DNA of 50,513 bases, taken from a virus. The stretch is taken from the IMG/VR virus record IMGVR_UViG_3300002098_000051, positions 1 through 50,513 of that record, one strand, 5' to 3'. Below, piece after piece: positions 1-50,513 of the stretch. The notes below the pieces were generated by a model. It was not told the origin of the DNA, did not search any database, and saw only the letters and a program-made list of their open reading frames with translations. The translations under genes were made by a program, and so were the position numbers. Numbering within the stretch: position 1 is the first letter of the stretch; the number at the start of each line of letters is the position of its first letter.

Positions 1-447
1 AGTGATTGTAGCGGTTGTAGCGGTTGTAACGGTTGTAGTGATTGTAGCGGTTGTAGCGGTTGTAACGGTTGTAGTGATTGTAGCGGTTGTAGCGATTGTA
101 GCCGTTGTAGCCGTTGTAGCCGTTGTAACGATTGTAGTGATTGTAGCCGTTGTAACGATTGTAACGGTTGTAGTGGTTGTAGCGGTTGTAACGGTTGTAG
201 TGATTGTAGCGGTTGTAACGGTTGTAGTGATTGTAGCGGTTGTAGCGATTGTAGCCGTTGTAGCCGTTGTAGCCGTTGTAGCCGTTGTAACGGTTGTAGT
301 GATTGTAGCGGTTGTAGTGGTTGTAACGGTTGTAGCCGTTGTAACGGTTGTAGTGATTGTAGCCGTTGTAGCGGTTGTAACGGTTGTAGTGATTGTAGCG
401 GTTGTAGCCGTTGTAGCCGTTGTAGCCGTTGTAACGATTGTAGCGGT
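1..447 (+). repeat. 9-bp-period tandem repeat array (TGT-AGY/AAC-GGT/GAT/CGT)n, left-edge part
   Basis: Direct reading shows about 50 consecutive 9-nt units with a recurring 36-nt higher-order unit, TGTAGCGGT TGTAGCGGT TGTAACGGT TGTAGTGAT. It is the same array as 50259..50513, and bases 1-81 equal 50433-50513. Confidence 0.97.
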
Positions 448-780
448 AAAAAAGGTGATGCTCCGGCATTCGAAGTTCCTGTCATCCCTAATATACACCA
501 GATGGTTTTTGATGCAGTTAGCAATCCTGGCGCGTTTGATATGGGATCGTGGCACAAATGCGAAACAACACACTGCAGAGCAGGGTGGGTTGTCGTATTA
601 GCAGGATCGGCTGGTAAAGAATTAGAGTCACGCACAACTACATTATTTGCAGCAATGCAAATATATCATAAGTCGTCTCCGGAAATAGAAGTAAGTCCGG
701 TTCGGTTTTACGAAACAAATGAAGTGGCAATGGAAGATATTAAACGATGCGCCGAAGCAGAGAAATTAGCAACTATTTAA
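1..780 (+). CDS. 3' part of junction-spanning gene: (Cys-X-X)n repeat protein with a ~110-aa C-terminal domain (5' part is 50127..50513)
   Basis: Frame +1 is open from base 1 to TAA at 778-780. Bases 1-447 read C-(S/N)-(G/D/R) repeats in the same frame as the ORF running off the right edge. The C-terminal domain contains WHKCETTHCRAGW. The track entry 502..780 is only the Met-started tail of this frame. Confidence 0.75.
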   Translation, partial: SDCSGCSGCNGCSDCSGCSGCNGCSDCSGCSDCSRCSRCSRCNDCSDCSRCNDCNGCSGCSGCNGCSDCSGCNGCSDCSGCSDCSRCSRCSRCSRCNGCSDCSGCSGCNGCSRCNGCSDCSRCSGCNGCSDCSGCSRCSRCSRCNDCSGKKGDAPAFEVPVIPNIHQMVFDAVSNPGAFDMGSWHKCETTHCRAGWVVVLAGSAGKELESRTTTLFAAMQIYHKSSPEIEVSPVRFYETNEVAMEDIKRCAEAEKLATI

Positions 781-794
781 TATGATTTAAAAAT

Positions 795-832
795 AAAAAT
801 CCATAGATAATAATCTGGATTTTTATTTTTTT
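795..832 (+). terminator. Rho-independent terminator after the junction-spanning gene
   Basis: AAAAATCCA (795-803) pairs with TGGATTTTT (816-824), followed by ATTTTTTT. It lies 15 nt after the stop codon. Confidence 0.7.
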
Positions 833-846
833 GGCATGATTAATGC
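832..846 (+). promoter_or_regulatory. sigma-54 (-24/-12) type promoter motif
   Basis: TGGCAT-gatta-ATGC with GG-N10-GC spacing, followed by TGTATATCA. The ATG at 871 lies 24 nt downstream. Confidence 0.6.
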
Positions 847-870
847 TGTATATCAGTAAAACCAAACAAA

Positions 871-1062
871 ATGGAAGACCAGGATCAAATCGAAGAATTA
901 ACTCTCGCCGAGATGCAGGATGCAATCGACGGCCTGCATAACGATTACGAAAAAACCATTGACAAAAAGGTAAAGAAACAACTGGCCGCGCAAATGAAAG
1001 CGTTAATGTCTGATTATAACGAGCGTGTCGGTTTTTTAGCTTACGACGAAGATAAATACTAA
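871..1062 (+). CDS. hypothetical small acidic protein (63 aa)
   Basis: ORF directly downstream of the promoter motif at 832, with an A-rich leader. No recognisable domain. Confidence 0.6.
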   Translation: MEDQDQIEELTLAEMQDAIDGLHNDYEKTIDKKVKKQLAAQMKALMSDYNERVGFLAYDEDKY

Positions 1063-1094
1063 AAAAAATACTTTTAATAAGGTAACTTTATTTT

Positions 1095-1964
1095 ATGAAA
1101 AAATTAGTGATATTATTTTCTGGTGGGAAGACATCGGCTATGATGACGAAGTTACTTATAGATAAATACAGAGGAAAAAGGGAAATAATAATAATATTTA
1201 ATAATACTGGCAAAGAAAAAGAAGCCACACTCGAGTTTGTAAAAAAATGTGATGAAGAGTGGCATTTAGGCGTTATATGGCTAGAGTCTATTCAACATCA
1301 CGGAGAAAGAAAAAGTGCCAGTTATAGGGTTGTCGATTTTATAACCGCAAGTCGAAACGGCGAACCGTTTGAAGATATGATAAAAAAACACGGAATACCG
1401 AATTCATCTTTCAAACATTGTAGTAGAGAATTAAAAACAAACCCTACAGTTAATTATTTAAAAGATCACCGACTCGATGAATCCGAGGTGGCTATCGGAA
1501 TAAGAATAGACGAACCTTCGCGCTTAATAAAGAACGCAAATTACAAATTTGCGATATATCCATTAGCTACAGAATGGAAAATAAATTCAGCTATGGTTCA
1601 GGGATGGTGGGCCGGACAAAACTTCAGTTTAAATTTAAAAAACTGGGAAGGTAACTGCGATATGTGCTGGAAGAAATCGAAGAGAAAACATTTGACATTA
1701 CTTCTAGATAATCCAGGTATTGCGCAATGGTGGAATGAAATGGAGATAAAGTATGGAAATTTTATCCCACCTACTCAGTCTGGCGGAAGGATTGCGCCTA
1801 TTACTTTTTTTAGAAAACACGAAAGCGTTCAGGATTTATTAGAAGACAGCAAACTGCCGTTTGATAAAATTAACGAATCTGCAATCCAGCTACACTTATT
1901 AATGTTTTTTGATCCAGAGCTAGATTCAACTGACGGCTGCGAAGAAAGTTGCGACGCAGTTTAA
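1095..1964 (+). CDS. PP-loop ATPase / PAPS-reductase-family protein
   Basis: N-terminal VILFSGGKTSAMM matches the SGGxDS PP-loop. Also has conserved-looking CSRELK and IGIRIDE..R motifs and a C-terminal Cys pair (GNCDMCW). Visibly more AT-rich than its neighbours. Confidence 0.6.
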   Translation: MKKLVILFSGGKTSAMMTKLLIDKYRGKREIIIIFNNTGKEKEATLEFVKKCDEEWHLGVIWLESIQHHGERKSASYRVVDFITASRNGEPFEDMIKKHGIPNSSFKHCSRELKTNPTVNYLKDHRLDESEVAIGIRIDEPSRLIKNANYKFAIYPLATEWKINSAMVQGWWAGQNFSLNLKNWEGNCDMCWKKSKRKHLTLLLDNPGIAQWWNEMEIKYGNFIPPTQSGGRIAPITFFRKHESVQDLLEDSKLPFDKINESAIQLHLLMFFDPELDSTDGCEESCDAV

Positions 1965-4183
1965 AAAGGTACATCATCTTCCCCTTCTTTACGATCCGGC
2001 TCCGTGTAATTTACTGGGGCCGGATTATTTAGTTTGTCCCCTGGCGTTAACTTTTCTACATAGTAGACGCTCTTCTTTGGCACGCCTTCCACACGTACCG
2101 AATGTGGCTTGAACCCCAAACTTTGCAACTCCTGCCCTATACGGTTCGGACTTAGCTTTAAACCGGTTAGCCGATCCAGTTCCACCTTAACGTCCGTGGC
2201 CGTCATTTGCTCGGCAAACTTAAATCGCTCCGGAGGGGCTGGCCGGAAATATTTGCTTATAAGCTCGTATTCATTTGTATAGCTAATATTATCCTCTGTA
2301 TTAAGAGCGAGCTCCGCGATGTCTTGCTTAGTCAACCGCCAATTATAACCGGCCTTATACAAATGATACGCAGCCATTATTACCTCTGTTTTATCTATTG
2401 TATTGTATGTAGCGTGATCGAACCCGTCGGTGGTTACCGGCAATAGTCTGGTGTTTCCGGTAGGATCATTAATGAGTTTTTTATCATTAGCTGTACCGCA
2501 TAGCACCGCCAACCGGTCGAGGTCGACATTGTTGCGCCCGTATGGTTCGCGGAGCGTGAAAACTTGTTTAGATAAAAGCTCCTTTAGACGCTTTTCGTCT
2601 TTTTTACTTTTGCCACCCATTTCGTCGTCCATGATGACGAGCTTTTGCGTCATAAGTATATCATCATCCTTACCGGCATCCAATTTGCTTTCCGCGTAGT
2701 ACGGCTGAAGTTCTTTAGGAAACAACCGGCGAAAGAATTCCGTCTTGCCTATGTTTTGCTTCTCGGATACAAACACCAACAACAAACGGCTGTGCTCGCC
2801 GAACGCCGAAGCGATCACGCCGACCAGCCATTTGGTTCCGAACTTGCGTAAATAATCGGGATTGTCTGTTTTGATCGTATTCCAAAGGTCGCCGATTGCG
2901 CCAGGGTTGTCCACCGCTACATTATCCCTGAAGTATTCATGCAAAGGATTGTAAGTAGGAGTAAAATCGCTGTTTATGATCTTGTCGAGCAATGGGTAAT
3001 CCAGCTTCTCGAAAATCTTTTTAGCGGTTACATAGATAGTATTAAAGTCTTTTTGTTGCAACGGTTTGCCATTGCTTTCAATGTAGCGGGTGATACTATT
3101 GCGCCGGAGAACGTAGTTGTGTTTCAGCCATTGCTCGACAGCGCCGACCATCGAATCGTCTGTATCTATTACGATATGATTATCAAAAACCTGATTAACT
3201 ATGTCCGTACTTTCGGACGCCGGTATTCCTTCGAATTGCTCCAGGTTTTTGATCGTGTCGGCTTTAGTGCGGCCACCTATTTGGGCCGTGCTTGCTGCCG
3301 AGGCTATTATTTGTGTTTGCTTAGAGTATAGCGGTATTCCGGCCAGTTTAATGTAATAGTAAAGCGTGGAAATAGTTATGCCGGTATTTTTGGCCCTTAC
3401 GCAGTACGTGTACTGTTTATCCGTACTGGCCCTGCTGTACTTTGCCGAGAATTGAGAAATAGCGTGATAGTATTCGCGCCCTTCTTCTGAAAACTTTTCC
3501 GCCAATGCAAAACCGCAACGAAGCCAGATCGGATAGCTTTCGCAAATATTCAAACCGCGATTAACTATTTCGTTAATAAGGTTTTCGAAATCCCCTGGCG
3601 CGTAAACTACTTTGTCTATTTTGGTTGGCGCTTTCTTTTTAGGATAGTGCGCAAACTTTGTGGACTTTTCGTTTATGTATAAACTCGGATCAAAAGAAAC
3701 ATACCTGGCCCGACTAACGTCTCGGCACGATGAGTCTACTATTATATCATAAGTTGTGTAAAGGTATTCCTGTAGCCCGTCAAACGCATCGGAGTGCCGC
3801 GCTGGGTCGATCTTAAACAATACCGCCAGGCCCGTGCCGCTAATACTTGTATAGGCCGCGTAAACGTGTTTGTCTATACATATCCGCGACTTCGTTTCCT
3901 CTGGATCGACGTCGTCTATATCTATACAGATAAGACCGGAGTGGGTTACTAAACCTTTTATATTTCTTTCTGAAAATTTACCGGATATAGTAACATAAGG
4001 GAGCTTCCCTTTTATTTTATGCCGCTCGGTTTTGTCGGTTGTTTTAGATAATGCAACACGTACCGGTAGTGCGATGTCTTGCCACTTGCCGTTACGGATA
4101 CAATCGAGAAAGAGATCGACGTTAATGTCTTTCCCGCCTGTTGTTTCCTTAATATTCGAGAATAAAGATATAACTGATTGCAT
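1961..4183 (-). CDS. DNA primase/helicase (N-terminal primase-like domain plus VirE/D5-like P-loop NTPase)
   Basis: Has Walker A (EKQNIGKTEFF) and Walker B (KLVIMDDEMGG). The N-terminal region has an acidic ICIDIDDVD motif, as in BT4734-like primase domains of Bacteroidota elements (recalled from memory). 740 aa. Confidence 0.72.
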   Translation of the reverse strand: MQSVISLFSNIKETTGGKDINVDLFLDCIRNGKWQDIALPVRVALSKTTDKTERHKIKGKLPYVTISGKFSERNIKGLVTHSGLICIDIDDVDPEETKSRICIDKHVYAAYTSISGTGLAVLFKIDPARHSDAFDGLQEYLYTTYDIIVDSSCRDVSRARYVSFDPSLYINEKSTKFAHYPKKKAPTKIDKVVYAPGDFENLINEIVNRGLNICESYPIWLRCGFALAEKFSEEGREYYHAISQFSAKYSRASTDKQYTYCVRAKNTGITISTLYYYIKLAGIPLYSKQTQIIASAASTAQIGGRTKADTIKNLEQFEGIPASESTDIVNQVFDNHIVIDTDDSMVGAVEQWLKHNYVLRRNSITRYIESNGKPLQQKDFNTIYVTAKKIFEKLDYPLLDKIINSDFTPTYNPLHEYFRDNVAVDNPGAIGDLWNTIKTDNPDYLRKFGTKWLVGVIASAFGEHSRLLLVFVSEKQNIGKTEFFRRLFPKELQPYYAESKLDAGKDDDILMTQKLVIMDDEMGGKSKKDEKRLKELLSKQVFTLREPYGRNNVDLDRLAVLCGTANDKKLINDPTGNTRLLPVTTDGFDHATYNTIDKTEVIMAAYHLYKAGYNWRLTKQDIAELALNTEDNISYTNEYELISKYFRPAPPERFKFAEQMTATDVKVELDRLTGLKLSPNRIGQELQSLGFKPHSVRVEGVPKKSVYYVEKLTPGDKLNNPAPVNYTEPDRKEGEDDVPF

Positions 4184-4399
4184 TTAATTTATCAAGGTAT
4201 AGTCGTTAGAAGATAAATGTGTTGCCACATTTTTTGAGGTGATCCATACTTCGAAGCCATTGGCGTCGGGTGTATTGATCGGCACGTCTAAAGTTTCTAC
4301 AACCGAATTGTGCCTGAAACCGTGTACCTCCTCTAACCACGCTTTATTTTGATAACAGTTGATCCTTACCCTGCGAGGGTTTGTCTTATTGGTTGCCAT
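4184..4399 (-). CDS. hypothetical protein (71 aa)
   Basis: The ORF abuts the primase start (4183/4184) in the same operon. No domain recognised. Confidence 0.5.
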   Translation of the reverse strand: MATNKTNPRRVRINCYQNKAWLEEVHGFRHNSVVETLDVPINTPDANGFEVWITSKNVATHLSSNDYTLIN

Positions 4400-4433
4400 T
4401 TTTTGCTCTTAATTAAACTAAGTTACAAATTTA

Positions 4434-4628
4434 TTATTCCACTTCATAGCCCAACTCACGCAGCAGCGCTCTTGCTTCGTTTACGGCTTCTTCTGCCGCG
4501 TTCGATGAGTTATGTTGTGTACTGTAACAATTTGCCATAATGCCGCCCAGGGCCGCACACGATGCGGTAAATAACATTTCCTGATATTTATCACTTTTTA
4601 TTTTATTTTTCTCTGCATTTTTGCCCAT
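4434..4628 (-). CDS. hypothetical protein (64 aa; start may be the internal Met at 4577)
   Basis: ORF in operon context. The N-terminus overlaps the upstream ORF by 31 nt. Confidence 0.4.
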   Translation of the reverse strand: MGKNAEKNKIKSDKYQEMLFTASCAALGGIMANCYSTQHNSSNAAEEAVNEARALLRELGYEVE

Positions 4629-4792
4629 AACATCATTCCATTTTTAAAATCATCATAAGTCGTCGTGTCGAGAGAATTTCTTAAAAAACGATACGGATGA
4701 TAAGACCTAAATATATTCTGTTTTATCAAAAGCCATTCTGTTATTCCTTTTTCTTTTATAAATAATTTAAGATAATAAAACGGAGGTATCAT
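4598..4792 (-). CDS. hypothetical protein (64 aa)
   Basis: ATGA start/stop overlap with the upstream methyltransferase gene (4789-4792) suggests translational coupling. Confidence 0.45.
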   Translation of the reverse strand: MIPPFYYLKLFIKEKGITEWLLIKQNIFRSYHPYRFLRNSLDTTTYDDFKNGMMLWAKMQRKIK

Positions 4793-5679
4793 TTTTTAAA
4801 GATTAAAACATTTTGGTGAACTTTTACTAATTTACCTGATTTGAAAGTTTTACCGACACGCAACATTGCCGTGCCGATTGCGTTTAATAAAATAGCCTCG
4901 TTATAAAATGCCATCCCGACGGATCGGAACGCCTTGATTGTATCTGGTACAAACCCAATATATCCTCCGTCCTTGCCGCGCACCTCGCCTACAACAAAAA
5001 CTGCATAGCCCCCTGGCTTTAATAGATCGCACGCGCGTTTAATTATTGATCGGTAAGCGATCATAAACTCTGGATATTTCATGTTGCTAATATCGCCAGA
5101 TATTTCACTATACACCTCTAAGTCGGCGTAAGGTGGACAACTAAAAACCATATCATATTCTTCAAGGAAAAGGTCTTCTAAAACCAGGTTACTATCGCCG
5201 ACAATCCAGTTTGGTAAATTGTTAGGTACGATCACGTGAGCTTGCTCGTAGTTTGAGTCTATCTGCTCTTGTCTTATATCTATACCAGTGTATTTATACC
5301 CTAAATAGTTAGCAACTATTCCTCTGACGCTTCCTCCGGCGAAGGGATCAATAATAGAACCACCCTCTGGGCAAAACCAACGGTAAAGAACTTCGGTAAG
5401 CGCTGGGTCGAAGATAGATGTTTCGCTCATTGTTCCTTCGCGTTTTTTACCATACCGCTCGTCCTTAAAGAAATTAGTGGTATCATATACAACTGCATCT
5501 CGGCCCACCTCGCTCTTAATGCCTAACGTCCCCCACAAACGTTTACGCGCCTGCCACGATCCGCTTTTCGTATCAAGCACTGAAAATGGTGGCTCTATAA
5601 ATTTATCGCGAAGCAATTCATTCTCCTGAATTGGTTCGCCAAATATATCAATTCTCGATACTTTCTGGCTCTCTGACAT
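4789..5679 (-). CDS. SAM-dependent amino-methyltransferase (N6-A/N4-C type), paralog A
   Basis: Motif I (IDPFAGGSVRG) lies about 65 aa upstream of motif IV, which here reads SCPPYADLEVY (usual form is (D/N/S)PPY). Close paralog of 7312..8187. Confidence 0.72.
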   Translation of the reverse strand: MSESQKVSRIDIFGEPIQENELLRDKFIEPPFSVLDTKSGSWQARKRLWGTLGIKSEVGRDAVVYDTTNFFKDERYGKKREGTMSETSIFDPALTEVLYRWFCPEGGSIIDPFAGGSVRGIVANYLGYKYTGIDIRQEQIDSNYEQAHVIVPNNLPNWIVGDSNLVLEDLFLEEYDMVFSCPPYADLEVYSEISGDISNMKYPEFMIAYRSIIKRACDLLKPGGYAVFVVGEVRGKDGGYIGFVPDTIKAFRSVGMAFYNEAILLNAIGTAMLRVGKTFKSGKLVKVHQNVLIFKK

Positions 5680-7315
5680 TAAATCCTAATTTAATTAGTT
5701 CCTCTTTAATTTTATCGCGACACATTTTCTTATACCATCCGTTATTTCTTTTTCCCTTTAATTTACACCATTCCCGCACCTTGTCGTATGCGTTGGCGAA
5801 AATATTTTCAAGCTGCAACTCGTTTAACTCGTTTTCGGATATGGTATTACGGGCGTATTGAGCAATATGTTTTATCATCTCGAACATTGAAAAATACTCG
5901 GAGCGATCCTTAAAAAATGCTATTGTCTTATTTACGTCAATCCCTTTGGTTACTAAAATGAAGTCTGCCGGTACAATATCAACCTCTGCCGCCTTAATTG
6001 GAAATACAAATCCGCAAGGTATTTCGCCAAACAAATCATCGTCGACATAACCTTTACAAACCCTGGCGGCGGCATGGTTAATAAAATCGCATTCCGGACA
6101 ATCCTTAACAGGCGCGACGCCGTTGCCAGGTTTTTTAGGGTTAAAGAATATATCCTCCCAGTCGCGATCATCGCACCAATCGCCGTGAGCCATTGCATTT
6201 CCGCCGAGATCAATAATAGTGAAGTGTTCCTTAAACGTGCCGTCCGAATATAGGCAAGGCCTGCCGCCGCGCCCACACTTTTGAAGCCACAGCGTAACCG
6301 ACAGCATAGCAGAATTAACGATTACCGTTTGTATTGTAGGGTCGTCGAAACCGGTTGTGGCTATACCCACATTATTAAGGATCGCGTCCGGTGTATTGCG
6401 TAGCCATTTAAAGCAATCGGCACGCCACGAATCGTAGTCTCCTTTCCACCCGTCCGGTAACCAGGAATACTCCCCAGGCTGAGGAATATTTTCTCCATCA
6501 AGGTGGCGCGAATTAAAACCGGCCTCGATAAATTGCTGATTAACAAGTTTCGAGTGAGCTATGTTGGCGTTAAAGCAAAGAGTTTTCGTGCCGATGCTAT
6601 ATTTTATATATGCATCGATTGTGTTTTGCACTTGCTTCTTTTTGCTAAACATATCTCCCATAAATGACTCATCGAACTCTCCGTTCGTTATCTTTAAGTC
6701 ATTACGATTTATATTTTTGATCGCGTAAGTTCTATTCTGAACCAGGTAGCGGTCGCGCTTAGTTTTATTTAGCTCAATTAATTCCCTTATTTGCGGCCCA
6801 CATACTATATCCTCGAAGTGGTTCTTCATAGGGTCTTTCCGTGTTGATGCAATAGGCGTCGCGGTAAAACCGAGCAAGATAACGTCGTTAAAATATGGGA
6901 ATAGTTTTTTAAAGTTTCCTATGTGCGCCTCGTCTACTATAACCATTCCGACGTCCTTGATATACGGAGCGAAGTTTGGTTTTTTGATCCGGTTGTGCAG
7001 CGTCTCGACCATTGCAACATATACGTCGGCGAAACTTACTTCTTTAATCTTAGCCTGAACGGATGAACTGACTATCTCATACCATTTGTAAAGCGTTTTC
7101 CTGGTTTGATTTAAAAGCTCATCGCGATGCACCATTATAAAAACTCGCTTACCGCTTTTTTTGACATACCTATCAACGATTGTAGAAAATATAACAGTCT
7201 TACCGCCGCCGGTTGCAAGCTGGCAAACAATACGCTTTTTCCCTGCCGCTATTTTCTTAGCGACATTTAAACAATACCCCTCCTGATATGCCTCTAACTC
7301 GTTTACTGCGATCAT
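5648..7315 (-). CDS. SF2 DEAH-box helicase (ResIII-like) with a C-terminal Cys-rich segment
   Basis: Has motif I (QLATGGGKT), motif II (VIVDEAH), motif III (GFTATP) and motif VI (QKCGRGGR). The tail contains CPECDF...AARVCKG. Confidence 0.85.
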   Translation of the reverse strand: MIAVNELEAYQEGYCLNVAKKIAAGKKRIVCQLATGGGKTVIFSTIVDRYVKKSGKRVFIMVHRDELLNQTRKTLYKWYEIVSSSVQAKIKEVSFADVYVAMVETLHNRIKKPNFAPYIKDVGMVIVDEAHIGNFKKLFPYFNDVILLGFTATPIASTRKDPMKNHFEDIVCGPQIRELIELNKTKRDRYLVQNRTYAIKNINRNDLKITNGEFDESFMGDMFSKKKQVQNTIDAYIKYSIGTKTLCFNANIAHSKLVNQQFIEAGFNSRHLDGENIPQPGEYSWLPDGWKGDYDSWRADCFKWLRNTPDAILNNVGIATTGFDDPTIQTVIVNSAMLSVTLWLQKCGRGGRPCLYSDGTFKEHFTIIDLGGNAMAHGDWCDDRDWEDIFFNPKKPGNGVAPVKDCPECDFINHAAARVCKGYVDDDLFGEIPCGFVFPIKAAEVDIVPADFILVTKGIDVNKTIAFFKDRSEYFSMFEMIKHIAQYARNTISENELNELQLENIFANAYDKVREWCKLKGKRNNGWYKKMCRDKIKEELIKLGFNVREPESIEN

Positions 7316-8187
7316 TTTACTTTCTTAAATATCAGTACGTTTTGGTGTATCTTAACCAGCTTTTTGTTTTTCATATTTCCATTCGCGCGCATAGATGCGG
7401 AGGCTATTGCGTTAAGTAATATCGCCTCGTTATAAAATTGCATACCGGCGTCGCGGAAAGCGTCGATAGTATCAGGCACGAAGCCTATGTAATTACCATT
7501 TTTATCTCTAACCTCGCCTACTACGAATATCGCATAACCGCCGTCGTTAAGTTGGCGACATGCTTTATTTATTATTGATCGGTAAGATAAAAGAAACTCT
7601 GGATAATTCATATTACTAATATCCCCTGGTAATTCCGAATACACCTCGAGATCGGCATAAGGCGGACAGGAAAATAAAAGATCAAAAGTATCAAATATTT
7701 CATCCAGAACTTTGTCGCTATCTCCGGTTAACCAGTTCGGCAGGTTATTAGGTACGATTACGCGAGCTTGCTCGTAATTGCTTTCGATCTGTTCGGGCCG
7801 GATGTCTATGCCGGTATATTTGTAGCCCAGGTAATTGGCCACAATGCCGCGCACGCTACCTCCGGCAAAGGGGTCTAAAATAGTACCACCCTCCGGACAA
7901 AACCAATGATAAAGAACTTCTGTAAGCGCAGGGTCAAAGATGGAAGTATTCAGTTTTGTGCTTTCTTTATCATTATACTCCTCTTTGTTAGTATAACTCG
8001 ACGTTCCCATCGAAAAGAGTTTACAATCCCTGCCCACCTCTGATTTGATCCCCAGAAGGCTCCACATCTTTTTGCGCTTTTGCCACGATCCGGTTTTCGT
8101 ATCTAAAATAGAGAACGGCGGTTCGATAAATTTATCCCTCAGGAGTTCGTTTTCCTCGATCTCCTGGCCCCATAAGTCTAAAGCCAT
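7312..8187 (-). CDS. SAM-dependent amino-methyltransferase (N6-A/N4-C type), paralog B
   Basis: Has LDPFAGGSVRG and SCPPYADLEVY. Collinear with 4789..5679 except for one ~27-aa divergent segment and the C-terminal ~20 aa. ATGA overlap with the helicase start. Confidence 0.72.
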   Translation of the reverse strand: MALDLWGQEIEENELLRDKFIEPPFSILDTKTGSWQKRKKMWSLLGIKSEVGRDCKLFSMGTSSYTNKEEYNDKESTKLNTSIFDPALTEVLYHWFCPEGGTILDPFAGGSVRGIVANYLGYKYTGIDIRPEQIESNYEQARVIVPNNLPNWLTGDSDKVLDEIFDTFDLLFSCPPYADLEVYSELPGDISNMNYPEFLLSYRSIINKACRQLNDGGYAIFVVGEVRDKNGNYIGFVPDTIDAFRDAGMQFYNEAILLNAIASASMRANGNMKNKKLVKIHQNVLIFKKVK

Positions 8188-8188
8188 A

Positions 8189-8455
8189 TTAAGAAGTATA
8201 TTCTACCTGTAAACGTTGAAAGGTTGGGCGAGTATGTTTTGTCGGATAGTGCCCTTTTGCCTCCCTTTGTTCTACTATCGATTTAACAGCGTAGGACGCG
8301 CCGCCGATGCCGGTTATAACCGATCCGACTATTTTAGGCGTTTCGTTTCGCTGTACGATAACATCGATAGTACCTTTTTTCATTCCTGATTGAGTTCCGT
8401 CCGGTACAAAGTTGCTGCGGAGTTCTTCGGCCCTCCAGTTGATTACTTCTGCCAT
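8189..8455 (-). CDS. hypothetical protein (88 aa)
   Basis: ORF in operon context, 1 nt upstream of the methyltransferase B start. Confidence 0.5.
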   Translation of the reverse strand: MAEVINWRAEELRSNFVPDGTQSGMKKGTIDVIVQRNETPKIVGSVITGIGGASYAVKSIVEQREAKGHYPTKHTRPTFQRLQVEYTS

Positions 8456-8486
8456 TTTTTTTTGTTTATTTATTGTGATTAAAAAA

Positions 8487-9608
8487 TTAGTTTTTAGATA
8501 ATGTCATTAATGGCATAAGCAAATAAGTATCCGCACCGCCAGTTGTTTTAAATATAAACGCTTTATTATAAAACCCGTCGTTATAAAATATAGCGTTAGA
8601 CTTTAAATTACGGAATATTTTTTGAGCCATTGAACCATTAAGAGTAAACGAAAAGTTATTTACCTGGTGATTCTTTACTTCTATTACCGGCGACTTCCCG
8701 CGCTTGCCAAAACCTTCGTCTGCGGCTTTCAACTCTAACGAGTTGCCGGTTAAAGTAAACTCAATCTGGTTAGTGACGTTATTGGCAACCGTCAATAACA
8801 GACTTATAGATTGCTGGATCGCTTTAAGATCAACAGAAAAGTATCCTTGATACTCTGGAAGTATCATTCTGTAATCAGGATATTTAGCATCAACCAACCT
8901 GGAGTATATGTTTGTCTTTTCGGTCTTGAAAATAATATATGCCGAGTTTATAGAAATCTTTATCTCTCCTTTAATTTCGAAAGCAGATAATTTCTTTATA
9001 GTTTTCCCTGGCACAATAGCCTGGTGATTACATGTCGATTCAAGTTCGAATAAAAACGATCCTTCGCTAAGATACAAACTCGACATATCGCACCCTACAA
9101 CATACAACTCGCCGCCAATAATATCAAATAATACTCCGGTTATAGACGGACGAAGAGTATCTGAGGAAGTGAAATCTGCAGCTATTTTTAATTTATCAAG
9201 AAAACCGTCCATAACCTCGAATTCTATATCGTTAACGTCGTCCGGCAGTTGCGGGAAAAGATCTGGAGACTCCGATTGATATTCAAAATTACCGGCAATG
9301 GTATTTAAAAACAACTTGAAAGTCGCTTCGTCATATTCTATAGATACCGGCATTTCCGGCAACTTAGATAAAACATCATTCATGTCCTTTATAGACCAAA
9401 GGAAACAAAAGTCGCCGGAAGCGTTGGCGCAATCGGCTTTCGTTTCTATACTCGTTTCTGTGTCTGTAGATTGAAAAATAACCTCTTTACCTCTTATGGT
9501 TATTTTTGCATAATCCAGTATCGGTATAATAGAAGCGCCTCCCGAAACGGCGGAGCATTTTGCCGATAAACTCTTTAACGTGTTTACTGATATAGTTAGT
9601 TTGTGCAT
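8487..9608 (-). CDS. dnaN: DNA polymerase III beta sliding clamp homolog
   Basis: At 373 aa the length is typical of DnaN. The N-terminus has PILDYAKI...FQSTDTETSIE. The middle has RPSITGVLFD...YVVGCD and RLVDAKYPDYRMILPE. The C-terminus has YLLMPLM. Confidence 0.82.
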   Translation of the reverse strand: MHKLTISVNTLKSLSAKCSAVSGGASIIPILDYAKITIRGKEVIFQSTDTETSIETKADCANASGDFCFLWSIKDMNDVLSKLPEMPVSIEYDEATFKLFLNTIAGNFEYQSESPDLFPQLPDDVNDIEFEVMDGFLDKLKIAADFTSSDTLRPSITGVLFDIIGGELYVVGCDMSSLYLSEGSFLFELESTCNHQAIVPGKTIKKLSAFEIKGEIKISINSAYIIFKTEKTNIYSRLVDAKYPDYRMILPEYQGYFSVDLKAIQQSISLLLTVANNVTNQIEFTLTGNSLELKAADEGFGKRGKSPVIEVKNHQVNNFSFTLNGSMAQKIFRNLKSNAIFYNDGFYNKAFIFKTTGGADTYLLMPLMTLSKN

Positions 9609-9796
9609 TGTTCCATCATTTTTTTAATGTAAGCAATATTTTTTTTATGCTCCTTTTCCAGTATAGATATCATGTCCTGGCACTGATCTTTAGAAAGGTT
9701 AGAAGCAAAACCTTTAAAGAATAACCATAGACGCTGGCCTATCGGCTGACTTTTCATCAGCTTTCGCAATGCCGCGAGATTTAAGATCGTTTTCAT
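9596..9796 (-). CDS. hypothetical protein (66 aa; start revised to ATG at 9796)
   Basis: The track start at 9820 is a TTG lying inside the TACGTTTG promoter box. The first ATG (MKTILNL...) sits 21 nt after that box. Confidence 0.5.
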   Translation of the reverse strand: MKTILNLAALRKLMKSQPIGQRLWLFFKGFASNLSKDQCQDMISILEKEHKKNIAYIKKMMEQCTN

Positions 9797-9817
9797 TAAT
9801 GTTGTTGTATTGTATGG

Positions 9818-9893
9818 CAAACGTACTATTTAAAAGTCAATAAAAAAATTTTTAAAAATAATTTTTTTTATTCCGGAAAGTTTTTTACTTTTG
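9818..9893. promoter_or_regulatory. bidirectional promoter module A: TAnnTTTG box (minus), 33-bp A/T-tract element, TAnnTTTG box (plus)
   Basis: Reading left to right: minus-strand TACGTTTG (9818-9825); a 10-nt spacer; GTCAATAAAAAAATTTTTAAAAATAATTTTTTT (9836-9868); a 17-nt spacer; plus-strand TACTTTTG (9886-9893). The 33-mer recurs in inverted orientation at 41708-41740. Confidence 0.7.
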
Positions 9894-9897
9894 GTTT

Positions 9898-10062
9898 ATG
9901 ATTTTACTGGCATTTATTTCAATCTTTGGTTTTCTCGGAGCGTATGTTAATCTTCGCAGTTACGAGTCAAAGACTAAATATCCTGGCATCGTTAAATTCG
10001 CCTCCAATCTTAAAAGCGGTAAGCAAAAAAGTTTTCTTAATCAGTTAAAAATAAAAAAATGA
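9898..10062 (+). CDS. small membrane protein (54 aa), not in ORF track
   Basis: ATG lies exactly 4 nt after the TACTTTTG box. N-terminal hydrophobic helix (ILLAFISIFGFLGAYV). The stop overlaps the SSB start as ATGA (10059-10062). Confidence 0.5.
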   Translation: MILLAFISIFGFLGAYVNLRSYESKTKYPGIVKFASNLKSGKQKSFLNQLKIKK

Positions 10063-10511
10063 GCTTAGAAGTAACAGGTAAGTTATTAGTAAAGTACGAC
10101 ACGCAGCAAGTGAGCGAAAAGTTCAAGAAGCGTGAATTCGTTCTCGAATTGGCCGAAGAGATTAACGGCAACATTTACACCAACTTCGCAAAGATGCAAC
10201 TGGTGCAAAACAAATGCGACATACTGGATCGCTTCAGCGAAGGATCGCAGGTGAAGGTTAGCTTTAACATCAAAGGGAACAAATGGGAGCGCGATGGTAA
10301 AGTTAATTATATTACCAACCTCGACGCCTGGCGCGTAGAGGCTGCAGGAGCGAGCGGATCGCAAACAACGCAAAACACACACCAACCTCCCGCTCGTAAT
10401 AATAACGCGGCACCACCTCCTGCTTACGGCACATCTCCTAATATAATACAGACAGCCAACGGGCCAGTAGATTTAAACTCACCCGAAACAATCGACGACC
10501 TTCCGTTTTAA
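10059..10511 (+). CDS. ssb: single-stranded DNA-binding protein (OB-fold, DUF3127-like)
   Basis: N-terminal OB-like region (GKLL...REFVLE...QVKVSFNIKG). The Gln/Pro/Ala-rich linker and acidic tip IDDLPF are typical of SSB C-termini. Confidence 0.75.
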   Translation: MSLEVTGKLLVKYDTQQVSEKFKKREFVLELAEEINGNIYTNFAKMQLVQNKCDILDRFSEGSQVKVSFNIKGNKWERDGKVNYITNLDAWRVEAAGASGSQTTQNTHQPPARNNNAAPPPAYGTSPNIIQTANGPVDLNSPETIDDLPF

Positions 10512-10536
10512 TTACCTTTTTAATCTATAAATAAAA

Positions 10537-11973
10537 ATGAGCGAAAACACAAAGTTACAGCTATTACTTGCTCCGCAAGTACCGACTCTCGAAAGATTGA
10601 TGTCGTTAAACATGCCACAGAATGTGGATGTTAAAGCAATGGTTATGCAGGAATTAGAATACCTGAATTACGCTGCGGTATTTAAACCGGAAATACTTGA
10701 TTGTCTTCCCGAAACCATCGTAGCCGGAGTAAAGACCGCGCTAAAGAAAAACCTGACGCTCGATCCGGATGCAGGTTTACTTTATATCACCACTCGTAGT
10801 GTAAAGATTGGTGGTGCGTGGTTTAAAGCTCTCGAGGTTAAACCGACGTCTGATGGTAAAATATCGATAGGCCGTCAAACTGGACGCCTACTTGATATAC
10901 AGCGTCCGTGGGTGACTTATATGGCTGACGGCCGTGTAGATACCGCAAACGTTAAAATACAAGTACCGGCGTTTGATGAACATGCTCGCCCGTGCGCCCG
11001 TTGGGAAACAGTCACCCTCGGTTATACACAATTCGACCGCTTGCGTTATTTTTCACACAAAGATAAAAGCAGGAATAAAGAAGGTTTATCTCAAGACGAT
11101 CACGCGCGTCTTATTTGCGCGAACCATTTATACACTTCTCATTTAGGGTGGATAGACCCAGAGTTTGCTTGCGCAAAAGTTATCAATGCAGCAATGAAGC
11201 GCAAAGGGACGAACCAAAACGAAAACAGGGTTTTGAATCTTGTTAATAATGATGAGCGTTTTGTTGATCCTAAAATAGAAAACGAGATACAGAATGACGA
11301 TTGGCAAGATGCCGAAGAGTTGGTAACAACCGCACCTCCTGTTTATCAAGCAGCGCCACCCCCACCTACACCACCGCCACCGGCTGCTAATAATGCCGTG
11401 CCTCCGCCTCCTCCACCTCCTCCTGCCGCGCAACCGGAAGCAAATACTCCTGAAGCTATTATAGCTATCGCGAAACCTTTGATCCTGGCTGCAAAGACAG
11501 TTCCGGAATTGAATAAGCTATGGAAGGATAATAAAAAAGCGTGGGACGGAATCGATATCATAAAAGATATGATAAAAGAAATTCGCGAAAAGATCAAAAA
11601 TACTCCAGCCGGTAGTGATACTCCCCCTCTGCCTCCTCCACCTCCTCCTGCCGCGCCATCTCAGCCAGTAGTGGAAGCCGACTTTAACATAGATGCTCCG
11701 CCGCCGCCGCCAGCCGCCACAGGCGTTGATTATGAAATGTATGGTCTCATATTCGCTTGCAACACCGCTGACGAGATACGCCAGCTTTATACCTTGCACA
11801 AAGATCGCGTAAACAAAGATGAGGCGCTGAAGAAATTCCTTACCGACTCCGGAAAGGAACTTGCAAATAGCAGGCCGAAGTTGGCTATACCGGTACAAAT
11901 GCCAGGCGCAATAGATATATCAAAAGAAGTGGTGAGTATGCCACCAGTAGTGGTTGACGATCCTTTGATATAA
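10537..11973 (+). CDS. possible RecT-like single-strand annealing protein with a proline-rich C-terminal extension
   Basis: Sits next to SSB. The N-terminal ~230 aa resemble RecT-family layout (LPETIVAGVKTALKKNLTLDP...LYITTRS...SIGRQTGRL). The C-terminal half has three poly-Pro tracts. Confidence 0.4.
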   Translation: MSENTKLQLLLAPQVPTLERLMSLNMPQNVDVKAMVMQELEYLNYAAVFKPEILDCLPETIVAGVKTALKKNLTLDPDAGLLYITTRSVKIGGAWFKALEVKPTSDGKISIGRQTGRLLDIQRPWVTYMADGRVDTANVKIQVPAFDEHARPCARWETVTLGYTQFDRLRYFSHKDKSRNKEGLSQDDHARLICANHLYTSHLGWIDPEFACAKVINAAMKRKGTNQNENRVLNLVNNDERFVDPKIENEIQNDDWQDAEELVTTAPPVYQAAPPPPTPPPPAANNAVPPPPPPPPAAQPEANTPEAIIAIAKPLILAAKTVPELNKLWKDNKKAWDGIDIIKDMIKEIREKIKNTPAGSDTPPLPPPPPPAAPSQPVVEADFNIDAPPPPPAATGVDYEMYGLIFACNTADEIRQLYTLHKDRVNKDEALKKFLTDSGKELANSRPKLAIPVQMPGAIDISKEVVSMPPVVVDDPLI

Positions 11974-11975
11974 TT

Positions 11976-11990
11976 TGGCACGGTAATTGC
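11976..11990 (+). promoter_or_regulatory. sigma-54 (-24/-12) type promoter motif
   Basis: TTGGCACGgtaaTTGCT matches YTGGCACG-N4-TTGCW. The 36 nt at 11976-12011 are identical to 32225-32260. ATG at 12015. Confidence 0.7.
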
Positions 11991-12014
11991 TATATATCAT
12001 GAAAACGATATAAA

Positions 12015-12299
12015 ATGACAACAGAGATAATAACTTTCGATGAAAACAGCATTAAGACTGTAATTTGCATAGAAAATGTAAACACAACAGCTTGTGGATC
12101 TGCCCCAGCTTCGCATATATCTTTCGAACAAGAAATGAAAGAGAATCCAGGGATTGATTTTAAAACACCGCCACCTTTGCATGGCGGTTTCGACTGTAAC
12201 ATCGAAAGTTATTTTTCTGTTTATATAGATAATAAATTTAACGATAATTACATGGGCGTTAAAGCGTATGGTCGTTATTTTTTATGTCCGACGATTTAA
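12015..12299 (+). CDS. hypothetical protein (94 aa)
   Basis: First ORF after the promoter motif. No domain recognised. Confidence 0.55.
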   Translation: MTTEIITFDENSIKTVICIENVNTTACGSAPASHISFEQEMKENPGIDFKTPPPLHGGFDCNIESYFSVYIDNKFNDNYMGVKAYGRYFLCPTI

Positions 12300-12318
12300 A
12301 TTAAAGATCATTTTTATA

Positions 12319-12534
12319 ATGGAAAATTTTGACCAGCACGTTCCGCAAAGCACATTTATAAAGGAGATCCGGTACTCCGAAAATCACCTTACCATCTACT
12401 TTCAAAGAGATGGAGCGGTTATAGATTATGAAGCTCCTCGCGATGTTTACGACTCAATGTGCGGCGCGGAAAGTGCTGGCAAATTTTATCATAAAAACAT
12501 AAAAGGTCATTATGAATCTAAACGTATCAAATAG
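12319..12534 (+). CDS. KTSC-domain protein (71 aa; start revised to ATG at 12319)
   Basis: IKEIRYSENHLTIYFQRDGAVIDYEAPRDVYDSMCGAESAGKFYHKNIKG fits the KTSC pattern (Y..L.v.F..G..Y.Y..VP..vy..l..A.S.G.yf...I). Confidence 0.6.
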   Translation: MENFDQHVPQSTFIKEIRYSENHLTIYFQRDGAVIDYEAPRDVYDSMCGAESAGKFYHKNIKGHYESKRIK

Positions 12535-12604
12535 CCGTTATTTTTGGCTAAAACTTGCAGCGATAATATTGTTGTCTGCTATAATCCAAAACTTTTAAAA
12601 CAAA

Positions 12605-13702
12605 ATGAGCAGTACAGCATTAGTAGTATTCACCCCAACGGCGGAGCAATTAGCAGACGCAACAAAAAAAGGAGATGCGTGGAAAACCTTCGGGTATAAC
12701 ATGTCGCTCACTAACCTGGCTTTAATAGATAAAGCAGCAAAGTTGAAACCGACCCTGCCGACTAAGGTAGAAGATATAGCGGCGGCGGAAAAAACCCTGG
12801 CCGATCTTAAAACGGCATTCAAGGACATCCAAACCGAAAGGAAAGTTCCCACCGGAAAGATTGACGCCGTAACCAGCGCGTTAATGAAGCCGGAAAAACA
12901 GATAGAGCAGTATATAAAAGAGTTATCCGATGCTCTTTTGCCATTAAAGCGACTTGAAAAAGACGATTTAGATAAAAAACAAAAGCGCACCGACGAGTTG
13001 CGCCGGTTTACTGAAACGACGCAGATACAATATAATGAAGCCGTGGCGTTCGTTGAAAAAACAATCGAAAGATTAAAGTCTGAAAAATACGAGGCGGCCC
13101 TTGAAAAGATAGAGGTTAACAACATTGCAAACCACGTCCTTTGGTTGAAAGGTTTGGTTCGTGATAATGAATTTTACCAGCCAATACCTCAGGACGCCGA
13201 TCCGGAAAAACAGGAAATACTTACACGCATATTTTCAGCGTGGGATAATAAATTTTATATCGAGAAATATAAAACCGGCCTCGATACTTTGTTTGTTGAT
13301 TTTGCAACAGCTAAAGCAAACAAGACCGACGCCCTCCTTGCTTTGAGTGTTAAACAAGAGGCGGCAACAAACGATATAAACCAGGCGACGGAAATGAAAA
13401 ACGTAGTCGCCAGCATGGACGCTGTTTCTTATAGCGGCGGTGGTGGTGGATCATTTGCTCCGGCCACAAGAGCGTTAAAAGAGTTTTGGGTTGTAGATAT
13501 GCCGCACACCGAAAGTAACATGATACATATTATGCGTGCTTTTGCGGTTAATATCGTTTTAACCATGCCAACTCTCCAGGTGAAGGATTGCTTTAATATC
13601 GATATTAACAAGATGGCCCAGGCCCTGGCTAATGTCAAAAATAATACCGATCCTAACTTCCAGCCCGACAAAATAATATTTAAAAAATCAGATAAAATAT
13701 AA
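12605..13702 (+). CDS. hypothetical coiled-coil protein (365 aa)
   Basis: Long ORF in the recombination block. Predicted helical, Lys/Glu-rich. No motif recognised. Confidence 0.6.
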   Translation: MSSTALVVFTPTAEQLADATKKGDAWKTFGYNMSLTNLALIDKAAKLKPTLPTKVEDIAAAEKTLADLKTAFKDIQTERKVPTGKIDAVTSALMKPEKQIEQYIKELSDALLPLKRLEKDDLDKKQKRTDELRRFTETTQIQYNEAVAFVEKTIERLKSEKYEAALEKIEVNNIANHVLWLKGLVRDNEFYQPIPQDADPEKQEILTRIFSAWDNKFYIEKYKTGLDTLFVDFATAKANKTDALLALSVKQEAATNDINQATEMKNVVASMDAVSYSGGGGGSFAPATRALKEFWVVDMPHTESNMIHIMRAFAVNIVLTMPTLQVKDCFNIDINKMAQALANVKNNTDPNFQPDKIIFKKSDKI

Positions 13703-13998
13703 TGAAGACCGCAATATTTACAGTTCCGAACGGCGAGACTTTTACAATGCCTATGCCATTAAAGTCTCAGATTATTAACCTTATGGCTAATCCAGTTACT
13801 GGACGCCCCACGGTTTGTTACACTTATCCTGGTATAGAGTTAACTGAGCGCCAGGTAAGAAAATTCCAATGGATGCACTGGGAAGACGATATCAAAGACA
13901 AGCAATCCGATTTTGTATATATTGGCACGATAATTGCGCCGCAACCAGGAAAAGATAAAGTAATAAATATTCTTCATCTTTTTGAGAAGATAAATTAA
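13702..13998 (+). CDS. hypothetical protein (98 aa)
   Basis: The start overlaps the upstream stop (TAATG at 13700-13704). Confidence 0.55.
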   Translation: MKTAIFTVPNGETFTMPMPLKSQIINLMANPVTGRPTVCYTYPGIELTERQVRKFQWMHWEDDIKDKQSDFVYIGTIIAPQPGKDKVINILHLFEKIN

Positions 13999-14010
13999 TA
14001 TCTATATCTT

Positions 14011-14025
14011 TGGCACGGTAATTGC
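14011..14025 (+). promoter_or_regulatory. sigma-54 (-24/-12) type promoter motif
   Basis: TTGGCACGgtaaTTGCT is identical over 16 nt to the sites at 11976 and 32225. A TATCTTTG box overlaps its 5' edge. ATG at 14052. Confidence 0.7.
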
Positions 14026-14051
14026 TTTACATCAGTATAAAACAAAAAAAC

Positions 14052-14600
14052 ATGAACAACGCAGTGAAAAACTTTAGCCGTTACACCTTCCACGCAGATG
14101 GCCGTGTAACCAATACCGCAAGCGGTAAAGACATTAAGATCGACGCAAAGAGCAACGATACAAACCAATTTTACTCCCTGCTTAACGATGAGGGGAAGAA
14201 GGTTTCGGTTAAATCCTCCGTCGTAAAAGCCGAAGCCGGAAAAGCGGTTCCAGCTAAGAAGGCCACTCCAGCCAAAAAAGCTGCTCCGGCAAAGAAAGCA
14301 GCAGCTCCAAAGAAGGCCGCGCCAGCTAAGAAGGCCGCAGCTCCGAAGAAGGCAGCTAAAAAAATAGAAGACGGCGAAGGTAAAAGCCATAAGCCCACCC
14401 TCGATTACGCGAAGGCCCAGGAGATCAGAAAGAAATATTCCAAAGGGGCTAAGAAAGCAGCCCTGGCCGAAGAATACGGCGTAAGCAATGGCACGATATA
14501 TTTTGTGCTTAACTACACCAACTACCCTCTCAAGGATGGCGACACGGCTTACGTTCCAATCCCAGAAGGATGGGTTCCTCGCAGCGAAAGAGTTAAATAA
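14052..14600 (+). CDS. histone H1-like Lys/Ala/Pro-repeat DNA-binding protein with a C-terminal HTH-like segment (start revised to 14052)
   Basis: Central PAKKATPAKKAAPAKKAAAPKKAAPAKKAAAPKKAAKK repeats. C-terminal ...AALAEEYGVSNGTIYFVLNY resembles an HTH. The track start at 14022 lies inside the promoter motif. Confidence 0.55.
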   Translation: MNNAVKNFSRYTFHADGRVTNTASGKDIKIDAKSNDTNQFYSLLNDEGKKVSVKSSVVKAEAGKAVPAKKATPAKKAAPAKKAAAPKKAAPAKKAAAPKKAAKKIEDGEGKSHKPTLDYAKAQEIRKKYSKGAKKAALAEEYGVSNGTIYFVLNYTNYPLKDGDTAYVPIPEGWVPRSERVK

Positions 14601-14616
14601 TATCCATTCATTATAA

Positions 14617-14650
14617 AGGTAGATTGTTAACAGCAATCTACCTTTTTTTT
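14617..14650 (+). terminator. Rho-independent terminator
   Basis: AGGTAGATTG (14617-14626) pairs with CAATCTACCT (14634-14643) around a 7-nt loop, followed by a T8 run. Confidence 0.85.
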
Positions 14651-14661
14651 ATTTCTTTACA

Positions 14662-15294
14662 ATGGGATTGATATATTCAAATGTCGTTAAGCACGATAAT
14701 TTATCTTTTGAAGATTATCTTAGACTACCTGGCCAGGGGCACTCTTTTTACAAAAGCGCGAAGGATGGAATTGTCGAGGATTTTACGCCTACCGAAAAGA
14801 TGCAGCTCGGTAGCGTTGTCGATCTTATTTTAACAGAACCGGCGCGTGCAGATATGAACCACCGTTTATATAGCGTGGCGCTTCGGATCGCGGCAAAAAT
14901 ACAAACCGACTTCGGAACGTACTTGCGTTTCATGAAAAGCCAGGTATCTTATAACGGAACGGTAACAGACGACGTTTCTGGGCTTTCTCTTGCTATTACG
15001 GGCCGTTTAGACTACCTCTTGAGCGAGCTTGCGGTCTTAGACCTTAAAGTAACCGCTGCCGGTACGAAAAGTAACCCAGTCGGGTCGTTGCTGGCCCTTA
15101 TTGAGTTTATGGGTTACGACAACCAGCTTTACAATTACGGACGCATGGCAAAGGTGGCGAAACATTATATTTTGATCCACAGCACCGCCTTAAATGCTAC
15201 CTACCTATTTCAACGCCTCACAACGCCGGAAAGCATAGCAAAAGCCGAGGCGTGGTGGGCCGGTAAGATCGAAGAACACGGAATGATAATTTAA
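14662..15294 (+). CDS. PD-(D/E)XK (RecB/Cas4-like) nuclease
   Basis: GRLDYLL...LAVLDLKVT gives the D...(D/E)xK core, and a downstream QLYNY matches the QxxxY motif. Sits in the block with SSB and the RecT-like protein. Confidence 0.6.
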   Translation: MGLIYSNVVKHDNLSFEDYLRLPGQGHSFYKSAKDGIVEDFTPTEKMQLGSVVDLILTEPARADMNHRLYSVALRIAAKIQTDFGTYLRFMKSQVSYNGTVTDDVSGLSLAITGRLDYLLSELAVLDLKVTAAGTKSNPVGSLLALIEFMGYDNQLYNYGRMAKVAKHYILIHSTALNATYLFQRLTTPESIAKAEAWWAGKIEEHGMII

Positions 15295-15304
15295 AAACAA
15301 TTTT

Positions 15305-15742
15305 ATGAAGCTATACCGAGAAAAAAGAATTATTTACAGGGATAATGGACAGGAATATATGATTAGGTGGTATATTATTAAAAATAAACACTTTAATCTT
15401 ATGCTTCATAAGATATTACTTTCAGATCATAATTGCTGCCACGACCATCCGTGGGGTTTTATATCTTTAATTTTAAAAGGAGGTTATGTTGAAACGGTTG
15501 AAAAACCAATGTGTGAACATTGGAGTGTAGATGATTTAGATGAAAGAATAAATACTACTAAAAAAATAATTCATCCAGGACAAATAATATTTCGTAAAGC
15601 AGAACATCGGCATAAATTAGATATTTATCAAAATTGCTGGACTTTAGTTTTAAGATTTAAAGTCAAAAGAAGGTGGGGTTTTTGGATTAAAGATAGGTGG
15701 GTTCATTGGAAATTATTTAATGAAACTTCAGATTGTGGTTAA
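15305..15742 (+). CDS. hypothetical protein with an HxH...E...H motif (possible cupin-like metalloprotein)
   Basis: Has CCHDHPWGFISLILKGGYVE ... AEHRHKL. Markedly AT-rich compared with flanking genes (by eye). Confidence 0.45.
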   Translation: MKLYREKRIIYRDNGQEYMIRWYIIKNKHFNLMLHKILLSDHNCCHDHPWGFISLILKGGYVETVEKPMCEHWSVDDLDERINTTKKIIHPGQIIFRKAEHRHKLDIYQNCWTLVLRFKVKRRWGFWIKDRWVHWKLFNETSDCG

Positions 15743-16359
15743 CTTGTTAGCGCGGTATATATTTGCTGAGTATAGCGATACCGTAATTGCAACCCATTTG
15801 TGCCGCCGTTAATATGCTCGGTTATTATTGTAACAGTTGCCATGTCACAACCTTTGTCGCATATAGCCCAAAGGTTGTGCGACGTAAAGAACCAGGCAGC
15901 GGAAAGTAGATCATAGGGAGCTTCTTCTACTATATCTGGATTGTTTATTAAGTCAACCACAATTCCCTTAGTGGCCAACCAATCCTGGAACGCTTTGTAA
16001 TTATCATAGAATGTTATTTGCAACCTGCCGCGCCCGCGATATTTCCATCCGTCTCCGCTTGTCTCATCACCGTTGCCGTTCCTGTTGGCATAAATACGGT
16101 TCGCAATCCGTTCCTGTTGGCGAGCATAGTTCGCCTCGTCGTCGTTTGGGAAATGCTTAGAAAACAAATCCTGCAACGCCTGGGCCGAGTAGTTAAGGTT
16201 TTCAACCTCTTGAGTAAACTTACCGGATTCCTCCTCTGTTTGCCCCAGGAAATTAGATAGACGTTTTGGGCCGTCTATATCGGCGTTAGATAAAAAATCT
16301 GGAGTTAATGTACTTAGTATATTATCGGGAATGATACCGACCAGCTTATTTATGTCCAT
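15739..16359 (-). CDS. endolysin, glycoside hydrolase family 19 (chitinase-like lysozyme)
   Basis: Has FLGQTEEESGKF...ENLNYS...YANRNGNGDETSGDGWKYRGRGRLQITFYDNY, the classic GH19 phage lysin signature. Confidence 0.85.
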   Translation of the reverse strand: MDINKLVGIIPDNILSTLTPDFLSNADIDGPKRLSNFLGQTEEESGKFTQEVENLNYSAQALQDLFSKHFPNDDEANYARQQERIANRIYANRNGNGDETSGDGWKYRGRGRLQITFYDNYKAFQDWLATKGIVVDLINNPDIVEEAPYDLLSAAWFFTSHNLWAICDKGCDMATVTIITEHINGGTNGLQLRYRYTQQIYTALTS

Positions 16360-17041
16360 GTTTACCGAATCTAAATATGTTATAAGATACGCCGATCATA
16401 ACAGCAGGACGTAGGTTTGGCAATGTAAGACCGCCGGTTGCAGCAATGCCCCAACGCGACAAGTCGTTGTCAATATTTACCTCTTTTAGCGAGGTAATTT
16501 TAACCGCCGTGTCCGCGCTACCAACGTCGAGAAACCAACGTTTGTCGGCCAGCGGGAAGGGCTTCTTCCATTTTAAGCCGAAAGGCCACGGTTTCTTCCA
16601 ATACCGGTTAATATTTAGGCCAATACTATCCGTAAAAGGTACGGTAAGCGTGTCGTGGTATATAGAGTAATTTTCATCTGAATATGTGTAGCCAAAAGGA
16701 ATTTTAACCGTATCGTGAATAGGGATAATTTTTACTCCGTGTTTTGTCGCAACCAGGCCGACATAATAATCGCGCTGCTTTTCGGTTATGCCGATTTCCT
16801 TATTTTGCGAATCTAGTAAATTACGATAAACGATCATCGCCGCGTCATTGGTTATGCTTTGCGTTTTGATCGCAAAGTGAGCCTGGTTGTATAGGTCTTT
16901 ATATTTTACCAGACTATCCTTATGCACATAGTTTTGCTCCAGGTTTTCTCGAACCTTAGTTACGGCAACATCGTGCCTCCAAAACAAAAACAAAGCGAGT
17001 AATAAAACCGCTATCGATATTTTATAGATATTATTCTTCAT
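16346..17041 (-). CDS. N-terminally membrane-anchored protein in the lysis cassette (possible spanin-equivalent)
   Basis: Single N-terminal TM helix (ISIAVLLLALFLFW). Lies between the holin candidate and the endolysin, overlapping both. Confidence 0.45.
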   Translation of the reverse strand: MKNNIYKISIAVLLLALFLFWRHDVAVTKVRENLEQNYVHKDSLVKYKDLYNQAHFAIKTQSITNDAAMIVYRNLLDSQNKEIGITEKQRDYYVGLVATKHGVKIIPIHDTVKIPFGYTYSDENYSIYHDTLTVPFTDSIGLNINRYWKKPWPFGLKWKKPFPLADKRWFLDVGSADTAVKITSLKEVNIDNDLSRWGIAATGGLTLPNLRPAVMIGVSYNIFRFGKHGHK

Positions 17042-17378
17042 CTTTTTTGATCCCGATTTTTTCTGCTGCTTTCCCCATGAAAGTCACTAAAATAGATTGC
17101 CCCATATATCCCAAAGCAACGAACCCGAGGCCCAGGTATCCGTCCGCCACCTTTAGCTTCGGAATTTCATCTTTGCACAAAATAGCAATAACAACCACTA
17201 AAGTCGATATACATATAGTAACCCACTCGGAGTTAAAATATGTGCCGATCTTGAAAGTGTTTGTGTCTTTTAATTGCTTTATCTTAACTAAGCAATGAAG
17301 CAAAATACCGGCGAAGCCGAGTCCGAAAAGCATTAAGTTTGAGTAAGTCATAATATTAAAAATTAACCTGATAAACAA
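17031..17378 (-). CDS. holin candidate (115 aa, about 3 TM helices, charged C-terminus)
   Basis: Hydrophobic segments LMLFGLGFAGILLHCLV, WVTICISTLVVVIAIL and LGLGFVALGYMGQSILV, with a KKDEE tail. Lies upstream of the endolysin. Confidence 0.55.
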   Translation of the reverse strand: MFIRLIFNIMTYSNLMLFGLGFAGILLHCLVKIKQLKDTNTFKIGTYFNSEWVTICISTLVVVIAILCKDEIPKLKVADGYLGLGFVALGYMGQSILVTFMGKAAEKIGIKKDEE

Positions 17379-18318
17379 ATCTATAATCTGTAGAATCAGC
17401 CAGAGCGTTTGCGTTAGATGCTATCTGGAAATTCGTTTCGTTCATGCTTATAATAAACGGCATTTTACCAGCGGCGGCAAGCGCGGCGGCAGCGGCATTT
17501 ACGGGACTAATAGAAACCCTGGGTGTACTACCGGTAGGATACTGTGGAGCATAAGATATTGTGGTTATTGTACTTCCACCTCCTGTACATCCAGTTCCTG
17601 TTGTTAGTACGAAAAAACCTTTAACGTTATCGCTTAATGATGCGAAAACTAATGTCGCGCCAGTACCGGCCCCTGCGCCTAATGTTTTTGTGGGCGAAGT
17701 TCCGTTACCTATCATAGATAATTCCCCACTCCTCCAATTAGGAATATTTAGAGTTGTGTTTGCCGTCAGCGTTGTAGGGAATTGCATTTGCAGATTAAAC
17801 AAGCTGCTTCCGTTATTCCATCCGTAAGAAATTATATTATAAGATATATTTATTCCTCTTGTGATCCCAGCCGCTATATTAGATATATAAGAACCAACCT
17901 GCGTGGCTATAAATGTATTCGTTCCGTCTATGGTAAGAAATAAAGTTGGGTTTCCGCTTATGATATTCAAATATGCCATCATTACCGATCCTATTATTTT
18001 TATAATAGAATAACCTGCCCCAGCTCCGAATCTGTTTTTATAAGTAGCGTCAGATAATTCAGGAGCTCCGGAATTTCCTCCGATATTATTAGCCGTCTGA
18101 CCGGCATTTAAAACCTGTTGAAAATTCGGAACCGCTCCGAATCCGGTTTGATAAGGAAGGGCGTTCCATTTTGTGCTTCCGTCGCCTATCTTGAATTTTT
18201 GCGTATCAGACTCTATTGCGATCTCCTTAGATGCGAGAGTTGGGTTAGATGCCGTCATTGCCGCAGCGGTTGTGCCGAAGTGAATTACGCGCCCAGGTAT
18301 CATTTGTGTATCAGACAT
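17356..18318 (-). CDS. tail fibre protein
   Basis: N-terminal LASKEIAIESDTQKFKIGDGSTKWNALPY matches the tail-fibre/Mtd-N type repeat motif. The remainder is Gly/Thr/Ser-rich. Last gene of the tail module. Confidence 0.6.
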   Translation of the reverse strand: MSDTQMIPGRVIHFGTTAAAMTASNPTLASKEIAIESDTQKFKIGDGSTKWNALPYQTGFGAVPNFQQVLNAGQTANNIGGNSGAPELSDATYKNRFGAGAGYSIIKIIGSVMMAYLNIISGNPTLFLTIDGTNTFIATQVGSYISNIAAGITRGINISYNIISYGWNNGSSLFNLQMQFPTTLTANTTLNIPNWRSGELSMIGNGTSPTKTLGAGAGTGATLVFASLSDNVKGFFVLTTGTGCTGGGSTITTISYAPQYPTGSTPRVSISPVNAAAAALAAAGKMPFIISMNETNFQIASNANALADSTDYRFVYQVNF

Positions 18319-18329
18319 GTTGATTAAAT

Positions 18330-19166
18330 TTAAGGTGTTCCGCCGTCAATAAAGGTAGTAAAAATATCGTATGTAGTGCCTCCCCAAAATATGAAATCTC
18401 CGTAATATTCAAAAGAAGTAACGTCTAAGTCATAATCATCTACTATAACCTCGAACGTCCCTTTCGATAAATTACTCCATTCATTCGGCTTATCGGTACG
18501 AACCTGTGTTAGTAAGATTAATTTATTTCCACTTATGTAAACGCATTCGTGCTCGAGCATAGCCGAAAGAGCTTCGTAATCATCGTCTGCGGCCCAGTAC
18601 ATTTCGACAGTTAAAACTATATCCCTGAAACTTTTTGTGTTCCTTAGCTCTCGCCCTTCGCTCGCTTGTCTGTATTGCGTTCGGTCTGATCTTACCTCTG
18701 GAGCTTTTATCTGATTTAAAGGTAGTCGAAACTTTTGAAAGAAATCAGGCAGTAGGTCATATCGTATTCCATATAACACATCATTATGCCTGAATTTAAC
18801 CGGAGTTGTAACAAGCAGGCAATCATTAGAAACAAGTATCAAAAGCGATCTAAAAACTTCTAACGACACGGCTGTGTTGTAGATTTGGAAATAATAATAT
18901 CCATCAAACAACATCGGAAAAATAAAACTCTGTATATAAAGATCAAACGCAGCGGTTCCGCCATAAGCATATAAAGCTGTTAGTCCTGGTATCGTGGTAA
19001 CATAGACTCCGTGTGATGTTATTACCCTTAACTCGAATGATGCTACTCCGGCGTCACTAAGTATTTCGTCAGAGTTTACATAAAAAGAATAATCCTCTCC
19101 TGGTAAATATACCGGAGTAAAATTACGCTCAGGGGTTCTAACGTAAGGGCGATTAAGTTTTTTCAT
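18330..19166 (-). CDS. hypothetical tail/baseplate protein (278 aa)
   Basis: Assigned by position between the large tail protein and the tail fibre. Stop/start overlap with the upstream gene. Confidence 0.45.
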   Translation of the reverse strand: MKKLNRPYVRTPERNFTPVYLPGEDYSFYVNSDEILSDAGVASFELRVITSHGVYVTTIPGLTALYAYGGTAAFDLYIQSFIFPMLFDGYYYFQIYNTAVSLEVFRSLLILVSNDCLLVTTPVKFRHNDVLYGIRYDLLPDFFQKFRLPLNQIKAPEVRSDRTQYRQASEGRELRNTKSFRDIVLTVEMYWAADDDYEALSAMLEHECVYISGNKLILLTQVRTDKPNEWSNLSKGTFEVIVDDYDLDVTSFEYYGDFIFWGGTTYDIFTTFIDGGTP

Positions 19167-20158
19167 TTTGCAAAAATTGTTAACCCTAATGGGTAAGGAA
19201 CTAAAAGTGGGTTGCTGCCCATTATACCTGCGTTTATTACTTGATTCGGGCTTCCTGTGGGGTAATTGTCAACAGCGCCGGACGCCTGGCTCCACCAATA
19301 CCTCGGCGGCGTAGCGGCGTCCATATTACCACCTGGCGTTACATCGTATAGCAAGGTGAAAGTCCATGTAACCCCTGCCGGTACATTGAAGCGCTGAGTT
19401 TGGCCTGGCGAAATGCTGCACGGTATGTTTATAGTTACTGCGGCCCCACCTACTCCACAAGCGGAGCACGTTAATGTAACCTGCGTAATAGTTATAGTAT
19501 CATTCGGATTAGCATCAGATCCGTTTTGCGTGAAATTACTTATACTTAAAGGAGCATATTCTCCCGTGCCGCCAATGGTGGGACATGTAACATAATCTGT
19601 TATCGGAGCAATATAATCTGCGTCACTTAAAACATTCGGCTTTAACGTTAAAGGAGCTAAAGGTAAACCAGTACCTGTATTAATTAAAACTAACTCATCC
19701 CACGCTAAATATCCGTTATTGTTTCCTGAACTATCTAAAGTACAGTAAGCCGACGGTGCGTAAGCGATCCACGAAGTTAGTATAGGCGACATGTCTATAA
19801 ATGTATCTTCTGCCGTCGCTCCATCTGATAAATTACCTGCTGTATCTCGTATAGAAAACGCACATATCAACTGCGTTATAGTAATATCGACAGGACGATA
19901 TATTGTTAAGTTACTAACTCCGTCCCAGTATGGCTCTCGAACGAAAGCTACCGGATTTAAAAATAAATCAACAATCTGAAAAACCACAAGCGAATAGGAA
20001 TTTAACCCCAACGAAGCCGACATGACGTCAAGAGGATTGAATGTTATTGAATCCTGGTTAGCGTAAAAGGTAAGTGTTTGTGATCCTATTGTTATCGTGT
20101 AAGGGCTCGGAGTCTGAACTCCAGTCCATCTTAAAAAATTATCTCTATTCTTTGCCAT
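19163..20158 (-). CDS. hypothetical tail/baseplate protein (331 aa)
   Basis: Assigned by position in the tail module. No motif recognised. Confidence 0.45.
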   Translation of the reverse strand: MAKNRDNFLRWTGVQTPSPYTITIGSQTLTFYANQDSITFNPLDVMSASLGLNSYSLVVFQIVDLFLNPVAFVREPYWDGVSNLTIYRPVDITITQLICAFSIRDTAGNLSDGATAEDTFIDMSPILTSWIAYAPSAYCTLDSSGNNNGYLAWDELVLINTGTGLPLAPLTLKPNVLSDADYIAPITDYVTCPTIGGTGEYAPLSISNFTQNGSDANPNDTITITQVTLTCSACGVGGAAVTINIPCSISPGQTQRFNVPAGVTWTFTLLYDVTPGGNMDAATPPRYWWSQASGAVDNYPTGSPNQVINAGIMGSNPLLVPYPLGLTIFAK

Positions 20159-20160
20159 TG

Positions 20161-22872
20161 TTACAAAGTTAATTTATAAACCTTTTGAACTTGCAATGTC
20201 GCCATCTGGTTTTTCAAATTGTATAATATGTCCATAACATGACAAAACCACAAAACATTATTATCATCGGCTAAAACTAAACCGCCGTTATCTTTTGTAT
20301 CGTCACCTAATGATCCGGACAACGCATACCTGATAACATTCATTTCATTCCAGCCTATTTTTATTTTACACTCCGCCTCGGTTGGCATAAACAAAGATGT
20401 GCCGTTACGCATAAAGTCGCTGACGTTTATCCTGTTTATTTCAACTGTTAGTAAATCTCCGATATTTCCTTTATTCGGTTCTGTTGGTAAAAACTGAGAT
20501 GTAAATAAAGAATTCATTTTAATAAGCGTAGGCACTATTTTCGAAACTCTCCAGTTTTGTGATCCTGGGTTAAGAAAATATAATCCTATACCTAAAACTT
20601 CACGCCAGTTAAATAGTATGTGATCCATAGATAGTCTCCCGTTGTAAATAGTTGACGGATCAATTACGTTAGAACATATTTTGAAAGGTTGATTTCTTTC
20701 GGCAAATATCTGGTTAGGAGATGGTGGCGTTATCGTTAACCCTGTATTTATTATTTCGTCCAACGGAGCTGGTGTTATAATATATTCGTCTGCTCCATAA
20801 ATAGGATAACCTGAAACTTCCGACACAACAGTGAAAACCGTTCCCGAATTTATACCGGTAGTCGTTTGTATTTTATCTCCTGGTTGCAGCGCAGCGGATG
20901 TTATAGATACTCCGAACTGCGAAGACGAGGCACTGAATGTAATTACTATCGGCAATCCATCTGTGGATATCGTAGACGCATCGAAAACGCACGGCTCCGC
21001 TGTTGCTATAATAAATATATCGTTATCGAATGTAAGAGATTGCCCTGGGTTGGCTAAAAATTGCTGTCTGCGTTGCGATTCTATTATATAACCGGCAGCG
21101 ATTATGTTAGACTTTTTACTCAGGGTATTATTGTTATAGATAACATCTTGCAAAAGATAAGAGCCTTCTGTGCAGAATTCATCCTGCTGAACTAAATTTA
21201 ATCCCTCGTATTTATTGAACCCTATATCTGCTTTATTAAAACACCATTTTGTTGAATTCTTTTCCTTCCATCCTGATGTGTTTTTATAAACTCCGATGAT
21301 CCGGTTTTTAAAGAAGAAAGAAGCTTTTTCTAACACCATGTAATCAACTCCGTTTATATTCCTAAAACCCATACCGAGCCCAAACATAGCCTGCATATCT
21401 GCCGTGATCCCTTGTAAGTCTTTTCGCATCATATATGCTGGCCCACCGAAATTTCTTATTCCATAACCATTCGTTATGAGGTATTTATAACCATCGCCAC
21501 CTGGCGAAAAGAATGAAGATATTAATCCATTTTTTTGTCCGGTAACATTTTCGAGAAGCTGAGTTATTACATCAAATATTCGGTAAGCTGGCGCGGTTGT
21601 GCCTGGCGTTGTGGTTAATTGAGAGTAAGTTATATCGTTTTCATAATTATCAATTTGAACAAAACCAGGGACGCCAGTTCCGCCTGTAACCGCAGGGCAC
21701 ATAATGCAATGGACGTAAATTAAATCATTCGCCTCGATTGGTATGTTGGCAAATTCTTCATCGAAAGCCCACCCTTCTATTTTTACGCAATTAGCGCGTG
21801 CGCCGCCAGTAACAGATGAAAGTATAGGCGCAGCCCCTGGGTTAAATGGAAACGTTCCAACTATCGGAGGAGTCGGAGATATAGGAGGCGAAAACGCTCC
21901 TGCTATTACGGTTACTATTTTAGTGGTTCCGACTACCACATTAACTATTGTAGCGACGCCGCCAATTAACCGCTGAACAACCACTCGCGGCGTTACTGCC
22001 CAACCAATAAGGTCGGTGCTACTTCTCCAATAATAAAAAGTGCCGTGACCAGCGTAAGATATATTTAGTAAACCTGCGGTTTGCGCGGTGTATTGATTTA
22101 TTTTATCTTTAAAAGGAGAAAAAGCAGAGTTATCTAAACCGGAAGTCGATGGATCTCCAGGGGTGCCGGTTGTGTTTGGGTTAGTAGATGCGGTATCTAT
22201 TAAACCCATAGGCTGAGTGTAAACCGTTGCAAGTTCACTCGCAATCAGATTTGTTTGATCAGGTTGAATAAAGAAATAACTATCTACGTGGCTCGATATT
22301 TCATTGCTTATTTGAGGCTGCGGACTTTGCGCGATGGATTCTTCTAGCAAAGTTTTTGAATGCAACCGAAGCTGCCACGTAGATATCGGCGTAAGAATAT
22401 CGCCGTCCATGTTATTGTAATTATTTATCGTACACGGAACGGAGGCCCTCGAGCGGTACTTTGCCTGAAATGGCATCTTTTCAATAGTAACCGCGACGCC
22501 GCCATTTATCGTATCGTCATATTCATATTCGTTTAGATTTATTCTCCATTGGTTTAATAATACTGGCGTATTGCTATTCATTAATCCGAATTGAAAAAAT
22601 ATCTGCGAGTTTGGCCCCATCCCTATCGTCTCGTAAATATTTTTTAGCAAAGCGCCTCCTCCTGTTATCTTGCCGTCGTCGATAAACGAAAATAACATTC
22701 CGTAATTATCCTCTAGGAAGTCTGCGGTAAAACCATAGTAAGTCGGATCACGAGGAATATGATTGTTTATTTGATCCCAACCTTTAGGCTCAAGGATAAA
22801 CGTTCTTACTCCATTGTATAAAATGGCAAAGAATACATTAGTATCATAAATGTTAGTCTGTATAGAACTCAT
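20161..22872 (-). CDS. large distal tail/baseplate protein (903 aa)
   Basis: Immediately downstream of the tape measure gene, with a 4-nt overlap. Size and position are typical of tail tip/hub proteins. Confidence 0.55.
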   Translation of the reverse strand: MSSIQTNIYDTNVFFAILYNGVRTFILEPKGWDQINNHIPRDPTYYGFTADFLEDNYGMLFSFIDDGKITGGGALLKNIYETIGMGPNSQIFFQFGLMNSNTPVLLNQWRINLNEYEYDDTINGGVAVTIEKMPFQAKYRSRASVPCTINNYNNMDGDILTPISTWQLRLHSKTLLEESIAQSPQPQISNEISSHVDSYFFIQPDQTNLIASELATVYTQPMGLIDTASTNPNTTGTPGDPSTSGLDNSAFSPFKDKINQYTAQTAGLLNISYAGHGTFYYWRSSTDLIGWAVTPRVVVQRLIGGVATIVNVVVGTTKIVTVIAGAFSPPISPTPPIVGTFPFNPGAAPILSSVTGGARANCVKIEGWAFDEEFANIPIEANDLIYVHCIMCPAVTGGTGVPGFVQIDNYENDITYSQLTTTPGTTAPAYRIFDVITQLLENVTGQKNGLISSFFSPGGDGYKYLITNGYGIRNFGGPAYMMRKDLQGITADMQAMFGLGMGFRNINGVDYMVLEKASFFFKNRIIGVYKNTSGWKEKNSTKWCFNKADIGFNKYEGLNLVQQDEFCTEGSYLLQDVIYNNNTLSKKSNIIAAGYIIESQRRQQFLANPGQSLTFDNDIFIIATAEPCVFDASTISTDGLPIVITFSASSSQFGVSITSAALQPGDKIQTTTGINSGTVFTVVSEVSGYPIYGADEYIITPAPLDEIINTGLTITPPSPNQIFAERNQPFKICSNVIDPSTIYNGRLSMDHILFNWREVLGIGLYFLNPGSQNWRVSKIVPTLIKMNSLFTSQFLPTEPNKGNIGDLLTVEINRINVSDFMRNGTSLFMPTEAECKIKIGWNEMNVIRYALSGSLGDDTKDNGGLVLADDNNVLWFCHVMDILYNLKNQMATLQVQKVYKLTL

Positions 22873-25800
22873 AATCCGTTTCTTTCTTGAACTCTGAATA
22901 AACGATCCGAAACTCCTTTAGCCGGTAATTTAACCACAACCGGAGGCATCGATTTTATAGCGTCTGACATTGCATCTCTCATGTCTGATTTAGATAGCAT
23001 ATTCGTAACAACTATTTTCGCCACCTCTCGTTTTTGGTTTTCCTCTTTTTTGATCACAGCCCCAGTACCTTTCAGGAGATCATTAAGCCACTTATCTTTC
23101 GTCGTTATATCCTCGTTGCTTTGGCTTAATATTTTCAATGACTGCTCGTGCGTATGTACTTTATCGCTGGCATGAAGGAAGGTTGTGGTTTCTTTACCAC
23201 CTCCCTCTACACGCAACTGGCCGTCGCGCTCAATAAGCTCGAAGCCCTTTTCATTTATACGGGCGAATTCGTCTTTACCCATGCCGCGCCCGACAAAGTA
23301 ATTAGGTAAGGGCTTCGATGTAATTGCCGCCGCTTGTGCTAACCCCAAACCGCCGACAATAGCAGCAACCACCATGTCGTAGGGCCACTCATAATCCGCT
23401 AACGCTTTAGCTATACCCATAGCCGTGCTGATCGCAACCGAGAAAAGTCCTTGCTCTCTTTCCGCCTCTGCTTCTTTTCTTTTTAAAGCGAGCATTTTAT
23501 CGTGCAACTGTTGAGATATTCTTTGCCTGGCCGCAGCATTGTTACCGGCTAAATTCATTTCAAAATCCGCAGACGCTTGCATCGCGCTCATTTGGCTTTC
23601 GATTAAATCTTGCTGATGTTTAAAGAAGTTATTGGCCAGCGTTGTGCCTAACTCGTAACTCTTATTCCACACCGCCTCTTTCCCTGCTGCTTCTTTTTCG
23701 GCTATTGCTATTTTCTTTTTACTATTGGCGGCCTCTACATCAATCTCGCTTTGTCCGAGTTGTTTTTGCAATCCGTTAAGTTTTTCCGGATCGGTAGCGC
23801 GACCAAAAACAGATGAGGCGTTATTTTCATTAGCTAATGCCTCTTTTAATTTCTTATTTTTTGCCGACGCTTTATCTATCTGACGGTCGATGTCCGATAT
23901 TTGTTTGTCGAAATCATCGTTTGCGCTACCTAACCCAAACATCGCGAGTATCGGAGACGTCTTTTTCGCGTCCTTTAAGTCTTCATCGTGATATTTCTTT
24001 TCTTTACCTAACTCTTCGGATATTTCATCTAACTCTTGACGACCTTTACGAAGTCTATCTATATAGGCGTCCAGGTTTTTTAATGCTTCTGCGTTTTTTT
24101 TATCTGATGCTTCCTGTATTTTACGCAACGCCTGTGCACCTTTTATTTCCGCAAGGGCTAAATCGTGTTCGATAGCCGTTTTGTCTTCTAAATACTTCTT
24201 ATCATCTTTCCCAGCTCCTTTATGATAGTCCTCGAGTATTTGCAGACGCTGGCGGTATAGATCGCGAGCCATCGTTAGATTCGCGTTTTCCATAGCGATC
24301 TCATCGATGTCGAGCTTTTGACCTTTTTCGTATCCAAGTTTGACAATATCCGCCCACCGCGTATAAAACGATTCGGCATCCTTTAATCTTTGCTCAAACG
24401 CTTTGCGAGCTTCCTGGGCCGAATGATCAGCTCCGCCTTCGTATGTGCTATTATTGTGGGTATTAGGATTTGGGTGATCCTTTATTTCGTTTAATACCGC
24501 ATCTATTTTATCTTGTATTGCTTTATCTTTCTCTTCATATATGTTTTGCCCGATCTTATTCATTGAAGCTATTTGCTTCTGCTGTTGCGCTACCATTGCT
24601 GGGTCTTCTCCGCGAGTGTCTGGTTTATATTGTGCTATCTCCTTCGGTTTGTTAAGTTTGTTTTCGACGCGCTCTTTTTCTAACTCCAGTAACTTACTTT
24701 CCAGAGCTTCGGCGTAAGCCGTTTCCTCGAGCTTTTTTATATAGCGATCCAGTATCGCTATACCTTTTTCAGTCTCTATATTCTGCAATGTTAGTCCGGA
24801 TAAATTCTTTTCATTTAATGCTACCAATTTTTCTAACGCCTTATTTCTTTCATCGAGAGTATTGCTATGATGTTTTATTATATCGACTAATTTATTTACC
24901 GCCGCTATTTCATCTGCCACATTTCTGTTTGCTATCAACTGCACTTCGTTTAATGCTTTTTTCGCATTCAACTCCCTCAGCTCTGCTTCGGCTTTTTCAT
25001 GCACAGCCTTCGTTGCGTTTCGTGTAGACGCTGCGTATGCGACAAGGGCCGCTGCGCCTATTGCTATTACAGCTATTACGGCGGTTAATGGGTTAGCCAT
25101 TTCAGCGGCATTAAAGGCGAGCTGGGCCGCTGTTGCCGCCTTCGTTTCGCCGGTAAACAATACCAACGCCTGGGTGTATGCAATCTGCGACGTGGTAGCC
25201 AAAGCGTCCCAGCCAACCTTTGCGCGTTGCACAATATTGTAAAGAACCGTCCCTTCGGTTGTCAGCTTAGTATAGGTATATTGAGCGATCATTGCCGCCG
25301 TTAATAGGCCCAGGGCGACGGTTATTGGCCCCAGAGGTAAGATCATAAGTGCGGAAGCCAACGCAGCCAGGATCGGCAACATAAACTCTCCTATCTGCTT
25401 TTGTAGGTCTTTTATTTTACGAGTAAAACCGGCAATCTTTCCAGAGTCGCTATCCTCGAACGCTGCGGCAGCTCCGGCAACCTTCGGGCCGAGCTGATTC
25501 ATTATTATACCAAATCGCTCTATTTCATTTCCTCCATCCTTTACATCTATACCGAGCTCTTTCAACCCTCTCCCCTGGCCCTCGAGAGCTTTAAGGAATG
25601 TCGCCGTGCTTTGCTCTATCGTTTCATTTTGTTTAGCGGCATAATTTATAATGACCGGAAGAAGTTGATCTATTTGCTCCTCGCTTAATTTTGCGTAAGT
25701 GATTAATTTAGAAAAAGCTGTATTAAGCTCGGCCTCTCCGAGATACTTAAACTCTTCGCGCAGCTTTTCAACCTTTGCCTCTATACCTTCCAGCTCTTCG

Positions 25801-26966
25801 CCCTTGCCAAAAGACTCGAGCGTATTGCGGAGCTGCACCGTTGCCCGTTCTGCTTTTTCCACTTCTTCTTTAATCCCTTCGAAGAAATTAATAACCTCGT
25901 TAAGGACAAAGAATGCGATAAATAATTCCTTTAGTTGCTCTACTCCCTTTTCCGCCGCCTCGGTTATTCCTTCGTGTATGGAAGTGCCTACGCCTCGCAT
26001 TTCCGCCTGAAGTTGTTTTGCCAATACCGACAAACGCTCAAACTCAACACTATCCATCCGTCCGGCTTCGGCCAACCGGTTCATCTCGGATGTTACCATT
26101 GTTAACTGAGTACCAGTCCCACCTAAACTCGACGTCAATGTGGTAAGAGTTGAATTTAGATTGCCATAAGTAACCGAGCCCTCTTGTCCGGATGACTTTA
26201 GCATTTCCATCTCTTTTCTTATTTGGGCCGCTTTTTGTATGTCACCGAGATAGTTTCCGACATTGCGGTTATGAATATTTATCTGAGCGTCGAATTCTTT
26301 CAGCGCCTGGGTGTTTTTAAATATCTGATCACGTAAAGCATTCGCGGCGGTATTGTTTTGATTCATGCCGCCTTCCATTGCTTTTAGTGATATTATTAAT
26401 CTTTTATTTTCCGCATCGAGCGAAGCGTATGAGTTTTGTGCAATCTTTACAACGTCGGTAGTGGTTTTGAATGCCGTTGTTAGTTGGGTTATCTTTTCTT
26501 TTGTATCCTGAGCGGCCATTGAAAGAGTTTTCATTTGGGCTGCGTGGTTTGCGTTTGCAGGTGATAATTTATCGTACTCCGCCTGTAAGCGTTTATATTC
26601 TTCTTTCAAACCTGCTACCGAATCTGTGGCCAGCTTTTCAACATCCTTTAAACCCTTCTTTGCATCGACTAAATTTTTTACCGCTTTTTCTTGCTGGGCC
26701 ATCGCGTCGGTGTATGCGATTAGAGCGTTTTGCCCTTCTTTAGTAGAGTAGGTAGTGGCCGCGATTTGATCCACCAACGATTTTGTGCTATTAGCTATTT
26801 CTTTAGTTTGATTAGTTAGGTTTGAAAAATTACTTCCCATAACAGTTTCGATGAACTGTTTATAAGACGCATTTAACTCGCCAATCATCTCTGTCGCCGA
26901 CTTAACATCGGAATTATCCTGAAAATTAAAAAGGTCGCTAAACCTTATCGGATTGCCCTGTCCCAT
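22869..26966 (-). CDS. tail tape measure protein
   Basis: 1365 aa, with long coiled-coil Ala/Lys/Glu/Gln-rich regions and central hydrophobic segments (LPILAALASALMILPLGPITVALGLLTAAMIA). Preceded by a chaperone pair. Confidence 0.85.
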   Translation of the reverse strand: MGQGNPIRFSDLFNFQDNSDVKSATEMIGELNASYKQFIETVMGSNFSNLTNQTKEIANSTKSLVDQIAATTYSTKEGQNALIAYTDAMAQQEKAVKNLVDAKKGLKDVEKLATDSVAGLKEEYKRLQAEYDKLSPANANHAAQMKTLSMAAQDTKEKITQLTTAFKTTTDVVKIAQNSYASLDAENKRLIISLKAMEGGMNQNNTAANALRDQIFKNTQALKEFDAQINIHNRNVGNYLGDIQKAAQIRKEMEMLKSSGQEGSVTYGNLNSTLTTLTSSLGGTGTQLTMVTSEMNRLAEAGRMDSVEFERLSVLAKQLQAEMRGVGTSIHEGITEAAEKGVEQLKELFIAFFVLNEVINFFEGIKEEVEKAERATVQLRNTLESFGKGEELEGIEAKVEKLREEFKYLGEAELNTAFSKLITYAKLSEEQIDQLLPVIINYAAKQNETIEQSTATFLKALEGQGRGLKELGIDVKDGGNEIERFGIIMNQLGPKVAGAAAAFEDSDSGKIAGFTRKIKDLQKQIGEFMLPILAALASALMILPLGPITVALGLLTAAMIAQYTYTKLTTEGTVLYNIVQRAKVGWDALATTSQIAYTQALVLFTGETKAATAAQLAFNAAEMANPLTAVIAVIAIGAAALVAYAASTRNATKAVHEKAEAELRELNAKKALNEVQLIANRNVADEIAAVNKLVDIIKHHSNTLDERNKALEKLVALNEKNLSGLTLQNIETEKGIAILDRYIKKLEETAYAEALESKLLELEKERVENKLNKPKEIAQYKPDTRGEDPAMVAQQQKQIASMNKIGQNIYEEKDKAIQDKIDAVLNEIKDHPNPNTHNNSTYEGGADHSAQEARKAFEQRLKDAESFYTRWADIVKLGYEKGQKLDIDEIAMENANLTMARDLYRQRLQILEDYHKGAGKDDKKYLEDKTAIEHDLALAEIKGAQALRKIQEASDKKNAEALKNLDAYIDRLRKGRQELDEISEELGKEKKYHDEDLKDAKKTSPILAMFGLGSANDDFDKQISDIDRQIDKASAKNKKLKEALANENNASSVFGRATDPEKLNGLQKQLGQSEIDVEAANSKKKIAIAEKEAAGKEAVWNKSYELGTTLANNFFKHQQDLIESQMSAMQASADFEMNLAGNNAAARQRISQQLHDKMLALKRKEAEAEREQGLFSVAISTAMGIAKALADYEWPYDMVVAAIVGGLGLAQAAAITSKPLPNYFVGRGMGKDEFARINEKGFELIERDGQLRVEGGGKETTTFLHASDKVHTHEQSLKILSQSNEDITTKDKWLNDLLKGTGAVIKKEENQKREVAKIVVTNMLSKSDMRDAMSDAIKSMPPVVVKLPAKGVSDRLFRVQERNGL

Positions 26967-26985
26967 AGCATTAAAGGTAATAATA

Positions 26986-27351
26986 TTAAGTGTTTAAATT
27001 GGCTGTACTTTTTTGTAAGTAATCGAGCTTCGCGTAAAATTGCATACACGTATATTTGTGCGGATTCATCGACCCGTTATTTTCCATTGCCGAGCAAGTT
27101 GACGCGAAATAACGATCCATAACGACGAGAACATTATCCTCGTCGGTGCTTCTGAAATTAAGAGGTTTTGTGTTTGTTTGAAACCAAAGAAGCTGCTTTT
27201 TTATATCTTCTATATTTGGCTCTTCTTTTTGCAACTCCTCCCCCATAGAGAGTAGGTACATTTTAATCTTCCCGTAATAAATAAGCGTTTCCGCAACATT
27301 GGAAAACAAAGGGAAGGTTAACTCTATTTCGTCACTGATTTTTTTTTTACA
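26986..27351 (-). CDS. tail assembly chaperone, -1 frameshift extension (gpT-like frame)
   Basis: This frame opens at 27351, runs through the A10 slippery run and has no ATG (the track start at 27309 is TTG). It is the -1 frame relative to 27324..27749. Confidence 0.6.
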   Translation of the reverse strand, partial: CKKKISDEIELTFPLFSNVAETLIYYGKIKMYLLSMGEELQKEEPNIEDIKKQLLWFQTNTKPLNFRSTDEDNVLVVMDRYFASTCSAMENNGSMNPHKYTCMQFYAKLDYLQKSTANLNT

Positions 27352-27749
27352 TCATCTACAGCGGACTCTATTTCCTCCTGGGTAACTTTTATTTCACCCA
27401 GTTTTTTTATTACAACATCAAAACCCTCGTCGGTAAGATCGTCGTAAATAACGTTATCGATAGAGTGTATAAAGCATGAAAAGCAGTAAGCGTCGTAATT
27501 TACTCCGTCACGTATCGATAAAAGAGCAAACCTGGCGTTTTCTAGCTCTTTTAGTGCATCTGCTTTTTTGTCCTCCGTAATAAACGCGGCCACCTTTGCA
27601 TACCTGGCGTCGATGTCTCCTTCATTGCTACCTATGCCGGATTTAATGACCGCATATTTAAGATATTCGCTGTAGCGATCAATCGGCATTTCTTTAGCCG
27701 ATGAGAATATTTTTATGGTATTACCTGCGCCGGTTGTTATTATTTTCAT
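27324..27749 (-). CDS. tail assembly chaperone (gpG-like)
   Basis: 141-aa acidic protein two genes upstream of the tape measure. Ends DDVKKKSVTK* across an A10 run. Confidence 0.6.
   Translation of the reverse strand: MKIITTGAGNTIKIFSSAKEMPIDRYSEYLKYAVIKSGIGSNEGDIDARYAKVAAFITEDKKADALKELENARFALLSIRDGVNYDAYCFSCFIHSIDNVIYDDLTDEGFDVVIKKLGEIKVTQEEIESAVDDVKKKSVTK
27339..27348 (-). other. candidate -1 programmed ribosomal frameshift site (A10 run; GTA AAA AAA AAA TCA)
   Basis: T10 on the plus strand, which is A10 in the mRNA. A -1 slip gives ...VKKK(K)ISDEIELTFPLFSNVAETL..., continuous with 26986..27309. Confidence 0.55.
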
Positions 27750-28027
27750 CTTCTTAAAATTATAGCTCTAAATACAGTAAATAATGCTGCCACGCACATA
27801 CCTTTGATAAAATGAAATACAAAAAACCACGAATCGACATTCATACATTTGTAATGAAGTATCGAGTATATTAAGCCAGTCCAGAATACAACGCAAAACT
27901 CGCACCAATCAGGCATCCACGAGTGGCGGCGACGCTCGTAAACATCCAGGAAGCGCCAAACCTTCCATTTATCGAAGCATATAAAAACGGCGTTAATAAA
28001 TAACGCTAATTGAATAATCCACGTCAT
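27746..28027 (-). CDS. small multi-pass membrane protein (93 aa; start revised to ATG at 28027)
   Basis: ATGA overlap with the upstream ORF stop (28024-28027). About 3 hydrophobic helices and a WCEFCVVFW motif. Confidence 0.5.
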   Translation of the reverse strand: MTWIIQLALFINAVFICFDKWKVWRFLDVYERRRHSWMPDWCEFCVVFWTGLIYSILHYKCMNVDSWFFVFHFIKGMCVAALFTVFRAIILRR

Positions 28028-28254
28028 GGCTCTATGTCGTTTATTTCTTTTTGTAAATCTGTGCACTTGCAATCGATACGAGATATGTCCTTTGTATGCT
28101 CTTCTAATTTATCCTGATGTTTTGTTAGCTTACTCTCGATGCTATTTGCATAAATGCCAACAGTTAAACATACCGATATTGTGCACCCTACAATGGTTAT
28201 CAAGGTTATTAATCTTATTTTTAGAGTTACCTTTTCTACGTCTTGCTGTGGCAT
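28024..28254 (-). CDS. small single-pass membrane protein with a coiled-coil tail (76 aa)
   Basis: TM helix LITLITIVGCTISVCLTVGIYA followed by a charged helical region. Confidence 0.5.
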   Translation of the reverse strand: MPQQDVEKVTLKIRLITLITIVGCTISVCLTVGIYANSIESKLTKHQDKLEEHTKDISRIDCKCTDLQKEINDIEP

Positions 28255-28255
28255 A

Positions 28256-28981
28256 TTAACTAAGATTAGCGTTTCCTGGGTTAACGTTTGGTATTGTAGC
28301 TGTGCGCGATGGGTCTAAGTACGTGCTCGGAACAAAACCGGTATTCCCGTTTTCCTGGAATGCTGGGTAAGTTAGCACGAAATCTATCCTTAACGAATAG
28401 TAAGGATAACGAGTAAATGTCAAAAGTTTTTGCGTTGTAGATAGCTCTCTTAAAATACTTTCCCCTCCTTCGTATAATGTAGATACAACGGCCCTGGGAA
28501 TCGTGTTAAACACGGCCAACAGCTGCAGCTTTAACTCCTCGGAGAAATTTTGATCACTTGCCGGATCGAGTTTTTTCATATCGCAACAAAAGAAAAGACT
28601 AACCGGCTGGGCGACTTGAACCTGAGCTTCGGTAAAATCCCATTTATCGGAAGCTGGCGAAACGTTTATAGGATCGCGCAGAAGGAAATAACAAAAGGAG
28701 GGGTAATCATCTGAAAAACTAACATCTACGTCCTGATCCAGTTTTCGAGCCTGCGGATAATACGAAAAATACAACTCGCGGCCCTTTATGCCGTCAGTTT
28801 GGGTAAGCCGGTTTTTTACTTCATCTTGATCCAGTTGTCGACGCTGGATAGTAGCCCTCCCAAATATGGTATCAATGAAAGTTACTGCAGCCAGCTTTTG
28901 CTGCACCTTACCGATCTCTACATCAATACCAACCGGATTGGTGAAGTTATATATTTTTATTGGAAAGGTTTGCAGGCTCAT
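28256..28981 (-). CDS. hypothetical virion protein (241 aa)
   Basis: Operon position between the capsid and tail genes. No motif recognised. Confidence 0.5.
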   Translation of the reverse strand: MSLQTFPIKIYNFTNPVGIDVEIGKVQQKLAAVTFIDTIFGRATIQRRQLDQDEVKNRLTQTDGIKGRELYFSYYPQARKLDQDVDVSFSDDYPSFCYFLLRDPINVSPASDKWDFTEAQVQVAQPVSLFFCCDMKKLDPASDQNFSEELKLQLLAVFNTIPRAVVSTLYEGGESILRELSTTQKLLTFTRYPYYSLRIDFVLTYPAFQENGNTGFVPSTYLDPSRTATIPNVNPGNANLS

Positions 28982-29508
28982 CTTTCAAAGTAGTTATGTG
29001 CGAAGCTAATAAATTCGGGTCTTATTATTTCGATAAATTCAGCTATATGCTCTTCCGATACTCCTATTACATCACCCCACGTTGAAATAAGTTCGTCCGT
29101 CTTTGGATCGGTAGCAAATAGCTCAATCGTTTGTCCGGCTATTCTCGTCTTCTCGCTTTTGTAAAAATCGCCCTCATCTAATAAAGTTACTTTATCGTAA
29201 GATACAGCGCTTTGCCTAACAATACCCCAGTCTCCGTTGCCCCTAAAGTCCACAACGTTGCCCCCTTGAGACTTTTGCCATTTGGTCATCGGTTCGTATT
29301 TGGCGCTGGTTTGCCTACCGGAAGGAGTTTTTTCTATATCGCTACCGTCGGGCCTTTCGCCCTCTTGCATTTGTTTTATATTAAACCAAATGAGCCAATC
29401 TGTAAAATCTGGGTTAGCCATCAATTCGGCGATAAAAGAATTCATCGCCGAATCTAAGTCGGTAAATTTACTCTCTATTTCGTCTAATAAAACAGCATTA
29501 CCTATCAT
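28978..29508 (-). CDS. hypothetical virion protein (176 aa)
   Basis: Overlapping stop/start signals with both neighbours. Confidence 0.5.
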   Translation of the reverse strand: MIGNAVLLDEIESKFTDLDSAMNSFIAELMANPDFTDWLIWFNIKQMQEGERPDGSDIEKTPSGRQTSAKYEPMTKWQKSQGGNVVDFRGNGDWGIVRQSAVSYDKVTLLDEGDFYKSEKTRIAGQTIELFATDPKTDELISTWGDVIGVSEEHIAEFIEIIRPEFISFAHNYFER

Positions 29509-30809
29509 TATATCGATCCCCAGGACATTGTATTTGATTCATCCTCCGGCGTGCACGATTTTGAAAAGCCGGTTAAGTCTATATTCAAAGTATCTATCGA
29601 GTCGTTATACAAACATATAAACGCTCCGGAAACTTTTGGGTCAAGATCAGCCATCGCCATCTGTTGTATTTTGGCATTAAACGGATTAACCCTCGGACTA
29701 TACGCAATAGCTTTTAGAGCTTCATAGGCTAATTGATAAGCAAAAGCGTCGGCCCAAAATATTCTGTTTTCGACGATTATGTTTGTAAGATCGCAACGAA
29801 CTGTGATACTAAGGTTAGCTCCGTAATTTGAATTATTACCATAAGCCACGCCAGCGGTATTAAATAAATTTCTATCTTCGTCAAGGTATTGCGCTGCAAC
29901 CTCGATTGTGCGGATGGTAGTGTATCGGCTCCACTTGTTATACATTGCCGCGTTAACCTGATCGCAACCGATGCACGGAGCTGATCCAAAGTCCCAGGTT
30001 TTACTAACCGCCTGGCCTACGAGATCATCCTCGTAATAAACGAGCATAAATACACCAGACGTATCTGATCCGTTCTGCTTAAATCCTAATATGCAATTTG
30101 TTACTGCTTGCCACGCGAAGTTTTGAGCCGTTAATGGGATATGAAATACTCCCAGAGGCTCGTCTTGCGAGCTATGATATAGATACCAATTAAGCTCCGA
30201 CTGCGATGACGTTACTTGCATACCTATTGCGTCAATTTGCATCAGCAGCCCATCGACCGCCGCTGGTTTAATTTCGAAGCCGACTGCGCGGCCCAGCTTA
30301 ACAATGGTGTTATTCTGTTGCCCGTAACCCCTGTAGAGCTGCTGCTTTTCGAGAAGCGCTTTTCCCATCTTGAAAAGTTTCTTTCTTTTAACCACCTCGC
30401 CTATGCAATTAGATGAGGCCTGGTTGAAAAGCTGGGTAAGCCACAAAAGGTATGGGTTATAAGGAGCCCAGTTAGTCGTGTCGGTATAAGGAACAACGGT
30501 AGACGGCGTCATTGCGTTTAGAGCCTTATAGAGGGTTAGGGTGGAGTTTGTCGCGCTTGTGGCCGCGTTTATTATTTTACCGGCCACATAGTTAGTTCCA
30601 GTAACCCAACCAGGCCACTTAGTTGGGGTAAAGTCCGGACAGGCGTAATATAGATTATCTAATGTGGCCAGAGGGTGGATGTTTTGCATAAACACCCCAG
30701 AGTCTGATAATAAAAGATTACCGCTGATCTGCGGGACGTTTGGATCGTTAGCCTGCAAGAAACCAACCAATTTCGAGAAGGACGCTTGAATTGCCGATGG
30801 ACTATACAT
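29508..30809 (-). CDS. hypothetical virion structural protein (433 aa)
   Basis: Large ORF downstream of the capsid gene terminator. The function (sheath-like, tail tube or other) cannot be decided by eye. Confidence 0.5.
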   Translation of the reverse strand: MYSPSAIQASFSKLVGFLQANDPNVPQISGNLLLSDSGVFMQNIHPLATLDNLYYACPDFTPTKWPGWVTGTNYVAGKIINAATSATNSTLTLYKALNAMTPSTVVPYTDTTNWAPYNPYLLWLTQLFNQASSNCIGEVVKRKKLFKMGKALLEKQQLYRGYGQQNNTIVKLGRAVGFEIKPAAVDGLLMQIDAIGMQVTSSQSELNWYLYHSSQDEPLGVFHIPLTAQNFAWQAVTNCILGFKQNGSDTSGVFMLVYYEDDLVGQAVSKTWDFGSAPCIGCDQVNAAMYNKWSRYTTIRTIEVAAQYLDEDRNLFNTAGVAYGNNSNYGANLSITVRCDLTNIIVENRIFWADAFAYQLAYEALKAIAYSPRVNPFNAKIQQMAMADLDPKVSGAFICLYNDSIDTLNIDLTGFSKSCTPEDESNTMSWGSI

Positions 30810-30933
30810 CTTTCTCTTTGTTTTTTATTTGACGATTAATTGATCGTAAATTCCAGAAGGGAGTTATAAATATCATCACTAAGCAAGTGAATGAAATAAG
30901 ATATCCCGTTATCGCTATAATATATCGTATCAT
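30802..30933 (-). CDS. possible small hydrophobic peptide (43 aa), not in ORF track
   Basis: MIRYIIAITGYLISFTCLVMIFITPFW... lies in the otherwise empty gap after the capsid terminator. Overlaps the next ATG by 8 nt. Confidence 0.25.
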   Translation of the reverse strand: MIRYIIAITGYLISFTCLVMIFITPFWNLRSINRQIKNKEKDV

Positions 30934-30940
30934 AATTATA

Positions 30941-30982
30941 TTTTAAAAACAAATAAGGCGGCGTATATTGCGCCGCCTTATT
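30941..30982 (-). terminator. Rho-independent terminator after the major capsid gene
   Basis: 12-bp stem (30952-30963 with 30971-30982), GC-rich core GGCGGCG/CGCCGCC, 7-nt loop, then a T-rich tail on the minus strand. Confidence 0.85.
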
Positions 30983-31001
30983 GTATAATTACATTTTATT
31001 T

Positions 31002-32069
31002 TTAGCTCTGAGATATCTCTGCTTTTACTATCGGGCTAAATCTGCCGGAAGGGTCGCTGTTGTAAGCGTTTACAAAACATATATCAGTAGAGAATTCAAA
31101 CGACTCTTTCAATGTACGAGTAAGGCCAACCGTGCCGGAGTTCAGCGCACTCGCATCGGCGCAATCGTTACGGTAATAGCTACCAACCTTCAATCCTACC
31201 ACCGGCAGGTATGTTTCCGTCCATTCGATAAGCGGACGATCACCACCACCTACCTTATAACCAGCAATAGCATCAGGGTCGTTCCTGTTGATCGTTGCAA
31301 CCTGGCCCGCTGGTATTCCGTAAACCGTGCTGGCTATGCCAGTATTATTTGTTACGCGGTTGCTGGTATTCCACTTCCACGGATCGAGCTGGAAACTTTC
31401 GTTTATCGCATTCTGGGAGCTTTGGTTTTTCAAGCGATTAACCAATGGCAAAAGCGAAGTGCTGCCGAGGATGTGGATCTGATCGTAATAGTCCATTTCC
31501 ATCATAATCGCCTGGAACTGGTTGAAGAAATCTTCTTTACCGGCGTTAGGAACCTGGAAGGCATTTGCTATCTGCGGATAATAAGCCAGGATGTTTGCAG
31601 GGAAATACGAATTGATATTCAACTCAAAGTTATTACGTGCGCCGCTATCAAGGGCCGCAGCAAAAGCCAGCAAAGAAGCGTTCATCTTACGCTGCCAGTC
31701 GGACTCATACTCCACGTAGTTATTGTAGTACTGGCTCGGATACATGGTAAAACCGAAGCTGTATGTTGCAAAGTTGAGCTGGATAAGATGCGAAACGTTT
31801 TCGCTATCAGCTATCGTGCATGAACGGGTGTTGCCTATGTTTACGTTCTTGAAATCTACAACCGGTATCTTCACAACATTACCGAAAGACTTAACCGCCA
31901 GTTCTTTATTCTTTGGCGATAAAATACTTTCTATCATATCGGACATTTCCTGGGTAAGGTTCCACGCGCCGTAACGGGAAAAACGGAGTTCATTATGATC
32001 GAGCGTGTCTGGCTCGTATTTGTCAATAAGGGGCTGCATTAATGTGCCCACTAAACTTGAACCTGCCAT
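31002..32069 (-). CDS. major capsid protein (candidate)
   Basis: 355 aa, directly after the scaffold-like gene. Has its own TACATTTG promoter box with a long leader and a strong terminator, as expected for the most abundant protein. No motif-level proof. Confidence 0.6.
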   Translation of the reverse strand: MAGSSLVGTLMQPLIDKYEPDTLDHNELRFSRYGAWNLTQEMSDMIESILSPKNKELAVKSFGNVVKIPVVDFKNVNIGNTRSCTIADSENVSHLIQLNFATYSFGFTMYPSQYYNNYVEYESDWQRKMNASLLAFAAALDSGARNNFELNINSYFPANILAYYPQIANAFQVPNAGKEDFFNQFQAIMMEMDYYDQIHILGSTSLLPLVNRLKNQSSQNAINESFQLDPWKWNTSNRVTNNTGIASTVYGIPAGQVATINRNDPDAIAGYKVGGGDRPLIEWTETYLPVVGLKVGSYYRNDCADASALNSGTVGLTRTLKESFEFSTDICFVNAYNSDPSGRFSPIVKAEISQS

Positions 32070-32158
32070 GATTAATAAAAATTAAAAAGTGAATTAAATT
32101 GCTTTCTCTTAGCTGTTTGTTTGGCGTGAAGTTTACAGCCTCTTTGTAATTCACACTA

Positions 32159-32166
32159 CAAATGTA
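32159..32166 (-). promoter_or_regulatory. TAnnTTTG (-7 type) promoter box for the capsid gene
   Basis: Minus strand reads TACATTTG, about 90 nt upstream of the ATG at 32069. The identical octamer occurs at 36697-36704 and 41751-41758. Confidence 0.55.
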
Positions 32167-32224
32167 AAATAAAAAACGAAAGAAAAAAGAAAAATGAAAA
32201 AATATCTTCCGAATGATTAAAAAC

Positions 32225-32239
32225 TGGCACGGTAATTGC
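32225..32239 (+). promoter_or_regulatory. sigma-54 (-24/-12) type promoter motif, antisense to the late operon
   Basis: CTGGCACGgtaaTTGCT. The 36 nt at 32225-32260 equal 11976-12011. Confidence 0.7.
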
Positions 32240-32261
32240 TATATATCATGAAAACGATATC

Positions 32262-32438
32262 ATGAAAAAAAACGTAAGATTCTCAAACGGCAATTTGAAA
32301 TTAACCCTCGCAGAAATAAAAAATCACGATATATTTGTTAATCCGAGAGGTTTTAAATTTATAGTTATAGATGGGTGTAAGTTTGAAATAAACGATATAA
32401 GAGTGGACTCTACTCGCGCTATACCTATAAATTGGTAA
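32262..32438 (+). CDS. small protein (58 aa), not in ORF track
   Basis: MKKNVRFSNGNLKLTLAEIKNHDIFVNPRGFKFIVIDGCKFEINDIRVDSTRAIPINW. Lies 23 nt downstream of the promoter motif and is followed by a hairpin. Confidence 0.5.
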   Translation: MKKNVRFSNGNLKLTLAEIKNHDIFVNPRGFKFIVIDGCKFEINDIRVDSTRAIPINW

Positions 32439-32440
32439 TA

Positions 32441-32485
32441 AAATAAAGAACCGCCCCTTGCTATTTTACAACAGGAGGGGCGGTT
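32441..32485. terminator. hairpin terminator (scaffold gene on the minus strand; also closes the plus-strand small ORF)
   Basis: AACCGCCCC (32449-32457) pairs with GGGGCGGTT (32477-32485). There is a T-rich tail on the minus strand and a weaker one on the plus strand. Confidence 0.65.
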
Positions 32486-32507
32486 GCCTTTTGCATAATG
32501 ATCGTCT

Positions 32508-33413
32508 TTAACGCAGAGGAAGTTTATCAATCCCTAACTCTCTGCGCTTTTTTGTATGTTCTTTTGTGCCTTGCACCAATCCTTGCTTCGCCAGCCATTC
32601 GTCGGCCTGAATCTTTGTTGTAATATCTGCAGGTAATTTGTCGGCGCTTCCCGTACCGGCTGGCCCTGGGCCAGCACCAGCGCCGGTTGCCGCCTGGCCT
32701 GGATCGAACATATCCTTAGCTATTACAGCATAATACTCGTCGGCGGTAATAAATTCCTGCGTGGTAGCATTTAACATCGGCTTACCGTCAGCGCCAGCAA
32801 AATACATTTTATTATCATCGGTAAATTTAGCTGCGGCGAGCATTTGTCCGATCAACACACTTTCGGTTGTGCTTGTTACGGATGCAGGTAAGGTTTTGAT
32901 ATACTTAGATCGCGCACCAGCAACAGCCATCAGTATTTTTCCCTCAGCTTTGGCTTTTGTCAGTTCGGTAGCAAAACCAGCTTCTTTTTCTTCCAGCTTT
33001 TTATTAAGAGATTTTATCTGCTCTTTCGTTGAAGCCAGTTGCTGTTTTTCACCTTCGCCCAGGGTTGATGATTTTTTAAGCTCTAACAACTCGGCCTCCG
33101 TTTCTTTGAGGGCTTTCATCGCACGCTTATGATAATCGTAGTATTTTTCCTCGGCCCCCCCATTTTCCTCCGGCTTGAGTTTAGGAATACCGGTTAACTC
33201 CAGAACATCCTTTTCCAACCTCGTGGCGTGCTCTTTTGTCTTTTCGGAGATAGCCAATGTGCGCTCGTTTTGCACATAGGTTGTGTCTGCAGCTTTACTG
33301 CGCACGACATAATCCTTTTTTGTAAGTACCGGCACGAAGCGATCTATTATCGTGGGGTCGGCGGCGATGGCTGCTTCAGCTTCATCTGCCGTAAATGTTG
33401 AATCGAATGGCAT
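32508..33413 (-). CDS. capsid scaffolding protein (candidate)
   Basis: 301 aa, helical, Ala/Glu/Lys-rich with a Gly/Ala/Pro linker. Lies immediately upstream of the capsid gene. Confidence 0.5.
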   Translation of the reverse strand: MPFDSTFTADEAEAAIAADPTIIDRFVPVLTKKDYVVRSKAADTTYVQNERTLAISEKTKEHATRLEKDVLELTGIPKLKPEENGGAEEKYYDYHKRAMKALKETEAELLELKKSSTLGEGEKQQLASTKEQIKSLNKKLEEKEAGFATELTKAKAEGKILMAVAGARSKYIKTLPASVTSTTESVLIGQMLAAAKFTDDNKMYFAGADGKPMLNATTQEFITADEYYAVIAKDMFDPGQAATGAGAGPGPAGTGSADKLPADITTKIQADEWLAKQGLVQGTKEHTKKRRELGIDKLPLR

Positions 33414-33450
33414 AAATACCTCTTATTTACGTTATGGTTAAAAAATAGAT

Positions 33451-33477
33451 AAAAGCGCGAGGGTATCTCGCGCTTTT
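33451..33477. terminator. bidirectional hairpin terminator
   Basis: AAAA-GCGCGAG (33455-33461), loop, CTCGCGC (33467-33473)-TTTT. Confidence 0.75.
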
Positions 33478-33494
33478 ATCATGTTAGAAAATAC

Positions 33495-34061
33495 TTAGAT
33501 AGTTTTCTTCTTATTCTCATTTACCAGGAATTCTTGCTTTTCGGTTATCAACCGGCGCAGTTCGTCTGGCTCCATCAATACATCAGCTTCCTCTCCAAAC
33601 AGCGCTTTGAAAAGCTCGCGCAATTTCGGTTCTGGCATCTTTTCTACATTTGCGTCGAGCTTTGGCCCTTTAACAACTGCCGGAGTTTTCGCCTGCTCAT
33701 CCTTTGTCCGTGGATCGTGAACTATTTCAACGTGCTGGCCGATAAACGCACGTTCTTTTGTCATCCGCAGGAAGTCGGTAACATCGAAAGCGCGATAACG
33801 AGGCTTCGATTTCTTTTCGCCGGTTTCGCTATCAAACTCGCGCTTCTCGATAGATACGTGCATAAGATGAGCCTCGTGCTCAGGTATTTCCCGCGAGCCG
33901 TCTTTGTTGGCTTTTATCATCTTTACATTCCCCTCGCGCTGCGCAATGTGCAACTCCTTCATCTGGCCGACTGTTTTACCGTGCGCCTGATGTTTATTGT
34001 TGGGGTTGTTTTTGTCCAGCTCCTGCAGGATCTGCTCCGCTGTATTTAATTCCTTTGCCAT
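33495..34061 (-). CDS. hypothetical protein (188 aa)
   Basis: Charged protein downstream of the portal gene, overlapping its 3' end by 68 nt. Confidence 0.5.
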   Translation of the reverse strand: MAKELNTAEQILQELDKNNPNNKHQAHGKTVGQMKELHIAQREGNVKMIKANKDGSREIPEHEAHLMHVSIEKREFDSETGEKKSKPRYRAFDVTDFLRMTKERAFIGQHVEIVHDPRTKDEQAKTPAVVKGPKLDANVEKMPEPKLRELFKALFGEEADVLMEPDELRRLITEKQEFLVNENKKKTI

Positions 34062-35790
34062 AAGATTTTAAAGTTTTAGAAATGGTTTCTATTTTTTTGT
34101 TATAAGAAATAAGCGATCCGAATTCGACAACATTGCCGTTATATCTTTCGAATTGGTTTATAAAGGTAGTAAAATTTAATTTCAAAACGTAGTTTTCTGG
34201 ATCGGCTACATTTATTCCCGAAGATTGCATTTGCATCCATGTCAAATCAGGATACGGCTCAAGATCGAGAAGTATCTTTTGCCTGGCCAGTTCGTCGGGA
34301 TTGTTTTTATACTTTGTATTTATGATAGCCAAACGAAGAGAGCTGGTATAGCCGATGTTGAGGTTTGCTTTTAAAGCTCCGGCATATTCATCAGTCAGCG
34401 TTGTAGCGTCTTTAAGGAAGTAGTCGCCGCCATAATCTACAATAATATTAACAACGTAGTCTGGGTTATACCTCAACTTCGCCAAAGTAGATACAACAAA
34501 CTTGTGCGCCCTTTCAAAGTTTTCGGATATATCATCAAGGATGGCAACCTTACGCTCAAACGCCGCCTGGATCTGATCCTGGTTTTTAGCCTGCGCGTTT
34601 AGTAAGCTACCGTCTTCTCCGGTACACTTTTCCGCTATTTCTGCGCCCAAATCCTCGACGTATGTCTTAACCCAGTCCAGATTATCGACACTCATTTCGA
34701 TGATCTTAATAGGGTTAGCCATAGGATCAAAGTCATCCTTCTTCTTTGGAGCTTTGGTTGTCATCGTAGAACCGGCACCGATCAAATGACGGTTATCGGT
34801 TTTAGGATTTCGGACATCTGCATTTATGTTATCATACGGGCTCCAGCTTGACGGAATATAAACATTACTATCCACCTGCTCTTTCCGCTTTTCATCAAAC
34901 TCGTTTTTCTCGAGCTCGTATGATACAATAATAGGGAAAGGCCCGTACTCGAAATAATACTTAGCAATGGTCGTAAAAAATAAAAGCCAGTCCAGCTTAG
35001 ATAGAACATCTGTGATCGGGCCGCGTTTATTTATTTTCTTTGTATCGCTTATAGAATGAGAATAAAAAGAAACTGCCGGAGTATAACCCAGGCCTTTCGT
35101 TCGATTGCCGTTGGAGTCATACCACGAGTGCTGAGCTTCGCTTGTTTGATTATAATTACCGCTTTTGTCCTTTGTAAATGTGCGATAAAATTCTCCGTCT
35201 ATAGCCACTACAACCTTCGCCTCTTTGTCTTGCTTAAAGATAACATACTCTACGTCGCCGCTATGGTCATTATATTCAAGATCGACAACATTATCGATAC
35301 TTAGCTTGTAATAATAAGGCTCTGGACGCGGCGTGCTTTGTGTTGCCGGTAAGTCTACAACCAACAGGCTGTTAATGCCAATACGCAACGCGTCAAGGGC
35401 GTGTGTGCGCCAAAAGTCAGGGTCGCCTATGCGTTCGAGGTATGCGTTGAAATCGTTTTGCAATTCGCTATCCACGAACTCATATTTTATAAAACGATCC
35501 TGGGCGTCCAGAAACTTAGACAACTGATTGAATATATCTTTTGTAACTGTTACCGTATCTAGAGGGGTGCGGAGTAGCTGGGCAAACCTTACGAACTTTT
35601 CGGTGGTTATCATACTACGAGCCCAGGCGGTAAAATCTCGCATAGCCTCCGACGGGAGGCAATCCTTTTCAAGTATCGGCTCGCAATGGAAGCGCAGCCG
35701 TTGCTCTTGAAGCCTCGCCTTATCTATCTGAGTTTTGTTAGCAGGTTTTTTAGCTAACTCCGCCAGCTTCTCTTTTGATAATATTGCCAT
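33994..35790 (-). CDS. portal protein (candidate)
   Basis: 598 aa, lying in the head module between TerL and the scaffold. Assigned on size and position only. Confidence 0.5.
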   Translation of the reverse strand: MAILSKEKLAELAKKPANKTQIDKARLQEQRLRFHCEPILEKDCLPSEAMRDFTAWARSMITTEKFVRFAQLLRTPLDTVTVTKDIFNQLSKFLDAQDRFIKYEFVDSELQNDFNAYLERIGDPDFWRTHALDALRIGINSLLVVDLPATQSTPRPEPYYYKLSIDNVVDLEYNDHSGDVEYVIFKQDKEAKVVVAIDGEFYRTFTKDKSGNYNQTSEAQHSWYDSNGNRTKGLGYTPAVSFYSHSISDTKKINKRGPITDVLSKLDWLLFFTTIAKYYFEYGPFPIIVSYELEKNEFDEKRKEQVDSNVYIPSSWSPYDNINADVRNPKTDNRHLIGAGSTMTTKAPKKKDDFDPMANPIKIIEMSVDNLDWVKTYVEDLGAEIAEKCTGEDGSLLNAQAKNQDQIQAAFERKVAILDDISENFERAHKFVVSTLAKLRYNPDYVVNIIVDYGGDYFLKDATTLTDEYAGALKANLNIGYTSSLRLAIINTKYKNNPDELARQKILLDLEPYPDLTWMQMQSSGINVADPENYVLKLNFTTFINQFERYNGNVVEFGSLISYNKKIETISKTLKSYGKGIKYSGADPAGAGQKQPQQ

Positions 35791-35935
35791 CGGTATCGAG
35801 AGTATAATTTGGGTCTTTCATTACCCAGGGTGATGCGGTGCGGTTCTTTTTGTTAAGATCAAATATCGCCTGGGCGTGATCGATTTTAAATTTTACCCCA
35901 CCGTTTTCTGCGCTATATAAAACCACATGTTCCAT
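35750..35935 (-). CDS. hypothetical protein (61 aa)
   Basis: First ORF after the terminator at 35941-35970. Overlaps the portal start. Confidence 0.4.
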   Translation of the reverse strand: MEHVVLYSAENGGVKFKIDHAQAIFDLNKKNRTASPWVMKDPNYTLDTDGNIIKREAGGVS

Positions 35936-35940
35936 AAGAA

Positions 35941-35970
35941 AAAGAAAGGGGGAATTACACCCCCTTTTTT
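35941..35970 (-). terminator. Rho-independent terminator after the 217-aa gene
   Basis: GGGGG (35948-35952) pairs with CCCCC (35960-35964), flanked by A- and T-runs on both sides. Confidence 0.75.
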
Positions 35971-35990
35971 ATTTTATTTATTATCGTCTA

Positions 35991-36644
35991 TTAAGACGCG
36001 TAATTAGCAATAGGATCAAATGGTGCCGTCGGTATTACGCAAACCAGGTTCGCGTCCCACGTTGGCAACATATCAAACGAGAAGTCGCATATATCCGGAG
36101 CGTTCAAACCATCCGAACCGCGAGCGCTTGTTCTGAAGTTATAAACCATAAACGGAAGGAAGTCCGTGCTGGCGTCATTGTCTCCGAAAATATATCCGTC
36201 CTTATTTACCATCCATAAACCCAGGCCCGAACCGCCAACCGTATTCTGCAAAGAATACTGGGTAAGCTGCTGCATAGATAACATAGATGGAGCGTCCTTG
36301 CTGCGGAATGATCCAGTAACCTTGATAACGCCTTCATCGTAAAGCTCGGGCAAACCGGCAAACGTGGCATTAGTATTAGCACCTATCTCGAGCGGAGTGC
36401 TCGGTGTTATTTTAGGATTAGAGAATACTGGCGAATAAACAATTTTTGTCGCATCGCTTGCTGCGATAAGCGTGTCCCACGCAGTTTTCGTCTTTGCCGT
36501 CGTAGTGGTAAGCGATACCGCGCCCTGAGGGTATTGCTGAAAAAAGAAGCGAGCAATCTGATCCATCCTGAATGGTATAGCGGATTGCGTTATTGCCGAA
36601 AGCGCGGCAGGCAGTGGCTGATTGTATGGGAATTTGGCACGCAT
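35991..36644 (-). CDS. hypothetical, probably abundant virion protein (217 aa)
   Basis: Monocistronic unit with its own TACATTTG box and its own terminator, the same arrangement as the capsid gene. Confidence 0.5.
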   Translation of the reverse strand: MRAKFPYNQPLPAALSAITQSAIPFRMDQIARFFFQQYPQGAVSLTTTTAKTKTAWDTLIAASDATKIVYSPVFSNPKITPSTPLEIGANTNATFAGLPELYDEGVIKVTGSFRSKDAPSMLSMQQLTQYSLQNTVGGSGLGLWMVNKDGYIFGDNDASTDFLPFMVYNFRTSARGSDGLNAPDICDFSFDMLPTWDANLVCVIPTAPFDPIANYAS

Positions 36645-36696
36645 AAATTAGTGGTTTTTTTAACTGATTTACGTTACCTCTTAACGTTTAATAAAA

Positions 36697-36704
36697 CAAA
36701 TGTA
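36697..36704 (-). promoter_or_regulatory. TAnnTTTG (-7 type) promoter box
   Basis: Minus strand reads TACATTTG, about 50 nt upstream of the ATG at 36644. Confidence 0.55.
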
Positions 36705-36761
36705 CTAAAAAATTAAGAACACCAAAAGAAAATAAAAAATAAGACGGTTAAGATAGATATT

Positions 36762-36776
36762 TGGCATAGTATTTGT
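36762..36776 (+). promoter_or_regulatory. sigma-54 (-24/-12) type promoter motif, antisense to the late operon
   Basis: TTGGCATagtatTTGT with the same spacing as the other sites, but the -12 element is GT rather than GC. ATG at 36799. Confidence 0.55.
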
Positions 36777-36798
36777 TCTATCATTAGAGGCGAACAAA

Positions 36799-37011
36799 AT
36801 GCCATTTTTTATGAAAAACAATTTCGAAACATCGGTAGATAATATGAATAACCAGGATATTATAAATTCCGCACAGGACGAGTTGAATACCAGAATTACT
36901 GCTTATTATCAAATGAACGATGACGGCGGCAATTACGAGGAGCGTTTTGTAATAGCCGAGCGCGTGGCTTCAAGATGGGGATTGTATGATAGCTCGAAAC
37001 TTGTTTTTTAA
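36799..37011 (+). CDS. hypothetical small protein (70 aa)
   Basis: ORF 22 nt after the promoter motif, followed by a hairpin at 37019-37053. Confidence 0.5.
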   Translation: MPFFMKNNFETSVDNMNNQDIINSAQDELNTRITAYYQMNDDGGNYEERFVIAERVASRWGLYDSSKLVF

Positions 37012-37053
37012 TAAAAAACCCTGCGTCGGATATATGGCTAAACCGGCGCAGGG
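37011..37053 (-). terminator. hairpin terminator after TerL
   Basis: CCCTGCG (37019-37025) pairs with CGCAGGG (37047-37053) around a long loop, with a T6 tail on the minus strand. Confidence 0.55.
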
Positions 37054-37093
37054 TAAAAACATGAATCATCAAGAGCGATGCGAATATACACAG

Positions 37094-38698
37094 TTAACTC
37101 CGTTTAGTCAAACCGGTATCGTAAATAGTTTCGAGTTCGAAGTTTTCTCTCATCATTATCGAGTCGGCAAAGTCCGGAGATCTTCCGTTAAGTATTATTT
37201 TTTGCTCAGACTTTTCATTAATAGTAAATTTTACAACGCTGTTGTCAATCTCCGACTCTCCTCGTTTGATCGCACGCAGGTCTTGCTTAACTAACTCTCG
37301 CACGTCCTTCATCTCGCTTTTAACCTTTAGCGTTAATCTAAACTCTGGGTTCGGCGACCCTGGCGTATATACTTTGACTGTTTGGTGATTAAGAGATAGT
37401 CTTATTTGGCCCTCGTTTACTCGCTTTGCTATACGGTAGTAACACTGCGTCTTGCGGTTCTTGTAATTCTCTGGCCCGTTACGCATAATAGGGTCTTCGA
37501 GTGGGGCTGCGCCGCCTCGGAAGCCTTCGTACTCGCCAAACTTAACCGTATCGCCGCCAACGCCGTCCTGATCCACTATGACGTAGTGCTTTTGAACCAT
37601 AAATTTCATTCTCAGTAATTCAATCTCTTTTTTAATGTCATGGGTATCTGAAATATAGAATATCGTCATGTGTATAACCTCCCAACCGGCCCAAACCAGG
37701 ATGACGCAAAAGTCTGCACCAAACTTTGCGGCGTCGCAAGTGATATATTTCTTTACTCTCCCGATTGGCCTGTAAACCGGCTTGTCGTCATCGTAGCCGA
37801 TCAACTGGAAAGCCTGCTCCTCTATCGGGTTGGTGTATATCGACTCGATTGCTTTGTATTGGAATAAACCCAGTCCGTCAGTTCTTATCTTCCAGTTACC
37901 GCCAAAGAAACGCATCTTTTCAGCTTCGTCGAGAGCTAACAAATTCGCCAAATAGCCAGGGTCTTGTGCAATGCCTATTTTATTATCATAAACAACCCCT
38001 GGAATGAATGTAAACGATTTAACAAGATCGAGGACGTTTATGCCTGCGTTGGCAAATTCTGGGTTATCAAATATGTGCGGACAAAGAGCTATAACCTCTT
38101 CTTTCGTATCACCCCACACTATTGTATTGCCATCCTTTGTAAAGTACCGCAATACACCGGCTCGTTCTTTTATAGGGTATCCACTTTCCTGATCAATCCA
38201 CCACGATATAAGGTTAGCCACCCAGCTATCTGGGTCTGGGTTACAAAACGCTCGGAAGTAAGGCCGCACGCCAGACGTGGATCGGTTACGGCTTAACATA
38301 AACCAAAATTTCCTTTCCGTAAACTCGGTGAGCTCGTCCATTATTATCAGAGCTATTTGCGACCCCTGCCATTTAGCCAAATCGTTTTCATTCTCTATGC
38401 CATCGAAAGAAATACACGCTCCAGATGGAAATGTCCAATCCATTTCAGCAGACCTCGGAGTGGCGATACCCGAATACCATTTAACACTCTCATCCCACAT
38501 CGCACCCTCTTTGCGTAAGTTTTCTCTGGTATTTCTAAATATTGTACACCCGAAATCTTTATTACCGGTATTGCGAAGCGCTTCCATAAGGCCCGTGAAG
38601 GACTTACCACAAAACGCAGCGCCACCGCCAACAGCTATGTCTGCTGGTGTAGATAAAAACATCTCTTGAAATCCGGCTTGCGGTTTTATTATTTGCAT
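37094..38698 (-). CDS. terL: terminase large subunit
   Basis: Has Walker A (VGGGAAFCGKSF), Walker B (LIIMDELTEF) and a C-terminal nuclease-sized domain. 534 aa. Confidence 0.85.
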   Translation of the reverse strand: MQIIKPQAGFQEMFLSTPADIAVGGGAAFCGKSFTGLMEALRNTGNKDFGCTIFRNTRENLRKEGAMWDESVKWYSGIATPRSAEMDWTFPSGACISFDGIENENDLAKWQGSQIALIIMDELTEFTERKFWFMLSRNRSTSGVRPYFRAFCNPDPDSWVANLISWWIDQESGYPIKERAGVLRYFTKDGNTIVWGDTKEEVIALCPHIFDNPEFANAGINVLDLVKSFTFIPGVVYDNKIGIAQDPGYLANLLALDEAEKMRFFGGNWKIRTDGLGLFQYKAIESIYTNPIEEQAFQLIGYDDDKPVYRPIGRVKKYITCDAAKFGADFCVILVWAGWEVIHMTIFYISDTHDIKKEIELLRMKFMVQKHYVIVDQDGVGGDTVKFGEYEGFRGGAAPLEDPIMRNGPENYKNRKTQCYYRIAKRVNEGQIRLSLNHQTVKVYTPGSPNPEFRLTLKVKSEMKDVRELVKQDLRAIKRGESEIDNSVVKFTINEKSEQKIILNGRSPDFADSIMMRENFELETIYDTGLTKRS

Positions 38699-39861
38699 TA
38701 CTTATTTAGGATATAATTAAAAAGCAGATTATTAGTTCCTAAAATGGGTGCCGATATAGTATTTACGGTTAAAGTAGTTCCGGATATAGAAGAACTCTGA
38801 ACTGTAGATGCTATATTCTTAGATTGAACAATACACTTCGTGTATCCTGTAGCAACAGTAAACGTAAAAGATGTAGCTACGCCAGTGCCGCTTGCTGTTA
38901 AACTTCCGGACAAGCCAACATCAGCACTATCGGCAAATGTATATGACTTACCTTGCGGCGTGAATATAAAACTACCAGACGCTGTCGGGAATCCGTATTG
39001 ATATGTGGTTAATGTAACTGTATTAAAATAATAATATCCGAACGAGTTAGATAAATGAATTTCGTTTATGTCTGTCGCATCTTGTAATTCTACATCTGTG
39101 CTATTTAGGTTTGTCGCTCCGTTTCCGGATGTTATCGTAAAAGCTGGGTTAGATGCGGCCGAGTCGTTTGATATAAATAACGGAGCTGCGCTACTTTGTC
39201 TTCGAGTAATTAAAATTCGATGAGTTGTGTTTTCTCCGTTGGCTAATACCTGGTCTAATGTTAAAGAACCACCGCCACCAGATGAAATCAATGCTCTTAC
39301 CTGGGCTAACGTTGCCGCACTATCTGTTGTATTTGCGCCGGTTAATATTCTTATTGTTTTTCCAGATCTCGTTAGTGATATATAACCATTTGTATAATTA
39401 TATTTAAAATTATCTGATTGAGTTAATACCGCCGGAGATCCACTAGAGTATAATAAGTCCATATCTGTTCCATTAGTTACAGGGTCTCCTATTGTTATAA
39501 GACCTACTCCTGTTGTATTTAATCCGTGTGCTATAAAATAATTTATAACGCTGGTCGCAGATGCAAAGCATATCGTATCAGATCCGCTTACTGTGTAATA
39601 TTTATTGAAATGCTGCGGACTGATAATAACAGGATTAACTTGTGCGTAAGGAATAGGAGGGTAAGAAAAATTAAAACCTACAGCCGTCGTGTCTCTTGAC
39701 CATACAATAGATAAAGAATTTAGAGGGTAAGTTACCCCTCCTACCGTAAACGATGTGGTGGTAAATGTCAACCTCGTAGTTCCCGTCGGGCAACTTTGAT
39801 GTCCTGCGCCGTGCGCCAATGTGCTAATCAATAGCATCAATAAGAATAGTGTCTTTTTCAT
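38698..39861 (-). CDS. secreted Thr/Ser/Gly-rich beta-type protein with an N-terminal signal peptide
   Basis: Starts MKKTLFLLMLLISTLAHGAGHQSC. TAATG overlap with the TerL start. Occupies the slot where a small terminase gene is normally found. Confidence 0.55.
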   Translation of the reverse strand: MKKTLFLLMLLISTLAHGAGHQSCPTGTTRLTFTTTSFTVGGVTYPLNSLSIVWSRDTTAVGFNFSYPPIPYAQVNPVIISPQHFNKYYTVSGSDTICFASATSVINYFIAHGLNTTGVGLITIGDPVTNGTDMDLLYSSGSPAVLTQSDNFKYNYTNGYISLTRSGKTIRILTGANTTDSAATLAQVRALISSGGGGSLTLDQVLANGENTTHRILITRRQSSAAPLFISNDSAASNPAFTITSGNGATNLNSTDVELQDATDINEIHLSNSFGYYYFNTVTLTTYQYGFPTASGSFIFTPQGKSYTFADSADVGLSGSLTASGTGVATSFTFTVATGYTKCIVQSKNIASTVQSSSISGTTLTVNTISAPILGTNNLLFNYILNK

Positions 39862-39880
39862 TTGGAAATTGTTTTAGCTC

Positions 39881-39888
39881 CAAATATA
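39881..39888 (-). promoter_or_regulatory. TAnnTTTG (-7 type) promoter box
   Basis: Minus strand reads TATATTTG, 19 nt upstream of the ATG at 39861. Confidence 0.5.
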
Positions 39889-39930
39889 AAGAAACTAATC
39901 TTAACTGACGTTCGATGCAGAGTTGGCGCG

Positions 39931-40272
39931 TTACCCTACGCCTTTATATTTATCGAATATAAGTGATGGACAATCAAAGATACTTTCTTCCTGGTAGTCT
40001 TTAACGGACGGAAGCGCACCCTGATCGGTAGCCGGTACGAAATGAAATGATATAAGTTTCTCTGGCCCAGAATTTTCGGTCGCAGCAATGGCTTCGGCTA
40101 ATGTATATACTCCGGCACCAGCCACCTCGAATACATAACCGCACCTTCCGCTGCGCCAGTATGCACTATGCTGTCCGGAATAGATGTACACATTGCGCGA
40201 TTCGTATTTTTTAAGATACTTTTTCTGATCCTTAGTTTCGAGTCTCTGGTAGGCGATTAATTTGATATCCAC
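39931..40272 (-). CDS. hypothetical protein (113 aa)
   Basis: ORF in operon context. No motif recognised. Confidence 0.5.
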   Translation of the reverse strand: MDIKLIAYQRLETKDQKKYLKKYESRNVYIYSGQHSAYWRSGRCGYVFEVAGAGVYTLAEAIAATENSGPEKLISFHFVPATDQGALPSVKDYQEESIFDCPSLIFDKYKGVG

Positions 40273-40414
40273 AGAAGTTGCTTTTTTTAGGAATGATATA
40301 ATTATTTACAATGTATTCGAATTGGTTTTCCATTAACCGATGTTCGAGTTTTATACCGGCTACAATGTGCGCCGGTGATCCTATAAACTTACCTCGATTA
40401 GCTTTCTTTGTCAT
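40232..40414 (-). CDS. hypothetical protein (60 aa)
   Basis: ATGA overlap with the RNase H stop (40411-40414). Confidence 0.4.
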   Translation of the reverse strand: MTKKANRGKFIGSPAHIVAGIKLEHRLMENQFEYIVNNYIIPKKSNFCGYQINRLPETRN

Positions 40415-40836
40415 AGTGCTTTGCGACTTAAAGTTACTGCTGTTTCGTTTTTATCCTTATCTACTAACGTCAAAACAACCGTTCGCTCTTCTTTTATTAA
40501 AGCTAACAATTCTTTCGCTTTAATTGCAGAGTTATAATACGAACCTTTTTTAATTTGCCACGATCCGTTCATTTGATTAATAACCATCTTTGAATCGCTT
40601 TGTATCAGTATTTTTTGTTTGTCTTTGGTAACGCTTATAAGGCGCACCAACAAACAACCGAAGGCCTGGTAATCGGCGAGTATGTTTGTATTGTCCGGAC
40701 GCGGCGTAACGTGCTTAGACATTTCGTCCATCACTTCTCCGTTGGCGTCAACTATTACCGCGCCCAACCCTAACGCGCCGCCAGGGTTGGTTGGCTCGCA
40801 TACACCGTGGAAATAGCAAATATAATCGTATTCCAT
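40411..40836 (-). CDS. RNase H (type 1-like)
   Basis: Has GVCEPTNPGGALGLGAVIV..., TNILADYQAF and ILIQSDSKMVINQMNGSWQIKKG, which fit the RNase HI catalytic D-E-D(-D) layout. Confidence 0.68.
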   Translation of the reverse strand: MEYDYICYFHGVCEPTNPGGALGLGAVIVDANGEVMDEMSKHVTPRPDNTNILADYQAFGCLLVRLISVTKDKQKILIQSDSKMVINQMNGSWQIKKGSYYNSAIKAKELLALIKEERTVVLTLVDKDKNETAVTLSRKAL

Positions 40837-41231
40837 TAAAAGGAGATTAATATAATCCGTAATTCGAAAGTGTCTACTCTGCTATCGTATTTGGTATTTA
40901 TAACCAAACCATTATCGAGACAAGTTATACCCCACTCTATTACTGGCATTTCCGCTGGCCCGATCCTCATCCGCGCTGCGTTGTCCGGTAAGATTAGTGG
41001 CCGTATTGCTGTATTCGGATTAAGCAGCTTCTCTTTAATAGCCCTTAAAAGCATTATTAAAGTGTGTTTGAATTTTAAGTGAAAGTCGCTTTCGTCTCTT
41101 ATTTCAAAACCGGCGCGAAGGTCTATATAATCCTCTCTCGCTTCTCCTGTTTCTGCATTAGATATATCATTAAGGAGCTTTTCTATTTTAGTGCTCTCTA
41201 TTGCTTTGTGTATTTCAATGTCGTGTTTCAT
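40836..41231 (-). CDS. hypothetical protein (131 aa)
   Basis: TAATG overlap with the RNase H start. Confidence 0.5.
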   Translation of the reverse strand: MKHDIEIHKAIESTKIEKLLNDISNAETGEAREDYIDLRAGFEIRDESDFHLKFKHTLIMLLRAIKEKLLNPNTAIRPLILPDNAARMRIGPAEMPVIEWGITCLDNGLVINTKYDSRVDTFELRIILISF

Positions 41232-41374
41232 TATCTGATTTTTATAAATAAAATATCGTAAATCTTTTTATTAACTATCCATATTAAACAACGATCTCCA
41301 AAACCATAGTGAACGTGAATCAACTTAAATACAACGCCTTTTTTGATGAGCCAGAATATTGTAGGTATTGCCAT
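41231..41374 (-). CDS. small protein (47 aa), not in ORF track
   Basis: MAIPTIFWLIKKGVVFKLIHVHYGFGDRCLIWIVNKKIYDILFIKIR fills a 145-nt gap. Its ATG lies 2 nt after the upstream stop, and its stop shares a base with the next ATG (TAATG). Confidence 0.45.
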   Translation of the reverse strand: MAIPTIFWLIKKGVVFKLIHVHYGFGDRCLIWIVNKKIYDILFIKIR

Positions 41375-41376
41375 TA

Positions 41377-41679
41377 TTATTCTATTATGCTGGTTACGAT
41401 TAATAATACACCATTAGCGGCGTTATTGGCGACAAGTTTTGGGACGCAGTTTATTTTAATCTTACCGCCTACAACAAACAACGCATCGTGCGACCGCTTT
41501 ACTGGATCAAAATCTATAGATACCTGCGTTTCGTTGGCAAGGTTGCAAGATGGTATCTTGTCAATTACTTCACTATAACAGGTAACGGTATGTATTTTAT
41601 CTAAACCAGTTACTTTCGCTTTGCGCCGGTAGTGTATGTTATCATCCACTATGTCGGTTATTTCTATTTCTGCAATCAT
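41377..41679 (-). CDS. hypothetical protein (100 aa; start revised to ATG at 41679)
   Basis: The track N-terminus (41680-41742) is the A/T promoter element. The ATG at 41679 lies exactly 4 nt after the TACATTTA box. Confidence 0.5.
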   Translation of the reverse strand: MIAEIEITDIVDDNIHYRRKAKVTGLDKIHTVTCYSEVIDKIPSCNLANETQVSIDFDPVKRSHDALFVVGGKIKINCVPKLVANNAANGVLLIVTSIIE

Positions 41680-41683
41680 GGCA

Positions 41684-41758
41684 TAAATGTATAAACATTT
41701 TTGTTCTAAAAAAATTATTTTTAAAAATTTTTTTATTGACACGAAGTGTTTACATTTG
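41684..41758. promoter_or_regulatory. bidirectional promoter module B (inverted copy of module A)
   Basis: Reading left to right: minus-strand TACATTTA (41684-41691); a 16-nt spacer; the reverse complement of the 33-mer GTCAATAAAAAAATTTTTAAAAATAATTTTTTT (41708-41740); a 10-nt spacer; plus-strand TACATTTG (41751-41758). Confidence 0.7.
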
Positions 41759-41774
41759 TAAAAAATAAAACAAC

Positions 41775-42674
41775 ATGAACAAAAGCATTCAAATCAAACT
41801 GAAAGGAGGCGGCACGTTTACGCTAACATCGGCTGGCCTCGCAAAACTACACGCTGCCGGTAGAACGCTCGCGGCGTTCGGAGCAAACGAAATAGATAAA
41901 GACTTACCAATTCGCGAAGGTCTTATAGACGACGAAACTTTTGGCATCAAGTGGGCTGAGGTTACGATGGGTCAGGCTTTGAAAGAAGCTAACAAATTTC
42001 GTGATTACTTTACTAAAGTAGAAAGCCTCCGTGAGTTATCAAAGTATGTGCATGTCGGCGCAATAGCTCCGCACGAAGATATTGCCGACGCAATGGTGGA
42101 CAAAGTAGAGGCCCTGGTTGTTAACGCAGTGGCTTTCGATAAGCATAAAGACGGCCTGCGTTTATTTGTTGAAAACGTAGAGAGTATTCTTTTACCAGGA
42201 TCGGTACACGGCAGCATAAAGAATGATGCTGACGGTTTGCCATTTGGCAACATGATTGATTTACTTAAACAAGTCGACGCCAACGTTAAGCAAAGACTTA
42301 TCGATAAGGATCGTGTAAGTAAAGAGCTTTCTGATGAGCGTAACATGCTTACCGAGTTTTTGTTAACCACCATGAATATATCGAAAGATATTACAGATCA
42401 CTCCACTACGCACGGCGCAGCGATGAACCTTATGCTGGATCAGCGCAGAAAGATCGCAAACCTCGACGAAAAGCTCACCGAGGTAGCTACGCATCGCGAT
42501 AAACTAGAGCAGCGCCTTACCGATATTACAAAAGAACACACTGCCTTATCTAATACGCTACAAAGTTTCGACAAGCTCCTTGAGCTTACCCTGGCGCACG
42601 TACTTAGCAACCGCGCAAACTTTACAGATAGCCAAAAGAAAACGCTTCTCGCTATTGCTGTATTCAACGATTAG
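41775..42674 (+). CDS. hypothetical helical protein (299 aa)
   Basis: First gene from the plus-strand box of module B. No motif recognised. Confidence 0.55.
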   Translation: MNKSIQIKLKGGGTFTLTSAGLAKLHAAGRTLAAFGANEIDKDLPIREGLIDDETFGIKWAEVTMGQALKEANKFRDYFTKVESLRELSKYVHVGAIAPHEDIADAMVDKVEALVVNAVAFDKHKDGLRLFVENVESILLPGSVHGSIKNDADGLPFGNMIDLLKQVDANVKQRLIDKDRVSKELSDERNMLTEFLLTTMNISKDITDHSTTHGAAMNLMLDQRRKIANLDEKLTEVATHRDKLEQRLTDITKEHTALSNTLQSFDKLLELTLAHVLSNRANFTDSQKKTLLAIAVFND

Positions 42675-42708
42675 TCGGAGTTGTGATCCGGTTAAACAAA
42701 ACCATGTG

Positions 42709-42732
42709 CCTCGATCTTTAAACGGATCGAGG
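42709..42732 (+). terminator. hairpin, weak terminator
   Basis: CCTCGATC (42709-42716) pairs with GATCGAGG (42725-42732), followed by only TTT. Confidence 0.4.
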
Positions 42733-42807
42733 TTTCGTGGTGCCAAAACAAAAACTGTATTAATTTCGAATATTAAAGATTTTTTTTTAACCGCTAAAAT
42801 TAGCAAC

Positions 42808-43287
42808 ATGCAGACAAAATGGAATGCCAAAGACAAGGGCTTCGCCCTCAAGAACAACCTGATCATCGCGCTGGTGGTGGCTAAAATTCTCGCCGAAGAG
42901 GATGAGCAAACGCCGGAGAATGTTCAGAACATCACCGAAGACGGCGATACATTCGATGACACCCAGATCTTCGCAACACCCGAAGAAGTGGGCCGCGCTC
43001 TTATCGCGGACTGGTATAAGAGAAACCCTCCTGTACAGGCCGACGCCTCGTTCAAGGTCGACAGCACCACCGTACAGGTAGGCGCAACAGCAAACGCGGT
43101 TCCTGCAACGCCAGGTGGATCGTTTTCAAGCGACAACTCTTCGGTGGCTACAGTTACCGCCGACGGCCTTATTACCGGCGTAAGCGAAGGAAATGCTAAC
43201 ATTACTTACACGGTAGCCAACCCCAACCCGACAACGGAAACGGTGGTAGGTATTACTGTAGTTCCTGCCGCCAACGCTGCGCTGTAA
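42808..43287 (+). CDS. Ig-like (Big_2-type) domain protein (159 aa; start revised to 42808)
   Basis: C-terminal VQVGATANAVPATPGGSFSSDNSSVATVTADGLITGVSEGNANITYTV fits the bacterial Ig-like group 2 pattern. The track N-terminal extension crosses a hairpin and the preceding gene. Confidence 0.6.
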   Translation: MQTKWNAKDKGFALKNNLIIALVVAKILAEEDEQTPENVQNITEDGDTFDDTQIFATPEEVGRALIADWYKRNPPVQADASFKVDSTTVQVGATANAVPATPGGSFSSDNSSVATVTADGLITGVSEGNANITYTVANPNPTTETVVGITVVPAANAAL

Positions 43288-43307
43288 GGATCGTAAGTAA
43301 TAGGAAT

Positions 43308-43339
43308 GAAAAAACCCAGGTTTCGGCCTGGGTTTTTTT
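43308..43339. terminator. strong bidirectional terminator between convergent genes
   Basis: A7-CCCAGG (43315-43320), loop, CCTGGG (43327-43332)-T7. Confidence 0.88.
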
Positions 43340-43357
43340 ATATCGTTTAAGTAGCTT

Positions 43358-43927
43358 CTACTGACTTCGGTAATAAATATACTCTTTATTAAGATAGTAA
43401 GAAGCGAAGGCTGCGTATTGATGCGTGCCGTCTGGCGTTAACTTGACTCGGTAAAACCTATCATCTTTAAGAAAGCTCCACCCTCCGGATACAAATAACG
43501 CGAGATCATTAGCAACGAGCGTGATCGGCGAAGCGCCAACCTCCGTTCCCCAGTGGATCGCGTCCGTCGAACTTTCCAAAGTAGCTACAACCGTTGACGT
43601 GCCTACGCCTACCGTCAGGAGGCTAACCTTTACCTCGAGGTGGCCATAACCGACAATCGGGTAAGGATAAAACAGCGAGTCTGTTTGCGTCCCTTGCAAT
43701 GGTATCATCTTGCATGTGGTAAGGTACATTTTGACGGTAGCCGATCCGGTATCGAGCTGCGTGCCGATGTTGTCTGGCGTAACTTCATTGAAGTACACAT
43801 TATCAAGGTTCAGCATCTGTCCGGATACCTCATACGGCCCATTAAGTGGAACCTGCGCAAACGCGCCAGGTGGGGCCGCGAAACAAAGTAGTGCGATCAG
43901 CACCATTCTGATGTGTTTCATAATCAT
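43358..43927 (-). CDS. secreted protein with a signal peptide (189 aa)
   Basis: Starts MIMKHIRMVLIALLCFAAPPGAFAQ. A near-consensus TACTTTTA box lies 10 nt upstream. Confidence 0.55.
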   Translation of the reverse strand: MIMKHIRMVLIALLCFAAPPGAFAQVPLNGPYEVSGQMLNLDNVYFNEVTPDNIGTQLDTGSATVKMYLTTCKMIPLQGTQTDSLFYPYPIVGYGHLEVKVSLLTVGVGTSTVVATLESSTDAIHWGTEVGASPITLVANDLALFVSGGWSFLKDDRFYRVKLTPDGTHQYAAFASYYLNKEYIYYRSQ

Positions 43928-43962
43928 TTAATTTTTGTAAAAGTAAGTAAAAGATTCAATAT

Positions 43963-44259
43963 TCAAAGCTCGGGCAAATCGTACCAGCCACGCAACGCAT
44001 GTGCACAATCGCTTAGATAGTTTATTCTGCCGTCCTGAACAAAAGTATGGCACAATGTCTTCTCCGGAGTGCCGGTTTGTGGGTTAGCAGGATGAAATAC
44101 ACGTATAGACGGAGAAAATGTTGGCTTATCTATATCATTATTAAAACGCCAGCACGGACTTTCCTTCGGATCGGTATTAACTGCGTGGCTATTGCCACAA
44201 CCTGGGCAATCGAACAGATATGTCCCTTTAACGTTTTGTATTTCTCTAACCTTTGCTAT
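43963..44259 (-). CDS. Cys/His-motif protein (CPGC...C...CH...DCAH; DUF6527-like from memory) lacking a canonical start codon
   Basis: The minus-strand frame is open from 44277 to TGA at 43965-43963. It reads ...IIAKVREIQNVKGTYLFDCPGCGNSHAVNTDPKESPCWRFNNDIDKPTFSPSIRVF...LCHTFVQDGRINYLSDCAHALRGWYDLPEL. There is no usable ATG/GTG/TTG (the only one is a TTG 76 codons in). An in-frame ATA at 44259 sits 4 nt after the TACTTTTA box. Confidence 0.5.
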   Translation of the reverse strand: MAKVREIQNVKGTYLFDCPGCGNSHAVNTDPKESPCWRFNNDIDKPTFSPSIRVFHPANPQTGTPEKTLCHTFVQDGRINYLSDCAHALRGWYDLPEL

Positions 44260-44263
44260 AATG

Positions 44264-44336
44264 TAAAAGTAAATTTTTTAAGTCAAAATAATTATAAAAA
44301 TAATTTTTTTAGAATAGATCGTTTTATTTATCTTTG
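44264..44336. promoter_or_regulatory. bidirectional promoter module C (partial copy of the A/T element)
   Basis: Reading left to right: minus-strand TACTTTTA (44264-44271); a 10-nt spacer; GTCAA...AAAAATAATTTTTTTAG (44282-44312); an 18-nt spacer after the T-run; plus-strand TATCTTTG (44329-44336), which overlaps the sigma-54-type motif. Confidence 0.6.
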
Positions 44337-44349
44337 GCATACTATTTGC
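44335..44349 (+). promoter_or_regulatory. sigma-54 (-24/-12) type promoter motif
   Basis: TTGGCATactatTTGCA followed by TTATATCA. ATG at 44374. Confidence 0.6.
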
Positions 44350-44373
44350 ATTATATCATAAAAAGCAATTAAA

Positions 44374-44790
44374 ATGAAACAACTAATAATAAAAGGTATA
44401 GAACTGGATTTGTTTAACTATACGGACGGCCAGGGTTTTTCTAAAAGCATAACCGATGTCGATTTGTTGGTTAGCATATTAACCGATCATAAACACGTTA
44501 CCGAAACCGTTTTGCGTAACATGGTTAACGCTATGCAATACGTTAAGGATAATAAAATGCGCAGATACATAATTCTTTTCCTTCACTTTACTAATCCGCG
44601 TAAAGGTGGCGTGCATAAGCTGCAAAAGTGTAACCAGACATTTATACGCGGCGGCGTAAAAACGCCTACCAACTGCAACCAAACCAATCTTTTTGAAAAG
44701 CCATTTAGTATATCAAGGTATAACGATTGTTTTTTACCTGGCGCAGATACTTTCCATGTTTATAACGGTAGCGATTTAGTTCGCGCTTGA
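44374..44790 (+). CDS. hypothetical protein (138 aa)
   Basis: ORF after the promoter motifs. No domain recognised. Confidence 0.55.
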   Translation: MKQLIIKGIELDLFNYTDGQGFSKSITDVDLLVSILTDHKHVTETVLRNMVNAMQYVKDNKMRRYIILFLHFTNPRKGGVHKLQKCNQTFIRGGVKTPTNCNQTNLFEKPFSISRYNDCFLPGADTFHVYNGSDLVRA

Positions 44791-44798
44791 TTACTTTT

Positions 44799-44813
44799 TG
44801 GCATGATTATTGT
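44799..44813 (+). promoter_or_regulatory. sigma-54 (-24/-12) type promoter motif
   Basis: TTGGCATgattaTTGT followed by TATATC, with the -12 element GT rather than GC. ATG at 44826. Confidence 0.55.
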
Positions 44814-44825
44814 TATATCTTATCT

Positions 44826-45233
44826 ATGAGCAGGATACTAATAGGAGGCGCGGCACTTAACCACTACGGAAGCAGCCGCCATACCGACGACAAAGATTAC
44901 CTGGTTAACATACCTACCGAGGCCGCCGCATTTTTACACGAAGATGATTGCGATCTTATCAATGCTTCCGGCCACCCCTTATTTATGGAAATATGGGAAG
45001 CCGAGCAAGGTAACGAAGTGGCAAGCGTTAAAGCGTTGCTCGATCTTAAAGCATTCGCATTCGCCCAGCATTGCATTAACCGTAAATTTCAGAAAGCAGA
45101 TGATTGTGAGTATGACATTAAGTTTTTAATCCGTATGTACGGCAGTTTGTATAGTTGCCCACGCGCAAAGAAATATCTAACTACCGGAGAATATTCCGAA
45201 CTTTGTAAAGTAATAAGATCAGTTAAATTTTAA
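44826..45233 (+). CDS. minimal nucleotidyltransferase-fold protein (135 aa; start revised to 44826)
   Basis: N-terminal ILIGGAALNHYGSSRHTDDKDYLV fits the GG.A....G(S)-x-R-x-T-x-D-x-D NTase signature. The track start at 44787 lies upstream of the promoter motif. Confidence 0.5.
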   Translation: MSRILIGGAALNHYGSSRHTDDKDYLVNIPTEAAAFLHEDDCDLINASGHPLFMEIWEAEQGNEVASVKALLDLKAFAFAQHCINRKFQKADDCEYDIKFLIRMYGSLYSCPRAKKYLTTGEYSELCKVIRSVKF

Positions 45234-45245
45234 TCTACAAATAAC

Positions 45246-45446
45246 ATGCTAACATCGCAACAAATAGAAAAACTCGCCTCCGGCAAAAACGTTAAGCGTA
45301 TAGCCGTCGAAAACTTCCTTAGTTCTTTATCTGGCAATAAGAGCGCCGACTTCGAGAATTGTAAAATGGACGCCATGTTGTATAAATGGAATGCCGCTAC
45401 CGTTACGGCTATTAATAAAGGTATAGCGTTAAATAATGGAAAATAA
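45246..45446 (+). CDS. hypothetical protein (66 aa)
   Basis: ORF in operon context. Confidence 0.45.
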   Translation: MLTSQQIEKLASGKNVKRIAVENFLSSLSGNKSADFENCKMDAMLYKWNAATVTAINKGIALNNGK

Positions 45447-45585
45447 AACAATCGACCGCACCCGTGGCGTTTATCCTTTCATGCCGATCAAACTCGAGCA
45501 CGAAAGGATACGCCAACCGGAGACGTTACAAATAACGGACGATGAAACCGGCTTAGAAACAATAATCATATATTATGGTTTACCT
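45436..45585 (+). CDS. possible small protein (49 aa), not in ORF track
   Basis: Fills the 128-nt gap between 45446 and 45575. Overlaps both neighbours by 11 nt. Confidence 0.3.
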
Positions 45586-45844
45586 GATCCACTTTGATAC
45601 GCCGCTAAAGCACGCCAGCCACTACCTCGGTTACACGCCTAATGCCGTTACCTTTATTACACGCATAAAGAACCATAAGGCTGGGCGCGGCGCAAAGATA
45701 CTCGCTGCGTGTAATGCCGCAGGTATTACGTGGAATGTTGTCCGTACCTGGCCGGACGCTGATCGCGACTATGAGCGTAAACTTAAAAAGTGTTACAACC
45801 TACCGTGTTATTGCCCTATTTGCAAAAAGAAACGTAAGAGATGA
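45575..45844 (+). CDS. GIY-YIG-like small nuclease-fold protein (89 aa)
   Basis: VYLIHFDTPLKHASHYLGYT...RIKNHKAGRGAKIL...ERKLKK resembles the GIY...YxG...R..H..G...E pattern. Has a C-terminal CYCPIC. Confidence 0.5.
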   Translation: MVYLIHFDTPLKHASHYLGYTPNAVTFITRIKNHKAGRGAKILAACNAAGITWNVVRTWPDADRDYERKLKKCYNLPCYCPICKKKRKR

Positions 45845-46110
45845 AACAAAACAACAAACGTTACAAGCTCATAACGAGCATCCGATCACAACGGAAAAGT
45901 CATTTCGCTAAAGTTGTAAAACGAGCGAAAGATTCGTCTGATAAAACTAAGTGCATCATCAAAATGATCATTAACTCATTCCCAGATGATTTTAACTCTT
46001 TCGACGAGCCGATGTATTTTGACGAGGTAACAGAATTAGATAAAGAAACTTTTGATAAACTTTTAAAACGCACACGTAATGGACATAATCGCGATCTGCC
46101 GGAAGGGTAA
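45841..46110 (+). CDS. hypothetical protein (89 aa)
   Basis: ATGA overlap with the upstream stop. Confidence 0.5.
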   Translation: MKQNNKRYKLITSIRSQRKSHFAKVVKRAKDSSDKTKCIIKMIINSFPDDFNSFDEPMYFDEVTELDKETFDKLLKRTRNGHNRDLPEG

Positions 46111-46273
46111 AAAGATTTACTCCACCACTACTAACGTTAGCATCATTCGGACGCATACCGAACGATACGAGCGCGATCACCATGGCGAAGACTTATCTAA
46201 CTATAAAGTCCTCGACCGCAATAATTGGTCGATGGACGATTCTCAACCGGACTGCCACGTGTATGTCTTTTAA
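46079..46273 (+). CDS. hypothetical protein (64 aa)
   Basis: ORF in operon context, with a 32-nt overlap upstream. Confidence 0.4.
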   Translation: MDIIAICRKGKKIYSTTTNVSIIRTHTERYERDHHGEDLSNYKVLDRNNWSMDDSQPDCHVYVF

Positions 46274-46282
46274 AATATCGTT

Positions 46283-46516
46283 ATGTTAATAATAGATTTA
46301 AGTAAGCTATTTCAATACCTATACGACTACTCGTATAATACATCAAAGAAAGAACACTACGGAGTTTATATTGTGCCGGTTGGTCTAATAAACGAAGATG
46401 AGTTTCTGTGGGAGCTATTCCAGCAAGGGTCGGGTGTAAAGCCATGCAAAGATGGTTTCGTTTATCTTATACTCTTGTTTAAAAGCACCCTAACTTATAA
46501 TTTCGGATTTCATTGA
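46283..46516 (+). CDS. hypothetical protein (77 aa)
   Basis: ORF in operon context. Confidence 0.45.
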   Translation: MLIIDLSKLFQYLYDYSYNTSKKEHYGVYIVPVGLINEDEFLWELFQQGSGVKPCKDGFVYLILLFKSTLTYNFGFH

Positions 46517-46525
46517 TTGAAAGTT

Positions 46526-46540
46526 TGGCACGTAATTTGC
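46526..46540 (+). promoter_or_regulatory. sigma-54 (-24/-12) type promoter motif
   Basis: TTGGCACGtaatTTGCT followed by GTATATCA. ATG at 46565. Confidence 0.7.
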
Positions 46541-46564
46541 TGTATATCAGGAAACACAAATGAT

Positions 46565-46888
46565 ATGCTAACATACGATATTAACGCCGCAATAGAATTT
46601 CGCTCTACAAACTCGACCGTCTTAACAGATAGCTACGACAATAAAGTTGACGTAGATTTTAAAACCAGCATCTCTTTGGCAAAAGACGAGATGTTTATGT
46701 TCGGTTATGGTTACGGAGCTATACAGCAACTCGGATTTAATAACCGCCGCGATGTTACAAAAACAGAATTTAAAGCTAAGTATTCTTCTTATCGTAAGTA
46801 TTACTTTGATATAGAAAATGATTCAGACCTTCGCAGAAGCATAGATGAAGACCAGTGCCCTGGTTGCCAATTAGGACAATATCCTTAA
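46565..46888 (+). CDS. hypothetical protein (107 aa; start revised to 46565)
   Basis: The track start at 46517 precedes the promoter motif. The first ATG after it is at 46565. Confidence 0.5.
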   Translation: MLTYDINAAIEFRSTNSTVLTDSYDNKVDVDFKTSISLAKDEMFMFGYGYGAIQQLGFNNRRDVTKTEFKAKYSSYRKYYFDIENDSDLRRSIDEDQCPGCQLGQYP

Positions 46889-46940
46889 TAATATTTAAGA
46901 TCGGGCCGAGTAGCTAATCGCAGCGAACAGTGCCAAACCG

Positions 46941-46964
46941 CCGCGTCTCCGGACGCGGTTTTTT
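46941..46964 (+). terminator. Rho-independent terminator
   Basis: CCGCGTC (46941-46947), tccg loop, GACGCGG (46952-46958), then T6. Confidence 0.85.
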
Positions 46965-46987
46965 ACCTTTACATAAATTACAAAATT

Positions 46988-47191
46988 ATGAACTTTGACA
47001 ATCTTAATGCCGGAAGTATTTTCATTTTATCATTTGCTGGTATTATCGTAAGCGCAGTAATATGGCGTGCGATCCTGGAAGTGAATTATTTTAAACGCCA
47101 GGCCAAAGCGCAAACAGAGCTCCTGCGCCTAATGGCTCTGCAGGCCGGTTGCGATCCGGCATCGGTTAACGCATTAGTTAATCAAGAATAA
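46988..47191 (+). CDS. small membrane-anchored protein (67 aa)
   Basis: TM helix SIFILSFAGIIVSAVIW. Convergent with TerS and overlaps it by 14 nt. Confidence 0.45.
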   Translation: MNFDNLNAGSIFILSFAGIIVSAVIWRAILEVNYFKRQAKAQTELLRLMALQAGCDPASVNALVNQE

Positions 47192-47762
47192 AATCTATTT
47201 CCGGCGACGGAAGTGGCGGCGGCAGGACGTATGTCTTTTGCTGCTGGGTCGTTATCGGTGTTATTACCTCTCGCCCGTTGGTTGGCAAATAAAACTGTAT
47301 GGCCCCTGGCAATGGGTTGTCCGGATCGGAACCCACCAGGCTACGCTCAACCAAACCGATGTCCTTACCAATAAACTGCGCGTTAAAGTGGCCCGTCGTT
47401 GCGCCGGTATATTTACGGTTAATGATTATATCATCTATTAACCTGATCACCTCAAGGAAATGAGGATAATTATCTTTCGCTCGTCCTTTAAACTCGGTCC
47501 AATAAATAGAGCTTACTCCCCAAAAAGTGCACATGCCGAAAATAGTATATGGCAATATGGTCGGCACCTCGTACATATCCCCTGCGCTTTCGCCGCTCTT
47601 GCTTACCTCTATTTTATACCACGGATTATCATCTACCGATTGAAAATATTCACACGCAGCCTCCCATAATATCTGCGGAGTATTGAATATTTTATCCCTC
47701 CCGTGTTTGGATCGGAGCTTCCAGTTCTGTACACCCTTTTGAAATCCGTTTGTTGTTTGCAT
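47178..47762 (-). CDS. terS: terminase small subunit
   Basis: ILWEAACEYFQSVDDNPW...PYTIFGMCTFWGVSSIYWTEF...FLEVIRLIDDIIINRKYTGATTGHFNAQFIGKDIGL fits the small-terminase HTH-plus-oligomerisation pattern (P.T..GL...LG.s..t...y...F...I........e......g.....a.F.lkn.). Confidence 0.62.
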   Translation of the reverse strand: MQTTNGFQKGVQNWKLRSKHGRDKIFNTPQILWEAACEYFQSVDDNPWYKIEVSKSGESAGDMYEVPTILPYTIFGMCTFWGVSSIYWTEFKGRAKDNYPHFLEVIRLIDDIIINRKYTGATTGHFNAQFIGKDIGLVERSLVGSDPDNPLPGAIQFYLPTNGREVITPITTQQQKTYVLPPPLPSPEIDFILD

Positions 47763-47845
47763 GATATCCCTCTTATATCTTTGTGTAAAGGTAGTAGAAA
47801 AATAAGATTATAAAAAATTTTGCAGACATATTATGAAAATTGAGC

Positions 47846-48095
47846 GTAGTAAGTGTAGTAAGCATGGAAAAAGTGGTTACTACACTTTTTCGGCACATAA
47901 AGCGTTGATAATCTTTCTATTATATATTATGTAGTAAGAGTAGTAAGTGTAGTAAGTAGAATTCGAATAACACAATGAGTGAGGAAAAAGATGCGTCGAC
48001 CCCTAATTAGGAGTGTCGTCGAGAAATTGTCTGTTTTCTACGCCTAATGAAACTCGTTACTACGCTTACTACGTCAGTACAGAAATGCCTACTAC
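47846..48095. repeat. iteron-like 8-mer array GTAGTAAG / CTTACTAC with 9-bp phasing
   Basis: Direct copies at 47846, 47855, 47931, 47940 and 47949. Inverted (G/C)TTACTAC or CCTACTAC copies at 47876, 48056, 48065 and 48088. GTAGTAA(47855)...TTACTAC(47883) can form a hairpin. Confidence 0.85.
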
Positions 48096-48204
48096 GCCGT
48101 GGATCGGGCCAGGCCTAACCCCTAATAACGCCTATACCTAATAGGTAGCCAACCCAAATAAATCGGCAAAACCGGCGAAATAATTCGGTGCCCTAATGCC
48201 TAAT
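48002..48204. repeat. CCTAAT repeat cluster including the 10-bp palindrome CCTAATTAGG
   Basis: Palindrome at 48002-48011. CCTAAT at 48043, 48121, 48137, 48192 and 48199, and CCTAAC at 48114. Confidence 0.8.
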
Positions 48205-48219
48205 TAGTATATTCGCTCT

Positions 48220-48483
48220 ATGCTAAAGATCGACAAAGGTGTACCGGCCCCCAAACGGGCACAAAAGCTAAACGCGGACGAAAAGAGCAGGAGGCTAATG
48301 GAAATGAAGGAAATGCTCACCTTCCTTGAGGTTGGCGATTCTACCGTCTTTACAACCGAGAATATTTCGGCATGGAGGGTCGCGTTCTGCAACCTGGCCA
48401 AAACGCCGGAACAAAAGCTGATGGAATTTAGAACCGCCGCCGCCGAAAAGGAAAACGAATACCGTATCTGGAGAACGAAATGA
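48220..48483 (+). CDS. hypothetical protein (87 aa)
   Basis: First ORF after the non-coding repeat region. Starts with IDKGVPAP. Confidence 0.5.
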   Translation: MLKIDKGVPAPKRAQKLNADEKSRRLMEMKEMLTFLEVGDSTVFTTENISAWRVAFCNLAKTPEQKLMEFRTAAAEKENEYRIWRTK

Positions 48484-48662
48484 TAACAAAAGCAAAACTG
48501 ACGCAAGCGCGTGCGCTATTGCCGGAACTTGAGCATAGGGCGTCCGTGATCCATAATAATAAAAACCCACACGAGTTGTCGATCAAACGGGAACGGGCTG
48601 CTGGTATTATATCGAAACTGAATATATTGTTAACCCCTTTTGTAATTTCATTAGACAGATGA
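48480..48662 (+). CDS. hypothetical protein (60 aa)
   Basis: ATGA overlaps at both ends. Confidence 0.45.
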   Translation: MITKAKLTQARALLPELEHRASVIHNNKNPHELSIKRERAAGIISKLNILLTPFVISLDR

Positions 48663-49309
48663 TAATAAGAGAAAAACCTAAATTATTAGATTTATACTGT
48701 TGTGCAGGTGGCGCAGGTTACGGATACGAACAGGCTGGTTTTGATGTTACTGGGGTAGATATAACAGAACAACCGAGACACAAAGGTAAATTTATAAAAT
48801 CAGATGCGATAGAATATTTAAAAGCAAATTATAAAAAATACGATGCAGTGCACGCCTCTCCGCCATGTCAAGAGTATTCTATGTCATCTTTGCAATTTCG
48901 AGTCGCAGGAAAAAAATACGATGATTTAATAAGTGTTACTCGCGACGCTTTAATTAAAACCGGACTACCTTATATAATTGAAAACGTCCCTGGTAGTCCG
49001 TTAATAAATCCCATCACTTTGTGCGGATTAATGTTTGGAATGAAAACATACAGACATAGATTATTCGAAAGTAATATATATTTAAAATCGCCTAAACACG
49101 ATAAGCATATACACGCTAACGCAAAGATGGGAAGAAAAGTTAAAGACGATGAGTTTATCCAATATGTTGGTCATTTCTCGGGAGTAAAGCTCGTGCAAGA
49201 AATGACTGGTCTTTATTGGTTGGGTCAAAAGGAATTAGCGCAATCAATACCACCACAATATACAAAATATTTAGGCGAACAACTAATAAACTTTTTAAAA
49301 AATAAATAA
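48659..49309 (+). CDS. compact C5-cytosine DNA methyltransferase-like protein (216 aa)
   Basis: Has motif I (LDLYCCAGGAGYG), motif IV (ASPPCQEYS), motif VI (IIENVPG), an RHRLFE (motif VIII-like) and a C-terminal AQSIPPQY (motif X-like). There is almost no room for a target-recognition domain. Very AT-rich. Confidence 0.65.
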   Translation: MIIREKPKLLDLYCCAGGAGYGYEQAGFDVTGVDITEQPRHKGKFIKSDAIEYLKANYKKYDAVHASPPCQEYSMSSLQFRVAGKKYDDLISVTRDALIKTGLPYIIENVPGSPLINPITLCGLMFGMKTYRHRLFESNIYLKSPKHDKHIHANAKMGRKVKDDEFIQYVGHFSGVKLVQEMTGLYWLGQKELAQSIPPQYTKYLGEQLINFLKNK

Positions 49310-49710
49310 TGCTAACCGAAAGACAAATAGCTGCGCGAGCAGTACTGCTGGGCCGGAAGTGGGATAATGAGGATCAAATGACGAGCGATCTTTTCCAATA
49401 TACATTTAATTATCATCCGGCGCTTCGCGGATTATTTTTTCATGTGCCAAATGGTGGTGCGCGATCTATGCAAGAGGGGGCAAAATTTAAGGCGATGGGT
49501 GTGACGCCAGGGGAACCTGACTTCGTTAATATGTATCGTGTGCCGTGCGGCGTGGAGTTAAAGATGGAAAAAGAGCGTAAAACTAAAAACGGCGGTTTGT
49601 CTCCTGATCAAATGATGGTGCACGCGCAATGGCGTGCGGCAGGCCGCGAGGTTTATATAGCATATACGGCGGAGGAATATTTATCAATACTCGATAATCA
49701 TATATTATGA
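49309..49710 (+). CDS. VRR-NUC domain nuclease
   Basis: FFHVPNGGARSMQEGAKFKAMGVTPGEPDFVNMY...GVELKMEK...LSPDQMMVHAQWRAAGREVYIAYTAEE fits the VRR-NUC pattern (PNGG...G..G.PD...ElK...LS..Q..w). Confidence 0.75.
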   Translation: MLTERQIAARAVLLGRKWDNEDQMTSDLFQYTFNYHPALRGLFFHVPNGGARSMQEGAKFKAMGVTPGEPDFVNMYRVPCGVELKMEKERKTKNGGLSPDQMMVHAQWRAAGREVYIAYTAEEYLSILDNHIL

Positions 49711-49901
49711 GAAATAAACCAAAGATATTTGTCGTTATCGTTGACTTCCCTGGTAACGACTGGCCGGTTGGCAAACCTATGGTGTTAAATCAATACGACG
49801 CCGATCTAAAAGAAATGTGGGGTCAAAGCAAGGGCCGCACATTCTGGGAGCATAAATTTAAAAAATATCCTGGTGTTTATAAAGAGATAACAAATGAGTA
49901 A
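49707..49901 (+). CDS. hypothetical protein (64 aa)
   Basis: ATGA overlap with the upstream stop. Confidence 0.45.
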   Translation: MRNKPKIFVVIVDFPGNDWPVGKPMVLNQYDADLKEMWGQSKGRTFWEHKFKKYPGVYKEITNE

Positions 49902-50094
49902 ATTCCTAACCGGTTGCACCGTTCGGCATAAGCTACACAATACGGTTGTGGAGGTTTTGCCGGTTAAACCAATGGACGACGATTGTTTTGCTGGCCGTTA
50001 CCTTTATATCGAGAACGACTTTTTATATGAGGCCGGTAAAGCGCACGATGACTTTTTATTAAATAATTTCGATTTGATTGATTATTTGGCATGA
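49894..50094 (+). CDS. hypothetical protein (66 aa)
   Basis: ORF in operon context. Its stop codon lies inside the next promoter motif. Confidence 0.45.
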   Translation: MSKFLTGCTVRHKLHNTVVEVLPVKPMDDDCFAGRYLYIENDFLYEAGKAHDDFLLNNFDLIDYLA

Positions 50095-50101
50095 TAATTG
50101 T
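50087..50101 (+). promoter_or_regulatory. sigma-54 (-24/-12) type promoter motif
   Basis: TTGGCATgataaTTGT followed by ATATTAATCA, with the -12 element GT rather than GC. ATG at 50127. Confidence 0.55.
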
Positions 50102-50126
50102 ATATTAATCATAAAAACAAACAAAC

Positions 50127-50513
50127 ATGAACAAGACACAAATTTTCAACTCTTATGTAGAGTTTCTGCAACGCGCCGACAAAAATATAAACGGCGTTAG
50201 TGTTTCTTTCTCGCAAAACAACGAACTGTACGAAGAAGAAAATGAAAAAAATGAAGGATGCTGGAATTGCAGCGATTGTAGCCGTTGTAGCGGTTGTAGC
50301 CGTTGTAACGGTTGTAGCGGTTGTAGTGATTGTAGCGGTTGTAGTGGTTGTAGCGGTTGTAGTGATTGTAGCGGTTGTAGCGGTTGTAACGGTTGTAACG
50401 GTTGTAGTGATTGTAGCCGTTGTAGCGATTGTAGTGATTGTAGCGGTTGTAGCGGTTGTAACGGTTGTAGTGATTGTAGCGGTTGTAGCGGTTGTAACGG
50501 TTGTAGTGATTGT
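50127..50513 (+). CDS. 5' part of junction-spanning gene: 44-aa acidic N-terminus, then (Cys-X-X)n repeats, running off the right edge
   Basis: ATG at 50127 follows an A-rich leader. Reads MNKTQIFNSYVEFLQRADKNINGVSVSFSQNNELYEEENEKNEG, then CWN CSD CSR CSG.... The 387 nt are exactly 129 codons, so frame +1 at base 1 continues it. Confidence 0.75.
   Translation, partial: MNKTQIFNSYVEFLQRADKNINGVSVSFSQNNELYEEENEKNEGCWNCSDCSRCSGCSRCNGCSGCSDCSGCSGCSGCSDCSGCSGCNGCNGCSDCSRCSDCSDCSGCSGCNGCSDCSGCSGCNGCSDC
50259..50513 (+). repeat. 9-bp-period tandem repeat array, right-edge part
   Basis: 28 units of TGY-NNN-NNN. The final 81 nt are identical to bases 1-81. Confidence 0.97.

Follow-up and report, generated by a model that had tools for sequence, protein, structure and literature searches.

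Ten sigma-54-type promoter motifs in the genome of a Bacteroidota siphophage and their probable reading by the host RpoN polymerase

A first-pass annotation of this phage genome drew attention to nine motifs of the sigma-54 (-24/-12) type, each placed just upstream of a start codon. Are these promoters, and if so, which polymerase reads them? We judge it rather likely that the sites, ten in all, are promoters for the host RNA polymerase in its sigma-54 (RpoN) form, and that the genes they serve are accessory and of an early type.

The window (the whole stretch of DNA that was analyzed, 50,513 nucleotides) is a complete circular genome, that of a ~50.5-kb siphophage with a Bacteroidota host. 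The host phylum fits the portal relatives, which are phages of Bacteroides, Flavobacterium, and Croceibacter; the BT4734-like and DUF3127 domains recovered by a Pfam search of the ORFs; the occurrence of TAnnTTTG sigma-A promoters; and the rarity of SD-like cores (5 of 56 genes) together with leaders that are 46% A. The minus strand, at first described as that of the late genes, does carry them, but it also holds the replication genes and a small-terminase-like gene. The sliding clamp gene lies at 8487-9608, and the large terminase gene (terL) at 37094-38698.

All nine sites are present with the positions and sequences first given, and a tenth had been missed at 13923 (TGGCACGATAATTGC); all ten are on the plus strand. 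The pattern TGGCAY-N5-TTGY has 10 matches in the window, against 0.39 expected (sd 0.60, largest count 3) from 100 dinucleotide shuffles, and with a looser (T/A)TGY ending there are 11 against 0.71. When both strands are scanned with a PWM built from the sites, these score 19.0-25.5 bits and the best other position 13.3. By this measure the reported absence of minus-strand copies is upheld. The loose pattern does give one such match (13744-13758, minus strand, TGGCATAGGCATTGT), which lies antisense within an ORF, scores below 10 bits, and is the number that chance predicts.

Within the motif, the GG-N10-G spacing is as invariant as had been claimed, in 10 of 10 sites here and 4 of 4 in the closest relative found. 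Four sites (11976, 14011, 32225, and 46526) are indeed perfect matches to YTGGCACG-N4-TTGCW, and one more lacks only the final W. One site has ATGC in place of TTGC, and in 4 of the 10 the -12 base is T instead of C. Published compilations show T at -12 to be unusual among Proteobacterial sigma-54 promoters; in Flavobacterium it is normal. The second conserved block, TATATCA, is exact at 832, 11976, 32225, 44335, and 46526, approximate at 14011 (TACATCA), 36762 (TCTATCA), 44799 (TATATCT), and 50087 (TTAATCA), and missing at 13923. Core and flank together span 24-25 nt. Every site is oriented towards an ORF. Counted from the last base of the motif, the ATG is 23-27 nt away at eight of them and 13 nt away at 44799, so that closeness to a start codon holds for nine of the ten; at 13923 the distance is 115 nt. 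Independently, a repeat finder placed seven sites in one 43-nt family (D2) and the 832/44799 pair in another (D16); D2 also lists an eighth copy, at 40873, but that one is no promoter site.

The sites, numbered P1 to P10 along the plus strand, head quite different cargo. P1 (832-846; core TGGCATGATTAATGC, then tgTATATCA) follows immediately on a weak hairpin and T-run read from the sequence at 795-831; its predicted start is at ~858-860, and it serves 871-1062 (63 aa) and 1095-1964, which is PAPS-reductase-like (Pfam PF01507, phrog_424). P2 (11976-11990) has the perfect core tTGGCACGGTAATTGCt followed by TATATCA, a predicted start at ~12002-12004, and the ORFs 12015-12299, 12268-12534 (KTSC domain), 12605-13702, and 13702-13998 behind it. 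P3, the site that had been missed (13923-13937, 25.1 bits), sits in the 3' end of ORF 13702-13998, 88 nt upstream of P4, with which it forms a tandem pair upstream of an HTH gene. P4 (14011-14025; perfect core, predicted start ~14037-14039) serves that gene, which encodes a DNA-binding protein with (A/P)KKAA repeats (14052-14600), together with 14662-15294 and 15305-15742 (cupin-like, phrog_4786).

P5 and P6 stand apart, each serving a single small ORF opposite to the late genes. P5 (32225-32239; perfect core, then TATATCA) is 93% identical to P2 over 43 nt and serves a 58-aa ORF (32262-32438) between a 355-aa capsid-region gene and a 301-aa gene. P6 (36762-36776, TGGCATAGTATTTGT), which is identical in an independent assembly of this phage from Logan (L005), serves a 70-aa ORF (36799-37011) that adjoins the large terminase gene. 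A terminator search after 32438 and 37011 detected none; unless terminated, the P5 transcript would run antisense into 32508-33413, and that of P6 would be antisense to terL.

P7 (44335-44349; TGGCATACTATTTGC, then atTATATCA) is the first promoter of an array of small ORFs (44374-47191). It closes a probably non-coding control region of ~450 bp (43928-44373), and inverted repeat I1, an AT-rich element, spans 44285-44340. P8 (44799-44813, TGGCATGATTATTGT) serves 44826-45233 and small ORFs up to 46516; a PHROG match was found for 0 of 10 small ORFs here, and its mRNA is predicted to be leaderless or nearly so because only 13 nt separate the motif from the ATG at 44826. P9 (46526-46540; perfect core TGGCACGTAATTTGC, then tgTATATCA) serves 46565-46888, 3' of which is a terminator-like hairpin (46940-46959). 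Finally, P10 (50087-50101; TGGCATGATAATTGT, then atatTAATCA) serves a Cys-X-X repeat gene of 388 aa that crosses the circular junction (50127-50513, then 1-780); its core and the downstream ATATTA resemble the htpG sigma-54 promoter of Flavobacterium psychrophilum (TTGGCACGGTAGTTGTATATTA).

The same genome has promoters of a second kind. A 33-bp AT-rich element with TTGAC (9836-9868), followed by TACGTTTG (9818-9825, minus strand), is a canonical Bacteroidota sigma-A promoter, that of the replication operon on the minus strand. The element has a perfect inverted copy (41708-41740; 100% complementary, inverted repeat I2), which precedes TACATTTG at 41751-41758 on the plus strand, a promoter for 41775-43287. 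The late operons have sigma-A -7 boxes on the minus strand at 32159-32166 (TACATTTG), at 36697-36704, and at 39881-39888 (TATATTTG). From its sequence, then, the genome appears to use two promoter classes: sigma-A (TTG ... TAnnTTTG) for the replication and structural operons, and -24/-12 for about nine short plus-strand units, which encode small unknowns, the HTH protein, the PAPS-reductase-like enzyme, and the Cys-X-X repeat protein. A scan for E. coli-type -35/-10 promoters stayed at background (51 found, 45 expected from shuffles).

P5 and P6 lie in divergent intergenic regions. Each region also contains one of the late-operon boxes (32159-32166 and 36697-36704, respectively), and neither has a plus-strand sigma-A box upstream of the site (for P5, TAnnTTTG was sought in 32070-32224). 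The motif must therefore itself be the promoter at these two places. Nor is TAnnTTTG found at -7 relative to the predicted starts of any of the sites.

This bears directly on two other explanations. One is that the motif acts in RNA, as a translational operator or processing site in the 5' UTR ~25 nt upstream of start codons, which would suit the constant distance to the ATG at most sites (23-27 nt) and the conservation of the leaders, those of P2 and P5 being identical for 36 nt. We regard it as highly improbable: P5 and P6 have no upstream promoter by which the motif would be transcribed, the sites share no common secondary structure (z-scores of -2.7 to +1.1, with differing folds), Rfam gave no match, and the distance to the ATG varies in the closest relative. 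The other is that the sites are operators, through which a phage regulator such as the HTH protein switches a class of genes whose transcripts start at weaker promoters nearby. Two tandem copies before the HTH gene recall autoregulation; sigma-A -7 boxes (TATCTTTG) overlap the 5' ends of P4 (14005-14012) and P7 (44329-44336), alone among the sites; and inverted repeats flank P2 (TGATATA ... TATATCA), P10 (TGATTA ... TAATCA), and P6 (GATAGA ... TCTATC). However, these repeats differ between sites, both in sequence and in where they lie, whereas the core is asymmetric, constant in its orientation and distance to the ATG, and equal to the sigma-54 consensus. With P5 and P6 again lacking an alternative promoter upstream, operators are an improbable explanation, if less so than an RNA element.

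Comparison with relatives separates the core from its surroundings. The closest relative found, L006, whose portal is 64% identical, has four sites. They precede small ORFs by 12-37 nt, and one of them, with its small ORF, is at the position syntenic to P5. They are on both strands, which gives no support to a meaning of the strand bias: the motif simply follows the gene that it serves. Only the TGGCAY-N5-TTGY core is conserved, and not the flanks, the TATATCA block, or the cargo ORFs. P5, P6, and the four cassettes of L006 lie between conserved structural genes with non-homologous cargo; the remaining promoters of the window do not stand alone as insertions but begin, or recur within, a long array of genes.

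Beyond L006, in more distant relatives (80 phages whose primase is related, 762 kb in all), matches fell to chance level (10 loose and 6 strict, 0 promoter-like), and there was no promoter-like site in B124-14, P2559S, Fpv5, or L007-L011. On the other hand, IMG/VR loci picked up by one exact 15-mer each (1.66 Mb) gave 105 further sites against 13-23 in Markov controls. Unrelated low-GC contigs among these carry 3-6 sites on one strand, at distances of 26-120 nt (mostly 26-52) from the ORF downstream, and the core recurs with differing flanks in unrelated uncultivated phages of 32-62% GC. A shared core with differing flanks fits a universal host factor.

Could the factor nevertheless be the phage's own? 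The motif would then define a phage-specific promoter class, read by an unrecognized factor, whether a divergent sigma, a small RNA polymerase, or an activator of the MotA kind that works with sigma-A; TATATCA would serve as a -10/-7-like element, and the likeness to -24/-12 promoters would be coincidental or convergent. A conserved block of 24-25 nt, with TATATCA kept beyond the sigma-54 core, is what such promoters look like, and a narrow lineage is where a newly acquired specificity factor would be expected; the restricted distribution would fit such a factor equally well. Many ORFs in the window have no detectable homologues. In addition, the HTH gene behind the two strongest sites encodes a protein that matches phrog_517 and phrog_1303 and, weakly, phrog_836 ("late transcriptional activator"). 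Against this, L006 keeps the GG-N10-G core and not the TATATCA block, and the same core has other flanks in those unrelated phages. TTGG and TATATCA lie too close together for Bacteroidota -33/-7 elements, the TTTG of a -7 box is missing, and searches found no sigma factor, RNA polymerase, or DxDGD motif. Coincidence is made unlikely by four sites that are perfect over the 11 positions of the sigma-54 consensus and by the match of the set to mapped Flavobacterium promoters. We consider a phage-specific class unlikely.

It is important to remember that sigma-54 strictly requires an AAA+ activator, usually bound to an enhancer 80-150 bp upstream. The first-pass annotation saw no GAFTGA/AAA+ protein and no phage sigma factor, and at the sensitivity of Pfam and PHROGs this stands. 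PF00158, GAFTGA, and a suitable Walker A motif are absent from every phage ORF; Pfam (all ORFs of at least 50 aa), PHROGs (the ten largest ORFs and thirty plus-strand ORFs), regular expressions for DxDGD and the RpoN box, and PDB sequence searches with three unknown proteins gave no phage sigma factor or RNA polymerase; and no MotA/AsiA-like protein was detectable. The 220 bp upstream of the sites share no k-mer beyond random expectation. That neither such proteins nor a shared enhancer were detected counts against the sigma-54 reading; the activator would then probably come from the host, and may act from degenerate sites or from solution.

We therefore return to host sigma-54, a reading supported by the statistics of the motif, its fixed orientation and distance to start codons, a core that L006 keeps while the cargo changes, the lack of sigma-A promoters upstream of P5 and P6, and the close match to mapped Bacteroidota sigma-54 promoters. 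Sigma-54 would bind the GG and, 11 nt beyond its second G, the other invariant G, with the A/T-rich TATATCA block within the melted stretch. Transcription would start ~12-14 nt past the last motif base, giving A-rich leaders of 9-15 nt (~0 for P8) without an SD. Such very short predicted leaders count against sigma-54. The block, which lies outside the sigma-54 consensus and is not kept in L006, may also be a target for a phage protein. The ATP-dependent opening would fall to a host activator, most plausibly the one behind the high expression of the sigma-54 proteostasis regulon (groES/EL, dnaK, htpG, lon, clpB) in Flavobacteriia; expression of the accessory genes, a possible temporal class, would then follow host sigma-54 activity.

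A bolder proposal is that an early or accessory class is run from sigma-54 promoters without a canonical enhancer-bound AAA+ activator, in a whole family of Bacteroidota phages and perhaps also in many uncultivated phages unrelated to them. In one version, promoters that are A/T-rich and often lack C at -12 open without any activator; in another, a new kind of small phage protein unlocks the sigma-54 closed complex. In a softer version, the phage taps the host's sigma-54 heat-shock/proteostasis activator, and the stress of infection switches the genes on. We think the bolder proposal doubtful. What the host sigma-54 reading suggests is a phage that ties part of its gene expression to a stress system of its host, which is rare in phages.

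Among known systems, phage-specific classes such as the promoters of T7-like RNA polymerases, the MotA-box middle promoters of T4, and its late promoters (gp55/gp33/gp45) offer one parallel: in them too, a highly conserved motif of ~25 nt, repeated at a constant distance from the starts of genes, marks out a class of genes. Late transcription in T4 is enhancer-like, and a sliding clamp is present in this phage too. The motif here, however, is the consensus of a host sigma factor, and no phage polymerase or sigma is detectable.

Morons and the PeSL-type cassettes of T4 place small accessory genes, each under a promoter of its own, in among the essential genes of a phage. Similarly, we find a promoter and small ORF between structural genes, with hot spots at terL/head-gene and capsid-region positions, and cargo that varies between relatives while the promoter type is kept. 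Repeated promoter sequences could promote recombination. Known morons have sigma-70-type promoters, whereas the cassette promoter here is of sigma-54 type and also heads a long array of early-type small genes.

The development of the Pseudomonas phage YuA depends on host sigma-54 (Ceyssens et al. 2008, as reported in PMC5053324 and PMC10914365). On those accounts YuA is similar in being a virulent siphophage that has no RNA polymerase of its own and relies on the sigma-54 holoenzyme of its host for part of its programme. ONT-cappable-seq is described there as giving one promoter, P015, with a sigma-54-like region beside a sigma-70-like one, and YuA also has a separate phage-specific motif (PMC5053324, PMC10914365). 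Here, ten sites make up a whole promoter class, and the host belongs to the Bacteroidota, not the Pseudomonadota. With one precedent in YuA, so far as these reports go, with Flavobacterium chaperone genes under sigma-54, and with clusters in unrelated uncultivated phages, the class is less unusual than was first supposed.

The closest parallel is bacterial. In F. psychrophilum, promoters of the SM4 motif, mapped by transcription start sites, are the sigma-54 class; they precede groES/EL, lon, dnaK, grpE-dnaJ, htpG, clpB, skp, and remFG-sprCDBF, the last validated by mutagenesis (PMC9723704). There is one rpoN, constitutively expressed, and in Flavobacterium sigma-54 drives highly expressed chaperone genes (PMC9723704). 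The phage differs in having ten copies within 50 kb, which resemble one another much more than host promoters do, and in its very short predicted leaders, with no common upstream enhancer sequence found. The likenesses are closer. Both sets read TTGGCAY-N5-TTG(N), with a leading TT, an invariant GG, and a G 11 nt after the second G, as in TTGGCATAATTTCTGA (groS), TTGGAATAACAATTGA (clpB), and TTGGCACGATTTTAGT (remF) (PMC9723704). In both, the -12 base is variable, being T in htpG, remF, T_0009, and T_0015, A in groS and clpB, and C in panD of F. psychrophilum (PMC9723704). Both have sigma-54-type promoters beside TAnnTTTG sigma-A promoters, and the htpG promoter is nearly the phage consensus, A/T-rich after -12 as in the phage.

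Ten plus-strand sites in the window match TGGCAY-N5-TTGY, the core of a sigma-54 (-24/-12) type promoter, and on sequence grounds they probably form a host-sigma-54-dependent promoter class through which a Bacteroidota phage expresses early-type accessory genes. The sites lie at 832, 11976, 13923, 14011, 32225, 36762, 44335, 44799, 46526 and 50087 (P1 to P10, in that order). Nine had been proposed in the first-pass annotation, and each was found where it had been placed; the tenth is the site at 13923 (TGGCACGATAATTGC), 88 nt 5' of the 14011 site. The motif is enriched, with 10 matches against 0.39 expected (100 dinucleotide shuffles; largest shuffle count 3). With a PWM the ten sites score 19.0-25.5 bits and everything elsewhere, on either strand, at most 13.3, and a repeat finder independently recovered the family as a 43-nt repeat (families D2 and D16). 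The proposed absence of minus-strand copies holds except for one pattern match at 13744 (TGGCATAGGCATTGT), which lies antisense within an ORF with a score under 10 bits and is at chance level.

The last motif base precedes an ATG by 23-27 nt at eight sites, by 13 nt at 44799, and by 115 nt at 13923, where it is the upstream member of a tandem pair ahead of the 14052 gene. The second conserved block that had been described, TATATCA, a few nucleotides 3' of the core, is exact at five sites and approximate at four, but is absent at 13923. P2 and P5 (11969-12011 and 32218-32260) share 36 identical nucleotides of promoter plus leader ahead of unrelated ORFs. As a separate observation, short inverted repeats of site-specific sequence flank the core at some sites (11966-12000, 36752-36785, 50077-50112), the pairs being TGATATA/TATATCA, GATAGA/TCTATC, and TGATTA/TAATCA; at about half of the sites, TGAT upstream of the core pairs with ATCA, the last four bases of the TATATCA block.

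Could the sites be something other than promoters? Operators are an unlikely reading: the motif is asymmetric, always oriented toward the ORF behind it, and at a nearly fixed distance. RNA elements are likewise unlikely, and this reading was rejected because there is no Rfam family, no tRNA, and no common fold. Taking TTGGCA ... TATATCA as an E. coli-type -35/-10 or a Bacteroidota -33/-7 promoter also fails, as the spacer of 10-12 nt (15-17 nt counted from TTTG) is too short and the -7 TTTG is missing.

The genome does have promoters of the Bacteroidota sigma-A kind. Ahead of the late and replication operons lie TAnnTTTG -7 boxes, namely TACATTTG at 32159(-), 36697(-), and 41751(+), TATATTTG at 39881(-), and TACGTTTG at 9818(-). 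Since TAnnTTTG is the mapped sigma-A -7 box in Flavobacterium (PMC9723704), its presence beside the sigma-54-type sites describes a genome with two distinct promoter classes. A 33-bp AT-rich element ending in TTGAC forms a perfect inverted repeat (9836-9868 vs 41708-41740), each copy followed by a TAC(A/G)TTTG -7 box; element and box together resemble a strong sigma-A promoter of the UP-element type, one copy serving the replication operon and the other 41775-43287. A third copy of the AT-rich element, 75% similar, lies directly 5' of P7 (44285-44340).

P5 (32225) and P6 (36762) are found in divergent intergenic regions where the only other promoter signal is an opposite-strand sigma-A box. 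Because no plus-strand TAnnTTTG occurs upstream of either, their small plus-strand ORFs could be transcribed by nothing else. No terminator-like site was found in the 70-83-nt gap between these single-ORF units and the next late gene; the P5 and P6 transcripts may extend, as antisense RNA, into the late 301-aa gene and terL (32239-33413 and 36776-38698), and could act as a control of late genes.

The window is a complete, circularly closed phage genome, because a Cys-X-X repeat ORF exits at 50513 and resumes in frame at 1-780. This plus-strand gene (50127-50513 joined to 1-780; 388 aa across the junction), driven by the predicted promoter P10, repeats a 9-nt unit for Cys-X-X (CSGCSDCSR...) about 75 times in tandem and then encodes a C-terminal domain matching phrog_31265, of unknown function. 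The minus strand had been described as that of the late genes. It does hold the structural block with portal, TerL, and tape measure, but replication genes and a GP3_package small-terminase-like gene (47178-47762) are there too; it encodes a primase-helicase (1961-4183; BT4734-like N domain, PriCT_2, VapE), a helicase, two paralogous DNA methylases, and a pol III beta clamp. The paralogous N6/N4 methylase genes (4789-5679 and 7312-8187) flank the helicase gene and are approximately 70-76% identical in nucleotide sequence over blocks; a third methylase, C5-type, is encoded at 48659-49309 in a plus-strand operon.

Two other regions deserve mention. Between the small-terminase-like gene and the operon at 48220 there are about 460 bp of non-coding sequence (47763-48220) with many iteron-like GTAGTAAG and CTTACTAC copies as well as CCTAAT(A/G) repeats; it may serve as an origin, as a pac site, or as an array bound by a regulator. 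The 104-aa "ORF" at 44047-44361 has an implausible low-complexity hydrophobic/basic sequence without homologues, and a divergent control region without coding function is the likelier reading of 43928-44373.

A Bacteroidota host is indicated by several features: portals of Bacteroides, Parabacteroides, Alistipes, Croceibacter, and Flavobacterium phages share about 25-33% identity with the one encoded here; a Shine-Dalgarno-like core precedes only 5 of 56 genes; the 20 nt ahead of start codons are A-rich (46% A vs the genome average of 29%); and the -7 boxes are TAnnTTTG.

Megablast against GenBank phages gave no match to the whole window, a 45-nt promoter query in distant mode against the same phages returned nothing meaningful, and an exact 24-mer does not occur in IMG/VR. 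Portal homologues in a large protein collection range from 68% identity downwards; in IMG/VR the portal led only to relatives at 34% identity, without the motif, and the 365-aa protein retrieved none. The nearest relative, L006 (portal 64% identical; an ENA scaffold with 15 kb of structural region), matches the motif without mismatch at four places, each 12-37 nt 5' of the ATG of a small ORF. Two (1571+, 1795+) are co-directional with the structural genes and two (6760-, 12781-) are opposite, so the plus-strand pattern of the window merely reflects the genes served. Only TGGCAY-N5-TTGY is conserved between the two phages, not the TATATCA block, which is the pattern that a -24/-12 promoter should show.

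The cassette between the 301/299-aa and 355/353-aa genes is syntenic in the window and L006, and its small proteins are unrelated: the putative promoter type is kept and the cargo exchanged. As P2 and P5 share 36 nt ahead of unrelated ORFs and the L006 cargo is non-homologous, this suggests promoter-bounded cassettes that would be swapped by recombination at the repeated promoter.

Beyond L006, the motif does not extend to more distant relatives. It is absent from the viral loci L007-L011, B124-14, and P2559S. Strict sites are also missing from Fpv5, a cultured phage of F. psychrophilum with nothing but relaxed matches inside annotated genes, which was rejected as a ready model. Among 80 metagenome loci (762 kb; primase 37-57% identical) there were only 10 matches by a loose pattern, or 6 by a strict one, none promoter-like. 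The motif class is confined to a narrow lineage, and the 762-kb set is a good empirical background.

It is important to remember that sigma-54 is the sole bacterial sigma factor unable to open DNA without an ATP-driven activator. The first-pass annotation had seen neither an AAA+/GAFTGA activator nor a phage sigma factor, and this was borne out: Pfam detected no Sigma54_activat, sigma-70/sigma-54, or RNA polymerase domain in any ORF of at least 50 aa (small ORFs being scanned as concatenates), and PHROGs no activator, sigma, or polymerase among the ten largest ORFs and thirty plus-strand ORFs. A six-frame regex search found no GAFTGA, RpoN box, or DxDGD, and Walker A motifs only in TerL (one) and at four places without ATPase context. 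PDB sequence searches with three unknown proteins gave no matches. Nor do the 220 bp upstream of the sites share any k-mer beyond random expectation that might mark an enhancer. With no phage activator found, if sigma-54 reads the sites the ATPase would be a host protein or the mechanism unconventional.

The main rival explanation, which we rate as fairly improbable, is that an unrecognised phage-encoded specificity factor reads the motif. The obvious candidate for a phage-side regulator, not an ATPase, is the HTH gene at 14052-14600 behind tandem P3/P4, the two strongest sites; its product matches phrog_517, phrog_1303, and weakly HTH_7, and carries a histone-H1-like (A/P)KKAA repeat from five 18-nt tandem units (14241-14357). 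Elsewhere, the 478-aa protein adjoining SSB resembles a recombination protein, its globular N-terminal half being followed by proline-rich linkers; the 365-aa protein is rich in coiled coil.

Data from other phages bear on the same choice. A scan of IMG/VR for two exact 15-mers returned 198 loci (1.66 Mb) with 105 additional TGGCAY-N5-TTGY sites, vs 13-23 in Markov controls. Several unrelated low-GC uncultivated phage contigs (94-363 kb) carry 3-6 same-strand sites each, mostly with TTGT at -12 and 26-120 nt (most 26-52) 5' of ORFs. One 116-kb contig (L053) has six sites in 3.6 kb, and clustered same-strand sites are also found on a 148-kb contig (L160), a 122-kb contig (L163, L097, L098, L186, L187), and low-GC contigs L205, L137, and L057. 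L160 and L163 have no cultured relative among GenBank phages by megablast, and when all window proteins were compared by tblastn with the sigma-54-rich IMG/VR loci, no shared protein or candidate factor emerged. That unrelated phages have the core in common but differ in its flanks favours a universal host reader over many private phage factors.

Unusual arrangements of the motif occur on further viral contigs, including a tandem array of six TGGCAC-N5-TTGC units, spaced 26-27 bp apart, in a 58% GC record (IMGVR_UViG_3300010413_000237; L043:1000-1133) and two overlapping sites, TGGCACAGATATTGCtatTGGCACGGTAATTGC, in a family of 45% GC contigs (L031, L033, L034, L038, and similar).

Under host sigma-54 control, this would be a known promoter type on an unusual scale, in an unusual place, and with its usual partner absent. 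Ten such putative promoters in a phage that has no activator of its own make it a testable question which protein opens the sites during infection. As sigma-54 drives a chaperone and protease regulon in Flavobacteriia, the phage may tie the expression of its accessory genes to proteostasis or envelope stress in the host, which, if true, would be a new kind of phage-host regulatory link. Bacteroidota are an ecologically and medically important phylum in which phage transcription is almost unstudied, and these compact promoters, predicted to be strong, could serve as genetic parts for it.

Published precedent is thin. Our literature search found no sigma-54 promoters in Bacteroidota phages. Phage use of sigma-54 has been called "rare, not unprecedented" (PMC5053324); the same paper describes YuA as strictly dependent on host sigma-54, and ONT-cappable-seq identified one sigma-54-like YuA promoter (PMC10914365). 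The recurrence of similar clusters in unrelated metagenomic phages suggests that the strategy is commoner than the literature implies.

The closest comparison is with Flavobacterium. Mapping of 5' ends by RNA-seq in F. psychrophilum yielded motif SM4, "the typical -24/-12 elements of sigma-54", which drives groES/EL, lon, dnaK, grpE-dnaJ, htpG, clpB, skp, and the remFG-sprCDBF operon, whose promoter was validated by mutagenesis; rpoN is expressed constitutively, only three PF00158 activators are encoded, and the chaperone cluster has a high basal level (PMC9723704). A cross-phylum PSSM study likewise predicts a sigma-54 regulon enriched in chaperones, proteases, and ribosomal proteins for Flavobacteriia and Bacteroidia (PMC12316311). 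The SM4 promoters of htpG (TTGGCACGGTAGTTGTATATTA), groS (TTGGCATAATTTCTGA), clpB (TTGGAATAACAATTGA), remF (TTGGCACGATTTTAGT), and panD (TTGGCACGAAAAGTGC), from the supplement of PMC9723704, have in common with the phage sites a leading TT, the GG, and a G 11 nt after the second G. Their -12 base is T, A, or C and varies in the phage sites too, so the four phage TTGT sites are no deviation in this phylum. In the 61-nt SM4 windows the motif begins at position 22-24, and, with the mapped start assumed at position 51, transcription begins about 13 nt (plus or minus one) past the -12 position; the same spacing in the phage gives predicted A-rich leaders of 9-15 nt. The htpG promoter continues A/T-rich after -12, as the phage sites do, and P10 (TTGGCATGATAATTGTATATTA) is almost the same as the F. 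psychrophilum htpG promoter.

What the first reader, a model, noticed from the sequence alone, without database searches (positions are those of the whole stretch)
9818..9893. Conserved bidirectional promoter module built on a 33-bp A/T-tract element, present at three loci
GTCAATAAAAAAATTTTTAAAAATAATTTTTTT (9836-9868) recurs as an exact reverse complement at 41708-41740. A partial copy, GTCAA...AAAAATAATTTTTTTAG, lies at 44282-44312.

At all three loci the geometry is the same. An outward-facing TAnnTTT(G/A) box lies 10 nt from the GTCAA(T) end, and a second outward-facing box lies 16-18 nt beyond the T-run. The boxes are TACGTTTG/TACTTTTG, TACATTTG/TACATTTA and TACTTTTA/TATCTTTG.

The loci are the three divergence points of the genome (clamp operon vs SSB operon; RNase H operon vs 41775; 43963 ORF vs 44374). 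This looks like a reusable early-promoter cassette of the Bacteroidota sigma-A type with a phased A/T-tract (bent DNA or UP-like element, or an operator).
Basis: partly seen in the sequence, partly recalled or inferred. Interest (0 to 1): 0.62.

Follow-up and report, generated by a model that had tools for sequence, protein, structure and literature searches.

The report
Two-faced UP-like bidirectional phage promoter
A phage of Bacteroidota bacteria uses the same roughly 80-bp cassette three times: two back-to-back host-type promoters that share one pure A/T stretch matching the classic polymerase-docking "UP element" on both strands. It is a neat but fairly ordinary way to drive divergent gene blocks strongly.

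Summary
The sequence observation holds. The 33-mer is exact at 9836-9868 and inverted at 41708-41740 (0 expected by chance), and a 29-nt degenerate copy lies at 44282-44310. The three sites are the three longest pure A/T runs in the genome.

Outward TAnnTTTR boxes sit 10 nt from GTCAA in all three copies. On the other side they sit 16, 16 and 18 nt past the T-run.

The host is Bacteroidota, judged from primase relatives and the near-absence of Shine-Dalgarno motifs. The boxes therefore fit the sigma-A -7 element.

New here: the 33-mer holds the genome's only two perfect (15/15) matches to the E. coli UP-element consensus, and a 14/15 match on the other strand, at about -54..-33 and -58..-37 of the predicted starts. 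Three boxes lie exactly 4 nt before a start codon (ATG, ATG, ATA), which predicts leaderless mRNAs.

Corrections:
- At least five divergent junctions exist, not three.
- The right-hand "box" at locus 3 overlaps a sigma-54-type TGGCAT-N5-TTGC promoter.
- Strong intrinsic bending is not predicted.
- "Early" timing is untested.

The only relative found (one 3.4-kb contig) keeps the architecture but not the sequence. No transcript data were available.

Verdict: probable shared-UP bidirectional promoter cassette, a new member of a known kind.

The parts
9818..9825 (-). Module A, GTCAA-side -7 box TACGTTTG. Predicted TSS is about 9813. It drives the 66-aa gene (ATG at 9796), the clamp and the replication/methylase block.
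   Evidence: clamp phrog_947; the 66/74-aa gene is homologous to the L003 72-aa gene
9836..9868 (+). Module A 33-mer: GTCAA plus a pure A/T tract (A7 T5 A5 T A2 T7; the T-run continues to 9869). It holds UP-consensus matches of 14/15 on the + strand (9840-9861) and 15/15 on the - strand (9846-9867).
9886..9893 (+). Module A, T-run-side -7 box TACTTTTG, followed by GTTT and then ATG at 9898 (54-aa gene, then SSB). A leaderless transcript is predicted.
   Evidence: SSB phrog_4932
41684..41691 (-). Module B, T-run-side -7 box TACATTTA, followed by TGCC and then ATG at 41679 (100-aa gene, then the RNase H-like block). A leaderless transcript is predicted.
   Evidence: RVT_3
41708..41740 (-). Module B 33-mer, an exact inverted copy of 9836-9868.
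   Evidence: A Logan contig from another sample ends inside it, as expected for a repeat longer than the assembly word.
41751..41758 (+). Module B, GTCAA-side -7 box TACATTTG. Predicted TSS is about 41763, 12 nt before ATG at 41775 (299-aa orphan protein).
44264..44271 (-). Module C, GTCAA-side -7 box TACTTTTA, followed by CATT and then ATA at 44259.
43963..44259 (-). DUF6527 gene (98 codons) with no ATG, GTG or TTG start. ATA sits exactly where the start codon sits in modules A and B.
   Evidence: PF20137, E=3e-15; the sequence is identical in an independent sample
44282..44310 (+). Module C, degenerate 29-nt copy: GTCAAAATAATTATAAAAATAATTTTTTT.
44329..44349 (+). Module C right side: TATCTTTG overlaps the sigma-54-type TGGCATactatTTGC, 24 nt before ATG at 44374.

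Best explanation
Each module is a pair of back-to-back promoters for the host (Bacteroidota) primary-sigma RNA polymerase. Their upstream halves overlap in one shared A/T tract.

Layout, with TSSs placed 4 nt after each box:
- The two predicted starts are 82-85 bp apart, about 8 helical turns.
- Each promoter has its -7 box at -12..-5.
- Each has a T7 run on its own non-template strand at about -35..-29, where the weak Bacteroidota -33 element normally sits.
- Upstream of that lies an 'A-tract then T-tract, then A5' arrangement that matches the consensus UP element.
- The 33-mer therefore equals -23..-55 of one promoter and -29..-61 of the other.

Proposed mechanism: the alpha-subunit C-terminal domains dock in the narrow minor groove of the tract and raise polymerase recruitment in both directions.

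Three of the six promoters start transcription on the start codon itself, giving leaderless mRNAs. At locus 3 the T-run side is mainly a sigma-54-type promoter.

What is shown: the repeats, the geometry, the A/T extremity, the UP-consensus match, the host phylum, and an intact alpha-CTD in host-like genomes.

What is inferred: the transcription starts, alpha-CTD dependence, promoter strength and early timing. The conserved GTCAA, at -27..-23 of one promoter only, is unexplained. It may be an extra contact or a regulator half-site.
For: - Exact 33-bp repeat with diverged spacers but retained boxes and spacing.
- The three longest A/T runs in the genome.
- The only two 15/15 matches in the genome to -59 NNAAAWWTWTTTTNNAAAANNN -38 lie in the 33-mer, with 14/15 on the other strand. 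They sit at -54..-33 and -58..-37. The consensus is quoted in PMC5664571.
- Only 0.3% of shuffles of the tract itself do as well on both strands.
- 'A-tract followed by T-tract' is the signature of optimised distal subsites (PMC3326320).
- The host is Bacteroidota. Primase relatives at 40-55% identity occur in Chitinophaga, Hanamia, Pedobacter and Pontibacter. Only 4 of 60 genes have an SD-like motif, and A at -3 occurs in 63%.
- In F. johnsoniae the -7 element spans T-12 to G-5, lies 4-5 nt from the TSS, has a weak -33 and has AT-rich upstream motifs (PMC6847099).
- Box-N4-start codon occurs at 9898, 41679 and 44259.
- Chitinophaga RpoA carries a clear alpha-CTD with the LSVRAFNCLK...RNFGQKSLSE motifs.
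- Candidate promoter boxes upstream of the 16S rRNA genes of host-like genomes read A/T-rich upstream region, TTTG, N19, TAnnTTTG.
- A Bacteroides phage promoter is reported to have 'UP elements' plus a -7 box (bioRxiv 10.1101/2025.03.18.644028).
- The relative L003 keeps TACTTTTG and a 13/15 UP-like tract at -57..-36 at the same junction.
- No phage RNA polymerase or sigma factor was found among about 40 proteins scanned.
Against:
- TAnnTTTG is not enriched genome-wide beyond about 1.4-fold.
- None of the six promoters has the canonical -33 TTTG; a T-run replaces it.
- Two boxes end in A instead of the near-invariant G, and one (TACGTTTG) has G at -9, which is rare in F. johnsoniae.
- The UP consensus is from E. 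coli and was chosen after seeing the sequence.
- On the GTCAA side the match lies 4-5 bp closer to the start than in E. coli.
- Exact 33/33 identity and the conserved GTCAA go beyond what a structural A/T element needs.
- Only one relative exists, it covers only one locus, and it lacks GTCAA.
Confidence: 0.6

Rival explanations
1. The element is an operator. The 33-mer (GTCAA plus A/T tract) would be the binding site of a sequence-specific or minor-groove-binding regulator that controls both flanking promoters. Candidates are the phage AKKA-repeat/HTH protein at 14052-14600 or a host nucleoid protein. This reading can coexist with the promoter reading.
For: 33/33 identity, and GTCAA kept in all three copies while the spacers diverged. 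The phage encodes a lysine-rich (P/A)AKKA-repeat protein with a weak HTH_7 match, a type expected to favour A/T minor grooves.
Against: There is no inverted or direct partner for GTCAA in the module. The relative L003 has the A/T tract but no GTCAA. The IHF consensus WATCAANNNNTTR is not matched (by eye). The other long exact repeat in the genome is also a promoter cassette, so exact identity may simply reflect recent copying. No binding data exist.
Confidence: 0.15
2. The element is a replication origin or DNA-unwinding element. The extreme A/T tracts next to the replication genes would be melting sites activated by flanking transcription.
For: These are the most A/T-rich spots in the genome. 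Locus 1 lies between the clamp and SSB operons.
Against: There are three dispersed copies. No iterons lie beside them. The tract lies upstream of both promoters, so no transcript crosses it to form an R-loop. A separate 450-bp repeat-rich non-coding region at 47763-48219 is a better origin or pac candidate. GC skew gives no signal at the loci.
Confidence: 0.05
3. The inverted 33-mers are recombination sites. Exchange within them would invert the 31.8-kb segment between them while leaving every gene with its own -7 box.
For: The copies are exact and inverted, and each lies at a divergent junction, so both isomers would be viable.
Against: Contigs from other samples that span locus 1 (L005, L014) show only the window's arrangement. 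No recombinase was seen among the proteins scanned. The third copy does not fit this reading. Read-level tests were not possible.
Confidence: 0.03
4. The element is an architectural bend that serves the sigma-54-type promoter at locus 3, and has no specific role at the other two loci. Intrinsic curvature would replace IHF between an enhancer and the -24/-12 promoter.
For: At locus 3 the tract lies about 50-75 bp upstream of the predicted sigma-54-type start. Locus 3 has the highest predicted curvature of the three, at the 95th-99th percentile.
Against: Loci 1 and 2 have no TGGCA-N6-TTGC motif. The other eight or nine sigma-54-type sites lack such tracts. Predicted curvature is unexceptional.
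Confidence: 0.07
5. The element is a neutral, recent duplication of low-complexity A/T sequence with no function of its own. The boxes would be the only functional parts.
For: Only identical genomes and one distant fragment are available, so constraint on the tract cannot be measured.
Against: Spacers on both sides have diverged completely while the 33-mer is intact. The order of A and T is UP-like on both strands beyond composition. A differently spelled AnTn tract sits at the same place in the relative.
Confidence: 0.07

Closest known systems
UP element of E. coli rrnB P1 and the SELEX consensus (Estrem et al. 1998; quoted in PMC5664571; tract model in PMC3326320)
   Same: Matches of 15/15 and 14/15 to NNAAAWWTWTTTTNNAAAANNN. 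The tract shows an A-tract then T-tract (distal type) followed by A5 (proximal type). It lies at -58..-37 on the T-run side, within 1 bp of the E. coli position.
   Different: The host is Bacteroidota and the core promoter is a different type (-7 TAnnTTTG). One tract reads as an UP element on both strands and is shared by two divergent promoters. On the GTCAA side it lies 4-5 bp closer to the start. Alpha-CTD dependence is not tested.
Bacteroidota primary-sigma (sigma-ABfr) promoters, -33 TTTG / -7 TAnnTTTG (summarised in PMC6847099)
   Same: Six outward TAnnTTTR boxes. The box-to-start-codon spacing of exactly 4 nt at three of them equals the measured box-to-TSS distance. The upstream region is AT-rich.
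   Different: There is no TTTG at -33; a T7 run sits there instead. Two boxes end in A and one has G at -9. TTGAC at -27..-23 has no counterpart in the described consensus.
Bacteroides phage promoter P_BfP1E6 (Whitaker et al. 2017, from my own knowledge; described in bioRxiv 10.1101/2025.03.18.644028 as having 'UP elements' and a -7 consensus)
   Same: A phage-borne strong host-type promoter in Bacteroidota that combines a -7 box with upstream A/T 'UP elements'.
   Different: That promoter is described as a single promoter, not a bidirectional cassette reused three times. The sequences were not compared here because that paper is not held.
Overlapping divergent promoters of plasmid pLS20 (PMC4207663), and phage early promoters with upstream A-tracts such as T4 early promoters (the latter from my own knowledge)
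   Same: Back-to-back promoters in a compact regulatory region with upstream A/T tracts.
   Different: These are sigma-70/sigma-A promoters of Proteobacteria or Firmicutes, and the pLS20 switch works through a repressor and looping. Only the abstract of PMC4207663 was seen, and no sequence comparison was made.

Membership tests
Bacteroidota sigma-A (-33/-7) promoter | -7 element TAnnTTTG (T-12 A-11 .. T-8 T-7 T-6 G-5) | tested here: met
   Four boxes match fully: TACGTTTG, TACTTTTG, TACATTTG and TATCTTTG. Two end in A: TACATTTA and TACTTTTA. Consensus from PMC6847099.
Bacteroidota sigma-A (-33/-7) promoter | -33 element TTTG about 19-20 nt upstream of the -7 box | tested here: not met
   A T7/T8 run without G occupies that position in all six promoters. 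TTG of TTGAC is only 12 nt from the box. Candidate boxes upstream of host-like 16S rRNA genes do show TTTG-N19. The -33 is reported as weak in F. johnsoniae.
Bacteroidota sigma-A (-33/-7) promoter | Transcription starts 4-5 nt after the box | not testable with these tools
Indirect support: a start codon lies exactly 4 nt after the box at 9898, 41679 and 44259.
Bacteroidota sigma-A (-33/-7) promoter | The host belongs to Bacteroidota | tested here: met
   Primase relatives at 40-55% identity are found almost only in Bacteroidota genomes. The primase carries a BT4734-like N-terminal domain, and the relative's SSB-like gene carries DUF3127. SD-like motifs are nearly absent and A at -3 is frequent.
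UP element (alpha-CTD binding site) | A/T-rich sequence matching NNAAAWWTWTTTTNNAAAANNN | tested here: met
   15/15 and 14/15 in the 33-mer. These are the only perfect matches in the genome. Only 0.3% of tract shuffles do as well on both strands.
UP element (alpha-CTD binding site) | Position about -59 to -38 relative to the start | tested here: inconclusive
   The matches lie at -58..-37 or -57..-36 (T-run side) and at -54..-33 (GTCAA side), relative to predicted rather than mapped starts.
UP element (alpha-CTD binding site) | The host alpha subunit has a C-terminal domain with the DNA-binding determinants | tested here: met
   PF03118 is present in three host-like genomes. Chitinophaga RpoA reads LSVRAFNCLK...RNFGQKSLSE and aligns with solved alpha-CTDs. 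The mapping to E. coli residues R265, N268, N294, G296, K298 and S299 comes from my own knowledge.
UP element (alpha-CTD binding site) | Stimulates transcription in an alpha-CTD-dependent, factor-independent way | not testable with these tools
   Needs in vitro transcription or reporter assays.
Sigma-54 (-24/-12) promoter (locus 3, right side only) | TGGCAC-N5-TTGC with GG-N10-GC spacing, upstream of a gene on the same strand | tested here: met
   TGGCATactatTTGC at 44335-44349, 24 nt before ATG at 44374. It is one of six strict plus-strand matches against 0.18 expected.
Sigma-54 (-24/-12) promoter (locus 3, right side only) | An enhancer-binding AAA+ activator is available | not tested
   None was seen among about 40 phage proteins scanned. 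The host was not examined.
Intrinsically bent, helically phased A-tract DNA | A-tracts repeated at about 10.5 bp giving exceptional predicted curvature | tested here: not met
   Only two AnTn units, about 12 bp apart. Wedge-model curvature is at the 90th-99th percentile and not among the top 12 peaks. This is my own implementation with parameters recalled from Bolshoy 1991 and De Santis.
Intrinsic terminator / hairpin | A stable stem-loop followed by a T-run | tested here: not met
   The loci lie between divergent genes. DNA folds are no better than shuffles (z = +1.0, -1.7, -0.3), and no G+C stem adjoins the tract.
Sigma-70 type -35/-10 promoter | TTGACA, 16-18 nt, TATAAT | tested here: not met
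   The scanner finds none at locus 1. TTGAC-N17 is followed by CCATAC at locus 1, TAAAAA at locus 2 and CATTAT at locus 3, which is inconsistent.

The most novel reading that the evidence does not exclude
The shared A/T tract may be a regulatory switch as well as a docking pad. The two divergent polymerases would have to use the same roughly 13-20 bp alpha-CTD landing site, because the proximal subsites coincide when the starts are 84-85 bp apart. That would couple the two promoters. A phage-encoded minor-groove binder could then occupy the tract and GTCAA, shutting off both host-sigma-A promoters at once as the phage moves to its sigma-54-type programme. The candidate is the AKKA-repeat/HTH protein at 14052-14600, itself behind a sigma-54-type promoter.
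Probability: 0.08. Interest if true: 0.65.

Novelty: new member of a known kind. Interest (0 to 1): 0.42.

Why it matters
- It would give a compact bidirectional promoter part (76 bp box to box) for Bacteroidota outside the gut Bacteroides (Chitinophagia, Sphingobacteriia), where genetic tools are scarce.
- It suggests that the UP-element grammar defined in E. coli carries over nearly letter for letter to a phylum whose core promoter elements are very different.
- Together with the 36-bp sigma-54-type cassette, it shows that the only long exact non-coding repeats in this phage are promoter cassettes. This points to copy-and-paste of promoters as a way phage regulatory circuits are built.
- The box-N4-start-codon pattern predicts leaderless mRNAs in a phylum that lacks Shine-Dalgarno pairing, including one that begins with AUA. 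Both predictions are easy to test.

Tried and rejected
- Searches for the 33-mer elsewhere found nothing: exact in IMG/VR, and at up to 3 mismatches in 5 plus 401 Bacteroidota genomes.
- Searches for relatives:
  - No phage in the GenBank phage set resembles 8000-12000.
  - The clamp search gave only one 42%-identical fragment (L003/L004) plus identical copies.
  - The 299-aa protein has no homologue.
  - The closest RNase H-like relative is 36% identical.
  - Primase-bearing Bacteroidota contigs carry only host-type DnaN.
  - Comparative evidence is therefore limited to locus 1.
- The half-module pattern TTTTTATTGAC-N10-TAnnTTTG gave 32 IMG/VR hits. Several are clear sigma-70-type TTGAC-N17-TATAAT promoters of low-GC phages and none is kin. 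This showed that the TTGAC-N17 reading had to be considered, and it fits only 1-2 of the 3 loci.
- No tRNA or Rfam family lies in the window.
- Hairpin, terminator and sigma-70 readings were rejected.
- A strong static bend was rejected.
- IHF-site reading: GTCAA plus its context does not fit WATCAANNNNTTR (by eye).
- Whitaker 2017 and Estrem 1999 are not held.

Full report
**1. What the window is**

The window is a complete 50,513-bp IMG/VR virus record with direct terminal repeats. Identical pieces occur in several other metagenomes (L005, L014, L070, L071, L077).

It is otherwise an orphan:
- There is no DNA match among GenBank phages.
- The best clamp relative is 42% identical, on a 3.4-kb Logan contig (L003).
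- The 299-aa protein next to locus 2 has no homologue at all.

The host is a member of Bacteroidota:
- The primase (BT4734-like N domain, PriCT_2, VapE) has relatives at 40-55% identity almost only in Chitinophaga, Hanamia, Pollutibacter, Pedobacter, Mucilaginibacter, Pontibacter and Weeksellaceae genomes.
- Only 4 of 60 genes have GGAG or GAGG upstream, and A at -3 occurs in 63% of genes. This is the Shine-Dalgarno-less, Kozak-like pattern described for the phylum (PMC6847099).
- No phage RNA polymerase or sigma factor was seen among about 40 proteins scanned.

**2. The observation**

The 33-mer is exact at 9836-9868 (+) and 41708-41740 (-). No other copy exists at up to 3 mismatches, and none is expected by chance.

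The third copy (44282-44310) is 29 nt long. It keeps GTCAA and AAAAATAATTTTTTT but is 4 nt shorter and differs in the middle. It is closest to locus 2, with 20 nt exact and 56 nt at 75% identity.

The geometry, oriented with GTCAA on the left:
- An outward TAnnTTTR box lies exactly 10 nt left of GTCAA in all three copies.
- Another lies 16, 16 and 18 nt right of the end of the T-run.
- Shuffling the flanks gives a joint chance of 3e-14 for these positions, and 2e-7 for any outward box within 30 nt.
- The spacers are not alike: CTATTTAAAA, AACACTTCGT and AATTTTTTAA on the left. What is kept is the boxes, the spacing and the tract.

The box alone is weak evidence, since TAnnTTTG occurs 62 times against 45 +/- 6 in shuffles.

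The three loci are the three longest pure A/T runs (34, 31 and 27 bp) and the top three A/T-rich windows at every scale tried. Outside the tandem-repeat gene at the genome ends, the two longest exact dispersed repeats are both promoter-like cassettes. They are a 36-bp sigma-54-type unit (11976 and 32225) and this 33-mer.

- The genome has at least five divergent junctions. The extra ones are 36644/36799 and 47762/48220-48480, and neither has the element.
- The right-hand box at locus 3 (TATCTTTG, 44329-44336) overlaps TGGCATactatTTGC (44335-44349). That motif is one of six strict TGGCA[CT]-N5-TTGC sites. All six are on the plus strand and sit 20-35 nt before a start codon, against 0.18 expected. 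The same TATCTTTGGCAC occurs at 14005 without an A/T module.

**3. What it is**

In F. johnsoniae the -7 element spans T-12 to G-5 and lies 4-5 nt from the start. The -33 element is weak and AT-rich motifs lie upstream (PMC6847099). Placing the starts 4 nt after each box gives:

| Module | Predicted TSSs | Distance apart |
|---|---|---|
| A | 9813 (-), 9898 (+) | 85 bp |
| B | 41679 (-), 41763 (+) | 84 bp |
| C | 44259 (-), 44341 (+) | 82 bp |

That is about eight helical turns, so the two polymerases sit back to back on one face of the helix.

In both directions a T7 run on the non-template strand falls at about -35..-29, where the -33 element belongs. The 33-mer therefore covers -23..-55 of the GTCAA-side promoter and -29..-61 of the T-run-side promoter.

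Three boxes are followed by exactly 4 nt and then a start codon:
- TACTTTTG-GTTT-ATG (9898)
- TACATTTA-TGCC-ATG (41679)
- TACTTTTA-CATT-ATA (44259)

These predict leaderless mRNAs. The third heads a real gene (DUF6527, E=3e-15, above Pfam's cut-off). That gene has no ATG, GTG or TTG start, and its sequence is identical in an independent sample.

**4. The A/T tract as an UP element**

I scanned the genome with the consensus -59 NNAAAWWTWTTTTNNAAAANNN -38 (Estrem 1998, as quoted in PMC5664571).

- The only two perfect 15/15 matches lie in the two 33-mers. They are on the strand that points to the GTCAA-side promoter, at -54..-33.
- The other strand scores 14/15 at -58..-37 or -57..-36 for the T-run-side promoter, within 1-2 bp of the E. 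coli position.
- Even with its pure-A/T composition kept, only 0.3% of shuffles of the tract do as well on both strands.
- The tract reads as A7T5 then A5, or A8-TTATTTTT then A5 on the other strand. This is the 'A-tract followed by T-tract' distal pattern plus a proximal A-tract (PMC3326320).
- Locus 3 scores lower, at 13 and 12.
- Other candidate sigma-A promoters in the phage score 10 or less. They include TACATTTG before the capsid gene at 32159 and a canonical TTTG-N18-TACATTTG at 36697.

Host-like genomes have the reading head. RpoA of a Chitinophaga carries an alpha-CTD with the LSVRAFNCLK and RNFGQKSLSE motifs.

Candidate promoter boxes upstream of the 16S rRNA genes of Hanamia and Pollutibacter read A/T-rich upstream region, TTTG, N19, TAnnTTTG. 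The phage module therefore imitates what look like the host's strongest promoters, apart from the missing G at -33.

A Bacteroides phage promoter in common use is described as having 'UP elements' and a -7 consensus.

**5. The relative**

L003 has the same divergent junction. On one side lie the 72-aa gene (36% identical to the 9596-9820 product) and the clamp. On the other lie a small gene and the DUF3127 SSB.

Its intergenic region reads TAGGTTTG (bottom strand), then 46 nt of AnTn tracts (AAATTATTATTTTTT, AAAAAAAAATTTTTT, ATTTT..), then TACTTTTG. The SSB-side box is identical to the window's, and an UP-like match of 13/15 lies at -57..-36.

There is no GTCAA and no sequence identity in the tract. 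The architecture is conserved but the spelling is not. This favours a structural (minor-groove) reading over a sequence-specific operator, although it rests on one comparison.

**6. Rivals**

- **Operator.** GTCAA is kept in all three copies and the 33/33 identity exceeds what an UP element needs. The phage also encodes a (P/A)AKKA-repeat protein with a weak HTH_7 match that could favour such DNA. Against this, GTCAA has no partner half-site, is absent from the relative, and does not fit an IHF site. The reading can coexist with the promoter reading.
- **Origin or unwinding element.** There are three copies, no iterons, and the tract lies upstream of both promoters. A better candidate region exists at 47763-48219.
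- **Inversion sites.** Contigs from other samples show only the window's arrangement at locus 1. A Logan contig simply breaks inside the repeat, as a word-based assembler would.
- **Bent DNA.** My wedge-model calculation puts the loci at the 90th-99th percentile, not among the top peaks.
- **Hairpin, terminator and sigma-70 promoter.** All rejected. TTGAC-N17 is followed by a passable -10 hexamer at only one or two of the loci.

**7. Limits**

- No transcript or binding evidence exists.
- 'Early' timing is inferred only from the flanking genes (clamp, SSB, helicase, methylases, RNase H-like).
- The UP consensus comes from E. coli and was applied after seeing the sequence.
- The curvature parameters were recalled from memory.

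**8. Verdict**

This is a real, non-random, thrice-used module. It is most likely a pair of back-to-back host sigma-A promoters sharing a two-faced UP-like A/T tract (confidence about 0.6). One side of the third copy is taken over by a sigma-54-type promoter.

It is a new member of a known kind (UP-assisted phage promoters for host polymerase). Its tidy, reusable bidirectional design and predicted leaderless starts are cheap to test.

Noticed in passing
832, 11976, 13923, 14011, 32225, 36762, 44335, 44799, 46526, 50087 (all + strand): A family of sigma-54-type TGGCA(C/T)-N5-TTGC motifs, six strict matches against 0.18 expected. Each lies 20-35 nt before a plus-strand start codon and is followed by a conserved TATATCA block. 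No phage AAA+ activator was seen among the proteins scanned.
   Followed up: partly
43963-44259 (-): A DUF6527 gene (Pfam E=3e-15) with no ATG, GTG or TTG start. ATA lies exactly 4 nt after a -7 box, where ATG lies in the sister modules. The sequence is identical in an independent sample, so this is not an assembly slip. It suggests translation from a 5'-terminal AUA, or an inactive gene.
   Followed up: partly
1095, 20158, 26966, 27749 (besides 9898, 41679, 44259): Seven real gene starts have a TAnnTTTR box 4-5 nt upstream, roughly ten times my rough chance estimate. Leaderless transcripts from internal promoters may be a general habit of this phage.
   Followed up: partly
14052-14600 (+): A protein with a (P/A)AKKA histone-H1-like repeat block followed by a weak HTH_7-like domain, behind a sigma-54-type promoter. 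It is a candidate A/T-DNA binder.
   Followed up: no
11976-12011 and 32225-32260: An exact 36-bp duplicate of a sigma-54-type promoter plus leader. It is the longest exact dispersed repeat in the genome, and the second copy is antisense within the structural block.
   Followed up: partly
14026-14059, 41749-41782, 50101-50134: Leader and start regions (TTTACATnnGTAnAAAAnAAAAnAACATGAACAA) are alike at three genes, one behind module B and the others behind sigma-54-type motifs. Leaders as well as promoters appear to be copied.
   Followed up: no
L070 1-30 (= window 41737-41708): A Logan contig from SRR6214538 ends 30 nt into the 33-mer, which is the k-1 overlap of a 31-mer assembly graph. The repeat fragments short-word assemblies of this phage.
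   Followed up: yes
L073, L074, L075 (upstream of 16S rRNA genes of Pollutibacter, Hanamia and Pedobacter): Candidate rRNA promoters read A/T-rich upstream region, TTTG, N19, TA(C/T)(C/T)TTTG, often as tandem pairs about 110-125 nt apart. They are a useful reference for strong promoters in these hosts.
   Followed up: partly
4789-5679 and 7312-8187 (-): Two paralogous N6/N4-type methyltransferase genes (70-76% DNA identity over about 500 nt) flank an SF2 helicase.
   Followed up: no

Follow-up and report, generated by a model that had tools for sequence, protein, structure and literature searches.

A phage DUF6527 gene with ATA where its family starts translation, on a predicted leaderless mRNA

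Results

The locus and its genome

The window analyzed here is the whole 50,513 bp of the IMG/VR virus record IMGVR_UViG_3300002098_000051, which is complete (100% as estimated by CheckV), carries direct terminal repeats, and has a GC content of 41-43%. It is the genome of a tailed phage, with genes for terminase, portal, capsid, primase, and helicase, and the standard code gives a dense gene map; a search of the whole window found no tRNA genes. The closest kin of the portal protein, at only 31-34% identity, are those of Flavobacterium, Bacteroides, Parabacteroides, and Croceibacter phages, and because these are all phages of Bacteroidota, the host is presumably a member of this group. No close relatives were recovered by comparing the DNA with phage records, by exact-pattern scans of viral and metagenome contigs, or by protein-guided scans with the DUF6527 gene described below and with both of its flanking genes.

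The gene of interest is transcribed leftwards (Table 1). Its frame opens at 44277, just past a TAA (44280-44278), and runs through 104 open codons until it meets the TGA at 43965-43963. The first ATG, GTG, or TTG within it is the TTG at 44055, which is the 75th of these codons and codon 69 if counted from the ATA. An earlier note on this DNA, made from the letters alone, had pointed out that the frame has no usable canonical start and that the accompanying ORF listing gave the plus-strand ORF 44047..44361 instead, and this description is accurate, since initiation at TTG 44055 leaves just 30 amino acids. This 30-residue product is absent from a collection of 15 billion proteins, which also has no exact record of the product of the plus-strand ORF, and that ORF has no family support; the family signal, from both Pfam and phrog_3362, is carried by the frame opposite to it. 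Gene finders bound to start codons thus overlook a real and conserved gene at this locus and list its antisense shadow.

Table 1. Features of the DUF6527 locus, in window coordinates.
Feature	Coordinates	Strand	Basis or remark
189-aa secreted orphan gene, downstream in the leftward unit	43358-43927 (43358..43945 with its box)	-	Signal peptide
DUF6527/BubE-like CDS, 98 codons from ATA to L98, plus TGA	43963..44259	-	Pfam, phrog, alignment
Antisense shadow ORF, 104 aa	44047..44361	+	Given by ORF finders instead of the real gene
Cys70-His71 codons	44047..44052	-	His71 aligns with the BubE catalytic His; Cys70 lies near the fourth zinc cysteine
First canonical start, TTG	44053..44055	-	Yields the last 30 aa only, without the Cys18/Cys21/Ser51 core
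Ser51 codon (PTFSPS motif)	44107..44109	-	Aligns with the BubE catalytic Ser; invariant in 67 sequences
ATA where the family has its initiator Met; predicted transcript +1	44257..44259	-	Alignments A1 and A3
In-frame ATT adjoining the ATA upstream, second near-cognate candidate	44260..44262	-	Sequence
Bacteroidota sigma-A type -7 box TACTTTTA	44264..44271	-	Pattern scan; aligned with TACGTTTG and TACATTTG of the sister cassettes
In-frame TAA shutting the frame upstream	44278..44280	-	Translation; parts the gene from the mini-frame 44340..44281
TTGAC element (44286-44282) and shared A/T tract of the bidirectional promoter cassette	44282..44312	-	Alignment A4

The frame encodes an intact DUF6527 protein

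The translated frame matches Pfam PF20137 (DUF6527) with an E value of 3.5e-15 and 56.1 bits against a cut-off of 23.6 (56.3 bits in a six-frame scan of the genome), and phrog_3362 with an E value of 7.3e-28 and 97.8 bits. The earlier note had called a small protein in the frame from 44277 to 43963, guessed at DUF6527, and proposed an HMM search as a check; these matches bear out both the call and the guess. There are tblastn matches in at least 273 phage records, and ten metagenomic proteins at 41-54% identity are present in the 15-billion-protein collection, within which no DUF6527 protein exceeds 54% identity to that of the window. PADLOC and NCBIfam searches gave no match, and comparison with the PDB by sequence and by fold returned nothing meaningful (best VIA Z score 3.1).

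The gene shows no sign of decay. Its 98 open codons contain none of the lesions sought (stops, frameshifts, or losses of invariant residues), and in a 67-sequence alignment (A3) all 14 invariant columns and all six near-invariant columns are kept, the residues checked being the Cys pair, His, Trp, PTxxPS, CH, G, L, D, and H. An HMM built without the window's protein scores it at 110.5 bits, within the range of 101-135 bits (median 118) for the training members, and the AlphaFold2 model has a pLDDT of 92 and is all-beta. These data show that the ORF 44259..43963 on the minus strand truly belongs to the DUF6527/BubE family, as a phage member that stands alone. The gene is real but unannotated, and its start reads ATA at the predicted leaderless +1.

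ATA lies at the initiator methionine position of the family

The best homolog, P0001, begins MAKIREIK opposite IAKVREIQ in the window (alignment A1), and alignment A3 has the consensus start M-x-K, with the ATA lying beneath the Met of homologs that begin MAK or MSK. The start codons of homologs, a check that the earlier note had called for, were inspected in the DNA of 80 viral-contig loci and 10 bacterial-genome loci, which together encode 76 distinct proteins. A canonical start is present 14-29 codons ahead of the first Cys codon in all 90 (80 ATG, 8 GTG, and 2 TTG), such that a non-canonical start is shared by none of these relatives, which are no closer than 54% identity. The ATA is placed 17 codons ahead of the first Cys, and most homolog starts 14-22 codons ahead; the 23 open codons preceding the first Cys in the window include no canonical start. 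Because the ATA falls exactly on the family's Met and canonical starts are used in 90/90 loci, the alignments show ATA to be the derived state, one G>A transition in the coding strand having turned the family's ATG into ATA here.

This is also the sole real gene of at least 80 codons in the genome that is without a canonical start. Since the ATA is a one-off both in the family and in this genome, it does not reflect a systematic mechanism. Two further candidates were examined and rejected: the minus-strand frame 773..1087 merely shadows a 63-aa gene on the plus strand (871..1062), and an ATA at 45772 (minus), 5 nt past a box, lies opposite a real gene encoded on the other strand.

A promoter box precedes the ATA at a spacing that predicts a leaderless mRNA

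The box TACTTTTA at 44271-44264 is followed by the four nucleotides catt and then the ATA at 44259-44257. Most promoters mapped in Flavobacterium johnsoniae leave 4-5 nt from TANNTTTG to the transcription start site, and the -7 consensus is TAnnTTTG with a near-invariant last G (PMC6847099); in F. psychrophilum the box occupies positions -12 to -5 (PMC9723704). With the box 4 nt away and this published Bacteroidota spacing, transcription would be predicted to begin on the first base of the ATA, giving a leaderless mRNA with a 5'-terminal AUA, the first 33 nt of which are unpaired in the centroid fold. The box is a departure from the consensus at one position, with a final A replacing the near-invariant G.

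The box is part of a cassette of about 80 bp that occurs three times in the genome, at 9790-9905 (-), 41672-41785 (+), and 44245-44345 (-) (alignment A4). In all three, TTGAC-N10-TAnnTTTR occupies one side, while the opposite side carries an A/T tract and a second box. Several statements of the earlier note about this region hold. It gave the arrangements TACTTTTG-gttt-ATG at 9898, TACATTTA-tgcc-ATG at 41679 (minus), and TACTTTTA-catt-ATA, all of which are as described; it put the box before the ATA on the GTCAA side of its module C, which is the TTGAC side of the cassette in alignment A4; and it read the 4-nt spacing as leaderless, in agreement with the published Bacteroidota geometry, the start site itself being a prediction.

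The same layout recurs across the genome. At 4 or 5 nt past a box there are nine ATGs, seven of them with ORFs of at least 45 codons, compared with four such ORFs over 14 other spacings. Six of the seven ORFs are gene starts, at 1095 and 9898 on the plus strand and at 41679, 27749, 26966, and 20158 on the minus strand, and the phage thus appears to use a leaderless arrangement of box, 4-5 nt, and ATG at six other genes. Because the 4-5 nt spacing is so sharply enriched, a notable share of the phage transcripts may be leaderless. A share of this kind is unusual for Bacteroidota, in which host values are 3.7-5.5%: leaderless mRNAs make up 5.5% of the total in F. psychrophilum (PMC9723704), and about 3.7% of Bacteroides thetaiotaomicron mRNAs have a 5' UTR of less than 10 nt. 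The DUF6527 gene is the only real long ORF with a near-cognate codon 4-5 nt after a -7 box.

An alternative box, TATTTTTA, is situated within the A/T tract at 44302-44295 and could leave an A/U-rich leader of 30 nt. The ATT at 44262-44260 is in the mRNA only if transcription begins further upstream than the ATA, and a start from TATTTTTA might place both AUU and AUA on a leader, with initiation at approximately 1-2%. A sigma-70-style reading of the region as TTGACT-17-CATTAT was rejected, as it is not relevant to a Bacteroidota host and shuffled sequence scores equally well. On the plus side of this third cassette copy the position 4 nt past the box is ACT, not ATG, and within 44329-44350 the plus-strand box TATCTTTG overlaps a sigma-54-like TGGCAT-N5-TTGC, 24 nt ahead of the gene at 44374.

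Neighboring genes

The DUF6527 gene and the 189-aa orphan make up a small moron-like unit that is transcribed leftwards and is flanked by operons running rightwards. The orphan has its own TACTTTTA box at 43945-43938, 10 nt ahead of its ATG. It has no Pfam or PHROG match, and the neighbors of the DUF6527 gene are orphans. Rfam searches gave only weak, sub-threshold matches (STnc370 and Leu_leader), which are terminator-like and fall in the hairpin region 43305-43389; this hairpin is probably a bidirectional terminator between convergent units.

A second orphan, at 41377-41742 (-), is started at GTG 41742 in public calls (P0017, 121 aa, 3 contigs), with the result that its coding region crosses the promoter cassette. 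Judging by the promoter layout, the ATG at 41679, 4 nt past TACATTTA, seems the more plausible start and would give a product of 100 aa. The 41679 gene has no homologs beyond its own cluster.

Discussion

Explanations for the ATA

The earlier note had offered three explanations for the ATA, namely non-AUG initiation, a recent ATG>ATA inactivation, and a sequencing error, and these are indeed the explanations to be weighed. We put the chances at about even that the locus is a recent start-loss allele, null or strongly hypomorphic, of a dispensable accessory gene, and not a dedicated non-AUG mechanism. The change from ATG to ATA would be expected to lower protein output to a few percent at most, because leaderless initiation in the bacteria tested depends on a 5'-terminal AUG: on leaderless reporters in Caulobacter, any near-cognate codon in place of AUG, including AUA, drastically cuts output (PMC8459731). 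The change is presumably recent, since the remainder of the gene is undecayed, and no special initiation system is suggested, given that no other real gene lacks a start, the phage encodes no tRNA, and no family member is alike in this respect. Several considerations temper the start-loss reading. The intact ORF would fit low-level use equally well, and both the weak box, with its final A, and the possible upstream promoter TATTTTTA count against it. Moreover, loss of the start codon is estimated to account for only a small part of gene inactivations, nonsense and frameshift mutations being commoner.

The protein could instead still be made at a low level from the AUA, either 5'-terminal on a leaderless mRNA or together with the AUU on a short leader, a low dose of a protease-like protein being tolerated or even selected; we consider this doubtful. 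In its favor, the ORF is intact with every invariant residue kept, ATT and ATA are adjacent and in frame in A/U-rich, unstructured surroundings with an A at -3, and the ATA state is seemingly common to the other contigs of the phage. Bacteroidota select their starts without a Shine-Dalgarno sequence, chiefly via unstructured A-rich regions, and on leadered E. coli reporters AUA, AUU, AUC, and CUG reach 1-2% of the AUG level (bioRxiv 10.1101/063800). However, AUA strips leaderless reporters of nearly all output, no other gene of this phage does likewise, none of the 90 homolog loci uses a non-canonical start, and the nearest relatives found are at no more than 54% identity. A full-text literature search found no bacterial or phage AUA or ATA start or initiation codons among the matches listed. 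The more specific proposition, that a Bacteroidota host translates the leaderless 5'-AUA mRNA, its Shine-Dalgarno-free start choice tolerating a non-AUG codon, and so produces a BubE-like peptidase at trace level, is in our judgment unlikely. If it were true, the product would be a trace deconjugating peptidase, possibly countering ubiquitin-like anti-phage conjugation.

The true codon may instead be ATG, with the consensus base at 44257 either wrong or a rare allele, and the case would then be a plain annotation miss; the genome is assembled from a metagenome and the whole case hangs on one base. Consensus substitution errors are rare, though, and by our estimate have a small chance of striking a start codon. 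In addition, identical copies of both proteins flanking the DUF6527 gene are present on 2-3 contigs drawn from JGI/IMG, MetaClust, and an independent Logan assembly, and none of these yields a callable 98-aa product; since gene callers would have predicted the 98-aa protein from any copy with ATG, those assemblies probably share the start-less state. The contigs were compared via the flanking proteins, and this probably argues against a simple assembly error, such that we regard an artefact as quite improbable. More remote still, to the point of being barely credible, is translation that starts at ATG 44340, in a 20-codon mini-frame, and continues past the TAA (44280-44278) through the DUF6527 codons. 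This mini-frame (MPKINK...ILT*) shares the reading frame of the gene, and just one TAA parts the two. However, it sits within the conserved A/T promoter cassette, the two other copies of which contain no such gene; homologs have their first residue at the aligned MAK and are not extended N-terminally; and the standard code already yields a dense gene map. No suppressor tRNA is supplied by the phage, since the window encodes no tRNA. We judge the presence of this mini-frame (44281-44340, minus) in the A/T cassette to be coincidental.

The locus provides a natural test of the need for AUG on leaderless messages in Bacteroidota, which lack Shine-Dalgarno start selection, with six sister examples bearing ATG in the same genome.

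Comparison with BubE and other phage DUF6527 proteins

The phage protein is a small all-beta domain, putatively zinc-binding, with a conserved Ser-His pair, and its only characterized relatives are the BubE peptidases. BubE (DUF6527) is encoded in bacterial Bub ('6E') ubiquitination-like operons and is a zinc-dependent Ser-His peptidase that removes BubA conjugates (PMC11601596). As a reference we used the BubE encoded at L100:1408-1863 in an enterobacterial genome (G093), beside a DUF6791+ThiF E2-E1 protein. In this Type II Bub-like pair (L100:236-1863) the 391-aa DUF6791+ThiF gene overlaps that of the 152-aa DUF6527 protein by 4 nt, and the latter bears a C-terminal extension.

Both proteins match PF20137 over profile positions 2-62, and the columns of C18, C21, W37, P50, S51, and H71 of the window's protein are shared with the reference. 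In alignment A2, S51 falls under the WPS serine of BubE and H71 under its C-x-x-H histidine, and by the matching spacing given in PMC11601596 they would correspond to S92 and H102 of the Citrobacter protein. The AlphaFold2 model is compact and all-beta with no PDB homolog, as was reported for BubE (PMC11601596). The phage gene differs in that it stands alone, without E1, E2, or Ubl partners, and no ThiF domain is matched anywhere in the complete phage genome; its product is a 98-aa core domain only, without a hydrophobic N- or C-terminal extension. Where BubE has CxCxC the phage protein has CxxC, and towards its C-terminus it carries an additional invariant motif, SDCxH, that characterizes the phage subfamily. 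The C4 zinc finger of BubE comprises CxCxC and one cysteine near the His, whereas the window's protein has C18-x-x-C21, C70, and the subfamily-specific H25, C85, and H87, and its set of zinc ligands is probably different. On the strength of these alignments, we take the protein to be of the same Pfam family as BubE and putatively similar in its working, but not a Bub-operon BubE.

Other close parallels are the stand-alone phrog_3362 proteins, including RcapMu gp34 and those of Salmonella, Klebsiella, and Erwinia phages, which have the same length, the same invariant residues, and the same MAK-type N-terminus as the window's protein. They differ from it in that every member examined has a canonical start. 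Their genomic contexts vary, the gene lying between terminase and portal in RcapMu and after the endolysin in phage Haddon. Eight records of Erwinia and Klebsiella phages (H6, H7, H19, and H26-H30) have a stand-alone DUF6527 protein labelled 'putative ammonia monooxygenase', which, in view of the work on BubE, looks like a propagated misannotation. The peptidase role of BubE, taken with the presence of relatives in at least 273 phage records, raises the idea of a putative counter-defence deconjugase that would act against conjugation-based immunity, an idea that concerns the phage subfamily as a whole.

Comparison with leaderless and non-AUG starts

Leaderless mRNAs are common in Caulobacter, Mycobacterium, and Deinococcus. 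The DUF6527 locus resembles these bacterial leaderless messages in that the box sets the predicted +1 on the first base of the start codon and the 5' end is unstructured; it is unlike them in that its 5' codon is AUA, not AUG or GUG, and its start site is predicted. The genes infC and pcnB are both leadered, and the AUU of infC serves autoregulation. They are the confirmed non-AUG starts of E. coli, AUU in each case (bioRxiv 10.1101/063800), and the DUF6527 gene is similar to them in having a near-cognate AUN codon at an authentic N-terminus. However, the codon here is ATA, is unique against 90 relatives, and is located at a predicted leaderless 5' end.

Follow-up and report, generated by a model that had tools for sequence, protein, structure and literature searches.

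A large family of uncharacterised phage proteins with Cys-X-X repeat arrays of variable length

A phage gene is described here whose product carries a cysteine at every third residue for about 69-78 consecutive repeats. It belongs to a large, unstudied and modular protein family, in which the length of the repeat array varies between near-identical phages. The array is probably a metal-binding rod, although this role is inferred from sequence alone, and the protein resembles nothing that has been characterised. The gene was found in the window, that is, the whole 50,513-nt stretch of viral DNA analysed (IMG/VR record IMGVR_UViG_3300002098_000051, positions 1 to 50,513), where it runs off the right edge and resumes in frame at base 1.

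A preliminary description made from the sequence alone had noticed this junction-spanning frame, and re-examination of the letters confirms what it saw. Its interpretation, on the other hand, is only partly supported. A single gene in the Cys frame and an unstable copy number both hold, but the metal or cluster binding, thiol-redox chemistry and disulfide or thioether crosslinking that it suggested remain inference, and thioether or RiPP-type maturation finds no support, with no maturase among the 30 window ORFs scanned and no conserved neighbour. Its author knew of no described phage protein of this kind, which is wrong in part: similar proteins are already in the databases, though none is characterised. 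These are found in Flavobacterium phage FL-1 (annotated in the wrong frame) and Vibrio phage 1.238.A/B (annotated as “insect antifreeze protein”), as well as in phrog_31265 and phrog_15341. Literature searches on tandem CXXC in phages, on cysteine at every third residue and on FL-1 turned up no description.

One gene across the window edge

From ATG 50127 the frame reaches position 50513 after 129 codons, ending on a TGT, and bases 1-780 continue it to TAA 778-780. The joined product is 388 aa long. It is made of a 44-aa acidic N-terminus (net charge about -4, counted by hand from the translation), 78 uninterrupted Cys-X-X units (CSG 25, CSD 19, CSR 16, CNG 14, CND 3 and CWN 1) and 110 non-repetitive residues. 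The parts are as follows.

50086..50105 (+): sigma-54-like promoter site TTGGCATGATAATTGTATAT, 41 nt upstream of the ATG, with TTGT rather than TTGC as its -12 element.
50127..50258 (+): N-terminal cap domain, 44 aa, type A (M.T.IF..Y..FL.R.D...NGVS..F......E..N..N.G), leading straight into CWNC.
50259..50513 (+): 5' part of the Cys-X-X array, 28 units plus the Cys codon of the unit split by the window edge.
1..447 (+): 3' part of the array, the S-D of the split unit plus 49 units.
1..81 (no strand): terminal direct repeat, identical to 50433-50513, inside a 36-nt higher-order repeat (CSD CSG CSG CNG).
448..477 (+): linker between the array and the C-terminal domain (KKGDAPAFEV), of variable length among homologs.
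478..780 (+): conserved C-terminal helical domain plus the stop codon, with the invariant His/Cys motif WHKCETTHCRAGW encoded at 550-588.
789..830 (+): A/T-rich, terminator-like hairpin ending in a T-run, directly followed by the next sigma-54-like site (831-850).

Tandem Repeats Finder reports 9-nt arrays at 6-447 (49.1 copies) and 50267-50506 (26.7 copies), and the pattern is far beyond chance. The last 81 nt equal the first 81 nt, as do the last 45 and 9 nt, because the ends fall in the higher-order repeat. The array therefore has 78 units if the ends abut, 69 if the overlap is collapsed, or more if the assembly broke inside it; as all of these overlaps are multiples of 9, the frame holds either way. 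To fix the copy number, the same phage was looked for elsewhere, but megablast against phage records, an exact 47-mer in IMG/VR and a degenerate 26-aa pattern in JGI metagenomes all gave no match. The window's own gene had been called only as a 79-aa stub (P0001), which is not in the contig index.

Could the array simply be a mis-assembled or non-coding tandem repeat, for example an origin or packaging signal, with a fortuitous ORF? The contig does end inside the array with an ambiguous overlap, many contigs break at this position, and three other frames are also open across the array alone. However, only this frame is open from the N-terminal domain through to the C-terminal domain, and both halves join conserved domains of one protein family. 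In 77 IMG/VR loci the array always lies in the frame of the C-terminal domain. Different phages use AGT, AGC, TCA, TCC, TCT or TCG for Ser and TGT or TGC for Cys, each array being internally homogeneous, yet position 2 is Ser in 80% of 2,159 units and position 3 is D, G or R in 85%. Homologs conserving the DNA repeat but not the Cys frame had been named beforehand as a refuting outcome; the reverse was observed, since the peptide is conserved and the DNA repeat is not. Arrays of 35-56 units, and one of about 66 units with a few irregular ones, are moreover spanned in frame inside contigs of up to 981 kb and in isolate genomes. An artefact is thus very improbable.

The preliminary description also gave the gene its own sigma-54-type promoter (50087) and a terminator (795-832), making it a discrete expression unit. 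The site at 50087 reads TGGCAT-GATAA-TTGTA, with GT rather than GC at -12, where the consensus is TGGCAC-N5-TTGCW with GG at -24 and GC at -12. It is one of seven matches to TTGGCAYGRTWAWTG, all on the + strand and upstream of ORFs, against 0.12 expected by chance; four of the seven are perfect TGGCAC-N5-TTGC sites. Promoter function is putative, predicted from sequence only. The hairpin at 789-830 folds at -17.2 kcal/mol (z = -4.19 against shuffles), although it was not picked up by a GC-stem scan.

The gene lies among accessory and replication genes, with a C5-methyltransferase-like gene upstream, PAPS reductase downstream, and a primase-helicase, two ParB-like/N6-N4 methyltransferases, an SNF2 helicase and a sliding clamp on the other strand. 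Prophage and phage contexts of relatives are also early-region-like. Clustering of ORFs within ±3 kb of the 80 related IMG/VR loci plus the rotated window found only the gene itself recurring, so that no conserved partner or maturase was identified. For the same reason, a link to the adjacent PAPS reductase as a sulfur carrier was rejected.

A modular family with arrays of changing length

The C-terminal 110 aa match phrog_31265 (E = 1e-30) and the repeat matches phrog_15341, both PHROGs of unknown function. With tblastn, the C-terminal domain is found in Flavobacterium phage FL-1 and in 19 Ralstonia phage records. A search of 5.8 billion proteins gives 267 homologs, and a profile search of 1.84 billion representatives gives 1,733 clusters at 50% identity, always with the domain at the C-terminus. 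This domain of about 100 aa reads PVIxNIH ... WHxCxTTHCRAGW ... RF[FY]E..E.A..D.KRCAE, with invariant H, W-H and T-H-C-R-x-G-W, and the window protein carries it. Full-length relatives share the N-terminal 45 aa or so (M.T.IF..Y..FL.R.D...NGVS..FA...GCWNC), a run of C-x-x units, a linker and the C-terminal domain. The type-A cap, to which the window protein conforms, is conserved in about 50 proteins and 72 loci, and 61 further proteins with cap plus array were found. In all, 421 IMG/VR loci encode a relative of the full-length cap-array-domain query.

Of the 147 listed representatives of the C-terminal domain that were new in this search, 44 carry Cys-X-X arrays behind two unrelated N-caps: type A, seen here, and type B, which reads W..D.NGN..S..YFGS.E.A..AL.SL..C.NC. 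Both cap lineages converge on C-S-[D/G/R] units. Another 41 carry pentapeptide repeats, 32 carry other N-terminal regions, including LRR-like repeats and another repeat type, and 30 are short. The Ralstonia phage proteins are bona fide pentapeptide-repeat proteins (Pfam Pentapeptide, E = 4e-41). Conversely, the type-A cap plus array occurs without the C-terminal domain, as in 52-90-aa proteins in metagenomes (two such loci, L085 and L087, have no C-terminal domain downstream) and in gene NVP1238A_68 of Vibrio phage 1.238.A/B, which has 24 units. Genome contigs place the family in Dyadobacter, Spirosoma, Flavobacteriales, Rhizorhapis, Phyllobacterium, Kaistia and others, while the pentapeptide forms occur in Xanthomonas, Paracoccus and others. 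Prophage or phage copies are present in Bacteroidota, Alpha-, Beta- and Gammaproteobacteria and other phyla.

The nearly identical 9-nt units had suggested an unstable copy number, and this is borne out. Among the IMG/VR loci, L011 and L020 have 100% identical flanks over 1,500 nt but 28 vs 25 units, L019 and L041 have 97% identical flanks but 30 vs 50 units, and L027 and L075 have the same unit number with unit substitutions. Mutagenesis of the AAC codons by a diversity-generating retroelement was rejected by inspection, as the variation is not adenine-specific. A contig end cuts 14 of the 77 IMG/VR loci, and several genome loci, inside the array, just as in the window. In the IMG/VR loci, complete arrays of at least 15 units span 15-51 units; genome contigs add one of 56 units inside a 970-kb contig and the one of about 66 units inside a 981-kb contig. 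An array of 69-78 units is therefore the longest seen but continuous with the rest, although short-read collapse cannot be excluded for any single count. Unit number shows no parity or multiple-of-4 preference, and no super-period is shared across arrays.

These properties have practical consequences, since the array breaks short-read assemblies at a predictable place and is mis-handled by gene callers. FL-1 has 36 units, but its deposited CDS is in the Ala-Pro-Val frame and a 1-nt frameshift splits the C-terminal domain.

Inferred structure and role of the array

AlphaFold models the cap with pLDDT 92-94 in the relative P0006 and 81-87 in the window protein. The C-terminal helical domain mostly scores 87-96, with a dip at the invariant WH.C.TTHCRAGW loop, while the array scores only 46-54 in P0006 and 31-49 in the window protein. 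Foldseek of the model found nothing in PDB (best E = 1.5) and only the FL-1 fragment in BFVD, and a PDB sequence profile search found nothing. Pfam, NCBIfam and PADLOC scans of the whole protein, of both end domains and of relatives gave only sub-threshold, collagen-like low-complexity hits, so that no match explains either domain. The array alone hit PDB 8zxl (“spindle fibril”) at E = 1.8e-19, but with bias 98 and no aligned domain, and this hit was tentatively set aside as compositional.

What the analysis establishes, from sequence comparison, is a translated phage gene in which selection keeps the peptide repeat and not the DNA; the array changes length in frame, 9 nt at a time, the cap plus array can stand alone, no partner gene is conserved, and the same C-terminal domain follows pentapeptide-repeat modules in sister proteins. 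Everything beyond this is inferred, including metal binding itself. The N-terminus has no visible signal peptide (direct reading), so the protein is probably cytoplasmic, where stable disulfides are unlikely. In this reducing environment the array would bind metal ions through its thiolates (Zn most likely; Fe, Fe-S or Cu possible). It would then form an elongated, capped, metal-stitched rod or solenoid, its length tuned by slipped-strand gain and loss of units, and take the structural place of the pentapeptide beta-helix. The protein would act as an early-expressed binder of a host component, in host takeover or anti-defence.

This reading is the best-supported inference but tentative, with a probability of about 0.4. 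It rests on the selected frame, the modularity, the autonomy of the cap plus array, the length variation and the lack of a conserved neighbour, on the Cys content of the array (33%) at CxxC spacing, which is that of zinc knuckles, of the ferredoxin CxxCxxC motif and of metallothioneins, on the position of the array where sister proteins carry solenoid repeats, and on the genomic setting. The contrast between confidently modelled ends and a poorly modelled array fits a cofactor-dependent fold, but it fits plain disorder equally well. No metal-binding family, fold or motif model matched, and a strict lattice of four Cys per metal would predict the parity or super-period that was not seen. The equivalence with pentapeptide modules rests on position only, and the biological role is a guess from gene neighbourhood alone. 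DNA mimicry is unlikely, as the net charge is only mildly acidic (about -0.18 per unit).

Alternatively, the array might be a ribosomally made, phytochelatin- or metallothionein-like thiol polymer without defined structure, buffering or sequestering Zn, Cu, Cd or Fe, or reactive oxygen species and electrophiles, during infection, with length simply setting capacity. The Cys content, the free length variation, the unconstrained unit number and the absence of a modelled fold would all suit such a sponge. It is nevertheless the less likely reading, because a sponge needs neither a conserved folded N-cap that always abuts the first CWNC nor a conserved C-terminal domain; in addition, positions 2 and 3 are strongly restricted to S and D/G/R in two independent cap lineages, and sister proteins carry structured repeats in the same place.

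A bolder and improbable possibility is that the capped (Cys-Ser-X)n array folds around a continuous file of metal or iron-sulfur centres. This would be a genetically length-tunable metallo-solenoid or “protein wire”, a new repeat-protein fold class that would replace the pentapeptide beta-helix in a widespread family of phage host-takeover proteins and that phages would adjust by 9-nt slippage. An even rarer variant is not excluded either, in which the G-C-S-rich array is azole-modified into a giant microcin-B17-like gyrase ligand, mirroring the pentapeptide sister proteins, which by analogy with MfpA, Qnr and McbG may bind gyrase.

Whatever its role, a perfect Cys-every-third-residue polymer of up to about 78 units, kept by selection on the peptide and changing length between otherwise identical phages, has no characterised counterpart. 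It could reveal a new metal-dependent repeat fold, a new phage strategy against the host or a new modified-peptide class, and it offers a natural length-programmable poly-thiol scaffold. Cultured systems exist (Flavobacterium phage FL-1 and Vibrio phage 1.238.A/B), making the question tractable.

Comparison with known Cys-rich and repeat proteins

The closest sequence analogue is the heterocycloanthracin/sonorensin family of bacteriocin precursors (TIGR03601, PF27784; the latter is listed against sonorensin in a detection-rule table, PMC13289728). In both cases a conserved N-terminal region is followed by Cys-Xaa-Xaa units whose number varies in whole units between strains, and the gene can lie far from any partner genes; Haft 2009 (PMC2674419) describes such strain-variable cores with distant maturases. 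By analogy, the N-cap could be a leader and the Cys/Ser-rich array could be heterocyclised to thiazoles and oxazoles, as in heterocycloanthracin or microcin B17, or otherwise crosslinked, by enzymes encoded in the host or at a distant locus. The leader-plus-repetitive-core layout, the stand-alone 52-90-aa forms and weak hits of TIGR03601 and PF27784 to the core of P0006 lend this some colour. G-C-S is a bis-heterocycle site in microcin B17, a Gly/Cys/Ser-rich azole peptide that poisons gyrase. The microcin B17 operon carries a pentapeptide-repeat immunity protein (PMC10886550), a coincidence that echoes the pentapeptide sister proteins and is a lead only.

This substrate reading is however very unlikely. 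The TIGR03601 hit to P0006 covers only core positions 38-86, at 18.3 bits against a cut-off of 35, and the window protein gives no hit at E <= 1. The known precursors are about 88 aa, have about 13 Cys and end with the core, whereas the window protein is four times too long, its leader is not homologous, and a conserved 110-aa domain follows the core. No YcaO, cyclodehydratase, ThiF-like scaffold or nitroreductase-type dehydrogenase was found in the 30 window ORFs scanned. Hosts span several phyla, so reliance on a host maturase is unlikely, and the phages are those of Bacteroidota and Proteobacteria, not Bacillus. Finally, the N-cap is predicted to be folded, and D or R often precedes Cys.

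Metallothioneins and phytochelatins, together with ferredoxin CxxCxxC and zinc-knuckle CxxC motifs, share with the array about one-third Cys at C-X-X-C spacing, the lack of an aromatic core and a probably cytoplasmic location, and thiolate-metal clusters are chemically expected. There is no sequence or profile similarity to them, and the array is far longer, perfectly periodic, restricted at positions 2 and 3, and flanked by two conserved folded domains. A metallothionein is a low-molecular-weight protein with about 30% Cys in C-X-C / C-X-X-C motifs that binds d10 metals in thiolate clusters; the composition of the array (33% Cys) fits this, but the size and the flanking domains do not.

The Tenebrio molitor antifreeze beta-helix (PDB 1EZG; IPR016133) likewise has a periodic Cys-rich repeat with Ser/Thr, Asp/Asn and Gly between the cysteines. 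A disulfide-laced helix of this kind, working outside the cytoplasm or in the virion as a structural or adhesive rod, could be suggested by the phmmer hit of the array to 1EZG (E = 0.023), by the annotation of the Vibrio phage homolog and by the 12-aa higher-order unit of the window array. It is very doubtful. The hit leaves every second Cys unmatched, and Tenebrio has secreted, disulfide-bonded 12-residue TCTxSxxCxxAx coils with Cys every 6 residues and a T-C-T ice-binding face, whereas here Cys occurs every 3 residues, there is no T-C-T motif, and no hydrophobic signal sequence is visible in MNKTQIFNSYVEFLQRADKN. No 12-aa period is found across arrays, the gene sits among early and replication genes rather than structural ones, and AlphaFold, which models beta-helices well, gives the window array a pLDDT of only 31-49.

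Last come the pentapeptide-repeat proteins. The repeat of the window protein is a 3-residue Cys unit and not A(D/N)LXX, with no Pfam Pentapeptide (PF00805) match. The pentapeptide proteins fused to the same C-terminal domain are themselves uncharacterised, so the gyrase link of MfpA, Qnr and McbG is only an analogy. With these sister proteins (e.g., Ralstonia phage RsoP1IDN gp4, AUG85443.1, and Bakoly gp1), the C-terminal domain is homologous (52-57% identity), the layout of N-cap, tandem repeat module and C-terminal domain is the same, the exposed residues are of the same kinds (S, D/N, R, G), and the genes sit in phage early regions.

Sigma-54-like sites and other genes in the window

Several features of the window accompany the Cys-repeat gene, and are as follows:
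831, 11975, 13922, 14010, 32224, 44798 and 50086 (+ strand), seven sigma-54-like sites
1095-1964 (+), a PAPS-reductase-family gene, immediately downstream of the Cys-repeat gene
4789-5679 and 7312-8187 (-), two paralogous ParB-like/N6-N4 DNA methyltransferases
14051-14600 (+), a Lys/Ala-rich repeat protein, with a tandem repeat at 14249-14353
17356-18318 (-), a weak hit to Mtd_N
48659-49309 (+), a C5-methyltransferase-like gene

The seven sigma-54-like sites correspond to TTGGCAYGRTWAWTG(C), are all found on the + strand, and each lies shortly upstream of an ORF. Four of them are perfect TGGCAC-N5-TTGC sites, while only 0.12 would be expected by chance for the whole set, which suggests an RpoN-dependent transcription programme in this phage. 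Directly behind the perfect site at 14010 is encoded the Lys/Ala-rich protein, which is histone-H1-like (…AKKATPAKKAAPAKKAAAPKKAAPAKKAAAPKKAAKK…) and whose repeats are specified by an 18-nt tandem repeat. The two ParB-like/N6-N4 methyltransferases flank an SNF2-type helicase. As for the ORF at 17356-18318, it gives only a weak hit to the N-terminal domain of the major tropism determinant (Mtd_N, 25.1 bits against a cut-off of 26.3), and it may be a receptor-binding protein of the type diversified by diversity-generating retroelements.

Homologous genes in cultured phages

In Flavobacterium phage FL-1 (KY421186.2, positions 3497-4313), the homologous gene has 36 Cys-X-X units. However, it is annotated in the wrong (Ala-Pro-Val) frame as CDS 3609-3953, and a 1-nt frameshift after CETT splits the C-terminal domain, reflecting either a sequencing error or a pseudogene. 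In Vibrio phage 1.238.A (MG592603.1, positions 2998-3372), NVP1238A_68 is annotated “insect antifreeze protein” (IPR016133), but it is made up of the type-A cap, the N-terminal domain also carried by the window's protein, followed by 24 Cys-X-X units rich in K, E, and D. It has no C-terminal domain, and it offers a cultured system for experiments.

Long arrays and assembly breakpoints

The second-longest array found, at about 66 units, is at positions 2486-3553 of a 981-kb contig from a Spirosoma sp. MAG (locus L097). It contains occasional irregular units (CSGSGC, CSRCCVC), which shows that long arrays tolerate small in-frame imperfections. Many public viral and MAG contigs begin or end inside this gene's array (loci L028, L036, L039, L040, L046, L058, L059, L061, L065, L068, L072, L078, L080, and L081, as well as L099, L101, L103, L107, and L113 in our numbering of the related loci). 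The repeat is a recurrent assembly breakpoint, and it may create false “circular” overlaps.

Comparison with other proteins

When compared to PDB sequences, the array scored E = 1.8e-19 against a 780-aa chain (8zxl_X / 9ius, “spindlefibril | axialfibril”), although with a composition bias of 98 and no aligned domain, and this match was set aside as compositional. Among the relatives carrying the C-terminal domain, this same domain is also fused to LRR-like repeats (protein P0267) and, in P0222 and P0261, to another repeat type (…ICLAAVKQNGYAL.YV…) which recalls DUF4116, a resemblance judged by eye only. This reinforces the idea of an interchangeable repeat module.
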